A DNA stretch of 64,000 bases from a virus (Duplodnaviria > Caudoviricetes), in the IMG/VR virus record IMGVR_UViG_3300032007_000037, positions 32,001 through 96,000 of that record. The stretch is one strand, 5' to 3'. Within the stretch, counting starts at the first letter, position 1. The number at the start of each line of letters is the position of its first letter. A program made the position numbers and the translations under genes. The notes below the pieces were generated by a model. It was given only the letters and a program-made list of their open reading frames with translations, ran no database searches and had not been told where the DNA came from. This document shows, piece by piece, positions 1 through 64,000 of this stretch.

Positions 1-51
1 GCTATCCTGATATAAAGATAGTAACAAATGTGTAGAGACTGATTAGTTTCA

Positions 52-137
52 GACTACTCCGGTGAATATTATTCATGCTATGGTAATACAAAGTAGTAGA
101 AAACTGTAGGTCACAGGTTCGAGACCTGTAGTAGGTA
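52..137 (+). ncRNA. degenerate tRNA-like RNA with 18-nt anticodon loop
   Basis: Acceptor GACTACT(52-58)/AGTAGGT(130-136) with one mismatch; T-arm ACAGG-TTCGAGA-CCTGT (113-129); stem CTATGGT(78-84)/ACTGTAG(103-109) closes an 18-nt loop; D-loop lacks GG. Confidence 0.5.
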
Positions 138-160
138 CGGATGGAGAAATGAAGGAAAGA

Positions 161-282
161 GATACATTAGCACAACTGGATAGTGACCCAGACCTTAAAT
201 CACTGTTCTTAACAGGGTCTTGCATGTTGTCGACAGTAGCAAGAGGTGCTGGGAGTTACAGGTTCGAATCCTGCATGTATCT
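161..282 (+). ncRNA. tRNA-like RNA with ~55-nt structured insert replacing the anticodon loop
   Basis: Acceptor GATACAT/ATGTATC; D-arm TAGCACAACTGGATAGTG; stem CCCAG/CTGGG encloses two hairpins (CTGTT-CTT-AACAG and TCTTGC...GCAAGA); T-arm ACAGG-TTCGAAT-CCTGC. Confidence 0.75.
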
Positions 283-287
283 CTGAT

Positions 288-368
288 GGAGAAATGGTGG
301 AAAGGTAGACACGTCAGATCTAAGCTCTGATACCGTAAGGTGTGTGGGTTCGAATCCCACTTTCCCCA
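288..368 (+). tRNA. tRNA-Leu(TAA), atypical C33
   Basis: Acceptor GGAGAAA/TTTCCCC (one mismatch); Leu-type D-arm GTGGAAAGGTAGACAC; anticodon arm TCAGA-TCTAAGC-TCTGA; long variable arm; GTGGG-TTCGAAT-CCCAC; A73. Confidence 0.75.
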
Positions 369-370
369 CA

Positions 371-462
371 AAGGAGGTATTGCATAGGAGATAAGACCAT
401 CAAAAGCAAGTCCGCAGAGAGGGCATCCATCCGAGCCAGGTATTATGCTTACCTCCTTTTTT
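371..462 (+). ncRNA. structured RNA/terminator between tRNAs
   Basis: AAGGAGGTA(371-379)/TACCTCCTT(450-458) plus GCATA/TATGC enclose ~55 nt; T-run follows. Confidence 0.45.
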
Positions 463-465
463 AAA

Positions 466-544
466 ATCTGTATGGTGGAATGGAAGACACGTTAGTTTAA
501 GAAACTAATGCTTATGCGTGCAGGTTCAAGTCCTGCTACAGACA
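466..544 (+). tRNA. tRNA-Leu(AAG)
   Basis: Acceptor (A)TCTGTA/TACAGA(C); D-arm GTGGAATGGAAGACAC; TTAGT-TTAAGAA-ACTAA gives anticodon AAG; variable arm; GCAGG-TTCAAGT-CCTGC. Confidence 0.7.
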
Positions 545-591
545 CTATTGTAGGTTATTTATGATTAGGTGATTATAATACTTTATTCATG

Positions 592-629
592 GGACTACTA
601 GTCAGTGATGATAGGTAGTCCTCTTTTTA
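592..629 (+). terminator. GTGA-tetraloop hairpin with internal loop and T-run (copy 1)
   Basis: GGACTAC-TA-GTCA-GTGA-TGAT-AG-GTAGTCC then TCTTTTT. Confidence 0.65.
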
Positions 630-654
630 TTATTAACATTTAATTTTTACTGTC

Positions 655-1290
655 ATGGAATTCAAAGTAGGAGATAAAGTAAGACTTAAACAAGATTTAA
701 TAGCAGGTCAAACATATGATGGCCTCACTTTACTGGCTCCAATGTACTTTTCAGATGTAAGAACAATATCTGCAATCTCAACAAATGGAAATTATTGGCT
801 TACAGAAGACCCCAGGGGTTTTTGTTATGCAGCAAAAATGCTTGAATACGCTCCTACTTACGAGTGTGGGGATATAGTTAAATTGTCAAGGCCTGAAGAA
901 TTACCATGTGATTACAGATATGGAATCAGTCCTATAAGAATAGATAATGGCGAAACTCTATTTGTAATTAAGGAAGTAAGAAAAAATGGACTTACAGCAG
1001 CCAGATCTGGAGAAGATGGATATGATTATAGATTATGCCGTATAAATGATACTGGAACAGTACTTGATATAGAGTTAAGAAGGATGTATTGGCTTTCATC
1101 AGGACTTAAATTATTTTCAAAACGCTTGCAATATGACTTCAGTATAGAACCTTGTCCTTCTCCTCTTACAAAGACTGATTTAGAAGCACCTTCTGAAAAG
1201 ACAAAAGGGGATTTAGGTTCTCGTGGGAATAAACTTGAATTATCTGTGCATAAGAAAGAGAGAAAACCCATCTTTAATTTTAAGAACTAA
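655..1290 (+). CDS. KOW/SH3-like paralogue 1 with conserved C-terminal basic-FNF tail
   Basis: N-terminal FKVGDKVRLK, internal repeat YECGDIVKL, C-terminal LELSVHKKERKPIFNFKN. Confidence 0.8.
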   Translation: MEFKVGDKVRLKQDLIAGQTYDGLTLLAPMYFSDVRTISAISTNGNYWLTEDPRGFCYAAKMLEYAPTYECGDIVKLSRPEELPCDYRYGISPIRIDNGETLFVIKEVRKNGLTAARSGEDGYDYRLCRINDTGTVLDIELRRMYWLSSGLKLFSKRLQYDFSIEPCPSPLTKTDLEAPSEKTKGDLGSRGNKLELSVHKKERKPIFNFKN

Positions 1291-1652
1291 TGGCTAGATA
1301 TAGAATAGGAGATAAGGTCTTAATTAAAAAAGACTTGGTCAATAGAAGATATTACGGAAATATCGTGTATTTAAACGCAATGTATATTAAAGGGCCTGTT
1401 ACCATAAGAGAAGTCCACTCTTCTAAGTACTATTTTATATATGAAAAAAAGTCATATCTGTATTCAGAAGATATGTTTGAACCTTATACTGCCCTTAATA
1501 TATTTCCTTTGCCCGAACAAATCAATAAAAGTATTCTAACTAAGATAAAAGAATATCTTTTCAGTTCCAAATCCAAGAAAACAATTCCTCTTATTCTTAA
1601 TGTAAATAAGCATAAACGTAAAATATTATTTAACTTTAGTGAATATGGGTAA
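1290..1652 (+). CDS. KOW/SH3-like paralogue 2
   Basis: YRIGDKVLIK ... LILNVNKHKRKILFNF; translationally coupled to neighbours. Confidence 0.8.
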   Translation: MARYRIGDKVLIKKDLVNRRYYGNIVYLNAMYIKGPVTIREVHSSKYYFIYEKKSYLYSEDMFEPYTALNIFPLPEQINKSILTKIKEYLFSSKSKKTIPLILNVNKHKRKILFNFSEYG

Positions 1653-2124
1653 ATATAAAATTGGGGATAAAGTACTTATTAGAAAAGGTTTAAAACCTGA
1701 TGAACATTATGGAGAAGATTATGTTCTATATATTAATAAAATGTACATAGAAGGTCCCGTTACTATAAAATCTTTATCCTGTTTTAACAATAGTTATTAC
1801 ATTCTAGAATGTCCTGAACATTGGCTTTATGCAGAAGAAATGCTCATGCCGTTTGAATCAGAGAGTCCTGTAGTAGAACTTAATAGAACCGATCTTTCTG
1901 TAAAAGCCGCTTCGCGTCTTGATAATGTTCTCACTGATGTGCTGGGAATAGATGATAGGGCCAGTGTCAGTCAAGTAAGCCATGTTCCTTATAAAAGTAT
2001 TGACAGAGAAGCTGAAAAGACAGAAGAAGAAGAGACATCCTATTTAGATTATTTGGAAAAGAATGCTCCCACTTTACAACTACATATAAAAAGTAAGCAG
2101 AAAGTGCAACTTAACTTTAAATAA
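1639..2124 (+). CDS. KOW/SH3-like paralogue 3 (probable start ATG 1645)
   Basis: YKIGDKVLIR ... LQLHIKSKQKVQLNFK. Confidence 0.8.
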   Translation: MNMGKYKIGDKVLIRKGLKPDEHYGEDYVLYINKMYIEGPVTIKSLSCFNNSYYILECPEHWLYAEEMLMPFESESPVVELNRTDLSVKAASRLDNVLTDVLGIDDRASVSQVSHVPYKSIDREAEKTEEEETSYLDYLEKNAPTLQLHIKSKQKVQLNFK

Positions 2125-2125
2125 T

Positions 2126-2530
2126 ATGGAATCGCAATTTAAAAAGGGGGATATTGTAACAATTCTTCCTATAGAAAACATTCCTCAAGAATATGTGGAA
2201 ATTTGCAAAACTCCAGCCAGAGAGAAGTATGCAAAACGTTTAGCAATTATAGATGATGTGCAATGGAATTGTTCTCCTGACAAGTTTATAGATGGCTATG
2301 GCTATCGTCTAATTGTTTTGATGGATAATCAAACTATAGAACTATGGCGCAGTGTACTATCTGTAGGATTAGTTAAATATGCTAATGCTTCTGATATCTC
2401 TATAGACTATAAGGCATACCCATTACAAGGCATTTCAGCATTAAATAGTATTAAACAAATAAACAATAAAGAAAAGCTTGTATTACAAGTAAATAAAAAC
2501 AAATCAAAACTTAAGTTTAATTTTAATTAA
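2126..2530 (+). CDS. KOW/SH3-like paralogue 4
   Basis: FKKGDIVTIL ... LVLQVNKNKSKLKFNFN. Confidence 0.8.
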   Translation: MESQFKKGDIVTILPIENIPQEYVEICKTPAREKYAKRLAIIDDVQWNCSPDKFIDGYGYRLIVLMDNQTIELWRSVLSVGLVKYANASDISIDYKAYPLQGISALNSIKQINNKEKLVLQVNKNKSKLKFNFN

Positions 2531-2538
2531 AAAACAGT

Positions 2539-2841
2539 ATGAAAAGAATTGTAGCAGCTTTCCAGAACAAGCTGGAAGCAATGAAGGCAGAGAGAAATGT
2601 TAAGCGTGTCTATCGTGCAATGGAGACAGCATCTGACAATGCAAAGGATAAGATTGAGGAGTTGGAAGGTCAGATGGCTGACTTAGTAGAGACTCTGCCC
2701 ACCTGTACAGATTTCAATGGCTTTATTCAGAAGTTGTCAGACCTGATTGAGGAGAAGGAGACCCAGCAGGTTGTTGTTGACCGTCTTGCTGCCATTGAGA
2801 AGTACCTCTCTGAGGATGTAAAGGTACAGGAGACCAAATAA
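2539..2841 (+). CDS. coiled-coil hypothetical protein
   Basis: 100-aa ORF, heptad pattern, A-rich start context. Confidence 0.75.
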   Translation: MKRIVAAFQNKLEAMKAERNVKRVYRAMETASDNAKDKIEELEGQMADLVETLPTCTDFNGFIQKLSDLIEEKETQQVVVDRLAAIEKYLSEDVKVQETK

Positions 2842-2885
2842 GCCCAAAATGGGATAATTAGTTTTTTCATAGTTTTTAAATTTCC

Positions 2886-2918
2886 CCCTATCCGTCTGTG
2901 AAGATAGATAGGGTTTTT
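2886..2918 (+). terminator. GTGA-tetraloop hairpin with 1x1 internal loop and T-run (copy 2)
   Basis: CCCTATC-C-GTCT-GTGA-AGAT-A-GATAGGG-TTTTT. Confidence 0.65.
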
Positions 2919-3055
2919 ATAAGTATTCAATTTACACATTTTTTCATATAAAGGCAGCACTTTTACATAGCGATGTAAGAATCTTTGAACTTTTTCTTTT
3001 AAAGTTATTCGTATTTTTAATTCTTTACAATTCTATTAAGTGCCGCCCCATATAA

Positions 3056-3135
3056 AGAGTAACTATTTATGTACAATAGGTTTATATAAACACCTCCTTT
3101 CCAAAATTTCACTATTAGTACATGAATGTTACTCT
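3056..3135 (+). ncRNA. long hairpin RNA displaying a 16S anti-SD-like sequence in its loop
   Basis: AGAGTAAC/GTTACTCT, ATTTATGTAC/GTACATGAAT and AATAG/CTATT stems; loop contains AACACCTCCTTTC (3089-3101). Confidence 0.55.
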
Positions 3136-3306
3136 GCCTAAAGAGAGTGAGGCTTGATACCGAGGATGCAGCTGAGGCAAGCATTATAAAGTAGAGATAT
3201 AACCGCTCGAAGCCACTCTGTTTTTCTTTAAATCAGGTGATGAAGTTATCATTTAAATAAGCTGAGAGAGGTTACTTAATAGTTTACTCAAAGCAGCCTG
3301 ATATTT

Positions 3307-3379
3307 GCTCCCTTAGCTCAGCGAATAGAGCATCTCACTTCTAATGAGAGGGTCATTGGTTTGAATCCAATAGGGAGTA
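3307..3379 (+). tRNA. tRNA-Arg(TCT)
   Basis: GCTCCCT/AGGGAGT; GCTC/GAGC D-stem; TCTCA-CTTCTAA-TGAGA; ATTGG-TTTGAAT-CCAAT. Confidence 0.9.
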
Positions 3380-3490
3380 CAAAAGAGACTGATTCTAAAG
3401 GTTTCTGAAAGGAGATAGTCACAATAACTAGGCCAGAGTGGGTAAACCAGATTGGACTGTATGAGTGACTATCTTCTTTCTTTTTATTGA

Positions 3491-3629
3491 GGAATTGATT
3501 GGTGGAACACTGAATCAAGAGAAGTACAGTGGAACAATGGCTCAGCAATCCTGTCTCTCTAAAAGTTCTCTTGAGCTGAAGGGACTGTATAGGTCTTATA
3601 GGAGAGTTCGATTCTCTCCACTTCCACCA
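3491..3629 (+). ncRNA. tRNA-like RNA ending in encoded CCA, with expanded anticodon domain
   Basis: GGAATTG/CACTTCC-A-CCA; T-arm GAGAG-TTCGATT-CTCTC; TCAAGAGAA(3515-3523)/TTCTCTTGA(3566-3574) closes a 42-nt loop; extended D-arm. Confidence 0.65.
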
Positions 3630-3661
3630 AATAGTTATTAACTTAAATTAATCATAGTATT

Positions 3662-4450
3662 ATGCAGAAATTAAACGTATTATTAGCATTAAGAGAGAAG
3701 CTAGCTAACCGTTATGCTAACATGGTTGGTGATTACACTGCTTTCTTCAAGAACAAACAAGGTGCTTTTCGTGGTGTTTTAAGAACCCATAGCCCTCTTG
3801 AGGGATATGCTGTAGACCCAACTAAGGTATCAAATGAGAGGGTCGTTACCACTGTCAATGAAAAGATGGATTGGTGGCTTAAAGAAGCTCTTGAGTATAT
3901 CAATACAGCACTTTCCATTGAAGCCAGTAATGGTGAAGGTGCAACTACCGTACCACTGGTATTTGAAGGAAAGACTTATGGCCCTTATCCTGCTACTGTA
4001 CTTCTTCGTCTTAGAGGTATTATAGAAAGTGATAAGTTGGCTCAAATGTTGGCTCAGATTCCTGTAAGAGAGGAAACTATCATATGGAAGCCTTCTACAG
4101 ATGAGGATTATCAGAAGAGGGGTAATATCTTTGAAAATGAGCGTCAGGAAGGTGAAACCAAGACTACTGAAACTCATGAAGAGATTCTCAAAGACCCAAA
4201 TCTTGATCCTAAGGCTCTTCCTTCCAACTATAGAGCACAAGTAACTCAAATTAAGAAGACTGTTAAGACTGGTGATTATACTGTTCAGTTCTTTACAGGT
4301 GAATGGACTCATCAGCAGCGAGCAAATCTTCTTAAGCGTAGAAGTGAATTACTTGATGCCATTAATGTTGCTCTACAGACTGTTAATGACAGAGATGCAG
4401 TTGAATGTAATGTTACAGAGCTTTTCAAGCATCTGATTTATGGTAAATAG
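3662..4450 (+). CDS. uncharacterised 262-aa helical protein, candidate partner of the downstream ncRNA
   Basis: Clean ORF embedded in the RNA island; long N- and C-terminal helices with a beta-rich insert; no catalytic motif recognised. Confidence 0.85.
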   Translation: MQKLNVLLALREKLANRYANMVGDYTAFFKNKQGAFRGVLRTHSPLEGYAVDPTKVSNERVVTTVNEKMDWWLKEALEYINTALSIEASNGEGATTVPLVFEGKTYGPYPATVLLRLRGIIESDKLAQMLAQIPVREETIIWKPSTDEDYQKRGNIFENERQEGETKTTETHEEILKDPNLDPKALPSNYRAQVTQIKKTVKTGDYTVQFFTGEWTHQQRANLLKRRSELLDAINVALQTVNDRDAVECNVTELFKHLIYGK

Positions 4451-4468
4451 AAATTTAAATTAAAATAA

Positions 4469-4757
4469 TTGACCTTAGCTTTAGCCTTATATTAAGCTTT
4501 ATCAAATCCTAGATAGAAAGCATTAATGTTGTGGTCAAAAGCATTATTCAGGTTGATTACAGTATATTACCTATCTGAAGACTACACAGTATCTTGCGAT
4601 ATAGGTTCGATTCCTGTCAGCCCCTCTAATATAACATAAATATGGGGCTGTGGTGTAATGGTTAGCATGTGAGGTTTTTCTAGCTTTAAGTTAAGTGGAT
4701 AGAATGTAATATACAAATGCTTTGGAGGTCAGTATGATGGATTTGTTCGCTGATCTC
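4469..4757 (+). ncRNA. large structured RNA with hexamer repeats and a circularly permuted tRNA-like domain (YrlA-like topology)
   Basis: T-arm 4601-4617, then CAGCCCC/GGGGCTG acceptor closed by a 19-nt linker, then D-arm TGGTGTAATGGTTAGCAT; nested helices CTATCT/GGATAG, GTATATTAC/GTAATATAC, AAGCATT/AATGCTT; TTGACC/GGTCAA loop holds TTAGCT-like hexamers. Confidence 0.75.
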
Positions 4758-4759
4758 TA

Positions 4760-4832
4760 AGCGGGGTAGCTCAATTGGTAGAGCAATAGTCGTGAAAACT
4801 GTGTGTTGTAGGTTCGATCCCTACCCCCGCTA
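4760..4832 (+). tRNA. tRNA with non-canonical anticodon loop (CGTGAAA, G33); identity undetermined
   Basis: AGCGGGG/CCCCGCT; TAGCTCAATTGGTAGAGC; ATAGT-CGTGAAA-ACTGT; GTAGG-TTCGATC-CCTAC; nominal anticodon TGA but no Ser long variable arm. Confidence 0.7.
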
Positions 4833-4839
4833 CTATTAA

Positions 4840-4941
4840 GGCAGAATGTGCGAATGGTATAGCAGTATTACTTTCACTCGATAGTAATATGGGATAAGAT
4901 TCTAGGAATTATCTATGGAGGTTCGAGTCCTTCTTCTGCCA
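4840..4941 (+). ncRNA. class-II tRNA-like RNA with 7-bp anticodon stem and 10-nt loop
   Basis: GGCAGAA/TTCTGCC-A; TATTACT-TTCACTCGAT-AGTAATA; long variable arm; GGAGG-TTCGAGT-CCTTC. Confidence 0.7.
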
Positions 4942-4981
4942 CAAAGTATGCTTGTCATACTGTTTAAAGGGTTTAGTTGCC

Positions 4982-5055
4982 GAATGCAGAGAATAAAGAC
5001 CTTACCGCTGAAAGTAGCGTAACTGGTTATAAATATTCTCTGCATTCTTTTTTTT
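4982..5055 (+). terminator. large-loop intrinsic terminator closing the RNA cluster
   Basis: GAATGCAGAGAATA/TATTCTCTGCATTC 14-bp stem followed by T8. Confidence 0.7.
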
Positions 5056-5074
5056 CACTTTAACGGCATCAAAA

Positions 5075-7369
5075 ATGATACAATATTCAGAATTAGTACA
5101 ATATATAAAAGACAATCATATCAATTGGAATACAGATTTATTTGATGTTCTAAAGGGTTTCTTTGAGAACAGAAATCAGATAACCCTCCCAAGTATACAT
5201 AACAATGTTCAAGCAAAACTAAATATAAAACCTCAGGATTTCTTTAAACAAGAGCCTTTTAAAGAACCAGATGACGGAGAATATAAAGACCAGGACTTAT
5301 ATAATTTATTTAACACATAAACCTTTTAAATTTAAACAGTATGTCAAAAGCAGAAGAACAAGCTATCAATGACATTAAGTCAGAGATTGAAGACAAAAAC
5401 AGTAAATGCTTTATCACTAAAAGCTTCATTAAGTTTAGACAATTCTTAAATCCAATAATGGATTGTCTGGTAGAGCAACAACTTGATGAACAGGAAAAAC
5501 TAAAACAGCAAAAATATGGAAGGAATCAGTAAATCTAGAAGACAGATTGTAGCTTCATGTTTTATATCCAAGTCTGGAAAACTTGAAGTAGTACGTTTTG
5601 ACAAATATGTACGCTATGAAGGTAACTACGGAAACACTCCTAGGAACACTTATTAAAGGTATTCTAGGCTTATGTATAGCTATGGCTATTGCTTATTGTA
5701 TAGTTGCCATCTCTGCTGGAGATGGTATGTATGGACTTATAGAATTGATGTGGAATGTGTGAATTTAAAGAAGGTGATATTCTCGTTCCTATTGATAAGA
5801 CAAGAGGTTTTGACGAGATTAAGATTCTAAAAAGAGTAAATGACAAGTTCCACTGTAGAATCTTAAATGGAATAACCATAATATCAGTGCATATAGTGGA
5901 AATGATGTATAAGAGGAAGGGTGAATAGCACCTTTCCTCTTTTTTTCTAATTTAAATATAACTAAAATGAAAGAGCCATACACATGGTTAATAGCTATAC
6001 TATTAGCAGTGTTTATAATCTCAGTATTAACCTTTAAATCGGATGACTAATGACAACTATAGCTTTAATTATAATTATATTATTATTCTATATTGTAGGT
6101 GTTGTTTTAGCCTTAGCTGCTATAACAAATGCTAATCTGGAAGAATGTGATGAGCCTCCTATACCTAGAGATTTAGCATTGTTATCTTGGATATTCTTTG
6201 CAGTTATTCTTTTTGGAGCATTTACATGTTTCTTAGGAGAATATTTCGGAAGATATATAGATGACTTTTATTATTATCTACAAGATAAATTTAGGGAAAA
6301 CTCATAAAAACTTATAAGATATGATACTAATATATATTATTTGTTTAGTCTTATATATCGTAGCCTGTTATTGCCTTATACAAGGTAATTACTATGAAAA
6401 TAAACGTAAATGGAGCGGTTATGATAAAGCTGCTTATATGGCCAAACAACAATCAGAGTTTCTATATGGAGTAGGTATGAGTATACTGGTGGGATTAGTA
6501 ATATTTGGAGTATGGGCAATATCAATGATTGAATGATATGGATAAGATTACAAAGAAACTTTCTGATATTATATGGGAAGCAATAGGTATTCCCAAGACA
6601 AGAGAAGAAGTAGACACTTATGCTCAAAATGCAATTAAAGGCCTACTCAATGTAATAAATAAAGATACTCCTAAATGGAGACTTTGTACAGAAGATACTA
6701 TTATATTCAACTATGGTATTGTTCCAGTACAAAGGGGTAATAAGCTTTTGTGGACACACGAAGTTAAAAAAGGAGATCTCTACTTAACTCGCAAAGATTT
6801 ACTTAAACTAGGAAAAGAAGATGGATAATCAAATAGAGAAGTTTGACCCTTCTAAACTGATGGAAGGAGTTAAAGACCGAATAAAGGCAACATTTGTCAG
6901 TCTTATTCCAGATGATGCCTGGGAACAGATGTTGGAAAAAGAACTCTATGTCTTTACTACAGGTAGAATTGTCTCCCATCATGACATAGATTATGAGCAT
7001 AAGGACGAAAATGGGCATTACCTTTATACAGACTGGGAAGAAAGGATTCCTTATTCTGATACTCCGACTTATGATAACTGGGGTCATGTTAAGGAACCTG
7101 CTACAATTTCTCCTCTAAGAAGAATGATAAGAGATATTCTTTATGAAAGATTTCAACAAGACCTTAAAGAATTTCTCAACGAGGGTGATTATAAGCAAAC
7201 TTTTGACGAGCATGGTAAACCTGAAATATCCAAAGCTATTCAGGACATTCTTGTAAATAATGCAGATACCATGTTCCAAAGTTTCTTAGGTTCTGTTTTA
7301 CAGCAAGCATTTTGGAACTTTAAAGGCCAAATACAAGCATCTATTCAAACAGGTAATTTTCAATATTAA
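5075..7369 (+). CDS. run of small hypothetical genes (5075-5320, 5341-5532, 6050-6307 and 6321-6536 membrane proteins, 6529-6828, 6821-7369)
   Basis: Co-oriented, closely packed ORFs with A-rich starts; two carry two hydrophobic segments each. Confidence 0.65.
5911..5946 (+). terminator. intrinsic terminator
   Basis: AGAGGAAGGGTG-AATAG-CACCTTTCCTCT then T-run. Confidence 0.75.
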
Positions 7370-7574
7370 TATGAGTTGGTATGATGATTGGAAGGATGAT
7401 CAAGAAGCATTACATGATAATACTGAACTTGACCATCTTGCAAGTAACTTGATTGAAGTTGTTTATAAGAAAAAAGATAAACCTTCAAAAATAAGACGTA
7501 AGATATTCAAAAGGAAAGACAACTGTTAATTACAATATTACAGAAAAAAAACAAAGGATAACAAATAATATGGG

Positions 7575-17919: not shown

Positions 17920-18152
17920 CCTGCCCCACTTCCTGAACCAGTGCCTGAACCACTTCCACTACCAGATGATACAGAACCCATAATAGCTATGTATTCACTA
18001 TATTTCTTTCCTTTCATAATAATACAACGTCTTTCCTTGTTATAACCACCTTCTGTAAAGGCGGTACAAGTAAAGTACACAGTATCATTATTATAATTGT
18101 TGAGAGCCTTACTCTCAGTAGCTGTTCTTACAAATTTAACTTGACCTGCCAT
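17916..18152 (-). CDS. stand-alone fibre N-terminal module protein with Gly/Ser tail
   Basis: VKFVRT...VYFT...IIMKGKKYS resembles fibre N-termini; ends SGSGSGSGTGSGSGAG. Confidence 0.7.
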   Translation of the reverse strand: MAGQVKFVRTATESKALNNYNNDTVYFTCTAFTEGGYNKERRCIIMKGKKYSEYIAIMGSVSSGSGSGSGTGSGSGAG

Positions 18153-18163
18153 AATATAAACGA

Positions 18164-18331
18164 TTAACTGTATCTTTTACCTCCCATAATAATACAACGC
18201 TTGCTAGTATTATTGGAATCAATAGCAAAATATAATTTATCTGCATTAGCACTTTTAGCACTTTCTGTTAAGGCCGTACTAGTGTATAAATCTTGACCGT
18301 TGTTTGTTCTAATAGGTTTTAGAAATCCCAT
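18164..18331 (-). CDS. 55-aa paralogue of 17916-18152 (below ORF-track cutoff)
   Basis: MGFLKPIRTNNGQDLYTSTALTESAKSANADKLYFAIDSNNTSKRCIIMGGKRYS; promoter just upstream. Confidence 0.7.
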   Translation of the reverse strand: MGFLKPIRTNNGQDLYTSTALTESAKSANADKLYFAIDSNNTSKRCIIMGGKRYS

Positions 18332-18369
18332 AACAATATTATTGTATTTAGAATTGAACTTTTATAGTG

Positions 18370-18377
18370 CAAATGTA
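18370..18377 (-). promoter_or_regulatory. Bacteroidetes-type -7 promoter element
   Basis: TACATTTG on - strand ~40 nt upstream of ATG 18331. Confidence 0.6.
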
Positions 18378-18447
18378 TGGAGATATTATAAATTATTTAA
18401 ATACCTTATTTTCATTATCAGAATTATTAATTTTAAAATTAAGGATA

Positions 18448-19197
18448 TTAATTTACGATTTCCTTGAGTTTATTTTCAAGCTCTATACTCCATCCTTCTA
18501 CACTATTACACATGAATTTTATATTAGGATTATTGATAGCATTATCAAAATCCTTTTCAAATATATCCCTGTTCCATATACCTAATCTAATGGTACTGTC
18601 TAATATAGCTTCTTCATGCTCAAAGAAATTAAAGTATACATCATCAAAAACATAGCTTTCATTAAGCATGTTAAACTTTTTTCTTATCAACTCCATTTTA
18701 CTAAACTCAAAATAACAAGGATAATGAGTAGTATAGTTAATATGAGGACAATTTATACCATCCAATAACTGACGAGTTTTCCATTTATCATACCTCCAAT
18801 AAGATGTAGGAGCGTTCTTGTCTCCAGTAAAGGAGGGGGCGTGGTGGTGGATAGTAATTATATCTTCAAGACAAAAAGGTTTTATAGCATATTCATCATC
18901 AGTTACATAGATAAACCCATCATACGCACTTTCGAATAAATCTGACACAATGTTAAATTTACGCATGATATCCAAATGAGGATTATACTGATTTTCTCTT
19001 ACTTCAGGCATTGGAGAGTAAATAAATGTAACCCAGGGAAATTCCTTTTCCAGAGAATCATCAAACTCACCTATTACTATAAAGAGATAGTCAAATTGGC
19101 AGTATTTTTTCCAGCCTTTAAGTGCAAGTTTAATCTCATTGCCTTGAGATCCACTTTGCTTATAAGGTAAGACAACTAACATTCTATCATTTATCAT
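18448..19197 (-). CDS. Stealth-like / glycosyltransferase-like protein
   Basis: EIKLALKGW...FIVIG...PWV...FIYVTDDEY...THYP parallels Stealth ELRYSLRS...FIYxNDD...HxP. Confidence 0.55.
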   Translation of the reverse strand: MINDRMLVVLPYKQSGSQGNEIKLALKGWKKYCQFDYLFIVIGEFDDSLEKEFPWVTFIYSPMPEVRENQYNPHLDIMRKFNIVSDLFESAYDGFIYVTDDEYAIKPFCLEDIITIHHHAPSFTGDKNAPTSYWRYDKWKTRQLLDGINCPHINYTTHYPCYFEFSKMELIRKKFNMLNESYVFDDVYFNFFEHEEAILDSTIRLGIWNRDIFEKDFDNAINNPNIKFMCNSVEGWSIELENKLKEIVN

Positions 19198-19594
19198 ACA
19201 ATAGTTTCTTTTTGAAATCAGATTCCTTCTGATGCAAATATAGAATTAAGAATAGAAACACACCTGTTATTATCATATATAACATGAATATGCTTCTATT
19301 ACTCAGGGGAATACCAATATAATAATCATAGATGTTCAGCAACCAGTTCAATGTTGTATAGTGTATAAACATTCTATGATACCCACAGAACTTAAATACA
19401 TAGCTTGAGAGATACATAAAAGCCAAGCTTAATATGGATACACTACCTATGTAAGATAACATAGGTACATCTATACCAAAATAAGAAAGAACTGTATTTA
19501 ACAAGGTTATTATGGCAAAAGACATTGGAATAACTTTAATTAAATACAGTTCTAATTTGTATAGGCTTTTATTTACGTTTGATTTTACCTCCAC
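19187..19594 (-). CDS. four-TM membrane protein
   Basis: Four hydrophobic segments. Confidence 0.7.
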   Translation of the reverse strand: MEVKSNVNKSLYKLELYLIKVIPMSFAIITLLNTVLSYFGIDVPMLSYIGSVSILSLAFMYLSSYVFKFCGYHRMFIHYTTLNWLLNIYDYYIGIPLSNRSIFMLYMIITGVFLFLILYLHQKESDFKKKLLYDK

Positions 19595-19700
19595 AGCTGT
19601 ATCTCCTCGCTCTGTTCTTAGTAAAACTTGCCTTTGATGTTAATGGCTTTGGTCTGCCTGAGGCTCCACCATAAGCTCTTTTAGACGGTGTTTTTGGCAT
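19569..19700 (-). CDS. 43-aa highly basic peptide
   Basis: MPKTPSKRAYGG...RYSCGGKIKRK; 14 K/R, no D/E. Confidence 0.55.
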   Translation of the reverse strand: MPKTPSKRAYGGASGRPKPLTSKASFTKNRARRYSCGGKIKRK

Positions 19701-20025
19701 ATTTACGAGTTTTAAGTTTCTTCTGTTCCTTTTCAAATTTGATTTTTCTGATGCAGTCATCAAGCTCATCTTTATACCAAACAAGTTCTTTGTAACCCTT
19801 ACGCTTCTTCCCTTTGGGAAATCTTCCATATCTGACATAAGAATCAAACTTACTTCTAGACATATTAAGGTATATCAAGACTTGTTCTTTACTCATTCTC
19901 TCATGAGCTACAGCTCTTAGGATACCAATTGCCTCATCTTCACTGATATTGGTATTACCACTATCAATCTTATCGGCAAATTCCCTTAATAGCTTTGCTA
20001 CTTGTCTCTTAACTACATCTATCAT
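19681..20025 (-). CDS. excisionase/AlpA-like winged HTH DNA-binding protein
   Basis: MSKEQVLIYLNMSRSKFDSYVRYGRFPKG...LVWYKDELD; TACTTTTG promoter at 20045-20052. Confidence 0.7.
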   Translation of the reverse strand: MIDVVKRQVAKLLREFADKIDSGNTNISEDEAIGILRAVAHERMSKEQVLIYLNMSRSKFDSYVRYGRFPKGKKRKGYKELVWYKDELDDCIRKIKFEKEQKKLKTRKYAKNTV

Positions 20026-20157
20026 AACTTACTCTTCTTTGAAACAAAAGTATAGATTAATAATATATTACTTCTCTCTATTAAATTGATATTCAATTTT
20101 TATTAAAATTGTATTTAGATTTAACACTCCATTAACCACTTCTCGGTATAGAACCAA

Positions 20158-20463
20158 TCATAAGGTTTCATTAAACTTTTCTACAACTTCTTCTTGAACC
20201 TCAGGAAGAATATGTTCCTCTTGTTCATCATCTACAGGAAAAGCCTTGAGAATTTCTATTTCCTCTTCAATTTCATTAATCCTATCTCTTTTAGCTTGAT
20301 TTTCTGTATAAAGCCCAAGAGGGTCATAAGGAAGAGGTTTATTAGCTCTTTCTGCTTCACCGTTCTTTACATTCTTGTAATCATTACTCTTTAGTTCCGA
20401 TTCAAGATTATTCATCTCTATGTAGAGCAAGTTAAGCTGCTCTTGCTGTTCTTCTCTTGTCAT
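20158..20463 (-). CDS. tail-fibre-associated small coiled-coil protein
   Basis: LKSNDYK..K..E....PYD......Q..RDRINEIE pattern; overlaps RT 3' end. Confidence 0.55.
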   Translation of the reverse strand: MTREEQQEQLNLLYIEMNNLESELKSNDYKNVKNGEAERANKPLPYDPLGLYTENQAKRDRINEIEEEIEILKAFPVDDEQEEHILPEVQEEVVEKFNETL

Positions 20464-21673
20464 ATTTTTTCAATTTTAAATTATACTTTCTGTTCAATCT
20501 ATCATTAACTGAAAAACCTTTTCTATAACCAAGGCATAATCTTCTTCTATTAAAATATACAAATTTCCACCAGTCTTTTGCTATTAAGTTCTTTAATTTA
20601 ATTAGTCTTTTATAATCTGTCCTATTTTTAAGTAAACCTGAATATGAATTAAAAGACGCTACAAGTGCATCTATGTCTCTATATTTTTGTGTATTTAATG
20701 TTTGGATCTTCTTTATAGCTCTATTATAAGTAACATTATTTAGATGTATTCTATACGGTTTTATATGACTGCCCAGAAATTCTAAACCATATTGATAAGG
20801 TTGGTCATAGAACTTCTTTTCATTAAGTTTAACATTTCTGTCTGCTAATCGAGTTCTAAGTTCAGGTAGTAAACTAAGAGCATACTGATGTTGTTCTTCA
20901 GGTACTATCATAACTATATCATCTACAAAACAAACAAGTTTGATTTTACAATCATCAGTAAGCCATTCAATAATATCATTAATGTATAAACACATGGATG
21001 TCTGCCATATAAGTCTGCCTATAGCAGCCCCAATACCTTCAGGTTTATCAAGAATAGATTTTTCAGGTTTAATGTGTTCTTTCCATAATTGTTTAGGGGT
21101 TCTTAATTCACAATTACCCGCTGGATTACAATGAAGGGCAATCATAGTAAGCCATTTAAAATACGGTTTTTCTGAATCTGGAAAATATATAATCTTATAA
21201 TGATCTATTACTTTATTTATAACAGTTTCAGCATAATTCCACAAAGCATTAGGAAAATAACCGCTAAAATCTATTTTAATACATCTTGTAGGTTTTGTAT
21301 AACCCCAGGATACTTCATTTATATGTTCTATAAGTTGATTTATAGCAGCCATTAAGCCTTTACCAACTCTATTATTAAAAGTATAAGGAGAGAGTAGTTT
21401 GTCTGCTGCTGGAATAAGTCTATCACATATTTCATGGTCAATCTTTCTCCCTTCAAATTCAGTAGCCATGATTTCTCTCCAAGTAGGAATAGAAACAAGG
21501 AAGGCATAATTATGTTTTATCCTTAAAGTCCTATTTAATCTAGCATACATTCCTCTAATTGTAAGGGCTATGATATTATTCTCATAAGCAAGACTATCGC
21601 CACCCCTACGTTTATTCTTCTGAGTGCTAAATACAAGTTCCATTTGTTTAATAAAGAACTCTTCTTCAGACAT
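20432..21673 (-). CDS. brt: DGR reverse transcriptase (start at MSEEEFF, ATG 21673)
   Basis: WREIMAT..GRKIDH; NNRVGKG; KIDFSGYF; GAAIGRLIWQ; CFVDDIV; LNEKK; LEFLG; lies directly downstream of TR. Confidence 0.93.
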   Translation of the reverse strand: MSEEEFFIKQMELVFSTQKNKRRGGDSLAYENNIIALTIRGMYARLNRTLRIKHNYAFLVSIPTWREIMATEFEGRKIDHEICDRLIPAADKLLSPYTFNNRVGKGLMAAINQLIEHINEVSWGYTKPTRCIKIDFSGYFPNALWNYAETVINKVIDHYKIIYFPDSEKPYFKWLTMIALHCNPAGNCELRTPKQLWKEHIKPEKSILDKPEGIGAAIGRLIWQTSMCLYINDIIEWLTDDCKIKLVCFVDDIVMIVPEEQHQYALSLLPELRTRLADRNVKLNEKKFYDQPYQYGLEFLGSHIKPYRIHLNNVTYNRAIKKIQTLNTQKYRDIDALVASFNSYSGLLKNRTDYKRLIKLKNLIAKDWWKFVYFNRRRLCLGYRKGFSVNDRLNRKYNLKLKKYDKRRTARAA

Positions 21674-21694
21674 ATTATATTCTTCAAACAAATT

Positions 21695-21791
21695 CGCCAC
21701 TGCAACACACTGATTACTATTGTTCACGTTGTTGTTGTTCAAATTACCATTGTTACCATTGAAATTCCAAGCATTATTCACGTCATACCTC
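21695..21791 (-). repeat. DGR template repeat (TR), 97 bp
   Basis: Ungapped match to VR 22419-22515 with 16 mismatches, all at TR adenines; 14 AAY codons in the VR frame. Confidence 0.97.
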
Positions 21792-21855
21792 GTGGTTGGT
21801 ACTTTAATATTAATACTATAAATGATAGTAGTACCTCCTTTTGTTCTTAGATATA

Positions 21856-22329
21856 CTACCGTTGAACTTCTGGCAATAGTGTTGCTGACCTTTCAACAGA
21901 CATGATGTCTAAGACCTTTACAGATTTACGCCATTTTATTATGCCTTCCTCTATTTTCTCCATACTTTGAGCAATAGCTAATTTAGTTTTATCACTAAAA
22001 AGATGAAGTTGATGGCTACAACAACCATCACTTTTCTTCATAGTATCAAGGTCTACTTTCATGAGACGTTTAAAAGCAGATTGAAGCCTACCATAAGCAC
22101 CAAGCATTTGTGCAATATAAAACTTCTTCTCCTTACCTTCATTTGGACCTAGTTCATAAGCTATTGTAAAATAATGAATAATGTCATACGCTGCATCTTC
22201 CATTCTTACAGCAGCTCCATGAATACGTCTAATTTTAGGCATTCTCATAAATGCAGGTTCAAAAGCATCAAGTAAATTTTCAATATCTACTAGGATACTT
22301 CCCTTATCATTCTTAGCTTTATTACTCAT
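21856..22329 (-). CDS. avd: DGR accessory variability determinant (four-helix bundle)
   Basis: 157 aa, helical, MPK..R and C-terminal IEEGIIKWRKS; lies between VR and TR. Confidence 0.8.
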   Translation of the reverse strand: MSNKAKNDKGSILVDIENLLDAFEPAFMRMPKIRRIHGAAVRMEDAAYDIIHYFTIAYELGPNEGKEKKFYIAQMLGAYGRLQSAFKRLMKVDLDTMKKSDGCCSHQLHLFSDKTKLAIAQSMEKIEEGIIKWRKSVKVLDIMSVERSATLLPEVQR

Positions 22330-22359
22330 ACGTTATACTTCTTTTATTATTGCAATTTT

Positions 22360-22395
22360 GCTCCCTAGTCGCCCTTCGGGACGACATAGGGAAGC
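22360..22395 (-). promoter_or_regulatory. DGR homing hairpin downstream of IMH
   Basis: - strand GCTTCCCTA-TGTCG-T-CCC-GAA-GGG-CGAC-TAGGGAGC; GC-rich bulged stem with GAA loop 8 nt after the target stop. Confidence 0.75.
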
Positions 22396-22403
22396 ATTAA
22401 GAA

Positions 22404-23699
22404 TTAGTGTTTTAAAAGCGCCACTGCAACACACTGACTACTAAAGTACACGCTGTAGCTGTTCAAACTACCATTGGAACCATGGAAAACCCAAGCAAAA
22501 TTCACGCCATACCTCTGTGCAAACCATCTATAAGTATTGTTTCCAAGAGCACTATAACCTGCTTTAGTCTGACACTGGTCAATCTTAGATAGGTTCTCAT
22601 CTTTATGTATAATAAGACCTTCTCTTACATCCCATAAATGCCAATCTCCTTTACTAAGACCAGTAATGTTCAAATCAAGTTCATAAGCCCAGTTCAATGC
22701 AGTATATCGTGGAATAGAATTAACTTTCATTGGGCCATATTCTACTGTAAGTTTTGCTCCATTAGGTAAACCAAAACATCCAAATTCCTGTTTTGCATCT
22801 ATACCAAACTCACCTTTAAGATAGTTCTCATAAGTTGTATAAGCTTTTCTTAAATTATAACAATAGTTTGAATTATTAAATGCGGTTTCTGTAACTGGAT
22901 TTGTATTTCCTGCTTCACTACCAACAGCAATATTAGAATCTGGTGTTCTTCCATTTGTAGACCAATAAGCTTTTCCCCTGGATATATTCATAAGACCTCT
23001 ATAATTGGTAGTCTTATTGTTCACCTTCATATACCAGTTACTCTCAGGCATTCCTTTCCAACTATTGTGCGTACAACCTTCACAGATGTAAAATCTGTAA
23101 TCATCACAAGCTGTCCTATTGATAAAAAGATAATAATGTCCACCACTATAGCTGGCTGATACAGACCATTGACTTGTCTGTTCTGGTGCATTTGCTTGTA
23201 ACCATGTTTGCAGAGCTGTCTCAAGTGCACTTCTTGCTGCGTAATAATCTCTAGTAGATTCAAATGTTATTGATTGTGTTGTATCCCAATTAGGTACACC
23301 AAATCTCAAACCTATTGTCTTTGAGAAGGTGGCATGAGTTTCATCGTTTATTTCGGCAGTTATATCTACAACGTATTCACATACACCTAGGAATTTCTTG
23401 CTAGGCATAGATACACCATAACCTATAAGTATTCCATCTTCTCTGTTCTCAATAACAAAACCAATATATGACCAAGTATTAGGTATAGCGGAAGATTTTA
23501 ATGTCTCCATTTTAATATAGATAACATTATCATCTCCATCTGAATATACAGCATCACCTAACACTGGTTCTTTTATTATAACATTTATACCATCATTCTT
23601 TACAATGTTACCTGCTTCGATCAAGGAAACAGTAGACTCCTCTGTGCTTAGTGTAGCATTGTTATAATCATTTATGGTTTGAAATTTTCTTATTGCCAT
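22404..23699 (-). CDS. DGR target protein (receptor-binding tail-fibre tip, probable C-type lectin fold)
   Basis: C-terminal VR RYGVNFAWVFHGSNGSLNSYSVYFSSQCVAVA; follows the fibre genes. Confidence 0.9.
   Translation of the reverse strand: MAIRKFQTINDYNNATLSTEESTVSLIEAGNIVKNDGINVIIKEPVLGDAVYSDGDDNVIYIKMETLKSSAIPNTWSYIGFVIENREDGILIGYGVSMPSKKFLGVCEYVVDITAEINDETHATFSKTIGLRFGVPNWDTTQSITFESTRDYYAARSALETALQTWLQANAPEQTSQWSVSASYSGGHYYLFINRTACDDYRFYICEGCTHNSWKGMPESNWYMKVNNKTTNYRGLMNISRGKAYWSTNGRTPDSNIAVGSEAGNTNPVTETAFNNSNYCYNLRKAYTTYENYLKGEFGIDAKQEFGCFGLPNGAKLTVEYGPMKVNSIPRYTALNWAYELDLNITGLSKGDWHLWDVREGLIIHKDENLSKIDQCQTKAGYSALGNNTYRWFAQRYGVNFAWVFHGSNGSLNSYSVYFSSQCVAVALLKH
22419..22515 (-). repeat. 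DGR variable repeat (VR)
   Basis: 81/97 identical to TR; invariant 3' end GTGTGTTGCAGTGGCG. Confidence 0.97.
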
Positions 23700-23720
23700 A
23701 ATAGTATATCTTTAATCCGT

Positions 23721-25745
23721 TTATGCTATCTGTTTCCAATCACTTGTACTATTTGTTACTGCTGTGGATACCCATACATGACCAGTACTTGCATCCATTC
23801 TTATAAGACCTTTGCTCAGTGGCACATAATCAGGAGCACCACTAGTTAAGTCAAACATCTTCTGTCCCTTTATGGTATATCCGTAGTCAGTATCCACCCA
23901 TTTAGGAGCTTCATCAAGTCTTTTCTTAAGACCATCCATATCAGCCCTAAGCTGAAGAAGTGCTTCTGCTATAACTTCTCTATCTAAGTCTAAACTAGGC
24001 TTTCCAGTTATATTATCCCATGCAACTGCTCCCGCAGTAGTTGCATAAAGAACACTTTTAGCAACATCAGCAGCTACGGCTCTCCATCGTATATCCATCA
24101 ATGGTGCAGCAGTAATTATCTCATCAGTATTATCAGGTAATACACTTATTACACCACCTTCCTCAACTGGAATATTTGGCAATATACCATCTGGCTCTTC
24201 AAGAATATAATATTCAGGTGTTGCAAGTTCGTAGTAGAGCATGACACCTTGCATTGCGGCTTTGAAAGTAGTAGCATCGGTATAGTCTGTGTCATAGACA
24301 AGAATTTTATTTTCAGAGTTCGATATGACTATTCCAACTTCATCACCAAGCCAAGTACTATTTGGTGTAGTGGCTATATACTTTGCACATATAATATTAG
24401 CTGTTGAGGTTGTTGTAGCAGCTCTTTTTGCTCCCGAAACCAATGCCTCAAACCTATATGATGAGGTAGTGTTTATATTCACCCACGTCAAACTCCCCAA
24501 ATCCACTCTACTAAACCTCTTAACACCAATCTTAACATTACCCAAAGACAACACTTCATCATAGATACCATTAAATCCATTCATACCATTGTCAAACGGA
24601 TAAACAAGGCTACCTACACCATTGAGTTTACCTCTTAATTGAGTAACATTAAAATTGGTTGTACCTCCATTATAGGGTTTATATGTTCCATTACGAGATG
24701 GGTCTGAAATATTGATGTTAATATTCCCAGAGGGGGATGCTGATGAGATTCTAAAATACGCTGCGTTAGATGGTGAATGATGAACATAATTTGGAATAGA
24801 ACCTCTATAAGTACCTGAAATAAAGTTCTTATTAGAGTCATACCAACAAATAACAACACCATATGATTCTTCAATACTGCCACCATAACCTAAATAATAG
24901 TCAGTATTCGGAATACAAGGAAAGTATACGTAAGAGCATCTTCTATTTTCAGTAGTTTGCTCTGACCCATTCGGTTGTCTATATTTGCCAAGAATCAATG
25001 TACTTTCGTCAAACAAATTAAACCCAACACTCTTAATACCAGTCATTTTTACTGGAGTAATAGTACCTTCACTATATGGTAAATTAACATTACCTAACTG
25101 AGCAAGGTAAGCCTCTGCCTCTTCTACTGATGTAGGTTCGTTACCCTCACCAAAGATTTCGGTAAGGTCAATGAGCATAAAGTCTTTAAACGTAGTTCCA
25201 GTATAAGAAGATGCTTCAGTATCGTCTAACACTAAACCATCAGACGTGTTTGTTATAAGCCAACTGTTTTTTCCATTAACAAGTGTTTTAACATTGCTAT
25301 AAGAGTTAGGAAAACCATATTTTGTTGTAATACCTGATGGAACGGTGCAAATAACAGATAAATAATATTTATGATTAACTATCGGGGGTTCTGCATTAAA
25401 TAAAAAATATGTGTCAGCTCCAGTAGTATTGACCGTGAAAACACCATTATTCAAAGTAACATTATGTGTGTTTGAAGAGTTCCAATCGCTTAACTTTGTT
25501 TTCTGATTCCACTTAATAGTGTTACCACGCAACCTTGTCAATGCTGCTAAACCATCTGTAACACCATTAGGTACAATAGCGTTCATAGACTTAACTTCTA
25601 TGGGGTCTACACCATCTTCTCCACCATACTCTTTTCCGTTAGTAACAATCTTCTTGCTATCTGTTGGAAAGAAAATTTTGTTAGGATTTGTGCTAGCTTT
25701 AGCTTGAGCTAAAGTGCTAGTTTTATTAAATTTTACATATGCCAT
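23721..25745 (-). CDS. tail fibre protein with carbohydrate-binding-like beta domains
   Basis: Shared N-terminal module; FMLIDLTEIFG, YYELATP motifs; C-terminal coiled coil. Confidence 0.75.
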   Translation of the reverse strand: MAYVKFNKTSTLAQAKASTNPNKIFFPTDSKKIVTNGKEYGGEDGVDPIEVKSMNAIVPNGVTDGLAALTRLRGNTIKWNQKTKLSDWNSSNTHNVTLNNGVFTVNTTGADTYFLFNAEPPIVNHKYYLSVICTVPSGITTKYGFPNSYSNVKTLVNGKNSWLITNTSDGLVLDDTEASSYTGTTFKDFMLIDLTEIFGEGNEPTSVEEAEAYLAQLGNVNLPYSEGTITPVKMTGIKSVGFNLFDESTLILGKYRQPNGSEQTTENRRCSYVYFPCIPNTDYYLGYGGSIEESYGVVICWYDSNKNFISGTYRGSIPNYVHHSPSNAAYFRISSASPSGNININISDPSRNGTYKPYNGGTTNFNVTQLRGKLNGVGSLVYPFDNGMNGFNGIYDEVLSLGNVKIGVKRFSRVDLGSLTWVNINTTSSYRFEALVSGAKRAATTTSTANIICAKYIATTPNSTWLGDEVGIVISNSENKILVYDTDYTDATTFKAAMQGVMLYYELATPEYYILEEPDGILPNIPVEEGGVISVLPDNTDEIITAAPLMDIRWRAVAADVAKSVLYATTAGAVAWDNITGKPSLDLDREVIAEALLQLRADMDGLKKRLDEAPKWVDTDYGYTIKGQKMFDLTSGAPDYVPLSKGLIRMDASTGHVWVSTAVTNSTSDWKQIA

Positions 25746-25828
25746 GTCTTAATGAATTTAAATATTATTATTAAGATAAAGGGAAGAGGTATTATCCCCT
25801 TCCCTCTGTGGTTTCTGTATTTATAAGA

Positions 25829-27157
25829 TTATTCCCACTCTAATGCTGCAAGCATATCAGGAGTCATTAGACCATTAGCTGAAGAATTAACTACAGCAGT
25901 TGAAGCAGCACCAATATTGGTTCTAGCATTACCCTGTTGTGCAGTAGATAAACCTTGACTAGCAGAAGTACTTACTACAGCAGTACCTGGGGTAATATTA
26001 GCATCGAACTGAACACCGTGACCATCTTTCACAGTAACTTTCATATCCCCACCAATGAAGTATATGTCAGCACCACTAGACTCAGTAAAATAAATCTTCT
26101 TATTGGTAGTATCAGCTACGGGAGACACAGTGTTAGCAAAATTAGCATCAGCAGGTACAGACTTACCAAGAGTTTTTCCACTATCAGACAAGTTACCGCT
26201 AGCATCAAGTGTAGCTACATTACCAGCAGCAGCAGGAACTGCCTTATTAGCTTTACCACTAATATCCTGATGAGCTACAAGAACTTCCTGAGAAGTACCA
26301 CTCTTAAGAGTAATATTCTTCTTAGTAGAATCTCCGCTAACATCTGCAATAGATATTTCAGCCCTATTAACTTTATCAGCCTGTAAGGTCTGAATAGCAG
26401 ATGCATTAGCAGCACCCTTAGAACCTTCATATGCAGTACCTTGTGTCTCACCAAGAGCTAGAGAAGCAGAAATTTCTGCCATGTCAGTACCCCCCCAACG
26501 ATATGTCTTAGAGTTAGAAAGATTTACATAAATCTTACCACCTACAGGGTCAGTACCTGGTCCCCAAGTATTAGTAGCAGTAGCATAATGTAGTTTCTTT
26601 GTAGATGTATTATAATAGTAATCACCTGCAACACAACTTGCAGGAGCTGTATCAGTGAAATTCAGACACTCAATTACATCATCTACATAAGAAGGTAACT
26701 GAGAAGCAGGAACCTTACCATCACTACCTAGGCTCGCAACACCATTGTTAGCACCCTTTTCTGTAGCAGAAATAAAATCACTAGCCTTCTTACCACTATC
26801 AGTTAAGTTACCATTACTATCAAGACCTGCAAAGTTTCCATTGGTAGCACCGCTTACCTTATCAGCCTTACCACTGATGTCTTGATGAGAAGTAATAACG
26901 TCTTTAACAGCTACATCAACACCATCAACATTAATAGTACCAGAAGTCGTACCTATCTTAACTCGTTTAACACCAGTATAGTCTTTACCATTGACAAGAA
27001 TTCTAGTATTAATATTTACTGTATCTTTCTGAGCATCAGTCATCTCAGAAGTATCAGTTCCATTCTCAAGATAGAATACCTTATCTACTTTTTCAGCAGC
27101 ACTAAGTGCATCATACTGAGCTTTACTTTTACTCTTTACAAATTTTACAAAACTCAT
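25829..27157 (-). CDS. tail fibre protein
   Basis: HQDISGKA repeats, GNLTDSGK, GKVPASQLPSYVDDV, GNARTNIGA. Confidence 0.8.
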   Translation of the reverse strand: MSFVKFVKSKSKAQYDALSAAEKVDKVFYLENGTDTSEMTDAQKDTVNINTRILVNGKDYTGVKRVKIGTTSGTINVDGVDVAVKDVITSHQDISGKADKVSGATNGNFAGLDSNGNLTDSGKKASDFISATEKGANNGVASLGSDGKVPASQLPSYVDDVIECLNFTDTAPASCVAGDYYYNTSTKKLHYATATNTWGPGTDPVGGKIYVNLSNSKTYRWGGTDMAEISASLALGETQGTAYEGSKGAANASAIQTLQADKVNRAEISIADVSGDSTKKNITLKSGTSQEVLVAHQDISGKANKAVPAAAGNVATLDASGNLSDSGKTLGKSVPADANFANTVSPVADTTNKKIYFTESSGADIYFIGGDMKVTVKDGHGVQFDANITPGTAVVSTSASQGLSTAQQGNARTNIGAASTAVVNSSANGLMTPDMLAALEWE

Positions 27158-27203
27158 AACTTTTCAAATTTAAATTGTTTATAAAATGTTAATTCTTATA
27201 AAG

Positions 27204-27222
27204 AGGCAGGGAGTTTCCCTGC
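27204..27222 (-). terminator. hairpin/terminator between fibre genes
   Basis: GGCAGGGA-GTT-TCCCTGCC. Confidence 0.5.
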
Positions 27223-27237
27223 CCCATTGATTATATA

Positions 27238-28599
27238 TTATCCCCAAGTAAGCTGGGTAGCAATAGCCTCAAGTGCATCTTCTACACCTGCATCCTGTAC
27301 AATCTGGTTAGCAGTAACTAAATTAACACCATTTGTCTTAAGTACTCCTTCTTCATATGTAACAGTATCACCACCTGTTCCAGGAGTAAGTGATCCATTT
27401 CTCCAAGCTTCTATAAGAGATGAAAGAGCAGATATGTTTTGAGATGTTTCTGTACTTCCAACAACTGCTTGTTGAGCCCTTGAAACAGTAAAGTACTTAT
27501 TAAGAGTACCTTCAGGCACATTGTCAGTTGTACCAGGAGACGCAGAAATCTCTACAAGATTTGCATCAGATTCATTACTGCATCTCCAAGTCTTATTGGA
27601 AAAGTCTCCTGCACCTACAGTAACATATATTACACTCTTTTTAGCATGAGCGGAGGCAATAGCCCAAGTACCGCTAGGGGAACAAGAAACTAGTTGAGTT
27701 ACATTATTGAAAGAAGTACCTGAATTAAGAGTTACAGCATTGTAATATTTACCTACAACAGGTACAATATCATAGCTTGAAGGAATATCAGTGCCTTCAT
27801 ATACTGACTTAGGAGTATCACCTTTTAAATAGCGTTCTGTACTTCCTACAGTTTTTACAAGTACTACATCAAGCTCTTCTACTTCCTCTACATAACTGGG
27901 TAACTGACTTGTTGGAACCTTACCATCAATAAGATCAGCCTTTGTATTAGTCTGAATAGGTTGATATACATCATACTTGTAACCATACTCTCCTGTATTA
28001 CTATTACGAACAAATACAGTGCCTGGCAGATAAACACCAGTCGGTATAACAGAGTTTAGATCAGTTTCAAAACCTTCGTATGTTACATATGTATGACCAC
28101 TAGAAGCAGTAGATGCTCTTGCAATTAAAGTAGCTTCGTCTGTAACATGTTCTGCTATGCCTTTAACCGCAGTAACAGATATTTTACCATTCTCGTCACC
28201 TATGATAGCGTCTGTTAACTGAATTGCATTAAAGTGTCTTGTAGATGTTCCAGTTTCACTTGCAGGCTTGTTGGTACGCTTAAAGAAAGTCAAAGGAGGA
28301 TATGTACCACCCTTTACAGTTGGTGTATTACTCTGAGCAGTAAAGCCCTTAAGGGTAACATATATAGTTCCTTCAGCCGCATTAAGACCGCAAGCAATCA
28401 GTTCTTCGCGTGACTCTACAGTACCTACACCATAGTTTACACCTCCTACCATGATAGTGTGTTTATGCTCACCATCAGTAGTAAAGAATATAGTACCAGG
28501 TTCAGTAGACTTAGCAGCCTCAGCAGCAGCAAAAGTAGTCTGCTTGAACTTAACATTCATACCTGCCAAAAGTTGGCTTAAATTTTGTCCATTTGCCAT
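27238..28599 (-). CDS. tail fibre protein
   Basis: VKF...GTIFFTTD...GGVNYG module; ADLIDGKVPTSQLPSYV; TTDNVPEGTLNKYFT. Confidence 0.8.
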   Translation of the reverse strand: MANGQNLSQLLAGMNVKFKQTTFAAAEAAKSTEPGTIFFTTDGEHKHTIMVGGVNYGVGTVESREELIACGLNAAEGTIYVTLKGFTAQSNTPTVKGGTYPPLTFFKRTNKPASETGTSTRHFNAIQLTDAIIGDENGKISVTAVKGIAEHVTDEATLIARASTASSGHTYVTYEGFETDLNSVIPTGVYLPGTVFVRNSNTGEYGYKYDVYQPIQTNTKADLIDGKVPTSQLPSYVEEVEELDVVLVKTVGSTERYLKGDTPKSVYEGTDIPSSYDIVPVVGKYYNAVTLNSGTSFNNVTQLVSCSPSGTWAIASAHAKKSVIYVTVGAGDFSNKTWRCSNESDANLVEISASPGTTDNVPEGTLNKYFTVSRAQQAVVGSTETSQNISALSSLIEAWRNGSLTPGTGGDTVTYEEGVLKTNGVNLVTANQIVQDAGVEDALEAIATQLTWG

Positions 28600-28623
28600 A
28601 ATTATAAAAGTTTTAATAGATTA

Positions 28624-28878
28624 TTATTCGTTCCATTTTAAAGTTGAATTATTCTTTGGTACAAGATTTTCTAATGTTGTACCACCTTGCCACCAGTATT
28701 CTACCACATTGCTGCCTTCTACAATCCCTACTGTCAAACCAACACAAATCAATTCATCTTGTGCAAGTATTGATTGGGCTGCATTCTTTGACAAGTAAGG
28801 GCCATATCTGACATCTAAATTTGGTAAATCTGATCTTGTGGTTAAAAAGCCACCATTATTTGCTGTTATATTTGCCAT
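28624..28878 (-). CDS. small structural/fibre module protein
   Basis: LDVRYGPY...GLTVGI...EYWW.GG. Confidence 0.6.
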   Translation of the reverse strand: MANITANNGGFLTTRSDLPNLDVRYGPYLSKNAAQSILAQDELICVGLTVGIVEGSNVVEYWWQGGTTLENLVPKNNSTLKWNE

Positions 28879-28889
28879 ATTTAAATATT

Positions 28890-30950
28890 TTAAAATGTTA
28901 CTGCAATTGAATCATTGGGATCATACCCTGTAACGAGTCTATTACCAAATACTTTATAGGTCATACCATTAACCTGAATGTCATCATGGGGACAAGTGCT
29001 ATCATTTACAACGTCCAATACTTGTTGAATGCCTCCAGATGTAAAGGTTATCTGTGCAGGTGCTTTGCCTTCTTGATATAATAGATAGAAGATATTGTTA
29101 TCACCAAACGTTCTTGTATAAGTAGGATTGCTTGAAATACTATAATGTGTGGCACCTTCTATCAAGTCTGCATTAGACAATCCTCTGAACTGAGATTTAG
29201 TGCCATTTGTCCAACCTACATAATAATCAGATACTCCACTTTCAGCAAAGATTGCATAGTATGTAAGGTTCCTTCTACCTATTCTACTATTTAATGTTAT
29301 ACCATTCTTAGCATTTGGGTCAGTATTCCAACCTACGAAGTTATACCCTTTTTTGATAGGTTTGCTGGGTATTTCAATAGGGGTGCTGGTAGGCCCAGTA
29401 ACTGAATAAACTTCTACATCATCAACAATAAATTTTACTGTGTACTCTATAGCAGGTTGTGGAACAGCTTGCCAAACAGCTACCAAGAGATAATCTTCTT
29501 GTACATTTTCGATAATATCATTTGGATATAAATATCTACCACTACCTAATGTACCAATAGACCATTTTACAAATTCATTTTTTTCTCTAGTAAAACTGCA
29601 AACAGGAACTACAAAGTTCTGACCTGCTTCAACTGATACAGAAGTCATTGTCCCATCACCTCCGTTACTATCAAAGGTTATTGTATAAGAATGCTTTGCA
29701 ATAGCCCTATATGTAAGGGTTAGAGGCTCTGATACTACAGGATGTCCTTCTACATAAGAAGAAATAACTGTAATTGTTACATCTTTATCCTCAAGTATAT
29801 TAGGTGCAGTAACAGTTACCCGATTAAGTGAACCACTAGAAGTAGAAGGATTTACACTACCGTCTGTTACCCTGATAAGACAACTCGCATACCTAGATAC
29901 ATCAGCAGTTGTTCCATCGGTATAATGGGCAATTACATGAGGTTTTGTAAGTGTAGCTTCCTCCCCACCATAGATTTCACTTTGAATGGAGCCTCCTTCA
30001 AGAGTAATTGAAGTAATATCTTTATTCATAATCCAATCAGGTGTTGCAATTACATTTTCAGTAACCAGATACCTACTTGCTTGAAGATACTTAACATTAT
30101 TTATAATCCAGTTGGGCTCAAGTCTATATCCATCTTTTGAGCCAGCGTATATAGGAAGATTTACATACTCCCCTTGCATACAGCTTACTGAAGTAACATA
30201 TCCTGAACCACCATTTAAGTCAAAGGAAACAGTACAAACAGGTTTCCAGACGGCATATAATACAATGTTTGTATCAATATTCTCTATGGCCTCCCCTTCA
30301 GCATATGTCTCACTGGATGTAGGAGAATTTACCGCCCACTTAAAGAAACCATAACTATCATACCTAAAACTACAAGAAGGTACAATATACTCAGAACCAG
30401 TAATCACAACAGTTGGCATATAGCCAGTACCTCCGTTAGAATTGAAGGTTATAGTATATTTAGGATCGAAAGGCGAAGGATCATCTTTATGGAACTCTTC
30501 AAGTCTTTCAATTCTACTTTCAATACTTTCCATTTCAGCTTCTATTGAGGAAATATGTTCATTGGCTGTTGTAATTAAAGCACGAACTGTCTCAATACTA
30601 CTTGTTAAAGTATTAATCTTTGAAGTAAGTATTGTGTTGTTTGTGTTTATTGTGGCCATTAAGTTAGAAACTTTCTTGGCTACAGCTCTTTCAGAAGGAT
30701 ACTTTATATCATCTGCGTATATATCACCAGTTTCTGTTTGATTGTACTCTCTGATGTTTGGTGTTTTATTTACCTCATATTCAAAACCCAATTCTCCAAC
30801 GTCAATACCCTTTCCACTGATAATAGCATTCTTAACTTTAGAATCAAGTTTATCCCAAGTAACAGAACTGTCCTTTAATATAAAGGCCATCTTCTGTTTT
30901 GGTTTGCCCTTTAAAGGAGATTCTCCAAGATATTTTTCCTTTGCTGCCAT
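28890..30950 (-). CDS. virion protein with coiled coil, InlB B-repeat (Listeria-Bacteroides repeat) and Ig-like domains
   Basis: Repeated YTITF(N/D)SNGG.G.M...W...LYAVW; P.KKGYNFVGW...YYAIF. Confidence 0.8.
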   Translation of the reverse strand: MAAKEKYLGESPLKGKPKQKMAFILKDSSVTWDKLDSKVKNAIISGKGIDVGELGFEYEVNKTPNIREYNQTETGDIYADDIKYPSERAVAKKVSNLMATINTNNTILTSKINTLTSSIETVRALITTANEHISSIEAEMESIESRIERLEEFHKDDPSPFDPKYTITFNSNGGTGYMPTVVITGSEYIVPSCSFRYDSYGFFKWAVNSPTSSETYAEGEAIENIDTNIVLYAVWKPVCTVSFDLNGGSGYVTSVSCMQGEYVNLPIYAGSKDGYRLEPNWIINNVKYLQASRYLVTENVIATPDWIMNKDITSITLEGGSIQSEIYGGEEATLTKPHVIAHYTDGTTADVSRYASCLIRVTDGSVNPSTSSGSLNRVTVTAPNILEDKDVTITVISSYVEGHPVVSEPLTLTYRAIAKHSYTITFDSNGGDGTMTSVSVEAGQNFVVPVCSFTREKNEFVKWSIGTLGSGRYLYPNDIIENVQEDYLLVAVWQAVPQPAIEYTVKFIVDDVEVYSVTGPTSTPIEIPSKPIKKGYNFVGWNTDPNAKNGITLNSRIGRRNLTYYAIFAESGVSDYYVGWTNGTKSQFRGLSNADLIEGATHYSISSNPTYTRTFGDNNIFYLLYQEGKAPAQITFTSGGIQQVLDVVNDSTCPHDDIQVNGMTYKVFGNRLVTGYDPNDSIAVTF

Positions 30951-30951
30951 A

Positions 30952-31341
30952 CTAATCCTCCTCTACAATAATTTGAACATCAGACTGAGGATTACTGGCA
31001 ATTTCATCAATATCGTGTATGACCTTGACTACTTCAGTATCTTCAATCTTTTTAACTCTGTGAGCTAATTCCGTAATCTCACCACAATGTAATTTTCCCA
31101 TCTTTAAATAATCAGGATAAGACATTAAACATTCCGTACCATAGAAACAGTCTAAAACCTGTTCTATCAAGCGATAATCATCCTTAGTAAGAATGCCTCT
31201 ATAGTCATTCATTACAAAGTCTCTATAAAAGCTGTATACCAAAAGTTTGTTTGGTATCGCACCCTTTAGATATCCTGTTACTTCCAGTATATCGTAATAG
31301 GACTTAAGCATATTATAAAGGATATTATCCATGACAACCAC
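30952..31341 (-). CDS. crAss-type structural hypothetical protein
   Basis: YYDILEVTGY...CLMSYP; coupled to neighbours. Confidence 0.65.
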   Translation of the reverse strand: MVVMDNILYNMLKSYYDILEVTGYLKGAIPNKLLVYSFYRDFVMNDYRGILTKDDYRLIEQVLDCFYGTECLMSYPDYLKMGKLHCGEITELAHRVKKIEDTEVVKVIHDIDEIASNPQSDVQIIVEED

Positions 31342-31933
31342 AACGTTTTACATTAAACTCTTTCTTGTTTGCAAAGAGCATATTATAGAATCTGATTGCA
31401 GAGTTCCAATGCTCTGTTATAATAGATGCTTTGAAAGCATTCCACAATAAAATGAAATCAACAAAGTCTCTTGAAGGCTCTACACATCCCTTAGCCAGTT
31501 CCTTGGTATAGCCCATCACCTTTTGGTATAAAAGAGTGTCATCAAAAACAGCAGAGATTGTAGTAAGACTATCAAGTTCACAAGGAATACAACTATAACA
31601 AGGGTCTAATTCACCATCGCGTTTACAAACAAATAGGACAAAGAATAAATCCTTTGAGAAATTATTTGGGGCGGTAGGAGTAAACCCTTGGTCATTTGGG
31701 TTTAAAGCCAAATGTGCCTCAGTCTGATTGCCTTCAAAGACTTTTTTATATATATAATCCTCTTCAAATAGCTCAGAAGCAATTTCTGAGATATTATCAG
31801 CAGTCTTTATGATGATTTTATCAAGGTAGAAATTCTTGAATGCATCTGCCTTGTTTACATGTACATCTATAAGAAGCTGATTTCCATTATCTGAAACTCT
31901 AAGTTGATCAACAATTATCATGATATTTTGCAA
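31325..31933 (-). CDS. crAss-type structural hypothetical protein ending CGCHG
   Basis: First gene of - strand operon; Cys-rich C-terminus. Confidence 0.65.
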   Translation of the reverse strand: MQNIMIIVDQLRVSDNGNQLLIDVHVNKADAFKNFYLDKIIIKTADNISEIASELFEEDYIYKKVFEGNQTEAHLALNPNDQGFTPTAPNNFSKDLFFVLFVCKRDGELDPCYSCIPCELDSLTTISAVFDDTLLYQKVMGYTKELAKGCVEPSRDFVDFILLWNAFKASIITEHWNSAIRFYNMLFANKKEFNVKRCGCHG

Positions 31934-31943
31934 TTATCTTGCG

Positions 31944-31951
31944 CAAATTTA
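31944..31951 (-). promoter_or_regulatory. Bacteroidetes-type -7 promoter of the structural operon
   Basis: TAAATTTG on - strand. Confidence 0.6.
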
Positions 31952-32231
31952 AATATAAGATGTATGTATTATCGGGAGATAAACAGATGGCTTAAAGGTA
32001 CTTAAAAAGTGACTTAACCTTTAAGGAAAAATACAAGTAGTTAAGGTAATAGTATCCTTTTATTTTATGATAGTCTCATAGAGAAAAACTGGTTAATTAC
32101 ACCTCCCACGTTCATACAATTTACTTGAGATAGTAGGGGAAGAGGGGAGGGAGTGGGTATTAATATTATCAAGTTTCTTAAGATGAAATTAATCAAGATT
32201 TAAGTTTGGCAAATTCTAATGTGTATTAGAT

Positions 32232-32239
32232 TACATTTG
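32232..32239 (+). promoter_or_regulatory. Bacteroidetes-type -7 promoter (divergent)
   Basis: TACATTTG 16 nt before ATG 32256, TTTG upstream at ~32205. Confidence 0.65.
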
Positions 32240-32255
32240 CACAAATTTAACTATC

Positions 32256-32576
32256 ATGTGGATAAAAAATGTATTCAGTTATTTAGGCAAAGCAGTTCAA
32301 AGCAACACAGGAATAAGCTCCTTATCATTAATAGTAATAGCAATTGGTGTAATGTCAGTTGTTACTTTAGTGGTAATATGTGCCTGTATGCTTGTTGAGG
32401 TAATATTTAATCATACAATCTCTTCTTCATTGGAAGGATATGCGGCTATTATTACTTCATTGTCTACTCTTGTAGCTGCTGTAATGGTTCCTAAGGCAGT
32501 AAATAACTATGGTGAAAGTAAGTATTTCAAAGATTATAATGAAAGTAATGTAGAAGAAACCGAAAATCTTCTATAA
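32256..32576 (+). CDS. holin-like two-TM membrane protein
   Basis: Two TM segments, acidic C-terminal tail. Confidence 0.55.
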   Translation: MWIKNVFSYLGKAVQSNTGISSLSLIVIAIGVMSVVTLVVICACMLVEVIFNHTISSSLEGYAAIITSLSTLVAAVMVPKAVNNYGESKYFKDYNESNVEETENLL

Positions 32577-32609
32577 TTATTTTTTGATTGGTTAATTAGT
32601 TATGGTTTC

Positions 32610-32643
32610 AGTCTACTTTGTTGTGAAACACGGTAGACTTTTT
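32610..32643 (+). terminator. GTGA-tetraloop hairpin with 1x1 internal loop and T-run (copy 3)
   Basis: AGTCTACT-T-TGTT-GTGA-AACA-C-GGTAGACT-TTTT. Confidence 0.65.
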
Positions 32644-32691
32644 ATTGCAATTAAGTCATAAGACATTTAATAATAACTAACGTTAAGTATT

Positions 32692-33024
32692 ATGAAAAGA
32701 AAAAGAAATTTTAATTATGATGAGTGTCAGGAAGTAAGGTGCGGAAAAAGATGGTCAAGGGCAGAAGACCTTCGTCTAATCCGCCAAGTACAATCAAGAC
32801 CTCAAAATCTTCATTATTGTTTTACTATTGTAGCCGATGAACTTGGTAGAACAGAAAGTGCAGTTTCAGGCAGATGGTATTCCAAGGTTTCCAAAGACCC
32901 TGCTAATCTGTGCTTCTTTACTGCTTCTTCCAAACATGTATCTAAGAACAGGAAGAATGGAGAAGGTGAAAAGTCTAATCCAAGCATATGGGTAAAGTTA
33001 GTTAATATTATTAGGAACCTGTAG
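32692..33024 (+). CDS. Myb/SANT-like HTH protein
   Basis: KRWSRAEDLRL...VADELGRTESAVSGRW. Confidence 0.65.
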   Translation: MKRKRNFNYDECQEVRCGKRWSRAEDLRLIRQVQSRPQNLHYCFTIVADELGRTESAVSGRWYSKVSKDPANLCFFTASSKHVSKNRKNGEGEKSNPSIWVKLVNIIRNL

Positions 33025-33025
33025 T

Positions 33026-33670
33026 ATGTCAATGGTATACATCACTGACCTCCAAGAGCTTGTATCTCAGTGGTTAGACAGAATGAAAGATGTAACTCAG
33101 CCTGAACCATATAGAGATGCTCTAAATGAATGTATTTATGAGGTCAATAAAATTATTGAGAGGGCTATTGATACTGAGGCAAATTGCCAGCAACAATTAG
33201 ATGAGCAGTGGGCAGATGCCTTTTTATCCAGTTTACAAGCAGATGAATTTGTTGCATAAAAGTAAAATTAAATATAAACACAGCTTTATTTTATGAACTA
33301 TAGCACAACCACAATTAACAAATGTAGCAAAATAAGCATTAATGGGAAAATCTATGAGAACATAAAAGGTACAATGGAAATTACAGACAAGGGTATCTTT
33401 GTTAACGGACAACCCATTGAAGAGTATAAGGAACCTACCGTTGTTTATTTAATTATTGAAGGAGACGTTGAATGTATAACTTCAGATTGTGGAGATATTA
33501 CAGTACATGGTTCTGCAAAAACCATTAATTCAAAGAATGGAAATGTAATCATTAAAAGCACTGTCGAAGGTAATGTAGAATCTAAAAATGGTAACATTAC
33601 GATTACTGGGGGTGTTAATGGTGATGTTACTTCAAAAAATGGTAATATAATGTATAATTCATTAATATGA
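33026..33670 (+). CDS. two small genes: 33026-33259 hypothetical; 33293-33670 beta-helix repeat protein
   Basis: G(D/N)V.SKNGN(I/V) repeats in the second. Confidence 0.65.
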
Positions 33671-34884
33671 CTAGAGAGGAAATTTTCAAAGAGTGTGTTG
33701 AAAAGATAGCTAAAACTAATTGCCTATTATTACAGGCAGCGACTGGTACAGGTAAGTCAAAACTGGCCATTGATAATATCAACAGACTCATCAATCAGTC
33801 TAAATATGACAGTCATAAAGTAATTAATATTCTCTTGTTAGTAGATAGAGATGTTCATAAGATTACTTGGACCAATGAACTTGATAAATGGGGAGGAATA
33901 AAACATAAAAATCTTAAGACTAATATAGTCAAAGAATGCTACGCATCTCTCCACAAGCATTGTACAGAACATTGGGATGTAATACTTGCTGATGAGTGTC
34001 ACCATCTATCATCTGACCTTAAGAGAGAATTGCTAAAGACTATTACATTTGACTATTTCATTGGGCTCAGTGCTACTATTCCAAGAAAACTTCAGCAATT
34101 CTTTAAATTCAGATACCATGCTGAAGTTGTTTCTTGTGATGTTGTAGAAGCCATTGATAGTGGTATCCTTCCAGAACCTCAAATACTATTATATCCATTA
34201 ACTCTTGATAATAGAAATCCCTGTTACACATGGGAAATCAATGCTAAAGTTAAGGGACAAACCTATCATGGTTCTATTAACGAGATATGGAAATATAAGA
34301 AATTAAAGGTTCATGCTATTTTAACTTGTACTGAGAAACAGAAAGCAATAGAATACAATAAGCTAATTGAATGGGAAAAAAATAAATTTATGCAGACCAG
34401 AAACGAAGGCATTCATCAGTCTTGGTTATTCCATGCTGGTAAAAGGCTTGAATTCTTATCTGACATAAAACTTCCTATTATAAAAGATATCGCAAGACAT
34501 CTTTCCAATCAAAGAGCTATTATATTCTGTAGATCTGTTAGTCAGGCAACAGAAGTAAGTAAGAACTGCATTCATTATCAGAATAAAGACTCTAAGCAGA
34601 TATACGAAGATTTCAATGCAAAGAAGTTGAATCAGATCTCTGCTGTTAATATTCTGAATGAGAATGCCAATCTTGTTGATTGCAAATATGCAGTCTTCTG
34701 CAATTTCTCTTCTTCAGAGGTGGTTATTCCCCAGAGATTGGGTAGGTCTATGAGGCATAAAGCACCTGTAATAGTGTTTCCTTACTATACAGGAACAAGA
34801 GAGGAAGAAATAGTAAAGGATTACATTAAAGATTTCAATAAAGATTTTATTAAAGTTATTCATTCAATAAAAGAAATAGTATGA
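33667..34884 (+). CDS. superfamily 2 (DExH) helicase
   Basis: ATGTGKS, DECHH, GLSAT, QRLGRSMR. Confidence 0.92.
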   Translation: MTREEIFKECVEKIAKTNCLLLQAATGTGKSKLAIDNINRLINQSKYDSHKVINILLLVDRDVHKITWTNELDKWGGIKHKNLKTNIVKECYASLHKHCTEHWDVILADECHHLSSDLKRELLKTITFDYFIGLSATIPRKLQQFFKFRYHAEVVSCDVVEAIDSGILPEPQILLYPLTLDNRNPCYTWEINAKVKGQTYHGSINEIWKYKKLKVHAILTCTEKQKAIEYNKLIEWEKNKFMQTRNEGIHQSWLFHAGKRLEFLSDIKLPIIKDIARHLSNQRAIIFCRSVSQATEVSKNCIHYQNKDSKQIYEDFNAKKLNQISAVNILNENANLVDCKYAVFCNFSSSEVVIPQRLGRSMRHKAPVIVFPYYTGTREEEIVKDYIKDFNKDFIKVIHSIKEIV

Positions 34885-35284
34885 GAAAATATTTAGTTAG
34901 GTTTACTACTACTAGCGGTGGTTATGACAAGGAGTGGTGTTGGGCCCATTCTGAAGAAGAAGCTGAAAATAAAATCAGAGCAGGCCATTGGAATATTCAA
35001 TCCATTGACTTGATAACAGAGATATGACATATGGGATATATTAGCTCCACGTGAGTTTGAAGATATTTCCGATGTATAAACCATTTAACATTATTATACG
35101 AAAACATAAAATGATCTATGCAAGAATTATAGGTTTCATCATGGGAACCTTGGTATTGTTTTACTACGTGTTTGTGGTATTGCAATGTTTTGGTATTATC
35201 CGTTTCTCCAGAGAACAGATATCCTTTCCAAAAGTGTTAATACCGTTTTATTACTTTTTCAAATAATATTTAAATTAAAAAGAA

Positions 35285-36502
35285 ATGAAAGAAATTAAAG
35301 TTACAAAGACTGCCATTATTGGCATTTTCTCAGCTATTATCATTGTTGCAATGTTGTTCTTGTTCCAAGGACTATTTGAGGATTGTGATAAATCCAAAAT
35401 CTATGTTAATCAGTTCCCATTATCAGGTAAATATGCAGTATGGACTGACGGAGGTCTCCAAAAGCAGTTTTGGGGTAATCTGAATGAGTACAACAAGACC
35501 TCACAGGTAGAGTTCACAGGCGTAGAAAAGAATGAAGATGGTTATATTGCTACTGGAGATAATCCTGGTGCAGCTGTTACCTTTAATGATAGAGGTAAAG
35601 GTTTCTTGATAGGCTCTTTAAGAGTAGTATTGCCTATAGACTTTGAACACATGGCTAAAATTCAGCAGGATTTCGGTTCTGAAGCAGCTCTTATATCAAC
35701 CTTGATTAGGCCTACTCTATATAAAGTTGTTACCTCTTGTGGTCCTCTTATGTCATCTTTGGAGTCTGTAAGTGAAACCAGAACTGACTTGATTCAGTAT
35801 ATAACAGATCAATTAAATAATGGAGTATATAAGACAAAGACTCAAAAGGTTACTATTGTCAATGAGCTTACTGGAGACAGTGATATTGTAGCTAAAGCCG
35901 AGTTGATTATGGATAATGCAGCACCTGGCGGCTATAAGAGACAGGAGGTTTCTCCCTTCTCCCAGTATGGTATTACCTGTAATCTTGTTTCAATTACTGA
36001 TATCAAGTATGATAAGGTTACTCAAGACCAAATTGATGCTCAGAAAGCAGCTAACTTGGCTGTTGTAACTGCCAAGACCAAATCTTTGGAAGCTATTCAG
36101 AAGACTATTTTGGTAACAGAACAAGGTAAACAGGCAGCTGAGACAGCTAAGTGGGAACAAGAGAAGGAAAAGGCTAAGGCTGTAACTAAAGCAGAACAAG
36201 AGAAAGAAGTATCAAGGCTTGCAGCAGAAAAGGCTAAGTATGAAAAAGAGAGAATTGTTGCAGAAGGTGAGGCTCAAGCAGCAGCCAACAGAGCTAAAGT
36301 TGCAGCAGGATTAACTCCTCAGGAACGGGCAGAGTGGGATTATAAGACTACTGTAGGTGTTGCAGAGGCTTTAGCTAATTCTAACGTTCGTTGGGTTCCT
36401 GAAGTTATTATGACTAATGGTGGAGGCAGTGGCAGTGCTATGGATGCAGTTGGTCTTAACATGATGTTGGAAGTTGTTAAGAAAATGAATGACAAGAAGT
36501 AA
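35285..36502 (+). CDS. SPFH/band-7 (flotillin-like) membrane protein
   Basis: N-terminal TM, SPFH core, AE-rich coiled coil, WVPEVI. Confidence 0.85.
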   Translation: MKEIKVTKTAIIGIFSAIIIVAMLFLFQGLFEDCDKSKIYVNQFPLSGKYAVWTDGGLQKQFWGNLNEYNKTSQVEFTGVEKNEDGYIATGDNPGAAVTFNDRGKGFLIGSLRVVLPIDFEHMAKIQQDFGSEAALISTLIRPTLYKVVTSCGPLMSSLESVSETRTDLIQYITDQLNNGVYKTKTQKVTIVNELTGDSDIVAKAELIMDNAAPGGYKRQEVSPFSQYGITCNLVSITDIKYDKVTQDQIDAQKAANLAVVTAKTKSLEAIQKTILVTEQGKQAAETAKWEQEKEKAKAVTKAEQEKEVSRLAAEKAKYEKERIVAEGEAQAAANRAKVAAGLTPQERAEWDYKTTVGVAEALANSNVRWVPEVIMTNGGGSGSAMDAVGLNMMLEVVKKMNDKK

Positions 36503-36504
36503 GC

Positions 36505-37342
36505 ATGAAACTAACCATTGATACAGAGGTTCTCTCCAAGGAAAATTTAATCCTTGGAGAGTTCCTCTTAATGCTAATGGGCTATTATGAAATAGATTAT
36601 GTTCAAACATTCAGTGGGCTTGTAGATAGAAATATAGTGCAAAAGAATCTTATCAAGCCTACATCTATTACACTGCCCAATAAAACTAAAAATCTGATTA
36701 CAGCAATTCTTACTGAATCTGAAAAAAATGAAAATAATAATTGATGATAAAGTATGTACCAAGCATAAAATGACATTAAATGAAGTACTATTGGCATTGT
36801 TATATAGAAATTGCAACGATGTTGTTAAGATCTATAATAATATGCTAAATAGACAAATTCTTACGAACAAGAATGGTAATGTCTATGTTACTCAAAGATG
36901 GTCAGAAGTGCTTGATGTTATACTTGCAGACTCTGGTACAAGTCAAGACGAGGAAAGACTAAAGAATCTTGCTGCTAAAATGAGGGAATCCTATCCTGAA
37001 GGCAGAATGATTGACAGATATACTGGCAAACCCACACCTTATTATTTCAGGTGTAATCCTTCTGAAATTCAGAATAAACTCAAAACATTCTTTAACAGAT
37101 ATGGTAATAAATCTGATGAGGAGATATTAGATGCTGAAAGAAGGTATGTGGAAAGCTTTAATGGCAATTTCCAACAAGCAGGATTCAGACTACTTAAATA
37201 TTTTATCTGGAAAGATAATCCCAAACAAGGCCCAGATGGGAACTATGTTGAATCTATCTCTCCTCTTCTTGACTTTTTAGCAAATAAAGAAGATGAAGGG
37301 GTGAAAATAAACAGTGATGACTGGCAAAATAGGATGATATAA
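36505..37342 (+). CDS. tandem paralogues 36505-36744 (truncated) and 36728-37342, putative replication initiator/helicase loader
   Basis: MKLTID...L.LGEFLLML vs MKIIID...MTLNEVLLAL; directly upstream of the DnaB-like gene. Confidence 0.55.
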
Positions 37343-38475
37343 TGAGTAAGTTTCAGGAAGTCCAAGAGGATAATAAACTTAGGAAGAAAAGAATTGAAGA
37401 GGGTAAGTATAATTGTCTGCCCTTTCCATTTCCAAGATTTAGAAAAATATTTCCGGGCTTTGAAAGAGGAAGCTACGTGATAATCACAGCGAATCAAAAG
37501 GTGGGAAAATCAAAATTAGCAGATTTTCTGTTCATTTATGAACCCCTGTTTTACATGATGGAACATCCTGAGTTAAAAGTAAAGGTTATATATTTCTCTA
37601 TTGAGATGTCCGCAAAAGAAAAATATAATGAGTTTTTGTGCCACCTTTTATACAGATTGGATGGTATTCATATAGACACTAGAACTCTTCGTAGTGTAGA
37701 TAAACCATGCGATCAAAAAATCCTAGACTTACTTGAAACGGAAAGGTATCAAAAGTACATTAAAGTTTATGAGGATATGGTTATTTTCAACGATACTGAC
37801 AAAAACCCAACTGGTATTAGGAAATTCTATAGAGATTATGCTCTTAAACATGGCCATTATAATTATACTACTATTAAAGATACCAACGAAATAACAGGAG
37901 AACTTGAGGATAGGCAAATAATAGATCCTATTAAACCATACACTCAAGATGACGAAGAAGAATATAGAATTATCCTTCTTGATAATGCGGCCAATATAAC
38001 TACTGAAAAGGGTTATGAGACTCAAAGGGCAGCTATTGAGAAAGTGTCCAAGGATGGTATTGTGGCAAAGAAACAATTAACCTATATATTTGTTCTTATA
38101 CAGCATCAAAGCCAGGCCCAAGAAGGTTTTGAAGCACAAAAGATGGATTTAATGATTCCTTCGGCATCAGGTCTTGGTGACAATAAAACAGTGATCAGAG
38201 ATTGTACTGTCGCTATAGGTTTATTTAATCCAGCCAAGTTCGATAAGAAAGAATTTAAGGATTATAATATTACACGTTTAAGGAACTATGGAAGATTCTT
38301 AAATATCATTGATGACAGGACTTATGGGGCAGCAGGAAATATTTGCCCTCTCTTCTTTGATGGGGCTACCAGTACCTTTAGAGAATTGCCACAAACAACT
38401 GATAAAGAAGAACTTGAAAAATATTATCAGTATGCAGAATATCTTGATATCCAACATTTCTCTCCTGAAAATTGA
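37342..38475 (+). CDS. DnaB-like replicative helicase
   Basis: ITANQKVGKS, YFSIEMS, IILLDN, VLIQHQ. Confidence 0.88.
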   Translation: MSKFQEVQEDNKLRKKRIEEGKYNCLPFPFPRFRKIFPGFERGSYVIITANQKVGKSKLADFLFIYEPLFYMMEHPELKVKVIYFSIEMSAKEKYNEFLCHLLYRLDGIHIDTRTLRSVDKPCDQKILDLLETERYQKYIKVYEDMVIFNDTDKNPTGIRKFYRDYALKHGHYNYTTIKDTNEITGELEDRQIIDPIKPYTQDDEEEYRIILLDNAANITTEKGYETQRAAIEKVSKDGIVAKKQLTYIFVLIQHQSQAQEGFEAQKMDLMIPSASGLGDNKTVIRDCTVAIGLFNPAKFDKKEFKDYNITRLRNYGRFLNIIDDRTYGAAGNICPLFFDGATSTFRELPQTTDKEELEKYYQYAEYLDIQHFSPEN

Positions 38476-38552
38476 ATTTATTCGTCCTAAGTAAGATTTT
38501 TCTAATTAAACAGAGTTATTTTTAGAATGTGTGTTATTTCTTATGAGATAAA

Positions 38553-38560
38553 TACATTTG
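38553..38560 (+). promoter_or_regulatory. Bacteroidetes-type -7 promoter
   Basis: TACATTTG ~30 nt upstream of ATG 38589. Confidence 0.6.
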
Positions 38561-38588
38561 CATTCGTGATTAAAATTGAGTAGAAGTA

Positions 38589-39416
38589 ATGAGTGAAATT
38601 GTATTGCCTACACAACGTAGGAAAGCAACAGACCATAATCCAAGTTTAATGGTAATATATGGCAAGCCCAAGTCTGGTAAAAGTAGTCTTATGGCTTCTT
38701 TGGATAACAATCTTATCATTGACTTGGAAAATGGTTATAGAGCACTTGATGTAATGTGTGTTCAAGCTAGAAGCGCAGAAGACATTTTTAATATCAAGAA
38801 TGCTATTAAAGAAAAGAATGAGGAAAATGGTAACAAACCTTTTTATAGATTTATCACTATTGACAATGCTACCAGATTGGAAGAAATGTCCGTAGTTTAT
38901 GCAAACCACTTATATCAGAAGACCCAGATGGGAATGACATGGGGCTTTCTGAAGGATAATATTGGGAATTTATTGACAGATGCAGATGGCAATAAAATTC
39001 CAGATCCAAAAGCTGATGTAAGACAACTTCCAAAAGGAGGTGGTTGGTATTATATGAGACAGGCTCTTAAAGAAATGATTGGTATGTTCAGACCTCTCTG
39101 TGATACTCTCATTCTTGTATGTCATGTGAAGGATAAACAAATCCAGAAAAATGATGAAGAAACAACTGAAATGGCAGTAGATTTAGCAGGTAAGGTTGGA
39201 GACATTATTTGTGGAGAAGCCGATGCTATTGGTTATGTATCACGTGATGAGAATAAAACTCTCCTTTCATTCAAAGGTGGGGATAATAGTATCAGAGGTT
39301 CCAGACCATTACATTTAAGAGAAAAAGTATTTGAGGTTGCTGAATCTGATGAACAAGGTAATCTCAAAGTAGACATGTCCAAGATTTTCCTTCCAGTAGG
39401 AAACACAGATAATTAA
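38589..39416 (+). CDS. AAA_24/Sak4-like ATPase
   Basis: YGKPKSGKSS, IDLENG, ITIDN, ILVCH. Confidence 0.88.
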   Translation: MSEIVLPTQRRKATDHNPSLMVIYGKPKSGKSSLMASLDNNLIIDLENGYRALDVMCVQARSAEDIFNIKNAIKEKNEENGNKPFYRFITIDNATRLEEMSVVYANHLYQKTQMGMTWGFLKDNIGNLLTDADGNKIPDPKADVRQLPKGGGWYYMRQALKEMIGMFRPLCDTLILVCHVKDKQIQKNDEETTEMAVDLAGKVGDIICGEADAIGYVSRDENKTLLSFKGGDNSIRGSRPLHLREKVFEVAESDEQGNLKVDMSKIFLPVGNTDN

Positions 39417-39437
39417 CAGTTAAACAACATTAATCAA

Positions 39438-39914
39438 ATGGAGAAAAGAATTTCATTTTTTGAGTACCAAAACGCAGTAAGTGTAGCAAGGATTATTGAT
39501 CCTTATCTTCGCCAAAAAGAGGAGGCAGAAACTCAGAAAGCTAAACTTGAAGAGGAGCTTTCTAAAATAACCGCCAAACTGGAGACAGTCCAAGAAGCAA
39601 TTAATAAGAATCAAAAGGAGATTGATTCTTATGAAGAGGGCATTGTAAGAATTATAGGATTCCATGTTACTGACTTGGTAAAGAAGGTAATGGTTCCTAC
39701 AGGTAAGACCACCCCTGCTGGTAAGCCTGCAATGACAGCAGAATTTGTGCCTACAGAGATTGTAACACATGATGAGGCAAACAAGCAGTATATCATTACA
39801 ATACCTGAAGAGAGTGAGGTTCCTCCTACTACAGAGAATGCAGCAGGAAGTAACTTTGACGGAGATAAGGAGAATCTTTTTGCCCACACAGAAGAGACAA
39901 TGTTTAATAAATAA
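39438..39914 (+). CDS. coiled-coil hypothetical protein (paralogue-like of 42035-42454)
   Basis: F...P(Y/F)L + long heptad run in both. Confidence 0.65.
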   Translation: MEKRISFFEYQNAVSVARIIDPYLRQKEEAETQKAKLEEELSKITAKLETVQEAINKNQKEIDSYEEGIVRIIGFHVTDLVKKVMVPTGKTTPAGKPAMTAEFVPTEIVTHDEANKQYIITIPEESEVPPTTENAAGSNFDGDKENLFAHTEETMFNK

Positions 39915-39934
39915 ACAATTACAAACAATTTACA

Positions 39935-40876
39935 ATGAAGAAAACAAGTAATCATTACAGTTTCCTTGTAGTAGGTAAAACTGAAGAATCAAAAGAAGCG
40001 TCTGAGGGATTTAAGAAGTATGTAGGTATAGGCGCTTCAAAAGTATTAGCCATCAATCCAACCAAAGCAGAACTGGAAAAGATTTATGGCCGTGAACTAC
40101 AAAATGACCCTGAGTACACTGTAGAACGTGATGATGTTAAGGGTGTTGTAGTTGATATTATTGTACAGACAGATCCTGAATTGTGCAATGGCGTAGACAT
40201 GATTAACCATTTGAGATTTAACCTATTCCCATCTAAGGCATTTAACAAAGACCAAAGTAAGGTTAGAGTAGTTGATACCTTCGGTAATGCTCAGTGGATG
40301 AATACTGAGGATGCAAATGCCCATAAACCTTGTTTAACTGCAAATGGAGATCCTCAGAAGATTGATAAGGACTATCGTATCTCTTTCATTGGAGAGGCTG
40401 ATATTCTTGATTTCTTACGCAAGTTCTTATTTAACAAGGATTCATTCAATATGCCCAACGGTGTGTGGACTAAGAAAGAAGATGCAAATGATGTTATTAT
40501 CGGCTTTGAAGACCCCAAAAAATTACTTGGTGGCAATGTATCAGAAGTAAAAGAACTGATTGCTTTGCAGCCTAATAATAAGATTAAGCTTCTTTATGGT
40601 GTCAAGCGTGTGGAAGATGCACAGACTGGTAAGGTGTCTTATCGACAGACTGTATGCTCAAGCTATGATATGATGCTCCGCAATAATGCTACTGCATCGG
40701 CAGTTACACAATTGGAGAAAAACCTTGCATCAGCTAAATCAGCAGGCATGTACTCTAATATAGAATATGCTGTTCAGGAGCTTAAAGAATGGGATGTTCA
40801 GCCAACTACTATAACTCAGACTAATGCCGCAGCTGTCCAACCAGCAGCAGCTCCTAAGAAAGCTCCCTGGGATTAA
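39935..40876 (+). CDS. putative single-stranded DNA-binding protein
   Basis: KKYVGIG..KVLAINPTKAEL; low-complexity tail ending PWD; between AAA ATPase and primase. Confidence 0.6.
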   Translation: MKKTSNHYSFLVVGKTEESKEASEGFKKYVGIGASKVLAINPTKAELEKIYGRELQNDPEYTVERDDVKGVVVDIIVQTDPELCNGVDMINHLRFNLFPSKAFNKDQSKVRVVDTFGNAQWMNTEDANAHKPCLTANGDPQKIDKDYRISFIGEADILDFLRKFLFNKDSFNMPNGVWTKKEDANDVIIGFEDPKKLLGGNVSEVKELIALQPNNKIKLLYGVKRVEDAQTGKVSYRQTVCSSYDMMLRNNATASAVTQLEKNLASAKSAGMYSNIEYAVQELKEWDVQPTTITQTNAAAVQPAAAPKKAPWD

Positions 40877-40942
40877 TATAATGTAGACAGTCTATTTTTA
40901 GGCTGTCTATGCTTTTTCTTAACCCTTTAAAGTAATAATCTT

Positions 40943-42019
40943 ATGATTGTAGGTAAAACTTCTTCCAGTATCTCCAAAACAGAAATCTTTACCAAGTATT
41001 CAGAAACAGAAGTCCTTTCCAAGGTATTTCCAGAAATAACAAGTATTCCATGTATAATTAAATCTCCTTTTAGAGAAGATGCCCACCCCTCTTTCAGTAT
41101 CTTTATGGGAGATAATAAGCATCTTTACTATAAAGATTTTGGAGATAGTGATGAAAAAGGAAGTCTTCTGGACTTGCTTTGTAAGCTCTGGCATTGTACT
41201 TTTAACCAATGTCTTAATAAAATATGTGAAATAATGGTAAATGAAGAACAGTCTGATGTAATAGTCAGGCCTAAACAAATTAAGACATTGACTAGAAAGG
41301 AAGCAAGCGATCTTTCTAAATTGGAGATTAAGGAAAGACCCTGGAGAGACTATGATTATAGATACTGGAAAAGCTATGGTATAGAGCCTGATTGGTTACA
41401 CTATACTGAAATAAGACCTATTACATTTAAGATTATTACTAAAGAGGGTAAAAAGTATATTTTCCCAGCAGACAGACTCGCTTATGCGTTTGTAGAATGG
41501 AAAGATGATATATTAAGCCTTAAAGTATATCAACCAATGAATACTGATGGCTTTAAATGGTGCTCTAAAATGAGTGATGGTGTAATATCCCTATGGACTA
41601 AAGTACCTGAATGCGGAGATAAAATAATAATTGCTTCTTCGGTAAAAGATGCACTTTGTATTAGCAGTGTTACACATATACCAGCAGTAGCACCACAGGG
41701 AGAGGGATACAACCTAAGCGAGACTGCATGTAAAGAGTTAAAGAGGAGATATAAAGAAGTATTTATTTCATTTGATGGAGATAAGGCTGGAGTTAAAGAT
41801 GCCGCTAAATTGTCTGAAAAAACTGGTTTTATAAACGTTCAATGTCCAATCTTAAATACACCTTCAGAAGATAATGAAGATGTTAAATGGCTTATCAGTC
41901 AAGGTCTGCAAAAAAAGAATGAAGCCAAAGATTGGTCAGATATATATCTTTATTTTGGGAAAGACAGGTTTGTCCACGAATTTAACAAAGCATTCTCCAT
42001 TAAAGCAAACAACAACTAA
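40943..42019 (+). CDS. DNA primase (TOPRIM)
   Basis: SPFREDAHPSF, YKDFG, SSVKDAL, PQGE, FDGDKAG, KDWSD. Confidence 0.9.
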   Translation: MIVGKTSSSISKTEIFTKYSETEVLSKVFPEITSIPCIIKSPFREDAHPSFSIFMGDNKHLYYKDFGDSDEKGSLLDLLCKLWHCTFNQCLNKICEIMVNEEQSDVIVRPKQIKTLTRKEASDLSKLEIKERPWRDYDYRYWKSYGIEPDWLHYTEIRPITFKIITKEGKKYIFPADRLAYAFVEWKDDILSLKVYQPMNTDGFKWCSKMSDGVISLWTKVPECGDKIIIASSVKDALCISSVTHIPAVAPQGEGYNLSETACKELKRRYKEVFISFDGDKAGVKDAAKLSEKTGFINVQCPILNTPSEDNEDVKWLISQGLQKKNEAKDWSDIYLYFGKDRFVHEFNKAFSIKANNN

Positions 42020-42034
42020 AAATCATTAAATTTT

Positions 42035-42742
42035 ATGAGTGAAACAAAAAATCACTTGGGGCTTGATAAGTTCCAAGTAACTGTTATTAAGAGTAACTAT
42101 AATAGTATTAAGCCTTTCTTGAAGAAGATTGAAAAGGCACAAGCCAAGATAGATGCTGCCAAACAGAAGTATGAAGAAGCAATTGCTGATTCTCAGAAAG
42201 AAGTTGCCCAGTGTCAGGATCAGATTTCTCTAATGGATCAATATACCATAGGCATGACAACTAAGTCTTGTGGTGTTGGCTTAACCATTGAACAGACCAT
42301 TAAGTACTTGGAGGATGCACCTGCATTTGAGGAGTATAAGAAGTCTATTGGTATAAGTGACATGTTTGCTAATACTGAAAATGTAGAAGAAAAAGTTTCA
42401 GGGGATGCTGCACCAGCAGCTGAAGAAAAAGAAGAGGAAAAAGAAAATGTATAATTAACTTAAAACAATTACATTATGGAAAGAAGTGAAGCTTATGCTT
42501 ATATTCAAGCAAACAATCTAAAAGACGAAGTATTTGCCCGTTATGGTACAAATTACACCAGAACCACCACTGATAAATTGGTTGCCTTTGTAGAGGAAAA
42601 GCAGAAAAAAGATTTGAAGAAGGACAGTGTAGCAGAACCAGACGCTCAAGAAGTTAACAGTGCTTATGAGGCAGCTTGTCTGGCTTTCTTAGGTGTTCTA
42701 GAAGATGCTGGTTTATTAGATAATTTACTGGCTAAAGTTTAA
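42035..42742 (+). CDS. two hypothetical proteins (42035-42454, 42476-42742)
   Basis: Clean ORFs followed by terminator GGAGAGGGAC-TTAA-GTCTCTCTCC-TTTT (42750-42777). Confidence 0.7.
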
Positions 42743-42790
42743 AATTATTGGAGAGGGACTTAAGTCTCTCTCCTTTTAAATTCTATAAGA

Positions 42791-45046
42791 ATGATATATA
42801 ATAGAGAAGAAGGCGAAGTTACTATATTAGGTGATGTCCAAAAATATAAGGTGAGTATTGATGAGAAGAATATTAATCATATTGTGACTATTCTATCATC
42901 TAATCTTTATTCCTACCCTATGATTTCATTCTTAAGGGAGACGGTATCTAATGCAGTAGATTCACATATAGAAGCAAAGACAGAGGAGCCTATTGTAATT
43001 TATAGGACAAATAATGATATTTCTATCAGAGATTATGGCACTGGAATTTCACCAGAAAGGTTTCAAGAAATATATATAAATATAGGCTCTTCTACCAAAA
43101 GAACATCCAATAACTACATAGGAAATTTCGGTATAGGTCGCTTCTCGGCACTAAGTGTAGCTGATTTGGTTAATGTTACTTCATTCTATCATGGTAAGGC
43201 ATATTACTATGTAATGAATAAAGACATTGACCAACTTCATATAGATTTATTGTATGAAAAAACTACGACAGAACATGATGGAGTCGAAGTAAAAGTTCCT
43301 ATTAAAACATGGAATACCAACACTCTTAGATGTCTTAGTTTTATTGATAATCTATATGTTGAAAGTGATCTTGAAGCCGATCAGTCCAGACTAGAAAGGT
43401 TTAACCAAAGAGAAATAATTTCTTATAAGAATTTTAAAATCATCAGCAAAACCTTTGATAACGAATATCAAGATACAGAAATACTATTTGGTAAAATACC
43501 TTATACTGTGAATTATAATTCTCTTTGGGAATATGATGATATGTGGCATGCCTCATGGGAAAGATGTTTTAAATACATATATCCTCAGTTAGAAATAGGT
43601 GACTTGGATATCACCCCGAATAGGGAAAGCCTTCTATATTCGGAAAGGACAAAGGAAACTCTTCGAAAGAAATATGATGAGTGTATAGATGAATTAACTG
43701 AGATGTGGACTGCTCAATGCAATACTGAATATACTGATTTGTGGCAGTATATTAGTGATGTTGTAACACATTCAGGAAACACATTAATTATAAAAGGAAA
43801 TTATGTACTTCCTATCAGTAACAATTTATCTTATAATGCCGTATATAAAAGTAGGCCCGAATGGAATGATGTACCATCCAAAGATAAATTATCTATTTTA
43901 AATTGCATCTGGACTAAAGATATTGAAGTTTTGGGCAAATTTCAACATGGAGATTTATTCCAAGGTTATAGTGTACGTGGATCTTACCAAATTAGAAGAC
44001 TCCATAATGAACATTGGTTTGATTGGGAAAATAAAATGGTGCTTGCATTGCCAAATAGAGCAGGCTTTACAAGTCAATACTTTAAAGGTTTTGTAACAGA
44101 GAAGTATAAAAAAGATTATATACTTTTACTAAAACAATTTCCAGAGACTCTTTCTCATAGACACATTAAGTCTTTACTAAGGTCAACGTTTCTAATATCT
44201 GATTATAAGGATGCAAAGAGCAGAAGGTTTATGTTCCAGCTTGTCAGGGAAATGATTAATTATATCTCAGACAAGGTTGTTGTTACAAATGTTATGGACA
44301 GCAAGGAATATGCCCAATACAAGAAAGATAACACTATAAAGAGGGAGTTCAAGCATACAGAAAATATTAGATTTTCTATTTATACATGTGAGCACGAAGA
44401 TGCCTATAATATTTCCTTAAAGACTTCCGAAGTAATAGGGTATGTAAGAAAAGAACTTAGTTGTAAGAAACATAGAATTGTTTATACCGACATTGATAAT
44501 CCCTTTATATCTGCATTTGTAGGATTAGGCTATCGCAACCTTGTTATTTTGGCTGTTTCAGCAGGTAAGGTAGACGCGTTAAAAGAAGACATGCCAGATT
44601 GGATAAGGCCTATAGAAGAGCTCTATTCTGAGGATAATAGGATTCTTCAGAAATATGCCGCAATTCAATATATTGTGAATAAACCTCATCTGTATATAGG
44701 AAGGATGCGATTTATGCCAAACCCGATTCAAGATGCTGTTAGGATATTGGAAGGATATAAAGATAAATATTCTTTCTTGGGGCATGCTAGTTGGCAGCAA
44801 AAAGATGATGCAAAACAACTATTAAAAGTTGTTCCTGAGGAAAAATACGATAGAACAATAATGGCATTGTATCATAACACTAAACGATACATGAATATAG
44901 CCTATCTTTTATATTCAACGAGCGAAGTTGGCTTAGAAACTTATTTCATATTAATGAAACAGAAAAGATTCCGAATCAACTTTAACTATTATGTAAAGAT
45001 AAGAGAAAGAATTAACTATTTAACTAAATTGTATGAGAGTAATTAG
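42791..45046 (+). CDS. rIIA: rIIA-like protein (GHKL/HATPase N-terminus)
   Basis: LYS.P...RETVSNAVDSH; IRDYGTGIS; SSTK..SN..IGNFGIG; LDITPNRESL. Confidence 0.85.
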   Translation: MIYNREEGEVTILGDVQKYKVSIDEKNINHIVTILSSNLYSYPMISFLRETVSNAVDSHIEAKTEEPIVIYRTNNDISIRDYGTGISPERFQEIYINIGSSTKRTSNNYIGNFGIGRFSALSVADLVNVTSFYHGKAYYYVMNKDIDQLHIDLLYEKTTTEHDGVEVKVPIKTWNTNTLRCLSFIDNLYVESDLEADQSRLERFNQREIISYKNFKIISKTFDNEYQDTEILFGKIPYTVNYNSLWEYDDMWHASWERCFKYIYPQLEIGDLDITPNRESLLYSERTKETLRKKYDECIDELTEMWTAQCNTEYTDLWQYISDVVTHSGNTLIIKGNYVLPISNNLSYNAVYKSRPEWNDVPSKDKLSILNCIWTKDIEVLGKFQHGDLFQGYSVRGSYQIRRLHNEHWFDWENKMVLALPNRAGFTSQYFKGFVTEKYKKDYILLLKQFPETLSHRHIKSLLRSTFLISDYKDAKSRRFMFQLVREMINYISDKVVVTNVMDSKEYAQYKKDNTIKREFKHTENIRFSIYTCEHEDAYNISLKTSEVIGYVRKELSCKKHRIVYTDIDNPFISAFVGLGYRNLVILAVSAGKVDALKEDMPDWIRPIEELYSEDNRILQKYAAIQYIVNKPHLYIGRMRFMPNPIQDAVRILEGYKDKYSFLGHASWQQKDDAKQLLKVVPEEKYDRTIMALYHNTKRYMNIAYLLYSTSEVGLETYFILMKQKRFRINFNYYVKIRERINYLTKLYESN

Positions 45047-47179
45047 ATATAAAAACAGTCTTACGATTGTTTTATCTGGTGGTAGAATTCTACAGACAGA
45101 TGAATGTACAGATGAAATGTTTGAAAAAATAAAACAATTTCAAATAGAGGATAATGAGTTTGAAACCATTAATCTACTTATCCCAGAAGCAGTTGATGAA
45201 TATGCAGATAATGTTCGTCTGATCAAATTTTGGGAAAAGGAAGAAGAGTCATCAGAACTTACAAAGAAGGGTAACTCTGTTTATTGGAAATCCGTATCTT
45301 CTCTATCCATGCCTATGGAGTTTGCTGAAAGAGTTATGAACGCTGAAAAGAATAAGAATAAAGATGAGCTGGAAGCTTACAGAAATTTCTGGACTCTTCT
45401 TTCTCTTAATCCTGATAAGGCCGTAAGAGAGAATCTCTTTAAATTCCTTGAAAAGTGGGGTATGGTTATTACTAAGTCAGGTTTATTTGTAGGTTATAGA
45501 AACGCTGACATTTATAAGAAATTAGATAAGTATGGGGATACTGTTTATACTGACCATCATTCTGGAACTACAAGGATTATGATAGGCAAAATGGTTACTC
45601 TTGACAGGGCAGAATGTGACTGTGATAGCAGCGTGGAGTGCTCTAGGGGGTTAATGTGTAGCCCACTTAGGAAGTAATTCCTTTGGAAAATAACGGGTAA
45701 AATCGGTGAAGCTATCTAATGTAAATTTTAAGTACAACTTATAGGATTCATTAAGTAGTTGTCCTGTTGGAGCACATTTCATACCTTTACAGCAATTAAA
45801 AGTAAAGATATGAAGTACACAAAAGAACAACTGCTTGAGATTTATCAAAAAGAATGTATCACAAATAAAATGCGATACAAGGAAGTTAGAGAGAAATATG
45901 GTATCCCAAGAGGAACATGGGATTATTGGATTAGAAAAAGAGGAGGCAATTGTGCAGATAAGAGATTTCATCGTCCTAATGACGACTTCTTTGATTCAAT
46001 AGATTCTGAGATAAAAGCATATTTACTTGGGTATCTATATGCGGATGGTTATATTGCATCTGATGGGAGGATAGGCATAAGATTACAAGAAGATGATGTA
46101 GAAATATTGGAAATGATACAAAAATATATTTGTCCAAATAACCCCATAGAATCTTCAAATAATCAAAATTTTAAAAGGAAACCACAAAATTCAATCAGAT
46201 GGAAGTCTTTACATATGTACAACAAACTAAAGGAATTTGGATTTTGTATTGATAAGACTCACACAGATTCAAATATATTCCAATTAGTTCCTGATAATAT
46301 GAAGATCCATTTTCTAAGAGGGTATACTGATGGCGATGGTAATCTACAAGTATACAGACTGGATAATGGGACTCATCGAAAAATAAGCATATGTTGGTGT
46401 AACGGTTGCTCTAAGATATTAAAGGATATTAAAGAATGGTTACCTAATTATTCTTGGCATCTCTACGATAATAAAACCTTTTATACACTTGGCTGTTATA
46501 ACCATAATGAGGCATATGAAATAATCTCATTATTATATAAAGACGCGAATTTCTTTCTAACAAGAAAAATGAATCAATATAAAATGTTGTTTAATTTTTA
46601 TAGTAATACCGAGCTAACTAAGCAGATTGCGTAAGGCTGCTAAGTAGTGTAGAGCGTAGGAGGTGAATAAATATAATCCTCCCAAGAGTATCCGTCTCCT
46701 GGAAAAACAGGAGCAAAATGTACGCCGAACTGTAAGGAGATTTAGAGTACTTACAGAACATGAGGATAAAAAGCCTCATGGATAACAAAATTGTACACCT
46801 TGGAGGTACAAGCTGGCTATCACAGAACTACTATGGTTCAGTTGGGTTAGTCTGCTTGTGCAACCCTACTGATGTAATTGCCGTTCCTTGGGCAAGAGCT
46901 GAATATGGAAAACTGAGATGCTGTGCATACCTTCCCATAGCTGTAGCTAAATATGATGATACTGGTCATGTAATCCCATTTAAGACAGATAGTGGATTTG
47001 AGGAGCCTTTTGTGCCTACTATACTGTATGATGGAATAATGGCTACAGAAGAAGAGGCAACTTATAAGATACCTATTCCAAAAGACATAGATGTTACTTT
47101 ATACGATCATCAATCCATTCCAGATAAAATTCTTTCTATTGCCAGACAATATATGAAGAAAGAAAATGACGATAAGTGA
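45033..47179 (+). CDS. rIIB: rIIB-like protein, spliced: join(45033..45651,46794..47179), 334 aa
   Basis: FW.LL.LNP...LFKFL...ITKSG.FVGY; CS.GL|H.G motif restored on splicing; NPTDVIAVP...KLRCCAY. Confidence 0.85.
45652..46793 (+). mobile_element. group I intron in rIIB with LAGLIDADG homing endonuclease
   Basis: P1 GGGT/GCCC with U.G; P10 GTGTA/TACAC; AATCGGTGAA, AATACCGAG, GTAGAGCGTA, AAATGTACGCC core; terminal G46793. Confidence 0.9.
45810..46634 (+). CDS. intron-encoded double-motif LAGLIDADG endonuclease
   Basis: AYLLGYLYADG and HFLRGYTDGDG. Confidence 0.9.
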   Translation: MKYTKEQLLEIYQKECITNKMRYKEVREKYGIPRGTWDYWIRKRGGNCADKRFHRPNDDFFDSIDSEIKAYLLGYLYADGYIASDGRIGIRLQEDDVEILEMIQKYICPNNPIESSNNQNFKRKPQNSIRWKSLHMYNKLKEFGFCIDKTHTDSNIFQLVPDNMKIHFLRGYTDGDGNLQVYRLDNGTHRKISICWCNGCSKILKDIKEWLPNYSWHLYDNKTFYTLGCYNHNEAYEIISLLYKDANFFLTRKMNQYKMLFNFYSNTELTKQIA

Positions 47180-49534
47180 TTATTTTGGTGATTGGTCTAG
47201 AGTAATAGACTTACAAGAAGCCGATAGAGTAATGAAAAGACTATTGGCCTCTTCTGTCATCATATGCCCTCAAATAGAAGACCTCTTCAAATGCTTCAGG
47301 CTGTGTAAGTTAAATAATGTAAGGGTAATTATTATTGGACAGGATTAATTAGAAATACTTAGGGACTTTTTTAGATAGGTATTTATCTAGGTCAACTGCC
47401 GTATCTTTGGCACATAATTCAGGGTAATTATGAAAAAGTACAAAGAGATTGTAGTTGAAGACGATTTAAAACAGCTTCTTATTGGAAGCATTCTTGGAGA
47501 TGGTTGCTTTTGTTCTGTTAGCAAAACAACTAAGAATATGTGTTTAAGCATTGCTCATTCCATTAAACAAAAGGATTACTTGGAATATAAATGGAGTATT
47601 TTAAATAAATACAATTTAGTACCTCCTATCCGTGAAAACACTATTCATAATAACAGATATACTCATGATTTAACAGAATGTAGATTTAAAACTCGCCTAA
47701 ACCCTATTTTCACAGAAATTAGAAATAATAATTATGATGAAACAGGACATAAAAGAGTTAAAGAAGATTTTGTTAAAGACCTGGAACCATTAGGATTGGC
47801 AATCTGGTATATGGATGACGGGTATGTGACAAAGAATTCTTGTATATTATCTACTTGTTCTTTTACAATTGAAGAGCAAAACATTCTAGCAAAAATACTA
47901 TTAGATAAGTTCGATTTGCATTTTAATGTAGGTAAACATGATAATAGTATGTATCTCCAAGCAAAAGATTTTCCAAAATTTAAGAAGTTGATTGGGAATT
48001 ATGTTATACCATCTTTACAATATAAATTAGTTCCGTATAGTAAAAGGGTTCTGTATAAATCGGGTGAATTGCTGGAACATCCCAATGGGACAATCAGCAG
48101 CCAAGCACAAGCTTAACAACTTGTGAAGGTTCAGAGACTAACAGTATTATATAAATAAGAACAAGCTAAATGTTTGATTATGACGAAAGAAGAAAAGGCA
48201 ACTTTAATTGGAATAGTGCTAGGTGACGGGCATCTGGCATGTAGTAGATACAAAAACTGTAATGCTTTTCATCAAGAAATTTTCTTAATTCATTCAATAG
48301 AACAAAAAGAATATCTTGAGTGGAAAGTTAATCTAATACATTCCATTATAGGAGGGAACAAGCCCTCTATTATTGAATTTAGCAATAATGGTTATCACGG
48401 AGTTAAAGCTATGAAGTCTCATAGATATTTTAGAGTTTTATATAAATATTTATATAAGAATGGAACTAAAACAATTCCTTTGAAAGCTCTTAATAGATTA
48501 ACTCCCTTAGCTATTGCTATATGGTGGATGGATGATGGTTCATTGTGCAAGAAAGTTAGAAATAATAAAATTCACGCATGGGAACTATATTTGAACACCT
48601 ATTTAAGCAAAGAGGAAAATCAAGTTATAATTGACTATTTCCAAAATGTATGGAATGTTAAATGGAATCTTAATATGAGTAAGGGTAAGTATAGACTAAG
48701 ATGCTCTACACAAGAAGGTAGAAAGTTTCTTAATATCATACGACCTATTGTATCTCAAATTAAGTGTATGCAGTACAAATGTTTAGAAATCTAATTAACA
48801 GTTGAAACTGAATATTATGGAAAAATTAAAAGTATATTGTCCCTATTCTTCTTTAGAATTAGGGCGGGAAACAATTAAAAAATTAACAAATATTTCTTTT
48901 GATAAGCCTTGGTATTTAAAATATAATACTGACACGAGTGCCCGACACTTATAGTAAGTGAAGATATAGTCCGAACTACATGGTAACATGTAGAAATAGA
49001 AGATAAAGAGCTTCTATGGTAACAATTATGCCTTATCCAAACATTATTAACGGCAAACCTGTAGCTACAGGTCTTGCCTTTGCTAATTCCCCTAACGTAT
49101 CAGAAGAATTCTATTCACCATCTTTAGCTGTCCTAAAGGAGTCAGTAATTGACTATACTAAACCACACGGAATAACTACTTTTGATGCGAGTTTGGAGAA
49201 GTGGGAAGAGCAAGGAGTTTTATTACTTAACTCATATTTATCTTGTGCAGCAGGTCTACCTAATTCACATATGTTACTTTGGAGACCCTTCACAAAATCC
49301 TTACTCATTAATTTGTCTGAATGTAGCCCTGGATTAGTGTATGTACTAATGGGAAGTACGGCACAATCCTTTGAACCTTACATTAATGCTAAATGTAATT
49401 ATGTCTTCAAGACCAAACATCCCGCATACTATGCAAGAGCTCATGAGAGAATGCCTTCAGACATTTGGAAACAGGTTAATAAAATTCTCATTGGTCAAAG
49501 CGGCTATGGGATTGAGTGGTTTAAAGAAGAATAA
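47166..49534 (+). CDS. ung: uracil-DNA glycosylase, spliced: join(47166..47345,49031..49534), 227 aa
   Basis: GQD|PY restored on splicing; ATGLAF, GVLLLN, HPA motifs. Confidence 0.92.
47430..48116 (+). CDS. LAGLIDADG_2-type endonuclease in intron L1, with own TATCTTTG promoter (47402-47409)
   Basis: LLIGSILGDG; LAIWYMDDG. Confidence 0.88.
   Translation: MKKYKEIVVEDDLKQLLIGSILGDGCFCSVSKTTKNMCLSIAHSIKQKDYLEYKWSILNKYNLVPPIRENTIHNNRYTHDLTECRFKTRLNPIFTEIRNNNYDETGHKRVKEDFVKDLEPLGLAIWYMDDGYVTKNSCILSTCSFTIEEQNILAKILLDKFDLHFNVGKHDNSMYLQAKDFPKFKKLIGNYVIPSLQYKLVPYSKRVLYKSGELLEHPNGTISSQAQA
48174..48794 (+). CDS. second LAGLIDADG_2-type endonuclease, looped out after P7 (probable start ATG 48180)
   Basis: LIGIVLGDG; IAIWWMDDG; flanked by CAGTATTATAT/ATATAATACTG stem. 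Confidence 0.88.
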   Translation: MIMTKEEKATLIGIVLGDGHLACSRYKNCNAFHQEIFLIHSIEQKEYLEWKVNLIHSIIGGNKPSIIEFSNNGYHGVKAMKSHRYFRVLYKYLYKNGTKTIPLKALNRLTPLAIAIWWMDDGSLCKKVRNNKIHAWELYLNTYLSKEENQVIIDYFQNVWNVKWNLNMSKGKYRLRCSTQEGRKFLNIIRPIVSQIKCMQYKCLEI

Positions 49535-49558
49535 TAACGATTAAAAAAAGTAAAACTA

Positions 49559-49897
49559 ATGAAAAAGTGTTTTATATGTGAAACGGGTAGAGAGATTAAG
49601 TTTGGTGACATCGTTAAACTTAATTTAACCAAAAACTTAAAGGATGGTTCAACAGTACACAAAGTTATAAAGTGTAAATTCCATCCTATTTTAATTGAGC
49701 CTCTTTTAGAGCAAGGTATTATAGAATTAAGAGACGTGGAAGACGAAGAAAAGCTTGATGATGAAAATCAGGAAGTTGAAGAATTCTTCGAAGAGCTTCT
49801 TAAAAGGTATAGCGAACTTGAAGAAAGGGTTATAGAGCTTGAAGGTATTGTAGCAGAATTAACCGAAAAACCAAACAAGAATGAGCGAAAGAATTAA
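49559..49897 (+). CDS. hypothetical protein with acidic coiled-coil C-terminus
   Basis: Clean ORF in operon. Confidence 0.65.
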   Translation: MKKCFICETGREIKFGDIVKLNLTKNLKDGSTVHKVIKCKFHPILIEPLLEQGIIELRDVEDEEKLDDENQEVEEFFEELLKRYSELEERVIELEGIVAELTEKPNKNERKN

Positions 49898-50465
49898 GAA
49901 TGTAGACCATGCCCAAAGACCCAAGGAATATAATGGCAAAAAGTTTAGAAGCGATCTTGAAAGAAACACAGCAAGAACTCTTGATGTATTAAATATTCCC
50001 TATGAATATGAACCTAGGAAAATTGTGCTTCTGGAGGGTTTCAGATGCCCTTATCAAAAAGATAAGGTTCGAGCCCTTACATATACGCCTGATTTCATCA
50101 TAGGGAATATTATGATTGAATGTAAGGGATTTGAAACTCCTGAATGGAAAAACAAGAAAAAGCTTGTATTTAGATACCTGATTGACAATGAGCCAGACAC
50201 AATGTTTTATCAGATACATGATTGCAAGAAGTCTTTACTTACTGTCTTAGATAATCATTGGATTACTTTGGGAAAGGTTATTAAGGTGACTTCTAAGTCC
50301 ACCAAAAAGAACCCTTCTGTGGAATATAAATTCTCTTCAATTAGAGAGGCTATGGATACCCTACATTTAACAGGAAGGACTATAGCTCCTATTATGCGCT
50401 CATTGATGGGTAATGCTCAGTTTGTATATGATTATAACTGGAAGTTAGAGAACTTAAACTTATAA
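49881..50465 (+). CDS. PD-(D/E)xK endonuclease (T7 endo I-like)
   Basis: FRSDLE...YEYEP...YTPDF...IECKG. Confidence 0.85.
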   Translation: MSERIKNVDHAQRPKEYNGKKFRSDLERNTARTLDVLNIPYEYEPRKIVLLEGFRCPYQKDKVRALTYTPDFIIGNIMIECKGFETPEWKNKKKLVFRYLIDNEPDTMFYQIHDCKKSLLTVLDNHWITLGKVIKVTSKSTKKNPSVEYKFSSIREAMDTLHLTGRTIAPIMRSLMGNAQFVYDYNWKLENLNL

Positions 50466-50468
50466 CAC

Positions 50469-50732
50469 ATGGGAAGTCGTTTTGATAAATATAAAAGTGA
50501 AGGCAAGGCTATCTCTAATCATATCTCCAACATTAATAACTTTATTGATTGGAATTATGATAGTGGCCTTGACCTCATTGAGAAAGAGATAAAAGATTTA
50601 CAAGGAAGGATAGATAGAGGTAATGCCCCAGCTATATTTAGTAATAAGGTGAATGGCCTCATTAAGTTAGGTGAATGTATAGAGGCATTGCATGAAATCT
50701 ATCATTTCAATAAAACAACTAAAGATAATTAA
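50469..50732 (+). CDS. hypothetical protein
   Basis: Clean ORF in operon. Confidence 0.6.
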   Translation: MGSRFDKYKSEGKAISNHISNINNFIDWNYDSGLDLIEKEIKDLQGRIDRGNAPAIFSNKVNGLIKLGECIEALHEIYHFNKTTKDN

Positions 50733-50734
50733 TT

Positions 50735-51787
50735 ATGGAAATCCAAAAAGAGCTTAGTGACATATCCCTTCAGATAACAGAACCTGAGTATAGGGCTATG
50801 CCTGAGTTATCATATAGTATTTTATCTAACTATATGACATTGGGATTCTCTGGTCTAGATCATCTATTTGATAAGAAAGAAAGTCTTTCACTTACATTAG
50901 GAAGTGCTGTTGATGCTATAATTACAGGTGGAGAAGATGAATTCAACTCTTTATTTGCTGTAGCAGACATTTCTTCTATGGGAGATACAAAAGAAAATAA
51001 AATTGTCCATTATCTATTTGATAATTATGGTAAGGTGTATTCCACTATAGAAGAAGTTCCTGCAACATACATTCTTGAAGCTTGTAATCAATTCAATTAT
51101 GGTGCAGATAATTGGAAACCTGAAACAAAAACAGGTAAGATAACAAAGGCGGGTACAGCTTATTGGAAAGCTAAAGTAGCTGTTGGAGATAAAACCCTTC
51201 TTTCACTTCAGAATTATCAAGATGTGAGAAATATGGTAAAGGCTCTTAGAGAATCTCCTGCAACTGGTGGATTCTTTGCAAAAGATGATTGGCTTTCTCC
51301 TATCAGAAGATACTATCAACTTAAGTTCAAAGCCACTTTAGATAATGTTGGTTATCGCTGTATGGCTGATGAAATAATTGTGGATTATGAACATAAGATT
51401 GTCCAGCCTATTGATCTTAAAACTTCTTTAGGGTGTGATGAATGGAACTTTGAAGAGAACTTTAAAAAGTGGCACTATTATATTCAAGCACGCCTTTATT
51501 GGAGAATCATCAGGGCTAATATGAATGCAGATCCCTATTTTAAGGACTTTGAACTAAATGATTATATCTTTATTATAGTAAACCCTAAGAATCTTATGCC
51601 GCTCAAGTGGAAATTTCCACTTACTCAAGTGGAGGGTACTCTTATTACTGATGATGGGGAGGAAATTGTAGACCCCTTTGTATTGGGAAAAGAGCTTAGG
51701 GCTTATCTAAATCTAAGGCCACCTGTTCCTAATGAAATTAACAAAGATGGGGTAAACATAATTAAGTGTATAAAAATAAAAGAATAA
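50735..51787 (+). CDS. PD-(D/E)xK exonuclease (RecE/ExoVIII-like)
   Basis: LSYS, LGSAVD, RCMAD, IDLKT, YYIQARLY. Confidence 0.85.
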   Translation: MEIQKELSDISLQITEPEYRAMPELSYSILSNYMTLGFSGLDHLFDKKESLSLTLGSAVDAIITGGEDEFNSLFAVADISSMGDTKENKIVHYLFDNYGKVYSTIEEVPATYILEACNQFNYGADNWKPETKTGKITKAGTAYWKAKVAVGDKTLLSLQNYQDVRNMVKALRESPATGGFFAKDDWLSPIRRYYQLKFKATLDNVGYRCMADEIIVDYEHKIVQPIDLKTSLGCDEWNFEENFKKWHYYIQARLYWRIIRANMNADPYFKDFELNDYIFIIVNPKNLMPLKWKFPLTQVEGTLITDDGEEIVDPFVLGKELRAYLNLRPPVPNEINKDGVNIIKCIKIKE

Positions 51788-52272
51788 TGAAAAGAATAGT
51801 AAAAGTAGTTAGACATAATCCACTAGCTGATGTTGTTGTTAATGAAAAAGGAGATTGCTTTGATTTAATTGCAACAGAGGATTGTGAGATTACACCAAAT
51901 CAAGCACATTTGATCTCATTGGGTGTATCTATGAAATTACCCAGTGGATGTATAGCCAAGATATATGACAGGAGCAGTAATCCTTTAAAGAGATTCTTTT
52001 TTCTTGCCAATGGTGTGGGATACATAGATAATTCATACAAAGGCAAAGACGACATATGGAAATTCCAAGCATTAGCTGTTAAATCAGGACATTATAAGCC
52101 TGTACACGTTAAGGCTGGTGATAGAATATGCCAGTTTGAAATCTGTTTGAGCCAGAAAGCAACTGTGTTGCAAAAACTTATGTGGCTGTTCACAAACGGA
52201 TATGAGTTTAAGTATGTAGATGATTTAGAGGATGACAGTAGAGGCGGCTTTGGCTCTACCGATGAAAATTAA
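51787..52272 (+). CDS. dut: dUTPase
   Basis: FDL.A, RSS, GYIDNSYKG, GDRICQ, RGGFGST; probable ATG 51787. Confidence 0.95.
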   Translation: MKRIVKVVRHNPLADVVVNEKGDCFDLIATEDCEITPNQAHLISLGVSMKLPSGCIAKIYDRSSNPLKRFFFLANGVGYIDNSYKGKDDIWKFQALAVKSGHYKPVHVKAGDRICQFEICLSQKATVLQKLMWLFTNGYEFKYVDDLEDDSRGGFGSTDEN

Positions 52273-52284
52273 ATTGATGAGAAG

Positions 52285-52713
52285 ATGGGTAAGAAAAATA
52301 TTTCATTGTTTACAGTTTCCTTTCGACAGGGCTTCATAAGTCCTAATCTTCCTATAGCTACTTTTTATCAGGAAGATAAAAAGATTGTATTTCTTTTAGA
52401 TTCTGGCTCAGACAAGAATGTTATTGACAGCAATGCAATAAAACTGTTTGAACATAAAGTAAAAGACGATGCAGAAGAAACTCATTTGTCTGGTGTAGGT
52501 GGAACTCAAAAAGTATATACAGCATCGCTTGCATTTGGTACAAAAGACGAAAAATATACAGCTGACTTTCTAGTTACTGATTTGAAGGAAACTTTTGATT
52601 TGATTGAAAAGGAACATGGCATTGCTATACATGGTATTATTGGTTCCTCCTTCCTAAGAGAACATCACGTTGTATTAGATTTCAAGAATTTAGCCGCTTA
52701 CAGTAAACAATGA
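52285..52713 (+). CDS. retropepsin-like aspartic protease
   Basis: FLLDSGS, GVGG flap, GIIGSSFL. Confidence 0.85.
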   Translation: MGKKNISLFTVSFRQGFISPNLPIATFYQEDKKIVFLLDSGSDKNVIDSNAIKLFEHKVKDDAEETHLSGVGGTQKVYTASLAFGTKDEKYTADFLVTDLKETFDLIEKEHGIAIHGIIGSSFLREHHVVLDFKNLAAYSKQ

Positions 52714-55700
52714 TTTACTATGTCACTCTTCAGCAGGAAGCATTTGAACATGATGCCTACCAAATGTGTTCTGTAGAGAAGTCTTTGCAGTTATTAGACT
52801 CCTTTACGGGCCATATGATTCAATTAGATACTGAAACCACAGGATTAGATCCGCACATTGATAGGATTCTTTTGTTACAACTTGGTAATATTGAAGAGAC
52901 AATCCAGATAGTAATTAATGCTTCTGAAATAGATATCAGGCTTTATAAAGAGGCTATTGAATCAGCATTTATCATAGGACAGAATTTGAAGTTTGATATT
53001 AAGGTATTATTTGCCTTTGAAATTATTATTCGCAACTGCTATGATACCATGACCGCTGAGCAGTTACTCTATATGGCATATCCTAATTTCATGATAGGTT
53101 GTACAGAAGAAATAATGATGCAATATTGTGATTATATAGACAGTGTGCCTGGTTGGGAAGATTTGAAAAAAGAAGAGAAGAAAAGAATGCTCTACAGAGA
53201 CGAGCCTGAAGTAGCTGAATTTATCTATGAACATAGTGGTGTCGGTTTAAAAGCCCTAATGTATAGATATTTTGGCGAGGAAATGTCTAAGGAAGTCAGG
53301 GAGGAATTTACACAAGAACTTCAGAGAATTGAAACTAAGCATATTATCTATGCAGCAAAGGATGTTCAGCCCCTTTACAAACTTATGCAGATGCAGGTTC
53401 AGAGACTGAAAGAACGCGATCTACTTCAAGCAGCCAAAGTAGAGTGCCTCTTTATCCCTTCTATAGCTTATTATGAGTGGTGTGGTGTACATATGGATGT
53501 TCCTTTATGGGAGCAAAAGATGGCTTCTGATTATAAGAAGATGTCTGAAGCCTTGGAGAAACTAAATCAGTATGTGGTCGATTTTAATGATAGCAGATTT
53601 CTTCGGATTAATCTGCAAGGAGACCTTTTTCTAGGTTGGGACACAGCCCCAAAGTGTACTATTAACTGGAACTCCAATAAACAGGTTATTCCGTTCTTAA
53701 CCGCTCTTGGCTTTAACTGTAAGGGTATTGACAAGAAAACAAAAGAGGAGAAGGATAGCATTGATGCTTCAGTCCTTGAGCCTCAGAGACATATTAATCC
53801 TGAGTTCTATGATATCTATTTAGCCTATACAGAAGCTCAAAAAGTATGTAGTACCTACGGTCAGAACTATCTGAATGCCATTAACCCCTATACTAATAGA
53901 GTTCATACAACCTTTAGGGCTATTGGAACTGACACAGGTAGATTGGCTTGTGGCTCTCAGAAACAGAACCAATCCCTTGCAAGGATTAAAGGACTGCCTG
54001 TAAGCAAAGAGGTTAAGGATACCAAGCTAAAATGTGCATATCCACAACTTCAGAATCTCCCTGCTGATGAAATTACAAGAGCCTCCTTCTGTGCAGAGAA
54101 AGGTAATGTCTGGATTTCAATAGACTATTGTGGTCAGGAATCAGTTTTGATGGCAGATTTCTCTCAGGATAAGGCTATGATGGATGTGTTCCTCAAAGGT
54201 GAGGACATGCATTCTACTGTGGCCTATATGATTTTTCCTAATGAAATCCCACGCGATACACCTATCAAGGATATTAAGAAGCTCTATAAACACTACAGAC
54301 AGGAAGCAAAAGGGCCTGAGTTCAAAATAGGACTCCTTACATGGAAACATGTATGTAAAATCGCAAATAACGGTGAACAGATGAACGCCGTGATGGTATG
54401 GTTACATACCTTCCTAGAGACTACTAATGCGGGCCTAAACAATAACAGTTGTACGTTATTGCATGGTCAAGGAATAGCCCACAAGTTATATAATTAACAA
54501 ATACATAGAATATGAGAACTAGAAAAGTGCAGTATTGTCCCATTTGTGGGAGAAGAAATACTGATGAATTTGCAGATGGTTATTGCAAGAAACACAAAAC
54601 CCAGTTAGATAAATATGGGAAAGTACTCGATTGCAATCCTAGGACAAAGTATGACCCCAATGAGTTTCGTTTCATTGGAAATAGGGTGGAATTTGATACG
54701 TATAGCCTCCCAACTAATAATGTGAATCAAACATACATTATTGATGCAGAGGATTATCCGAAAGTAAGCCAGTATAAATGGCAGACTTTAAGCACTGGAT
54801 ATGCAGGAACAAGAAATCCTGACACTAAAAAGATTATGCTATTGCATAGATTTGTTATGGATGCTAAACCTGGACAAGAAGTTGACCATATAAATCAGGA
54901 TATTAGGGACAATAGGAAGGAAAACCTTAGATATGCTGAAAATGGTCTTAACGTAGCAAACAGAAGACCTTATAACATCCTTCAGTTAAAAGGGGTAGAA
55001 CAACAAAAGAGTGGAAAATATAGTGCCTATGTACGAAGGGAGGGAAAACAGTATCATTCCAATGTATATGACACTATAGAAGAGGCTCAGTTTGCACGTT
55101 ATATCTTAGAACAAATGGTATATCCAGAGGGGTTAACCCAAGGTTCCGTTATTAATTTAACTGAAGAGAAAAAACTGCAAATTATCAACCAATTAACTCA
55201 TAAATTTGTTAAGTTATGACTAGCTGTTTTGCATATGCAGGCAATGACAGTACCTTGGTTCAGCAATATGGTATGGATAAGGAAGTAGCCAAGAGCATCT
55301 ATGATAACTATATGAAAGGTTTTCCAGGAATAGCAAAATTCCAGGAAAAACAGAAGAAATTTGTAGTAGATAATGGCTATATTCTTATTTCTCCTGTTAC
55401 AGGCCATAAAGCATTTTGGTGGGACTGGAAATGGTGGTGTAAAATAGAGAAGTCTCAGGATAAAGAATTTTGGGAAGAATACAGAATGTATCATAAAGGA
55501 ACAGGAGATGAGGTTGCAAGAAAGGTTTCCAAGCATTTTAAGGCCAAGACCAAATGGGAGAAAAATGCCTGTAACTCACCTCTACAGGGCTGTGGGGCTA
55601 TTATCTTTAAGAAGTTCAACAAGAGGCTCTTTGACTGGATAGTAGACAATGGTTATTTTAATATAGTTAAGCTTTGTATTCCAGTCCATGATGAAACTAA

Positions 55701-55998
55701 TGTAGAAGCACCTGCTAAAATAGGAGAACTTGTAAAAGACACTATTCAGACTATCATGCGAGAAGAGGCTAAGCCATTTCTGCATACTTTGGCACTTGAT
55801 GCAGATGAATCACGTTTCAGTGTGTGCATTAAGGATTATGTTTATGAGGGAGAGACTGTTGCTCATCAGGGAGATATTGTCTGTATCAATGAGGAATCAT
55901 TCCACAATGTTACAGAAGACAAGAGATATTCTATTGCCATAAAGGATAAATCCTGCTTTGACTCTAAAGGCCCCTTGCCTACATATTGGATTCACTAA
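52710..55998 (+). CDS. polA: family A DNA polymerase with 3'-5' exonuclease, spliced: join(52710..54322,55224..55998), 795 aa
   Basis: DTETTG, NLKFD, YAAKD, TGRL, QNLP, DYCGQE, RQEAKGPEF|CFAYAG, VHDE. Confidence 0.95.
54323..55223 (+). mobile_element. group I intron in polA motif B with HNH-AP2 endonuclease in P9
   Basis: P1 GAGTT/GACTC; P10 CAAAATAG/CTGTTTTG; CTAGAGACTA and AAGGAATAGCCC; terminal G55223; splicing restores TT|C Phe. Confidence 0.9.
54512..55219 (+). CDS. intron-encoded HNH endonuclease with AP2-like domain
   Basis: LHRFVM...VDHINQDIRDNRKENLR; KGV...Y.AYV...EEAQFAR. Confidence 0.9.
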   Translation: MRTRKVQYCPICGRRNTDEFADGYCKKHKTQLDKYGKVLDCNPRTKYDPNEFRFIGNRVEFDTYSLPTNNVNQTYIIDAEDYPKVSQYKWQTLSTGYAGTRNPDTKKIMLLHRFVMDAKPGQEVDHINQDIRDNRKENLRYAENGLNVANRRPYNILQLKGVEQQKSGKYSAYVRREGKQYHSNVYDTIEEAQFARYILEQMVYPEGLTQGSVINLTEEKKLQIINQLTHKFVKL

Positions 55999-56263
55999 TA
56001 ACCAAAAACAAAACAGATGAAAGCAAGTAATACTCCCGTAGTAATTTCACTCACTAAAGATGAAGTGGAGGCTTTGGCAGATTTTTGTAATGATAACCTA
56101 TTAGTAGGTTCAGTATTAATAACTCAGTCATCAGAATCTGGTATAGGTCTTACTACCAAAGTAATGGTTAAGGATTTGCCAGAGACTATGACTGATATAA
56201 CAGATTTTAAATCATGGTAATATGGGATGCAAAAATAAACCAACATTATAATAGTGTAGAATT

Positions 56264-56725
56264 ATGTTAATAGAAGTAAAAGTTAAAGTCGTAAGAGTCA
56301 TTGATGAGAAGACAAGAAAGAAAAGTGAAAACTATCTTGTTGAGAATTGTGAACTCTTTGTAGAAGCCGAGAACAAAGTGATGAGCGAGCTTGTTGAAGA
56401 GAAAAAATCGCACCTTCTCGAAGACTTTGAGATTCAATCTCTTAAGATTTCTCAGATTAAAGAAGTATATACCCAATACACTGGTGATACCACCTTTGTC
56501 GTCACATTGAAGGACATCTTCCTTGAAACTGATGGTACTGAAAAGGTAACAAAGTACAAAATATTGTTGTGGGCTAAAGATGTGGCTGAGGCTACTAAAC
56601 GTGCTACAGAACTTGCTAAGCAAGGCTATGACATGGTTATTGAAAGTATTAAAGAAGCAAATTATACATACTTAAATAGCGAAGACAATGCAGGAACAAG
56701 TGACAGCACAGAAGCAGAAGCCTGA
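56264..56725 (+). CDS. DUF4494-like Bacteroidota protein
   Basis: EVKV...K.SENYLV...F.EAE; second repeat ...K.TKYKILL.A. Confidence 0.65.
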   Translation: MLIEVKVKVVRVIDEKTRKKSENYLVENCELFVEAENKVMSELVEEKKSHLLEDFEIQSLKISQIKEVYTQYTGDTTFVVTLKDIFLETDGTEKVTKYKILLWAKDVAEATKRATELAKQGYDMVIESIKEANYTYLNSEDNAGTSDSTEAEA

Positions 56726-56975
56726 TATGGTAAATCATCCTCCTCACTATTCTTGGCTTAAAGAGGTATGTGGTGTTGAAGTAATAGACATTGTCCGTCA
56801 CATGGATTTTGACTTAGGCAATGCCACTAAATACATTCTTAGATGTGGACGTAAGGAAGATGCAGATAAGACTCTTAAAGAAAAGATGATTGAGGATCTA
56901 CAGAAAGCAATGTGGTATATTAATGATAAAATAAAAACATTACAAGATGGCAAAACCGAAGATTGCAACCCATGA
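56688..56975 (+). CDS. DUF3310-like protein
   Basis: VNHPPHY...EVID...F.LGNA.KY..R.G.K...EDL.KA.WY. Confidence 0.85.
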   Translation: MQEQVTAQKQKPDMVNHPPHYSWLKEVCGVEVIDIVRHMDFDLGNATKYILRCGRKEDADKTLKEKMIEDLQKAMWYINDKIKTLQDGKTEDCNP

Positions 56976-57519
56976 TAGTGCGACTGGTGAAAAAGCCAAG
57001 AACTTTTTGTCATGGATAATGATTCCTTTTGCAAGGACTCAAAGTAAAACGATTAAAGAACAATATGAAGCTGGTGCTAGAATGTTTGATCTTCGTATTA
57101 GAAAGAGTAAAAACATATGGCACATGGCTCATGGATTGTTTATGACTAAGAAGACATTTGTTGATATTCTTAAGGAACTATCTTCTTTTGGAGAAACATG
57201 CTATATTCTTGTTACCTATGAAGGAAAGCTAGTAGAAGAAGAGGAGCTAGCAAAGTTTATCAGTCAAGTAAATTATCTTAAGGAGACTTATCCAAAAATC
57301 AAATGGGGCCCAGTTGCTGTAAAGTATACAGACAATGATGCTGTAGTAGACTGGAAAACCATCTTGCCTGCAAAGTTCCCAAAGAATGAACAGGCATTCC
57401 TACCCCTTGATGGTAAGCATTGGCAAACGCTCCTTCCAATTCCTTGGTTTTGGAAACAGTTCTATTTTAAGCATGTAGAATTTGATACAGATATTTATAA
57501 GTTTGTAGATTTCTTATAA
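56947..57519 (+). CDS. PI-PLC X-domain-like phosphodiesterase
   Basis: ATHDS, ARTQSKTIKEQYEAGARMFDLRI, HMAHG. Confidence 0.7.
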   Translation: MAKPKIATHDSATGEKAKNFLSWIMIPFARTQSKTIKEQYEAGARMFDLRIRKSKNIWHMAHGLFMTKKTFVDILKELSSFGETCYILVTYEGKLVEEEELAKFISQVNYLKETYPKIKWGPVAVKYTDNDAVVDWKTILPAKFPKNEQAFLPLDGKHWQTLLPIPWFWKQFYFKHVEFDTDIYKFVDFL

Positions 57520-57534
57520 GTAGAGAAAGAAGTG

Positions 57535-57569
57535 GAGTTAAGCCCTGAACAGGGGCTTAGCTCTTTTTT
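57535..57569 (+). terminator. intrinsic terminator
   Basis: GAGTTAAGCCCT-GAACA-GGGGCTTAGCTC-TTTTT. Confidence 0.75.
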
Positions 57570-57768
57570 AACACACTGTAATAGATATTCAAAATGACAC
57601 AGAAAGAGAAGATAAGGGAGAGCCTGATGTTCGCAAATAAAGTGAAGGCTCTTGCTGAAAGCATACTTCGTGAAGGCAATGACTATGATATGCAATGGCA
57701 TAAAAGCTATTGTAAGCAGTTAAGAGAGGCCAGCGAATCAATCCTAAAGAAACTATATTCCTAAGCTT

Positions 57769-60700
57769 ATGGATAATGAGTTAAATGAAAAAATAAATGC
57801 CTTGTGTAAACTTTCTATAGAAGTAAAAGATGGTTGTATTAAGTACCTTACGGACATTCTTCACAAAAACGGCAATAAGATAAACTGGAGGAATAATGAT
57901 GATATAGAAGAATCTGTAACAGTATCATATGATGGAGGCAATCATCCTGAATATGCCAGTAATGTGTACTCTACTGTATATGGGGTAGAAATTGATGAAA
58001 GAGGCTTTATAACCCTTGATACAGAGGACTGTAGTGAGTATGATATTTCATATGTGCCTACAATGGAACTCATTGATATATGTTCCTTTGTAGACAGTTA
58101 TCAGGAAGAATTAAATCTTAAATAATAATCATGGGCTGTAATTATTATGCAAAAATTATTCCTTCAAAAGAGCAGAAAGTATGAAAGAAAAAGAATATAC
58201 CATTACATTAACAGGGGGTCAAATGAGACTCATGGCTGATGCTATTGAGGATTGGAGTAGATTTCTTTAACCTGTCCTGAGCAAGGCCCTCTAATAAGAA
58301 TTAAACAAATTTAGTATACTTTTCTTAAAATCAAACGAATTGTAAATATGGAAATAAGCCTTCAATTTAATAAAACAACTGTTAGTTTATCTTTCAATGA
58401 GAATATAACTGATTTTGCAGATATTGACATCATGATTGACAACAATAATGAGAATGGAGATCCTGGTGTAGGTTTTCTCAGATTAAGAGAACATGAAGCA
58501 GAGTATTTAGCCCAAGTTATCATGCGCTATGTTGGGCTAAATAGAAAGGACAATGAGAGGTTCAATGCTGACCAAGTAAAGAAGATTAATTGATATGGTT
58601 AAAACAAAAGATACTGGAAATATAAGTGATAAGTAATTATGAAATTAAGAATAACTTATAGAGTAGAATCCTATGTTGAAGGAGATACTATAGAAGAATG
58701 TAGAGCAAAGTTTGAATGCTCTGACTTATGCCCTGCTGAATTTGTAGAATTAATATCTGTAGAAGATGCTGACACTTATAAGGATGTAAAAGATAAATGG
58801 GATTCTAGGGTTTATAAATAACTAAAAAGTATAATTATGTATCAAGTAACAGTACATCACCATGACAAAGATTGGGTCAGAGGTGATTTGGAAGATAAGT
58901 TTGAGCTGATTGCTCAGGAGAATTTTAAAAAAAGAGCAGCTGCTAAAGAGTTTATGGAAAAAGATGTTTCCAGAAGACGTTGCAGTGTAATCTATAGAGA
59001 TTATCATAAAGGAGATAAGCCTAGTTATATATTTGCTTATACAGGAGTTGAGTGGCAGCATGAGAACTCTGGTGAAACAATGAGAGAGTATTATGAGTAC
59101 TCATTGAAGAAAACTAAACTGAGATAATATGGAAGATTATGAGATTATAGGTTGGCCTGATATTCAGGCTTTCATGGATTTGGATGGCTTTGATGATAAT
59201 GCTACTTTGATAGAGCCCAATGATTCTATAGGTATTGGCAGTAGTACTTATCTGGTAGATAAAGAATGGTTAGAGTCTTTAGGTGAATAATTGCTATGGC
59301 AAAGAAAGCTTATTTAGTAACTTTCACTACTACAACAAGAGTAGTAGTTGATATTCCAGAAGAGTTTAATCCTAATAACTGCAATCTTGCAATAAAAGAG
59401 CATGAGGAAGCTTATGATTCCATTATAAGAGAAGCAAGGGAGAACATTTTGGAAAACCCTGAAAACTACATCTATGGAGATAATGCGGAGATTAACGAGG
59501 ATATAGAATGTCCTTATGGAACCTTTGAAGAAGACTAAATTATGAAAAAATCGTTTGTAATAACCGAAGTTTCTAGAGAAGACTTGGAAGAATTGGGATT
59601 TGATACTTCAGAAGTATCAGATGAAACTATGGAAAGATTAGCTAGTAAACTGGCTGATGACTATTGTGAACAGCTTTTTTGGACTAGTTTGGATATTATT
59701 GCTGAGTATATGAAAATACCTAAAAAAGCCCAAAGAGATTCTGGAATGGGATGAAGATAACCAAGAAGTAATACTATAATATTAAATAATTATGGCAAAT
59801 ATGGCAAGTGTGGCTTATGCTATTGAAGGGCCACAAAAAGATTTAGAAAAAATCATGGGGGCCATTTGTCTGGCAATGACAGATAAAAAGCACTGGACTG
59901 AGTATAAAGCTTGTGAACATCTTGGTTTCAGTGAGCAGGAACTAGATAACAAGAGGCTTGGAGGTGAAATTGATAGTGATCCTACCTTAGAGAATGGAGT
60001 ACTCAGATTCTATGCTGAAGAGAGATGGGGCTTGCAAGACTTTGAAGAGGTACTCAGAAAGAAGTTTCCTGATATTAAGGTCTATTGGGTTGTAGAGGAG
60101 CCTGGATGTGAGGTTTATTGTACCAATGACAAAGAAGGGAAGTATTTCCCTGAGAGATACTGGGTAGATACCGCTAAAGATGATATCTATGTGTCTGAGT
60201 ACTTTAAAACTGAAGAGCAAGTATATAAGTGGCTTAATGAGAAGTATGGAGTTAAGTCAAAGGAGGAAGTAGAAGCCTGGAATGCTGGCTATGAGGATAC
60301 TGGAGATGAATGTGAGAACTTCATCTATATTCATAAATTTGATGTAGTAGATTGACTTATGCAAATTCCTGTTAGTAAATGCTTGATACAGGTACTATAA
60401 CATTTTATAAGGAAGCATTAAGATGAAGCCAAATGAAAAAAATCGTATAATGTGTCCTGACTGTGGAAGACCCAAGATGCAGTTTGAATCTGAGAAGAAA
60501 GCTCTAAACTTTATTAAATGGAATGCAGATGATTTTGAAAGTGGGGGTGAATCACTCAGAGCATACTACTGTGAGGCTTGCTGTTGTTGGCACATATCAC
60601 ATAAACAGTATCGAAGTGGCTATGGTAAGGATCTTAATAATAAGATAGAAGCTTTTAAACAGCAAAAAAGTAGCAGTAATAAGAGACTGGATAAATTAAT

Positions 60701-61948
60701 TCGTAGTTCAAACATTGAGCCTGCTATGCATCAAGCAGAAGAAATCTACTCTCAATTAGACCTAAAATATCAGCCAAGAAAATCCCTCAGGGATATTATC
60801 AATGATTTTCTTAGGAATCATGAGGAGTACCAAGATTCTCCTACTTTGCGGAATGAAATAGCCCATTTATACGATATTGACAGTAGAAAGAAAAAGAAGA
60901 ATAAAATATGAAACTAATAGAGAGTAAAGCAGGACATGTCCCTCAAGAAGAAGATTTTGAGGAAATATACAAAAATGGTTTAATATGAGTTGTAATTATT
61001 ATGCGCATATCATTCCTTCAAAAGAAAGGAAGAAGAAACTCCACGATGCTATAGAAGCTAATGACTTTCCTCTAATTAACAAACTAACGAATGAAATGTA
61101 TGATCGCATTAGGGTTGAGTATGGAGAAGGTCATATTACTGGTGGAGTAGTACATCTGGGCAAGAGGTCATGTGGCTGGAAGTTCTTATGGAACCCTAAT
61201 GTCTTTGTAATTAGAAATGGACACTTAGAAGATAATAATGGTATAAGGAGGTATGTTCCTGACCCAGACACTCCTCTATATACATACCCTCTTACCAAAA
61301 AAGGGCTTAAATCCTTTATTGATAAAGGGGATGTGCTTATTTATGATGAGTATAATGAGCTTCAAGACAAAGAAATCTTTTGGGACATGGCTCTTAAATG
61401 GGGCTATGAGAAGGATAATGAAGGTTGGGATGCTGCATCCTATGACAGAAAGCGCACTTCCTATCCTGTCACTGGAGAACTTACTGATCTTCTTAAAAGG
61501 GAAGGATATAAGTTTACTTCCTACACTAACTCTGACTTCTATTCAGATGGTTTGAGATTTGCAGGATTTATAGATTTTAGTTAATATGAGTAGAAATGAA
61601 AGTATAACCCTATCCCCCAAACATGGGGTAAATCCCTCAGTGACTCACTGTGAGTGCTGTGGAAAAGAGATTGGTCTGGCTTTATTTGGCAGACTTAAAG
61701 GAGATGCAGAGGCTCCTCGTGATGTAGCAATGGGACTCTGTGATGACTGCAAGAAGGTCATTGATGCCCAAGGCTTAATGATTATTGAGGTCAGAGATGG
61801 TGAGACTGGTAAAAATCCATACAGAACAGGAAGACTTGTAGGTATTACAAAGGAAGCCAAGGAGAGGATGTTCAAGGATATTAAGTCTCCCATGTGCTAT
61901 ATGGAGCAATCTATGTTCAGTCCTATGTTTGGTCAATATTGTAAGTAA
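57769..61948 (+). CDS. run of small, mostly acidic hypothetical genes (57769-58125, 58348-58593, 58639-58821, 58837-59127, 59296-59538, 59542-59754, 59792-60355, 60423-60911 Zn-finger, 60985-61584, 61586-61948 CxxC)
   Basis: Co-oriented ORFs with A-rich starts; CxxC motifs in 60423 and 61586. Confidence 0.65.
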
Positions 61949-61960
61949 AACAAAAAGAAA

Positions 61961-62617
61961 ATGACAGACAACTTTGATAGATACAGGGAGTTCATTAATC
62001 TTTGTGGTGGACTCCCTGACACTAATGAGAAAGGAACTCTTGACAAATACTATGTAATAGAGTTGATGCGCAGAGGCAAGGATAATCCTGATATGCCTGC
62101 TGCTAACTATCACTTCAGGAACTACTACATCTACTCATGGTATGACTTGGAGAAGTATGAGGAGGAGATTAAATCCATCTGCACACTCTTGAAGATGAGA
62201 GCCTATTGCTCTGTAAACTACAAACTGATGTCTCAGGTGGCTCTTGACACTTTGGCAGAGTCAGCAAGAAGAATTGCAGCTCATGATTATAAGAAGTTCT
62301 ACAACATCTTTGAGTCCTGTTCAGGTAAATATACTCCTTCGGGTAATAACCTATGGGTCATTGACTTGGATGGAGATTACTCTGAGGAAGCAATCAACAA
62401 ATTGCACATCTACATTAACCTTCAGAAGTCAAAACATGCAGAGAAGGTAGTTTATCAGATGCCTACAAAATATGGCTTGCATCTTATTTGTCATCCTTTT
62501 AACCTCCAAGAGTTTCAGAAGGGATTCAAGGCTCTTGAAGCTGCTACTTTTGGGGCATTCCTAGAGGCTCCTGATGTGAAGAAGAACCACCTGACATTGC
62601 TCTATGAGAATCTTTAA
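61961..62617 (+). CDS. AEP/PrimPol-fold-like protein
   Basis: WVIDLD and TKYGLHLI motifs. Confidence 0.5.
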   Translation: MTDNFDRYREFINLCGGLPDTNEKGTLDKYYVIELMRRGKDNPDMPAANYHFRNYYIYSWYDLEKYEEEIKSICTLLKMRAYCSVNYKLMSQVALDTLAESARRIAAHDYKKFYNIFESCSGKYTPSGNNLWVIDLDGDYSEEAINKLHIYINLQKSKHAEKVVYQMPTKYGLHLICHPFNLQEFQKGFKALEAATFGAFLEAPDVKKNHLTLLYENL

Positions 62618-62641
62618 AATCTAAGTAAAATCCTAAGAATT

Positions 62642-63007
62642 ATGGCAGAGTGGAGAGATGTTGTTTGGTGGGATGACTACCAAGTTAGTGATGAAGGTGA
62701 GATTGTCCGTAAGAAAGATGGTGTCATCATGAAACAGTATATCCAAAAGAGTGGTTATGCAGCTGTATATCTAAGGAAAAATGGCTGGACATCAGCTGTT
62801 ATGGTTCATCGGATAGTTGCCAAAGCATTTTTAAGAGATGACTTCAAAGATGATAAATGGATAGTAGACCATATTAATACTATTCGTCATGACAACAGGC
62901 TCTGCAATCTCAGAGTAGTAAATGCTTGGAGTAATGCTAATAACGAGACAACCAGACTGAATAGAAAGAAATCTAGGAAGAAGAAGAATGACTCTGATGA
63001 AAATTGA
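62642..63007 (+). CDS. NUMOD4-HNH endonuclease (short)
   Basis: YQVSDEG; VHRIVAKAF; VDHINTIRHDNRLCNLR. Confidence 0.85.
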   Translation: MAEWRDVVWWDDYQVSDEGEIVRKKDGVIMKQYIQKSGYAAVYLRKNGWTSAVMVHRIVAKAFLRDDFKDDKWIVDHINTIRHDNRLCNLRVVNAWSNANNETTRLNRKKSRKKKNDSDEN

Positions 63008-63185
63008 GAATTTTGTAACTATAAATTGAGAATTATGTTCTGCAAATACAAGGGTAAAGAATGTCCTTATGCTGGTAGTATGAAGATAGCAGGTTGTAAG
63101 GAATGGGGAGAAACAGAAGGTATTCATGAATATACTATCTGTTACAATGATGGGATTGGCAGAGATGTAACTAAATGTAAATGAT

Positions 63186-63653
63186 ATGATAGAACTGAAT
63201 GAGAAAACCCAACAGGATTTCCTTAATAGGGAGTGGGTACAAAGACTCTTGGAGGCAGGAGTTGATATGAGTGATGCTAAGTATTACATAGTTTATGACA
63301 TAAATGAGCAGCGAGACTATATTAGATTTGGTAAGCAGCCTTTAACATTTGCTTGTACCCACATACGACAAATTCCTACCTACACAGTGTCAGAATTACT
63401 CTATAAGCTGCATGAATGGATATATCCTACTATTGATGGGGAAGAATACTCTGGAGGATTGAAGGTATCAAAGGATGCTCCTTTTTATATTGCCCACTAC
63501 GATTTGAAAAATAAAGAGGATAATGCGCAACATGAGGAATTCTATGCAAAATCAAAGTATCCTATTGAATCCCTTGCTATGCTATTAATCCAATGTCATA
63601 AGAAATATATTGGCATTAAAACAAAGGACACTAAAAATATTGATAATAAGTGA
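63186..63653 (+). CDS. hypothetical protein
   Basis: Clean ORF, IPTYTVSELL motif. Confidence 0.65.
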   Translation: MIELNEKTQQDFLNREWVQRLLEAGVDMSDAKYYIVYDINEQRDYIRFGKQPLTFACTHIRQIPTYTVSELLYKLHEWIYPTIDGEEYSGGLKVSKDAPFYIAHYDLKNKEDNAQHEEFYAKSKYPIESLAMLLIQCHKKYIGIKTKDTKNIDNK

Positions 63654-63677
63654 TTATGAAATTAAAATAGTACAAGG

Positions 63678-64000
63678 ATGGTATTGAACGAGAGGGGTAA
63701 CATAAAACAGTTTAATCTGGTATGTTATCCAATAGATTTTACAGTGGTCATAGGTGAACTGGAAAAGGAAGTAAATAAAATCTACAGACCCTATGAAGAG
63801 GAGTATAAAGATGCATGGATCATAGCTCCTAAATCTACAGGCACAACTTATAGGGTATTAGAAAGAAAGACGGGTATACCATGTGTTCTCATATGGATTA
63901 AGAAGGTAGAAGAATTTACGTCATCTATTGTATCTCATGAGTGTGGACATGCTGCCTTGGAAATTTGGAATTATATCAAATCGGAAGTGTTTCTTACCAA
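63678..64000 (+). CDS. HExxH zinc metallopeptidase-like protein, truncated by window end
   Basis: Open frame from ATG 63678 contains IVSHECGHAALE. Confidence 0.6.
   Translation, partial: MVLNERGNIKQFNLVCYPIDFTVVIGELEKEVNKIYRPYEEEYKDAWIIAPKSTGTTYRVLERKTGIPCVLIWIKKVEEFTSSIVSHECGHAALEIWNYIKSEVFLT

Follow-up and report, generated by a model that had tools for sequence, protein, structure and literature searches.

The window analysed here, a stretch of 64,000 nucleotides (64 kb), is part of the complete 131-kb genome of a crAss-like phage that carries four copies of one hairpin design, three of them (H1, H2 and H3) within the window and one (H4) outside it. The earlier note had described the first three, and each was found where it had been placed. 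A tRNA-Leu (aag) gene at 466..545 (+), predicted by ARAGORN and matching the Rfam tRNA model at 50.7 bits, is followed by a 45-nt T-rich trailer (tract 1, 546..590, +), for which an AU-rich hairpin of its own is predicted, and the unit is closed by H1 (591..622, +). H1 has a 9-bp outer stem, an A x A mismatch, an inner stem of GUCA/UGAU and a GUGA loop, with CUUUUU after the stem (U-run at 624-628, +). H2 (2886..2913, +) closes the operon at 655-2841, whose final gene is a 100-aa ORF (2539..2841, +) with a weak, sub-threshold match to DUF7553. The intervening 44-nt 3' UTR (tract 2, 2842..2885, +) holds TTTTTTCATA at 2862-2871, and H2 itself has a 7-bp outer stem, a C x A mismatch, an inner stem of GUCU/AGAU, a GUGA loop and UUUUU at 2914-2918 (+). 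A 106-aa ORF (32256..32576, +), the opening gene of a rightward module, is followed by a T/G-rich 3' UTR of 33 nt (tract 3, 32577..32609, +) and closed by H3 (32610..32639, +), in which a 7-8-bp outer stem, a U x C mismatch, an inner stem of UGUU/AACA and a GUGA loop precede UUUUU from 32640 (+). H4 lies on the minus strand at genome positions 17612-17587 and has a U.G pair where the mismatch would be expected.

The internal loops had previously been given as 1x1 or 2x2; the former applies to all three copies in the window and the latter to none. The stem sequences also differ less than was claimed, as H1, H2 and H4 all read GUCN-GUGA-NGAU with G.U at the base of the inner stem. H3 is the most divergent copy, with an inner stem that opens U-A/G-C and a C as the 3' mismatch base; H1 and H2 carry G.U then U-A at the start of the inner stem together with a 3' mismatch A. 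Folded alone with RNAfold, H1-H4 give -11.5 to -16.8 kcal/mol, and tract and hairpin folded together reach z-scores of about -2.9 to -3.4 relative to shuffles. Five T residues lie immediately 3' of the stem in each copy. Two properties of intrinsic terminators are therefore present at H1-H4, namely a stable hairpin followed by a U-run and a position on the same strand past the end of a transcription unit, the spacers from tRNA-Leu or stop codon being 45, 44, 33 and 50 nt, respectively. A U-run accompanies every copy, and each stands 33-50 nt beyond the end of a gene or tRNA on its own strand, which makes a role as intrinsic terminators the most likely one. Sixteen other terminators of this phage have different loops and no T-rich tract; the last 30 nt upstream contain 14-21 T at H1-H4 and about 11 at these others, in agreement with the T-richness reported before.

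Occurrence of the design by chance was assessed with an exact-design scan that allowed all 256 tetraloops. It returned eight hairpins in the phage genome, four of them with GTGA, and none in any of 200 shuffled genomes. A covariance-model scan, which the earlier note had proposed, was carried out with a model (R2) trained on 68 hairpins from other phages and bacteria only, and it retrieved exactly H1-H4, with scores of 33.5 bits for H1 (E 5.6e-7), 39 bits for H2 (E 1.2e-8), 26.5 bits for H3 (E 7.5e-5) and 36.8 bits for H4, the next best hit in the window reaching 14.6 bits. As R2 was built solely from hairpins of other genomes, the assignment of H1-H4 to the family is not circular. Rfam 15 gave no match at gathering score at the phage hairpins or at the copies in relatives and hosts, and in the window at 380-3320 no credible match up to E = 10, the two overlaps with PyrR and snoJ26 (E 5.8-9.4) being at chance level. 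Known RNA families at the hairpins, including HDV-like (theta), hatchet and other ribozymes, were excluded on the basis of this result. A possible resemblance to helix 12 of 16S rRNA and to the acceptor/T-arm minihelix of tRNA was considered, but the register is another and no relation is claimed. Searches of the literature yielded nothing relevant on the core sequence, on Bacteroides tetraloop terminators or on hatchet-plus-terminator contexts. The GUGA-tipped hairpins form a large and apparently uncatalogued family.

To describe this family, sets were seeded with two exact core words of 14-15 nt, CNGTCTGTGAAGATNG and GGTTCGTGAGAATAG, in viral contigs. Each word matched more than 100 viral contig stretches, which are lower bounds, and among the matches listed, long outer stems of differing sequence accompany 55 of 115 for CNGTCTGTGAAGATNG and 108 of 123 for GGTTCGTGAGAATAG. 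Across 77 aligned hairpins 97.4% of cells are paired, against 43% with the partner shifted, and compensatory changes on both sides are seen in 11 of the 12 pairs. The consensus comprises a freely covarying outer stem of 6-11 bp, a single mismatch with usually A as the 3' base, a 4-bp inner stem that begins with G.U then U-A, and a GYGA tetraloop, mostly GUGA; about nine nucleotides of the tip are conserved. The loop is constrained rather than freely mutable, although its invariance is in part a selection effect, fixed core words having been used to seed the sets. Members found without seeding correct for this in part only: their first pair is G.U in 12 of 14, against 24% among hairpins with other loops, and the 3' A is present in 12 of 14, against 35%.

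Of the hairpin-forming copies in prokaryote genomes, nearly every one to which a name could be given comes from Bacteroidota, and those in hosts stand at the ends of capsule operons and tRNAs. Adjoining tRNAs lie on the same strand as the hairpin in about 40 cases and on the opposite strand in none. The G.U pairs, which exist on one strand only, and these same-strand tRNAs indicate that the family element is an RNA of the hairpin strand. An element acting as DNA, or a mobile repeat, could be ruled out, as outer stems vary within one genome, orientation tracks transcription and the G.U pairs are one-strand-only. Directly 3' of the hairpin there is usually a feature by which an RNA 3' end is generated, be it a U-run, a hatchet ribozyme or the 5' end of a tRNA, where RNase P cuts. 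In set 1 (n=66) these numbered 39 U-runs, 11 tRNA starts within 15 nt and five hatchet ribozymes, and in set 2 (n=61) 28 U-runs, 14 tRNA starts 2-13 nt away and two hatchet ribozymes. The hatchet, as delimited by Rfam, starts at the base immediately past the hairpin in L024 and 0-2 nt off in L295, and hairpins located between tRNAs are 19-61 nt past one tRNA and 2-13 nt ahead of the next. By crude detection, about a third of the family has none of the three devices. As the U-run is absent in about 30-50% of members, termination cannot be the sole conserved role of the family. Its anatomy, covariation, strand specificity, contexts and taxonomic range are established.

Our favoured reading, which we consider rather likely, is that H1-H4 belong to a widespread Bacteroidota and phage hairpin family that marks RNA 3' ends, and that transcription most likely stops at them. 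The hairpin would then stay on the upstream RNA as its 3' cap, and the T-rich tract would be a 3' UTR or tRNA trailer. The conserved tip is probably more than a folding nucleus and may be read by a putative host factor, for example a protein that binds 3' ends or modulates termination. Orthologous sites are informative for H3, as the ortholog of the 106-aa ORF in L399 (66% identical) is also followed by a two-part GUGAC-loop hairpin of different sequence and a U-run, and the tract at that site is not conserved. For H1 and H2, relatives of the flanking small proteins were not found among viral or metagenome contigs. The two phages that share the DUF7873 gene have the hairpin at other locations.

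The earlier note had proposed that tract and hairpin together form a guide-plus-handle small RNA. Its structural half holds, in that a variable U-rich, C-poor tract joined to a constant hairpin recurs throughout the family. The functional half, which in a broadened form we regard as quite unlikely, would have termination, RNase P, RNase Z or a ribozyme release an RNA of 60-90 nt whose 5' part pairs with A-rich starts of mRNAs from host or phage, with the hairpin as a handle for protein. Units between tRNAs would indeed be excised at both sides, and the Bacteroides small RNAs FopS and GibS have the same layout and act on start regions (PMC11697453). The reverse complements of the tracts also read as had been reported, including ATGAAAAAA at 2862-2871 and 2939-2948. 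Genes on the minus strand behind these reads were rejected, as the frames span 47, 35 and about 6 codons and none in the family exceeds 64 aa. The two ATG-opened frames here, of 47 and about 6 codons, are not genes; the first continues, in antisense, across the end of the preceding gene, and the second opens in the TTTTTTCATA copy downstream of H2 (2939..2948, +). When the four tracts were compared with 439 start regions (159 from the phage and 280 from Bacteroides/Prevotella) against dinucleotide-shuffle controls, the predicted complementarity did not materialise, as for every tract the best duplex energies were no better than those of shuffles (z -1.6 to +1.4). This outcome corresponds to a refuting condition named in the earlier note. 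Mean pairing energy was lower than in shuffles (z -2.1 to -2.7) only for tracts 2 and 4, which have long U-runs and share TTTTTTCATA 14-15 nt ahead of the hairpin, and this reflects generic U:A pairing. TTTCAT occurs in only 13 of 135 family tracts, about twice a rough expectation, the putative seed in tract 1 is predicted to be self-paired rather than single-stranded, and L399 has another tract at the orthologous site. No TGTGAA-containing sequence was found in the supplementary files of the FopS paper, and no Rfam small RNA family is found at the locus. The tracts are most simply read as 3' UTRs or trailers with a terminator at their end, since each starts right after a stop codon or tRNA; about half of the set 1 copies are likewise within 200 nt past an ORF.

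Terminators often carry GNRA or UUCG loops, and the shared tip could accordingly be just a fast-folding GNRA nucleus, copied or convergent, in ordinary intrinsic terminators that are not specifically recognised. The anatomy and position of H1-H4 are textbook for this, and a metagenome-wide survey placed most Bacteroidota 3' stem-loops near typical Rho-independent terminators (PMC13613805). We nevertheless think this unlikely, because selection for stability alone would not be expected to give the U-A loop-closing pair, the conserved G.U, the mismatch and the 3' A, and many family members without a U-run stand ahead of tRNAs or ribozymes. The different loops and missing T-rich tracts of the other phage terminators argue in the same direction, as does the density of the hairpin, about 30 per Mb in the phage, whereas five genomes of Bacteroidales have at least some 0.4-1.4 per Mb (150 candidates scored per genome). 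Boxes resembling TAnnTTTG, the Bacteroidota -7 element, are about fourfold enriched 2-14 nt upstream of family hairpins (34 with at most one mismatch versus about 8 expected), an enrichment that would instead suit a hairpin located where a transcript begins. A promoter within the T-rich tract would then start transcription at the hairpin base, and the tRNA or gene further downstream would have the hairpin as its 5' cap or leader; where a U-run follows, the product would be an RNA of about 35 nt that might act as a decoy or as a site of factor recruitment. In one subfamily the box is perfect (TAACTTTG) and stands 6 nt ahead of the hairpin, with a tRNA next, downstream tRNAs are tightly spaced (2-13 nt), and H2, H3 and H4 each have a 7/8 box 5-8 nt upstream. 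Box positions are diffuse, however, T-rich composition by itself inflates the matches, and this phage has no perfect box at that spacing. Nor does such a promoter account for the copies that precede hatchet ribozymes or directly follow ORFs, or for initiation straight into a terminator, and we judge this explanation very unlikely.

If H1-H4 mark RNA 3' ends, as we favour, a broader and more tentative possibility is that a very large class of RNA ends in phages and Bacteroidota has the hairpin as its conserved 3' handle, that a putative Bacteroidota RNA-binding or termination factor reads it, and that phages concentrate it to deliver transcripts or small U-rich spacer RNAs to that factor. The RNA ends concerned would be those of mRNA 3' UTRs, tRNA-array spacers and ribozyme-released fragments. 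Bacteroides is the dominant gut genus, which gives weight to the question of how its own and its phages' RNAs are ended, protected and handed over to proteins. A fixed motif of nine nucleotides, with well over 100 distinct copies in gut-phage contigs and others at the ends of host capsule operons and tRNAs, offers a bait for such a factor, and its placement ahead of three distinct devices that make 3' ends renders the 3'-end role testable. The hairpin is also a practical marker of transcript ends in crAss-like phage genomes. A caution is that 3' UTRs rich in U will invariably appear antisense to A-rich start regions in Bacteroidota.

Like intrinsic terminators in general, H1-H4 consist of a G+C-containing hairpin then a U-run, a few tens of nucleotides past a same-strand gene or tRNA. 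The GUGA family differs from them in having about nine fixed tip nucleotides and a mismatch, and in a third to half of its members the hairpin borders on a tRNA 5' end or a hatchet and no U-run is present. The 3'ETS-leuZ of E. coli is a tRNA 3' external transcribed spacer RNA. H1 and tract 1 similarly form a trailer from tRNA-Leu to a terminator that would be freed by tRNA processing, but tract 1 is predicted to be self-paired. GibS and FopS have a single-stranded 5' seed and a terminator hairpin (PMC11697453). The FopS seed (R1') is conserved and FopS is served by sigma-ABfr promoters of its own, whereas the tracts here are not conserved and start at stop codons or tRNA ends; pairing to start regions at the level of shuffles, self-pairing in tract 1 and the differing tract in L399 further separate them from seeds of that type. 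Identity with FopS or GibS was rejected, as no sequence link was found. Among 3'-end modules, Hfq binds a U-rich stretch, terminator hairpin and U tail, ProQ/FinO proteins bind terminator hairpins, and the histone stem-loop is bound by SLBP. The last is likewise left at the 3' end through cleavage. According to a published report (PMC13370968), Bacteroides has neither Hfq nor CsrA. The GUGA hairpin may be likened to the Hfq, ProQ and SLBP modules, by analogy and not by membership, in being a structured hairpin at an RNA 3' end, with a U-rich stretch before it, that would serve as a protein handle. The boxB hairpin of lambda is a tetraloop hairpin read by the transcription factor N. The LoaP-dfn UNCG hairpin is also read by a transcription factor (PMC12691694). 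These two share with the GUGA hairpin its small size, a fixed tetraloop, few conserved stem features and a connection with termination versus read-through; they differ in favouring read-through from a place in the 5' leader, ahead of a terminator, while the GUGA hairpin is itself terminator-type or located at 3' ends.

Three hairpins of one common design, each capped by a GUGA loop, had been described in the window by the earlier note, and both the design and the coordinates were confirmed. All lie on the plus strand: H1 (591-622) has an outer stem of 9 bp, an A x A mismatch and the inner stem GUCA/UGAU; H2 (2886-2913) has 7 bp, a C x A mismatch and GUCU/AGAU; and H3 (32610-32639) has 7-8 bp, a U x C mismatch and UGUU/AACA. 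Five T follow immediately 3' of each. Scanning the complete genome by folding energy revealed a fourth copy, H4, on the minus strand outside the window (genome 17612-17587), the core of which, GUCU-GUGA-AGAU, is identical to that of H2. The stems were held to differ in sequence within the one design; the design stands, but the stems are more alike than was claimed, a G.U pair at the inner-stem base being common to H1, H2 and H4. A strict search for the design with all 256 tetraloops gave eight hairpins in the genome, four of which carry GTGA, whereas 200 shuffled genomes yielded not one; the hairpins are therefore real and far from chance.

H1 lies 45 nt beyond tRNA-Leu (466-545), H2 starts 44 nt past the stop codon with which a five-gene operon (655-2841) ends, H3 starts 33 nt past the stop of ORF 32256-32576, the first gene of a rightward module, and H4 lies 50 nt after a 200-aa minus-strand gene. 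All four copies are carried on the transcribed strand and, judged from sequence, their anatomy and position are those of intrinsic terminators. A further site checked, genome 21909-21930, holds a weak hairpin. About 700 nt before the window start, at genome 31278-31304 (+), a two-part variant with a GUGAU loop and without a U-run lies 6-8 nt 5' of a tRNA 5' end, which is the hairpin-before-tRNA layout of other phages occurring in the present one.

The virus record is complete (131,166 bp, direct terminal repeats), and the window spans its bases 32001-96000. The virus is marked as a crAss-like phage by a Crassvirus tail hub protein A domain, a G+C content of ~35% and several tRNAs, and no close relative was found in the annotated phage collection. 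The window also holds, within the block of structural genes, a 449-aa ORF (20432-21781, minus strand) that encodes a reverse transcriptase domain (RVT_1) and may belong to a diversity-generating retroelement. Elsewhere there is an HNH/NUMOD ORF of homing-endonuclease type (I-HmuI-like; 10844-11890, plus strand). Directly 3' of tRNA-Ser (4760-4833) is a 102-nt Rfam tRNA match (4840-4941, plus strand, 38 bits) that ARAGORN missed and that is probably a tRNA carrying an insertion.

The family of two-part hairpins to which these copies belong appears to be undescribed, and of the results it is the more interesting one. No Rfam 15 family matches at the copies in the phage, its relatives or hosts, and no description was found in the literature searched. 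A first covariance model, made from the phage copies, picked up hairpins in two related phages; several of these lack a U-run and lie 3-8 nt before tRNA genes. The density by this model was ~30 per Mb in the present phage, whereas five Bacteroidales genomes had roughly 0.4-1.4 per Mb, host values that are lower bounds, with 150 candidates scored per genome. The exact core word CNGTCTGTGAAGATNG has at least 115 matches in viral contigs, and among the 115 listed 55 have an outer stem of at least 7 bp (chance expectation below 1), with varying stem sequences; a second core, GGTTCGTGAGAATAG, has at least 123, with an outer stem of at least 6 bp in 108 of the 123 listed. In prokaryote contigs, with one genome per species, an outer stem of at least 7 bp forms at 21 of 120 matches; the stem-forming matches with named records are nearly all from Bacteroides, Prevotella and other Bacteroidales, whereas those without a stem are scattered across all phyla.

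Across 77 aligned hairpins 97.4% of cells pair, compared with 66% after shuffling and ~43% with the partner slid, and both sides change in 11 of 12 pairs. Since fixed words had served as seeds for the sets, a tabulation was also made of every two-part hairpin within 2.0 Mb of the retrieved viral loci. Among the non-seeded ones GTGA occurs 14 times, GCGA seven times and every other loop at most three times; in 12/14 GTGA members the first inner pair is G.U, and 12/14 carry an A on the 3' side of the mismatch, against 24% and 35% in hairpins with other loops. The family consensus is outer stem, N, GUNN, GYGA, NNAU, A, outer stem. An independent model, for which 68 hairpins from other phages and from Bacteroidota genomes were the sole input, was run on the window with filters off and gave H2 39 bits, H1 33.5 and H3 26.5, the next best match reaching 14.6; in the genome search H4 scored 36.8 bits. 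Family membership of H1-H4 is thus non-circular.

At the one orthologous site found (L399) the upstream protein, ortholog of ORF 32256-32576, is 66% identical and is followed by a two-part GUGAC-loop hairpin and a U-run, with entirely different stems and an unrelated spacer. There, 3' of the ortholog, two GUGA(N)-loop two-part hairpins follow one another ~100 nt apart (~3315-3345 and 3415-3445), both with a U-run. Host copies lie at the ends of capsule-polysaccharide operons or after tRNAs. In Bacteroides genomes G003 and G004 a structured, conserved, multi-copy non-coding element without an Rfam match occupies the 3' ends of capsule-polysaccharide loci (L248, L241, L250, L261, L269, L247, L256, L265), where it follows genes for a WecG-type glycosyltransferase or a Wzc-like kinase. 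An alignment by eye covered about 90 nt of it, with a gap of ~280 nt in one locus, and its last hairpin is a nearly identical family hairpin with the outer stem AUAUCAAC/GUUGAUAU.

The 66 non-redundant copies of set 1 include 39 with a U-run, 11 with a same-strand tRNA start within 15 nt and five with a hatchet ribozyme 3'; no opposite-strand tRNA was seen beside them. The 61 copies of set 2 include 28 with a U-run, 14 with a tRNA start 2-13 nt away, two with a hatchet ribozyme and 12 with a tRNA end 19-61 nt upstream. By Rfam (RF02678), the first position of the hatchet model at L024 (8438-8555, minus strand) falls on the base immediately 3' of the last hairpin pair, and the hatchet at L295 (1994-2119, minus strand) starts 0-2 nt from the stem end; hatchet-like sequence also stands 3' of the hairpin at L060, L065, L093 and L108. 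Hatchet cleavage would give the upstream RNA a 3' end formed by the family hairpin. What these contexts most simply have in common is an RNA 3' end just past the hairpin, because U-run, RNase P site and hatchet cleavage site would each create one there.

RAGATH-7 and RAGATH-9 RNAs lie near the hatchet-associated hairpins, and several DUF2693-FD RNAs (RF02926) share non-coding islands with family hairpins and tRNAs (L019, L023, L100). Phage arrays of repeated hairpin-then-tRNA units were seen at L327 (2010-2425), L340, L323 and L319; in the Rfam match many of their tRNAs span 98-134 nt, which suggests that they carry insertions. In a 194.5-kb relative (G002; L002, 1658-10638) a dense array of ~18 tRNAs with four family hairpins in between includes a CUA-anticodon tRNA (amber suppressor type) and a tmRNA.

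The earlier note had proposed that a variable U-rich tract followed by a constant hairpin forms a guide and handle against host start codons. As anatomy this is correct: the last 30 nt of the tracts before H1-H4 (tracts 1-4) contain 14-21 T, against a mean near 11 in 16 other terminators of the phage, so that their T-richness is real and specific, and family-wide the 20 nt 5' of the hairpin are T-rich and C-poor, C being as low as 0-7% per position in set 1. As a guide the tract is not supported. When each was paired by RNAduplex with 159 phage and 280 Bacteroides/Prevotella start regions (-25 to +15), best duplex energies stayed within the dinucleotide-shuffle range for every tract (z -1.6 to +1.4); the mean energy fell below shuffles only for tracts 2 and 4 (z -2.1 to -2.7), an effect of U-runs pairing with A-rich starts in this phylum, and tract 1 is predicted to form a closed AU hairpin itself. 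Of 135 distinct family tracts 13 contain TTTCAT, ~2x a rough expectation, and every minus-strand frame that it opens is at most 64 aa. H2 and H4 have TTTTTTCATA in common 14-15 nt 5' of the hairpin, and this may be a duplication of a ~70-nt module. The word TTTTT(T)CATA(G) recurs 5' or just 3' of family hairpins in the present phage, a relative and a Prevotellaceae genome (window 2862-2871 and 2939-2948; L003 ~1628-1637, minus strand; L399 ~3365-3375; L249, ~16 nt 5' of the hairpin), and its copies open no real gene on the other strand. A reading of the hairpin as a leader or mini-RNA is kept alive by boxes like the Bacteroidota -7 promoter element, enriched ~4x at 2-14 nt 5' of the hairpin, although their positions are diffuse and the sequence there is T-rich.

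On balance we favour, with some reserve, the view that H1-H4 are intrinsic terminators and belong to a special class, conserved and Bacteroidota-wide, with a tip that something probably recognises. Among known systems the nearest are ordinary terminators, FopS/GibS-type sRNAs, and protein-bound 3' hairpins or tetraloop hairpins. The seed features of FopS/GibS-type sRNAs, tested on the tracts, were absent from them. H1-H4 have the features of ordinary intrinsic terminators, transcript release being predicted, and the family may be likened, by analogy, to protein-bound 3' hairpins and tetraloop hairpins.

What the first reader, a model, noticed from the sequence alone, without database searches (positions are those of the whole stretch)
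3662..4757. Candidate new ribonucleoprotein system: uncharacterised protein plus a large RNA with hexamer repeats and a circularly permuted tRNA mimic
SEEN: 18 nt after the stop of the 262-aa ORF a ~290-nt foldable RNA begins. Stem TTGACC(4469-74)/GGTCAA(4533-38) presents a loop of in-phase hexamers TTAGCT-TTAGCC-TTATAT-TAAGCT-TTATCA, and similar units recur at 4680-4696. Nested helices AAGCATT/AATGCTT, GTATATTAC/GTAATATAC and CTATCT/GGATAG lead into a tRNA domain in permuted order: 3' anticodon strand TCTTG, T-arm ATAGG-TTCGATT-CCTGT, acceptor CAGCCCC, 19-nt linker, GGGGCTG, D-arm TGGTGTAATGGTTAGCAT, 5' anticodon strand TGAGG. It has no anticodon and its acceptor end is closed. KNOWN: this topology matches bacterial YrlA Y RNAs (partners of Ro60/Rsr) and two-piece tmRNAs. 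No Ro60/TROVE or SmpB gene is in the window, there is no G3.U70 pair, and I know of no hexamer loop in either family. INFERENCE: the adjacent helical protein is the cognate binder and oligomerises one subunit per 6 nt, while the tRNA elbow recruits or decoys a host factor (ribosome, PNPase, RNase P or a tRNA-sensing defence).
Basis: partly seen in the sequence, partly recalled or inferred. Interest (0 to 1): 0.88.

Follow-up and report, generated by a model that had tools for sequence, protein, structure and literature searches.

The report
Phage tRNA-mimic RNA with partner protein
A phage gene of unknown function (DUF7873) is followed, in phages of very different bacteria, by a roughly 290-base structured RNA built around a tRNA whose two halves are in swapped order. 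This looks like an undescribed RNA-protein pair related in design to bacterial Y RNAs.

Summary
Window 4469-4758 encodes a structured RNA. It has a 5' hairpin domain with AGC-type repeats, a long-range helix, a complete tRNA body in the order 3' half, linker, 5' half, and a 3' hairpin that abuts the next tRNA.

I found 20 distinct homologues. All stems covary: 18 different acceptor stems, all paired.

The 262-aa ORF is DUF7873. A DUF7873 gene lies directly upstream of such an RNA in 13 close loci and 6 distant metagenomic lineages (27-46% identity). The same holds in cultured Vibrio phage D517 and Rhizobium phage RHph_Y1_11. In Lak megaphages the gene and the RNA lie about 170-180 kb apart, so the RNA is a gene of its own.

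The 'anticodon' region is not a decoding loop. The sequence after the discriminator copies that of genuine tRNA genes (C74, or CCA in phages of proteobacteria), so the linker is probably cut out, leaving a two-piece RNA.

A loop of the 5' domain covaries with a loop of a second tRNA-like RNA (4840-4941).

Rfam YrlA matches distant copies only below threshold. The phage encodes no Ro60, SmpB, RtcB or RNA ligase.

The protein folds confidently (pLDDT 95) with no known relative. Binding and function are untested.

The parts
3662..4450 (+). DUF7873 protein gene (262 aa), candidate protein partner
   Evidence: Pfam PF25283, E 2e-30. 310 cluster representatives, mostly viral. AF2 with MSA gives pLDDT 95 and no known fold relative. 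It lies directly upstream of the RNA in every non-Lak locus sampled.
4469..4538 (+). Domain A: hairpin closed by TTGACC/GGTCAA, carrying tandem YAGCNU hexamer pairs on both strands
   Evidence: The closing stem covaries in distant homologues. Repeats are shown. It is the best-conserved sequence of the element.
4508..4513 (+). Domain A loop CCUAGA, complementary to the loop of RNA-2
   Evidence: Four co-varying classes of loop pairs.
4539..4561 (+). Connector with a further AAGCWUUAG repeat
   Evidence: The AAAGC stretch after the closing stem is conserved even in Rhizobium phage RHph_Y1_11.
4562..4577 (+). Helix H, 5' strand
   Evidence: Covariation. A structurally equivalent helix with other sequences is present in L031, L035, L036 and D517. 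The YrlA model's outer stem aligns here in L036.
4578..4591 (+). Junction strand before the tRNA 3' half
   Evidence: Variable in length (13-25 nt) among homologues.
4592..4625 (+). tRNA 3' half: anticodon-stem 3' strand, variable loop, T arm, acceptor 3' strand, U73
4626..4643 (+). Linker, starting with C74; probably excised
   Evidence: 19-103 nt in the twelve close homologues (discriminator counted) and unrelated in sequence. The N73-C74 signature matches genuine tRNA genes of these phages. Full CCA is encoded in L017, L019, L035, L038, D517 and RHph_Y1_11.
4644..4674 (+). tRNA 5' half: acceptor 5' strand, U8, D arm, anticodon-stem 5' strand
4675..4696 (+). Junction strand after the tRNA 5' half, with a YAGCWUUAG repeat; not a decoding anticodon loop
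   Evidence: The distance from the stem to the repeat is 5-9 nt. The triplet is not conserved, and U33 is missing in L013 and L017.
4697..4714 (+). Helix H, 3' strand, with a conserved 3-nt AAU bulge
4724..4758 (+). Hairpin B (outer and inner stems, loop GGAUUU); its 3' end abuts the next tRNA
   Evidence: Both stems covary. A tRNA or tRNA-like RNA follows within 1-3 nt in all close loci.
4760..4833 (+). tRNA whose 5' processing by RNase P would set the 3' end of the RNA
   Evidence: ARAGORN and Rfam.
4840..4941 (+). RNA-2: tRNA-like RNA with loop UCUAGG (4901-4906), complementary to the domain A loop
   Evidence: Rfam tRNA, 38 bits. The loop is conserved and co-varies with domain A. It is present next to the RNA in Lak-A1 as well.

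Best explanation
This is a phage ribonucleoprotein module of a Y-RNA-like design. The statement has five parts, marked as shown or inferred.

1. RNA-1 (4469-4758) is a stable non-coding RNA (shown).
- Its core is a long helix that leads through a junction into a full tRNA body. The chain enters and leaves that body at the anticodon stem.
- The acceptor stem is joined by a disposable linker. This is the topology of bacterial YrlA.

2. Host tRNA enzymes cut the RNA (inferred).
- RNase P cuts at G1 of the internal acceptor and at the 5' end of the downstream tRNA.
- The tRNA 3'-end pathway and the CCA-adding enzyme act after U73-C74.
- The product is a two-piece RNA with a CCA end, held together by the acceptor stem, the anticodon stem and helix H.

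3. The tRNA body supplies shape only. It carries no anticodon and does not decode (shown).

4. The sequence-constrained parts are the working surfaces (inferred).
- These are domain A with its tandem hexamers, the junction repeat and hairpin B.
- The repeats bind the co-inherited DUF7873 protein.
- The CCUAGA loop of domain A docks the UCUAGG loop of a second tRNA-like RNA (RNA-2).

5. The assembled particle presents one or two tRNA-shaped modules to host machinery that recognises tRNA shape (speculative).
- Candidates are RNA decay and quality control, RNase P, CCA enzymes, EF-Tu and the ribosome.
- The parallel is Y RNA, which tethers Ro60 to PNPase.
For: - RNA reality and architecture: 20 homologues with covarying acceptor, T, D and anticodon stems, helix H, the domain A stem and hairpin B. 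The detector is specific.
- Pairing with DUF7873: adjacency in 13 close loci, in 6 distant metagenomic lineages, and in cultured Vibrio phage D517 and Rhizobium phage RHph_Y1_11. Chance expectation is about 0.005 per locus. Lak-A1 and Lak-B2 carry one copy of each at separate sites.
- Processing: the trailer begins C74 in 20/20 copies. The same N73-C74 signature is seen in genuine tRNA genes of these phages. G73-CCA is encoded in L038 and in the phages of proteobacteria, whose hosts, as I recall, encode CCA. Linker length and sequence are free. Hairpin B abuts a tRNA. As precedent, M. smegmatis YrlA with a 7-bp acceptor is cut by RNase P and gains CCA in vivo (PMC4201824).
- Not decoding.
- YrlA-like design: RF02553 aligns full-length at 37-38 bits to L035 and L036.
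- RNA-2 docking: the loop pairs change together in four classes. These are UCCUAGA/UCUAGGA, UCCCAGA/UCUGGGA (L007, L030), UCCUAGC/GCUAGGA (L035) and a 10-nt match in L036 that no control window reaches. The RNA-1, tRNA, RNA-2 trio is also kept in Lak-A1.
- Repeats track the protein lineage.
Against: - No binding data of any kind exist.
- DUF7873 is mildly acidic (median pI 6.4).
- DUF7873 has no recognisable RNA-binding fold or catalytic motif.
- Hexamer phase is loose, and lag-6 is not significant in this window.
- Conserved adjacency could reflect co-transcription or regulation rather than a complex.
- The loop-loop match is only 6-7 nt in most loci. That length is common by chance in AT-rich DNA (controls), so the case rests on position and on a few compensatory events.
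- L031 seems to lack RNA-2 and has a local hairpin at that place.
- Cleavage of the linker is inferred from sequence only.
- The host partner is unknown.
Confidence: 0.45

Rival explanations
1. It is a true YrlA-type Y RNA that works with the host's Ro60 (Rsr). DUF7873 is an unrelated or accessory neighbour.
For: - It has the same permuted topology as YrlA.
- Sub-threshold full-length YrlA hits occur in L035 and L036.
- Bacteroides thetaiotaomicron, one of the search's control genomes, has a TROVE gene, so a Bacteroidota host may have Ro60.
Against: - The window's RNA gives no YrlA hit even at E 10.
- The best scores are 37-38 bits against a threshold of 69.
- The GNCGAAN0-1G motif is absent from all 17 of the 5' flanks checked.
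- The D and T stems vary freely, whereas they are nearly invariant in YrlA (PMC4201824).
- No TROVE gene is in the phage genome.
- The conserved neighbour is DUF7873, not rsr.
Confidence: 0.15
2. It is a cis-acting or autoregulatory RNA element of the DUF7873 transcript. It could be a 3' tRNA-like end that stabilises the mRNA, or an operator through which the protein controls its own synthesis. In this reading it is not a free RNP.
For: - The RNA starts 14-250 nt after the stop codon.
- No terminator lies in between.
- Gene and RNA are on the same strand in all non-Lak loci.
Against: - In the Lak-A1 and Lak-B2 genomes searched, the RNA lies about 170-180 kb from the gene, behind its own intergenic region, and the gene has its own terminator.
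- Several loci have a small ORF between gene and RNA.
- The RNA-2 docking loop and hairpin B are not explained.
Confidence: 0.1
3. It is a genuine circularly permuted tRNA gene, as in the red alga Cyanidioschyzon merolae. The flanks bring the anticodon-loop halves together, the ends are cut and ligated, the linker is removed and a decoding tRNA results.
For: - The tRNA body is complete and canonical.
- Most copies have UU plus a triplet after the anticodon stem.
- The acceptor trailer looks like that of real tRNA genes.
Against: - No joining rule gives a 7-nt loop with U33 and a purine at 37 across homologues.
- The distance to the conserved flank motif varies from 5 to 9 nt.
- L013 and L017 lack U33.
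- Close relatives differ in the triplet, including A34 forms.
- The genome already has tRNA-Lys(UUU).
- The phage encodes no RtcB, Rnl1/Rnl2 or splicing endonuclease.
- The flanks are far more conserved than a mere pairing clamp needs.
Confidence: 0.07
4. The conserved flanks are a split self-processing ribozyme, for example a permuted intron, that cuts or ligates at the anticodon-side junction.
For: - The flanks are strongly sequence-conserved and fold around the junction.
- GACUA-like and GUAUAUUAC strings recall group I and hairpin ribozyme cores, from my own recollection of those sequences.
Against: - No Rfam ribozyme or intron hit at E 10.
- GUAUAUUAC is a covarying helix strand, not a loop.
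- The GACUA string is absent in L007, L010 and L013.
- The helix order does not fit the group I layout of P3 to P9.
- Distant homologues share the architecture but not these strings.
Confidence: 0.05
5. It is a two-piece tmRNA-like RNA for ribosome rescue.
For: - The gene order matches that of permuted ssrA.
- Weak hits to cyano_tmRNA and tmRNA_permuted cover the T arm, acceptor and linker.
Against: - Scores are 22-23 bits against thresholds of 47-70.
- Position 3:70 is G3-C70, not G3-U70.
- The 8-codon ORF in hairpin B is not conserved, and that region covaries as RNA.
- The D arm is full.
- The phage encodes no SmpB.
Confidence: 0.03

Closest known systems
YrlA, the bacterial and phage Y RNA-like family (Rfam RF02553), partner of Ro60/Rsr
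   Same: - The tRNA-like domain is in the order T arm, acceptor stem-loop, D arm.
- The chain ends leave through the anticodon side into a long helix.
[quoted passage not shown]
- The RNA is encoded next to its presumed protein partner, also in phages.
- The YrlA model aligns end to end with L035 and L036.
   Different: - Scores are below threshold, and this window gives no hit.
- There is no GNCGAA Ro-binding motif.
- The D and T stems are not sequence-conserved.
- There is a 95-nt 5' domain with hexamer repeats and a 3' hairpin that YrlA lacks.
- The neighbour is DUF7873, not a TROVE protein.
- It has a second RNA partner.
Two-piece tmRNA from circularly permuted ssrA genes (alpha-proteobacteria, cyanobacteria)
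   Same: - The gene order is permuted.
- Removal of an intervening segment gives two base-paired pieces with a CCA end.
- The anticodon arm is replaced by a long helix leading to further domains.
   Different: - There is no tag reading frame, no G3-U70 pair and no pseudoknots.
- The D arm is full.
- The phage has no SmpB gene.
Circularly permuted tRNA genes of Cyanidioschyzon merolae and some other algae and archaea
   Same: The 3' half lies upstream of the 5' half, the acceptor ends are joined by a linker, and leader and trailer pair with each other.
   Different: - Those yield decoding tRNAs through a bulge-helix-bulge cut and ligation.
- Here no functional anticodon loop can be restored.
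- No such enzymes are encoded in the phage.
phi29 packaging RNA (pRNA), from my own recollection and not checked here
   Same: It is a phage-encoded structured RNA that assembles through covarying loop-loop pairs and works with phage proteins.
   Different: - There is no sequence or structural relation.
- pRNA has no tRNA-like domain.
- pRNA forms homo-oligomers on the portal.

Membership tests
YrlA / Y RNA-like (RF02553) | tRNA-like domain in the order T arm, acceptor stem-loop, D arm, entered from a terminal helix | tested here: met
.
YrlA / Y RNA-like (RF02553) | Reaches the Rfam gathering score (69 bits) | tested here: not met
   No hit in the window at E 10. L036 scores 37.7 bits and L035 37.0 bits.
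YrlA / Y RNA-like (RF02553) | GNCGAAN0-1G motif near the 5' end (presumed Ro60 contact; PMC4201824) | tested here: not met
   Absent from all 17 of the 5' flanks checked.
YrlA / Y RNA-like (RF02553) | Encoded within about 4 kb of a Ro60/TROVE gene on the same strand | tested here: not met
   No TROVE match in the complete 131-kb phage genome. The conserved neighbour is DUF7873.
YrlA / Y RNA-like (RF02553) | Binds Ro60/Rsr | not testable with these tools
   Needs immunoprecipitation or a gel shift with the host's Rsr.
Two-piece (permuted) tmRNA | Reaches the Rfam gathering score for a tmRNA family | tested here: not met
   cyano_tmRNA scores 22.7 bits against 70. tmRNA_permuted scores 22.1 against 47. 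Both cover only the T arm, acceptor and linker. ARAGORN finds no tmRNA.
Two-piece (permuted) tmRNA | G3-U70 alanine identity pair | tested here: not met
   The window has G3-C70. None of the acceptor stems printed has G3-U70.
Two-piece (permuted) tmRNA | Conserved tag reading frame | tested here: not met
   The 8-codon ORF at 4735-4761 is lost in homologues by an indel. The region covaries as a hairpin.
Circularly permuted tRNA gene yielding a decoding tRNA | 3' half, linker, 5' half, with all four tRNA stems | tested here: met
Circularly permuted tRNA gene yielding a decoding tRNA | Joining the ends restores a 7-nt anticodon loop (U33, purine 37) with a conserved identity | tested here: not met
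   No consistent junction exists, U33 is absent in L013 and L017, and the triplet is unstable among close relatives.
Circularly permuted tRNA gene yielding a decoding tRNA | Splicing endonuclease and RNA ligase available | tested here: inconclusive
   None is encoded in the phage. A host RtcB is possible, since the Bacteroides control genome is positive.
Group I or other self-processing ribozyme | Match to a known ribozyme or intron model | tested here: inconclusive
   No Rfam hit at E 10. A split or permuted ribozyme would escape these models, and I could not rescan a re-permuted sequence.
DUF7873 (PF25283) | Pfam gathering score (27 bits) over the full length | tested here: met
   106.7 bits, residues 1-253.

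The most novel reading that the evidence does not exclude
DUF7873, RNA-1 and RNA-2 together form a new class of phage ribonucleoprotein.
- A non-Ro protein reads tandem hexamer repeats whose sequence co-evolves with it.
- Two tRNA-shaped RNAs are locked together by a codon-anticodon-like loop pair: UAG/CUA in most copies, CAG/CUG in L007 and L030.
- The particle would mimic a tRNA pair on mRNA and hijack or sense host translation, release-factor or tRNA-surveillance machinery.
- It may be linked to the amber-suppressor biology of Lak-type phages.
Probability: 0.2. Interest if true: 0.92.

Novelty: new variant of a known kind. Interest (0 to 1): 0.8.

Why it matters
tRNA mimicry by non-coding RNAs is known from tmRNA, YrlA and a few other families, and each has taught something about how cells read tRNA shape.

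- This is a widespread phage version with a different, structurally novel protein partner. The protein family has 310 cluster representatives, mostly viral.
- Its hosts include Bacteroidota (among them the 540-kb Lak megaphages), Vibrio and Rhizobium.
- It has an extra repeat-bearing domain and a second tRNA-like RNA that docks by a covarying loop.
- It gives a first functional context to DUF7873.
- It offers a possible reading for part of the odd 'tRNA-like' RNAs that crowd phage tRNA arrays.
- Two carriers are cultured phages, so the ideas can be tested at the bench at once.

Tried and rejected
- Group I or permuted-intron reading: the helix order does not fit and there is no Rfam hit.
- Hairpin-ribozyme resemblance (GUAUAUUAC, AGAAA): the first string is a covarying helix strand and the second is not conserved.
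- Bulge-helix-bulge splice motif: no consistent 3-nt bulges and no endonuclease.
- Decoding tRNA by any fixed junction: rejected, see the rival explanations.
- Tag ORF in hairpin B: not conserved.
- Kissing of the hairpin B loop GGAUUU with AAAUCC of domain A: compatible among close relatives only through wobble changes, and not kept in L030 or L036. Left open and not claimed.
- TAG recoding of this phage: coverage under the standard code is 83.5%, and TAG=sense gains less than the TGA and TAA controls.
- Cas7/RAMP likeness of DUF7873: only scattered Foldseek rows at E 0.03-0.09 with TM about 0.1. None appears in the VIA-align wide search, where the best Z is 7.1 on helical bundles. Not supported.
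- Single-sequence AF2 model: useless, pLDDT 35.
- PHROGs, PADLOC and PDB sequence searches: nothing.
- Metallophos neighbour seen in L031 and L035: absent from this genome.
- The search for related loci in genome contigs failed with alignments A3 and A4 because no stretch was conserved enough.
- Six of the 18 metagenome pattern hits were an ABC-transporter gene or other chance matches.
Full report
**Setting**

The window is bases 32001-96000 of a complete 131,166-bp phage record with direct terminal repeats. The finding lies in a dense RNA island. It holds tRNAs at 288, 466, 3307 and 4760 and several odd tRNA-like elements. Distant DNA similarity is to Prevotella Lak megaphages. The genome reads well in the standard code.

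**The observation**

Read 5' to 3', the element is:
- a hairpin domain (domain A, 4469-4538) closed by TTGACC/GGTCAA;
- a connector;
- the 5' strand of a long helix (H, 4562-4577);
- a 14-nt junction strand;
- the 3' half of a tRNA (4592-4625);
- an 18-nt linker;
- the 5' half of the tRNA (4644-4674);
- a 22-nt junction strand;
- the 3' strand of H with an AAU bulge (4697-4714);
- a terminal hairpin (B, 4724-4758), ending two bases before the next tRNA.

On its own the RNA folds only modestly better than shuffles (z -2.4).

**Homologues**

I gathered homologues from four sources.
- Protein-guided and pattern scans of viral contigs gave four.
- A gapped pattern scan of metagenomes gave 12 true hits among 18.
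- After removing duplicates, 11 distinct close elements remained.
- Distant ones came from representatives of the protein family: L030, L031, L034, L035, L036/37 and L038/39.
- Further copies came from Lak-A1 and Lak-B2 and from two cultured phages, Vibrio phage D517 and Rhizobium phage RHph_Y1_11.

**Structure**

The 20 parsed elements (Lak-B2 was not parsed) share the following.
- A 7-bp acceptor stem, with 18 different sequences.
- A 5-bp T stem with a TTCRANY-type loop.
- U8.
- A D arm, with a GG-containing loop in 19 of the 20.
- A 5-bp anticodon stem, paired at 93 of 100 positions, with 18 different sequences.

Other helices are supported as follows.
- Helix H covaries strongly among close relatives (5 of 7 inner pairs).
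- Helix H is replaced by unrelated but complementary sequences in L031, L035, L036 and D517.
- The domain A closing stem never varies among close relatives. In distant ones it changes compensatorily.
- Both stems of hairpin B covary.

My permuted-tRNA detector finds 1-5 hits per shuffled 131-kb genome on both strands. On the real plus strand it finds only this site. Finding one in the few hundred bases after each DUF7873 gene is therefore far beyond chance.

**It is not a decoding tRNA**

- After the anticodon-stem 5' strand most copies read UU plus three bases, but the triplet differs even between close relatives: UUU, UAA, UAG, GAA, AAA, AGU, CAA.
- L013 and L017 lack U33.
- The distance to the next conserved motif varies from 5 to 9 nt.
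- No single joining rule gives a 7-nt loop with a purine at 37.
- The genome already has a normal tRNA-Lys(UUU).
- The phage encodes no RtcB, Rnl1, Rnl2 or tRNA splicing endonuclease.

**The acceptor end is probably opened**

- The linker ranges from 19 to 103 nt in the close homologues (discriminator counted) and has unrelated sequences and hairpins.
- What follows the discriminator is nevertheless fixed. C74 is present in 20 of 20 copies and A76 in most.
- Genuine tRNA genes of these phages show the same N73-C74 signature without a full CCA.
- The Vibrio, Rhizobium and L038 copies encode G73-CCA. From my own knowledge, tRNA genes of proteobacteria generally encode CCA.
- Four Bacteroidota-type copies have none of these extras beyond U73-C74; three others (L017, L019, L035) read U73-CCA.
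- So the element copies the local style of tRNA 3' ends, which makes sense only if that end is matured.
- With a 7-bp acceptor, RNase P cleavage at G1 is expected. M. smegmatis YrlA behaves exactly so (PMC4201824).
- The 3' end of the whole RNA would be set by RNase P acting on the abutting tRNA.
- The product would be a two-piece RNA held by the acceptor stem, the anticodon stem and helix H. This is inference from sequence.

**The repeats**

In other copies the first two or three are in phase and later ones slip by 1-2 nt.
- A broader alignment shows tandem pairs of YAGCNU in five places:
  - just inside the closing stem on the 5' strand;
  - mid-loop;
  - just inside the closing stem on the 3' strand;
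  - just after the closing stem;
  - directly after the anticodon stem.
- Lag 6 is the strongest autocorrelation lag in several lineages (z 2-3.4), but not in this window (z 0.3).
- The unit differs with lineage: YAGCUU in Bacteroidota-type copies, CAAACU in the Vibrio and Rhizobium phages, GAUCAG in GC-rich L038.
- A 14-nt string around the closing stem (GGTCAAAAGCTTCA) is shared between L013 or L020 and the Rhizobium phage.

**The protein**

- ORF 3662-4450 is DUF7873.
- The family has 310 cluster representatives at E 0.001 or better and is mostly viral.
- With a 101-sequence alignment AF2 gives pLDDT 95. The model has three long helices, a small sheet and a long beta hairpin.
- Foldseek against PDB and BFVD finds nothing at E 0.001 or better. 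The wide VIA-align search gives only helical-bundle matches, best Z 7.1.
- There is no PDB sequence relative, no PHROG and no PADLOC model.
- Only N90 and P134 are invariant, which does not look like an enzyme.
- The family is mildly acidic (median pI 6.4).

**The link between protein and RNA**

- All 13 close loci with enough flank have DUF7873 14-250 nt upstream.
- So do all six distant metagenomic lineages (27-46% identity) and both cultured phages (24-26%).
- In Lak-A1 the gene is followed by a terminator and a reverse-strand gene.
- A covariance model of the 5' two-thirds of the RNA finds one strong copy in Lak-A1 and one in Lak-B2, about 180 kb and 166 kb from the gene. Scores are 93.5 and 79.4 bits.
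- That copy has no DUF7873 beside it.
- The RNA is therefore a gene of its own and co-occurs with DUF7873 at genome level. This argues for a functional pair and against a mere 3' UTR element.

**A second RNA**

- Domain A's loop reads CCUAGA (4508-4513).
- The tRNA-like RNA at 4840-4941 has the loop UCUAGG (4901-4906).
- Both are otherwise invariant among close relatives, yet they change together:
  - CCCAGA with UCUGGG in L007 and in distant L030;
  - UCCUAGC with GCUAGGA in L035;
  - a 10-nt match, UCCUAGCAAU with AUUGCUAGGA, in L036. None of 24 control windows reaches that length.
- In L036 the change removes the would-be U33 of RNA-2, so the pairing, not decoding, is what is kept.
- The order RNA-1, tRNA, RNA-2 is also kept in Lak-A1.
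- Caveats: 6-7-nt matches are common by chance in this AT-rich DNA (controls). L031 seems to lack RNA-2 and has a local hairpin at that place.

**Comparison with known families**

- Rfam gives no hit above threshold for the element in any lineage.
- The window shows only 22-23-bit hits to permuted tmRNA models over the T arm, acceptor and linker.
- L035 and L036 give full-length YrlA alignments at 37-38 bits against a threshold of 69. The YrlA outer stem falls on helix H.
- YrlA's defining extras are missing:
  - no GNCGAA motif;
  - no sequence-invariant D and T stems;
  - no TROVE gene in the phage.
- tmRNA features are also missing: no G3-U70 pair, no tag frame and no SmpB.
- I found no paper describing this element or DUF7873.

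**Verdict**

This is a real, conserved, undescribed phage RNA of YrlA-like design with added domains. It is genetically coupled to a structurally novel protein and probably to a second tRNA-like RNA.
- Shown by comparative evidence: the RNA, its architecture, the coupling, and the non-decoding nature.
- Inferred from sequence: processing into two pieces with a CCA end, and docking of RNA-2.
- Open: binding of DUF7873 to the hexamer repeats, and the cellular target.

Noticed in passing
window 4840-4941 (loop 4901-4906): A tRNA-like RNA (Rfam tRNA, 38 bits; ARAGORN misses it without introns) with two hairpins between the D and T arms. The second hairpin has a conserved UUCUAGG loop closed by A-A. 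In L035 the CUAGG hairpin sits in the anticodon-arm position, followed by a long variable arm. In the window and in Lak-A1 it is the second hairpin.
   Followed up: partly
window 4760-4833 and its counterparts in L004, L005, L013, L017: The tRNA right after the element has an anticodon loop CG-NNN-AA with G at position 33. Its triplet differs between close relatives (TGA, CCA, CTA, ATT, ATC) while the stem is conserved. This is unusual for a decoding tRNA.
   Followed up: no
window 3491-3629: A tRNA-like element with a clean T arm and an encoded ACCA end lies just upstream of the DUF7873 gene. Rfam tmRNA gives 24.7 bits, with most of the model deleted. Relatives have different structures at this place, for example a 12-bp acceptor/T minihelix in L004 around 2920-2950.
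   Followed up: no
linkers of L004, L005, L010, L013, L017, L026 (for example L004:4062-4132): The long linkers between the acceptor strands carry hairpins with GUGA/GUGAAA-type loops and a UUCG tetraloop. These resemble the GUGA-loop hairpins that another first-stage note reports elsewhere in this genome.
   Followed up: no
L005:2700-2960 and L005:4400-4470: Several hairpins share an ACAGCAAA-type loop motif and are packed between tRNAs. They may be another small-RNA family of these phages.
   Followed up: no
window 9571-10149 and 10844-11890: Two HNH/NUMOD homing-endonuclease-like genes lie close together downstream of the RNA island.
   Followed up: no
L031:1395-1944 and L031:4192-4959; L035:167-898: In two distant lineages the DUF7873-RNA pair lies near a calcineurin-type metallophosphoesterase gene. 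In L031 it also lies next to a ParDE toxin-antitoxin pair. The window's genome has no Metallophos match.
   Followed up: partly
genome 31388-31474, 32161-32283, 39575-39725 (window 161-283, 7575-7725): With introns allowed, ARAGORN calls further tRNA-like genes with 12-64-nt inserts in the anticodon region. The phage has no splicing endonuclease or RNA ligase gene.
   Followed up: no
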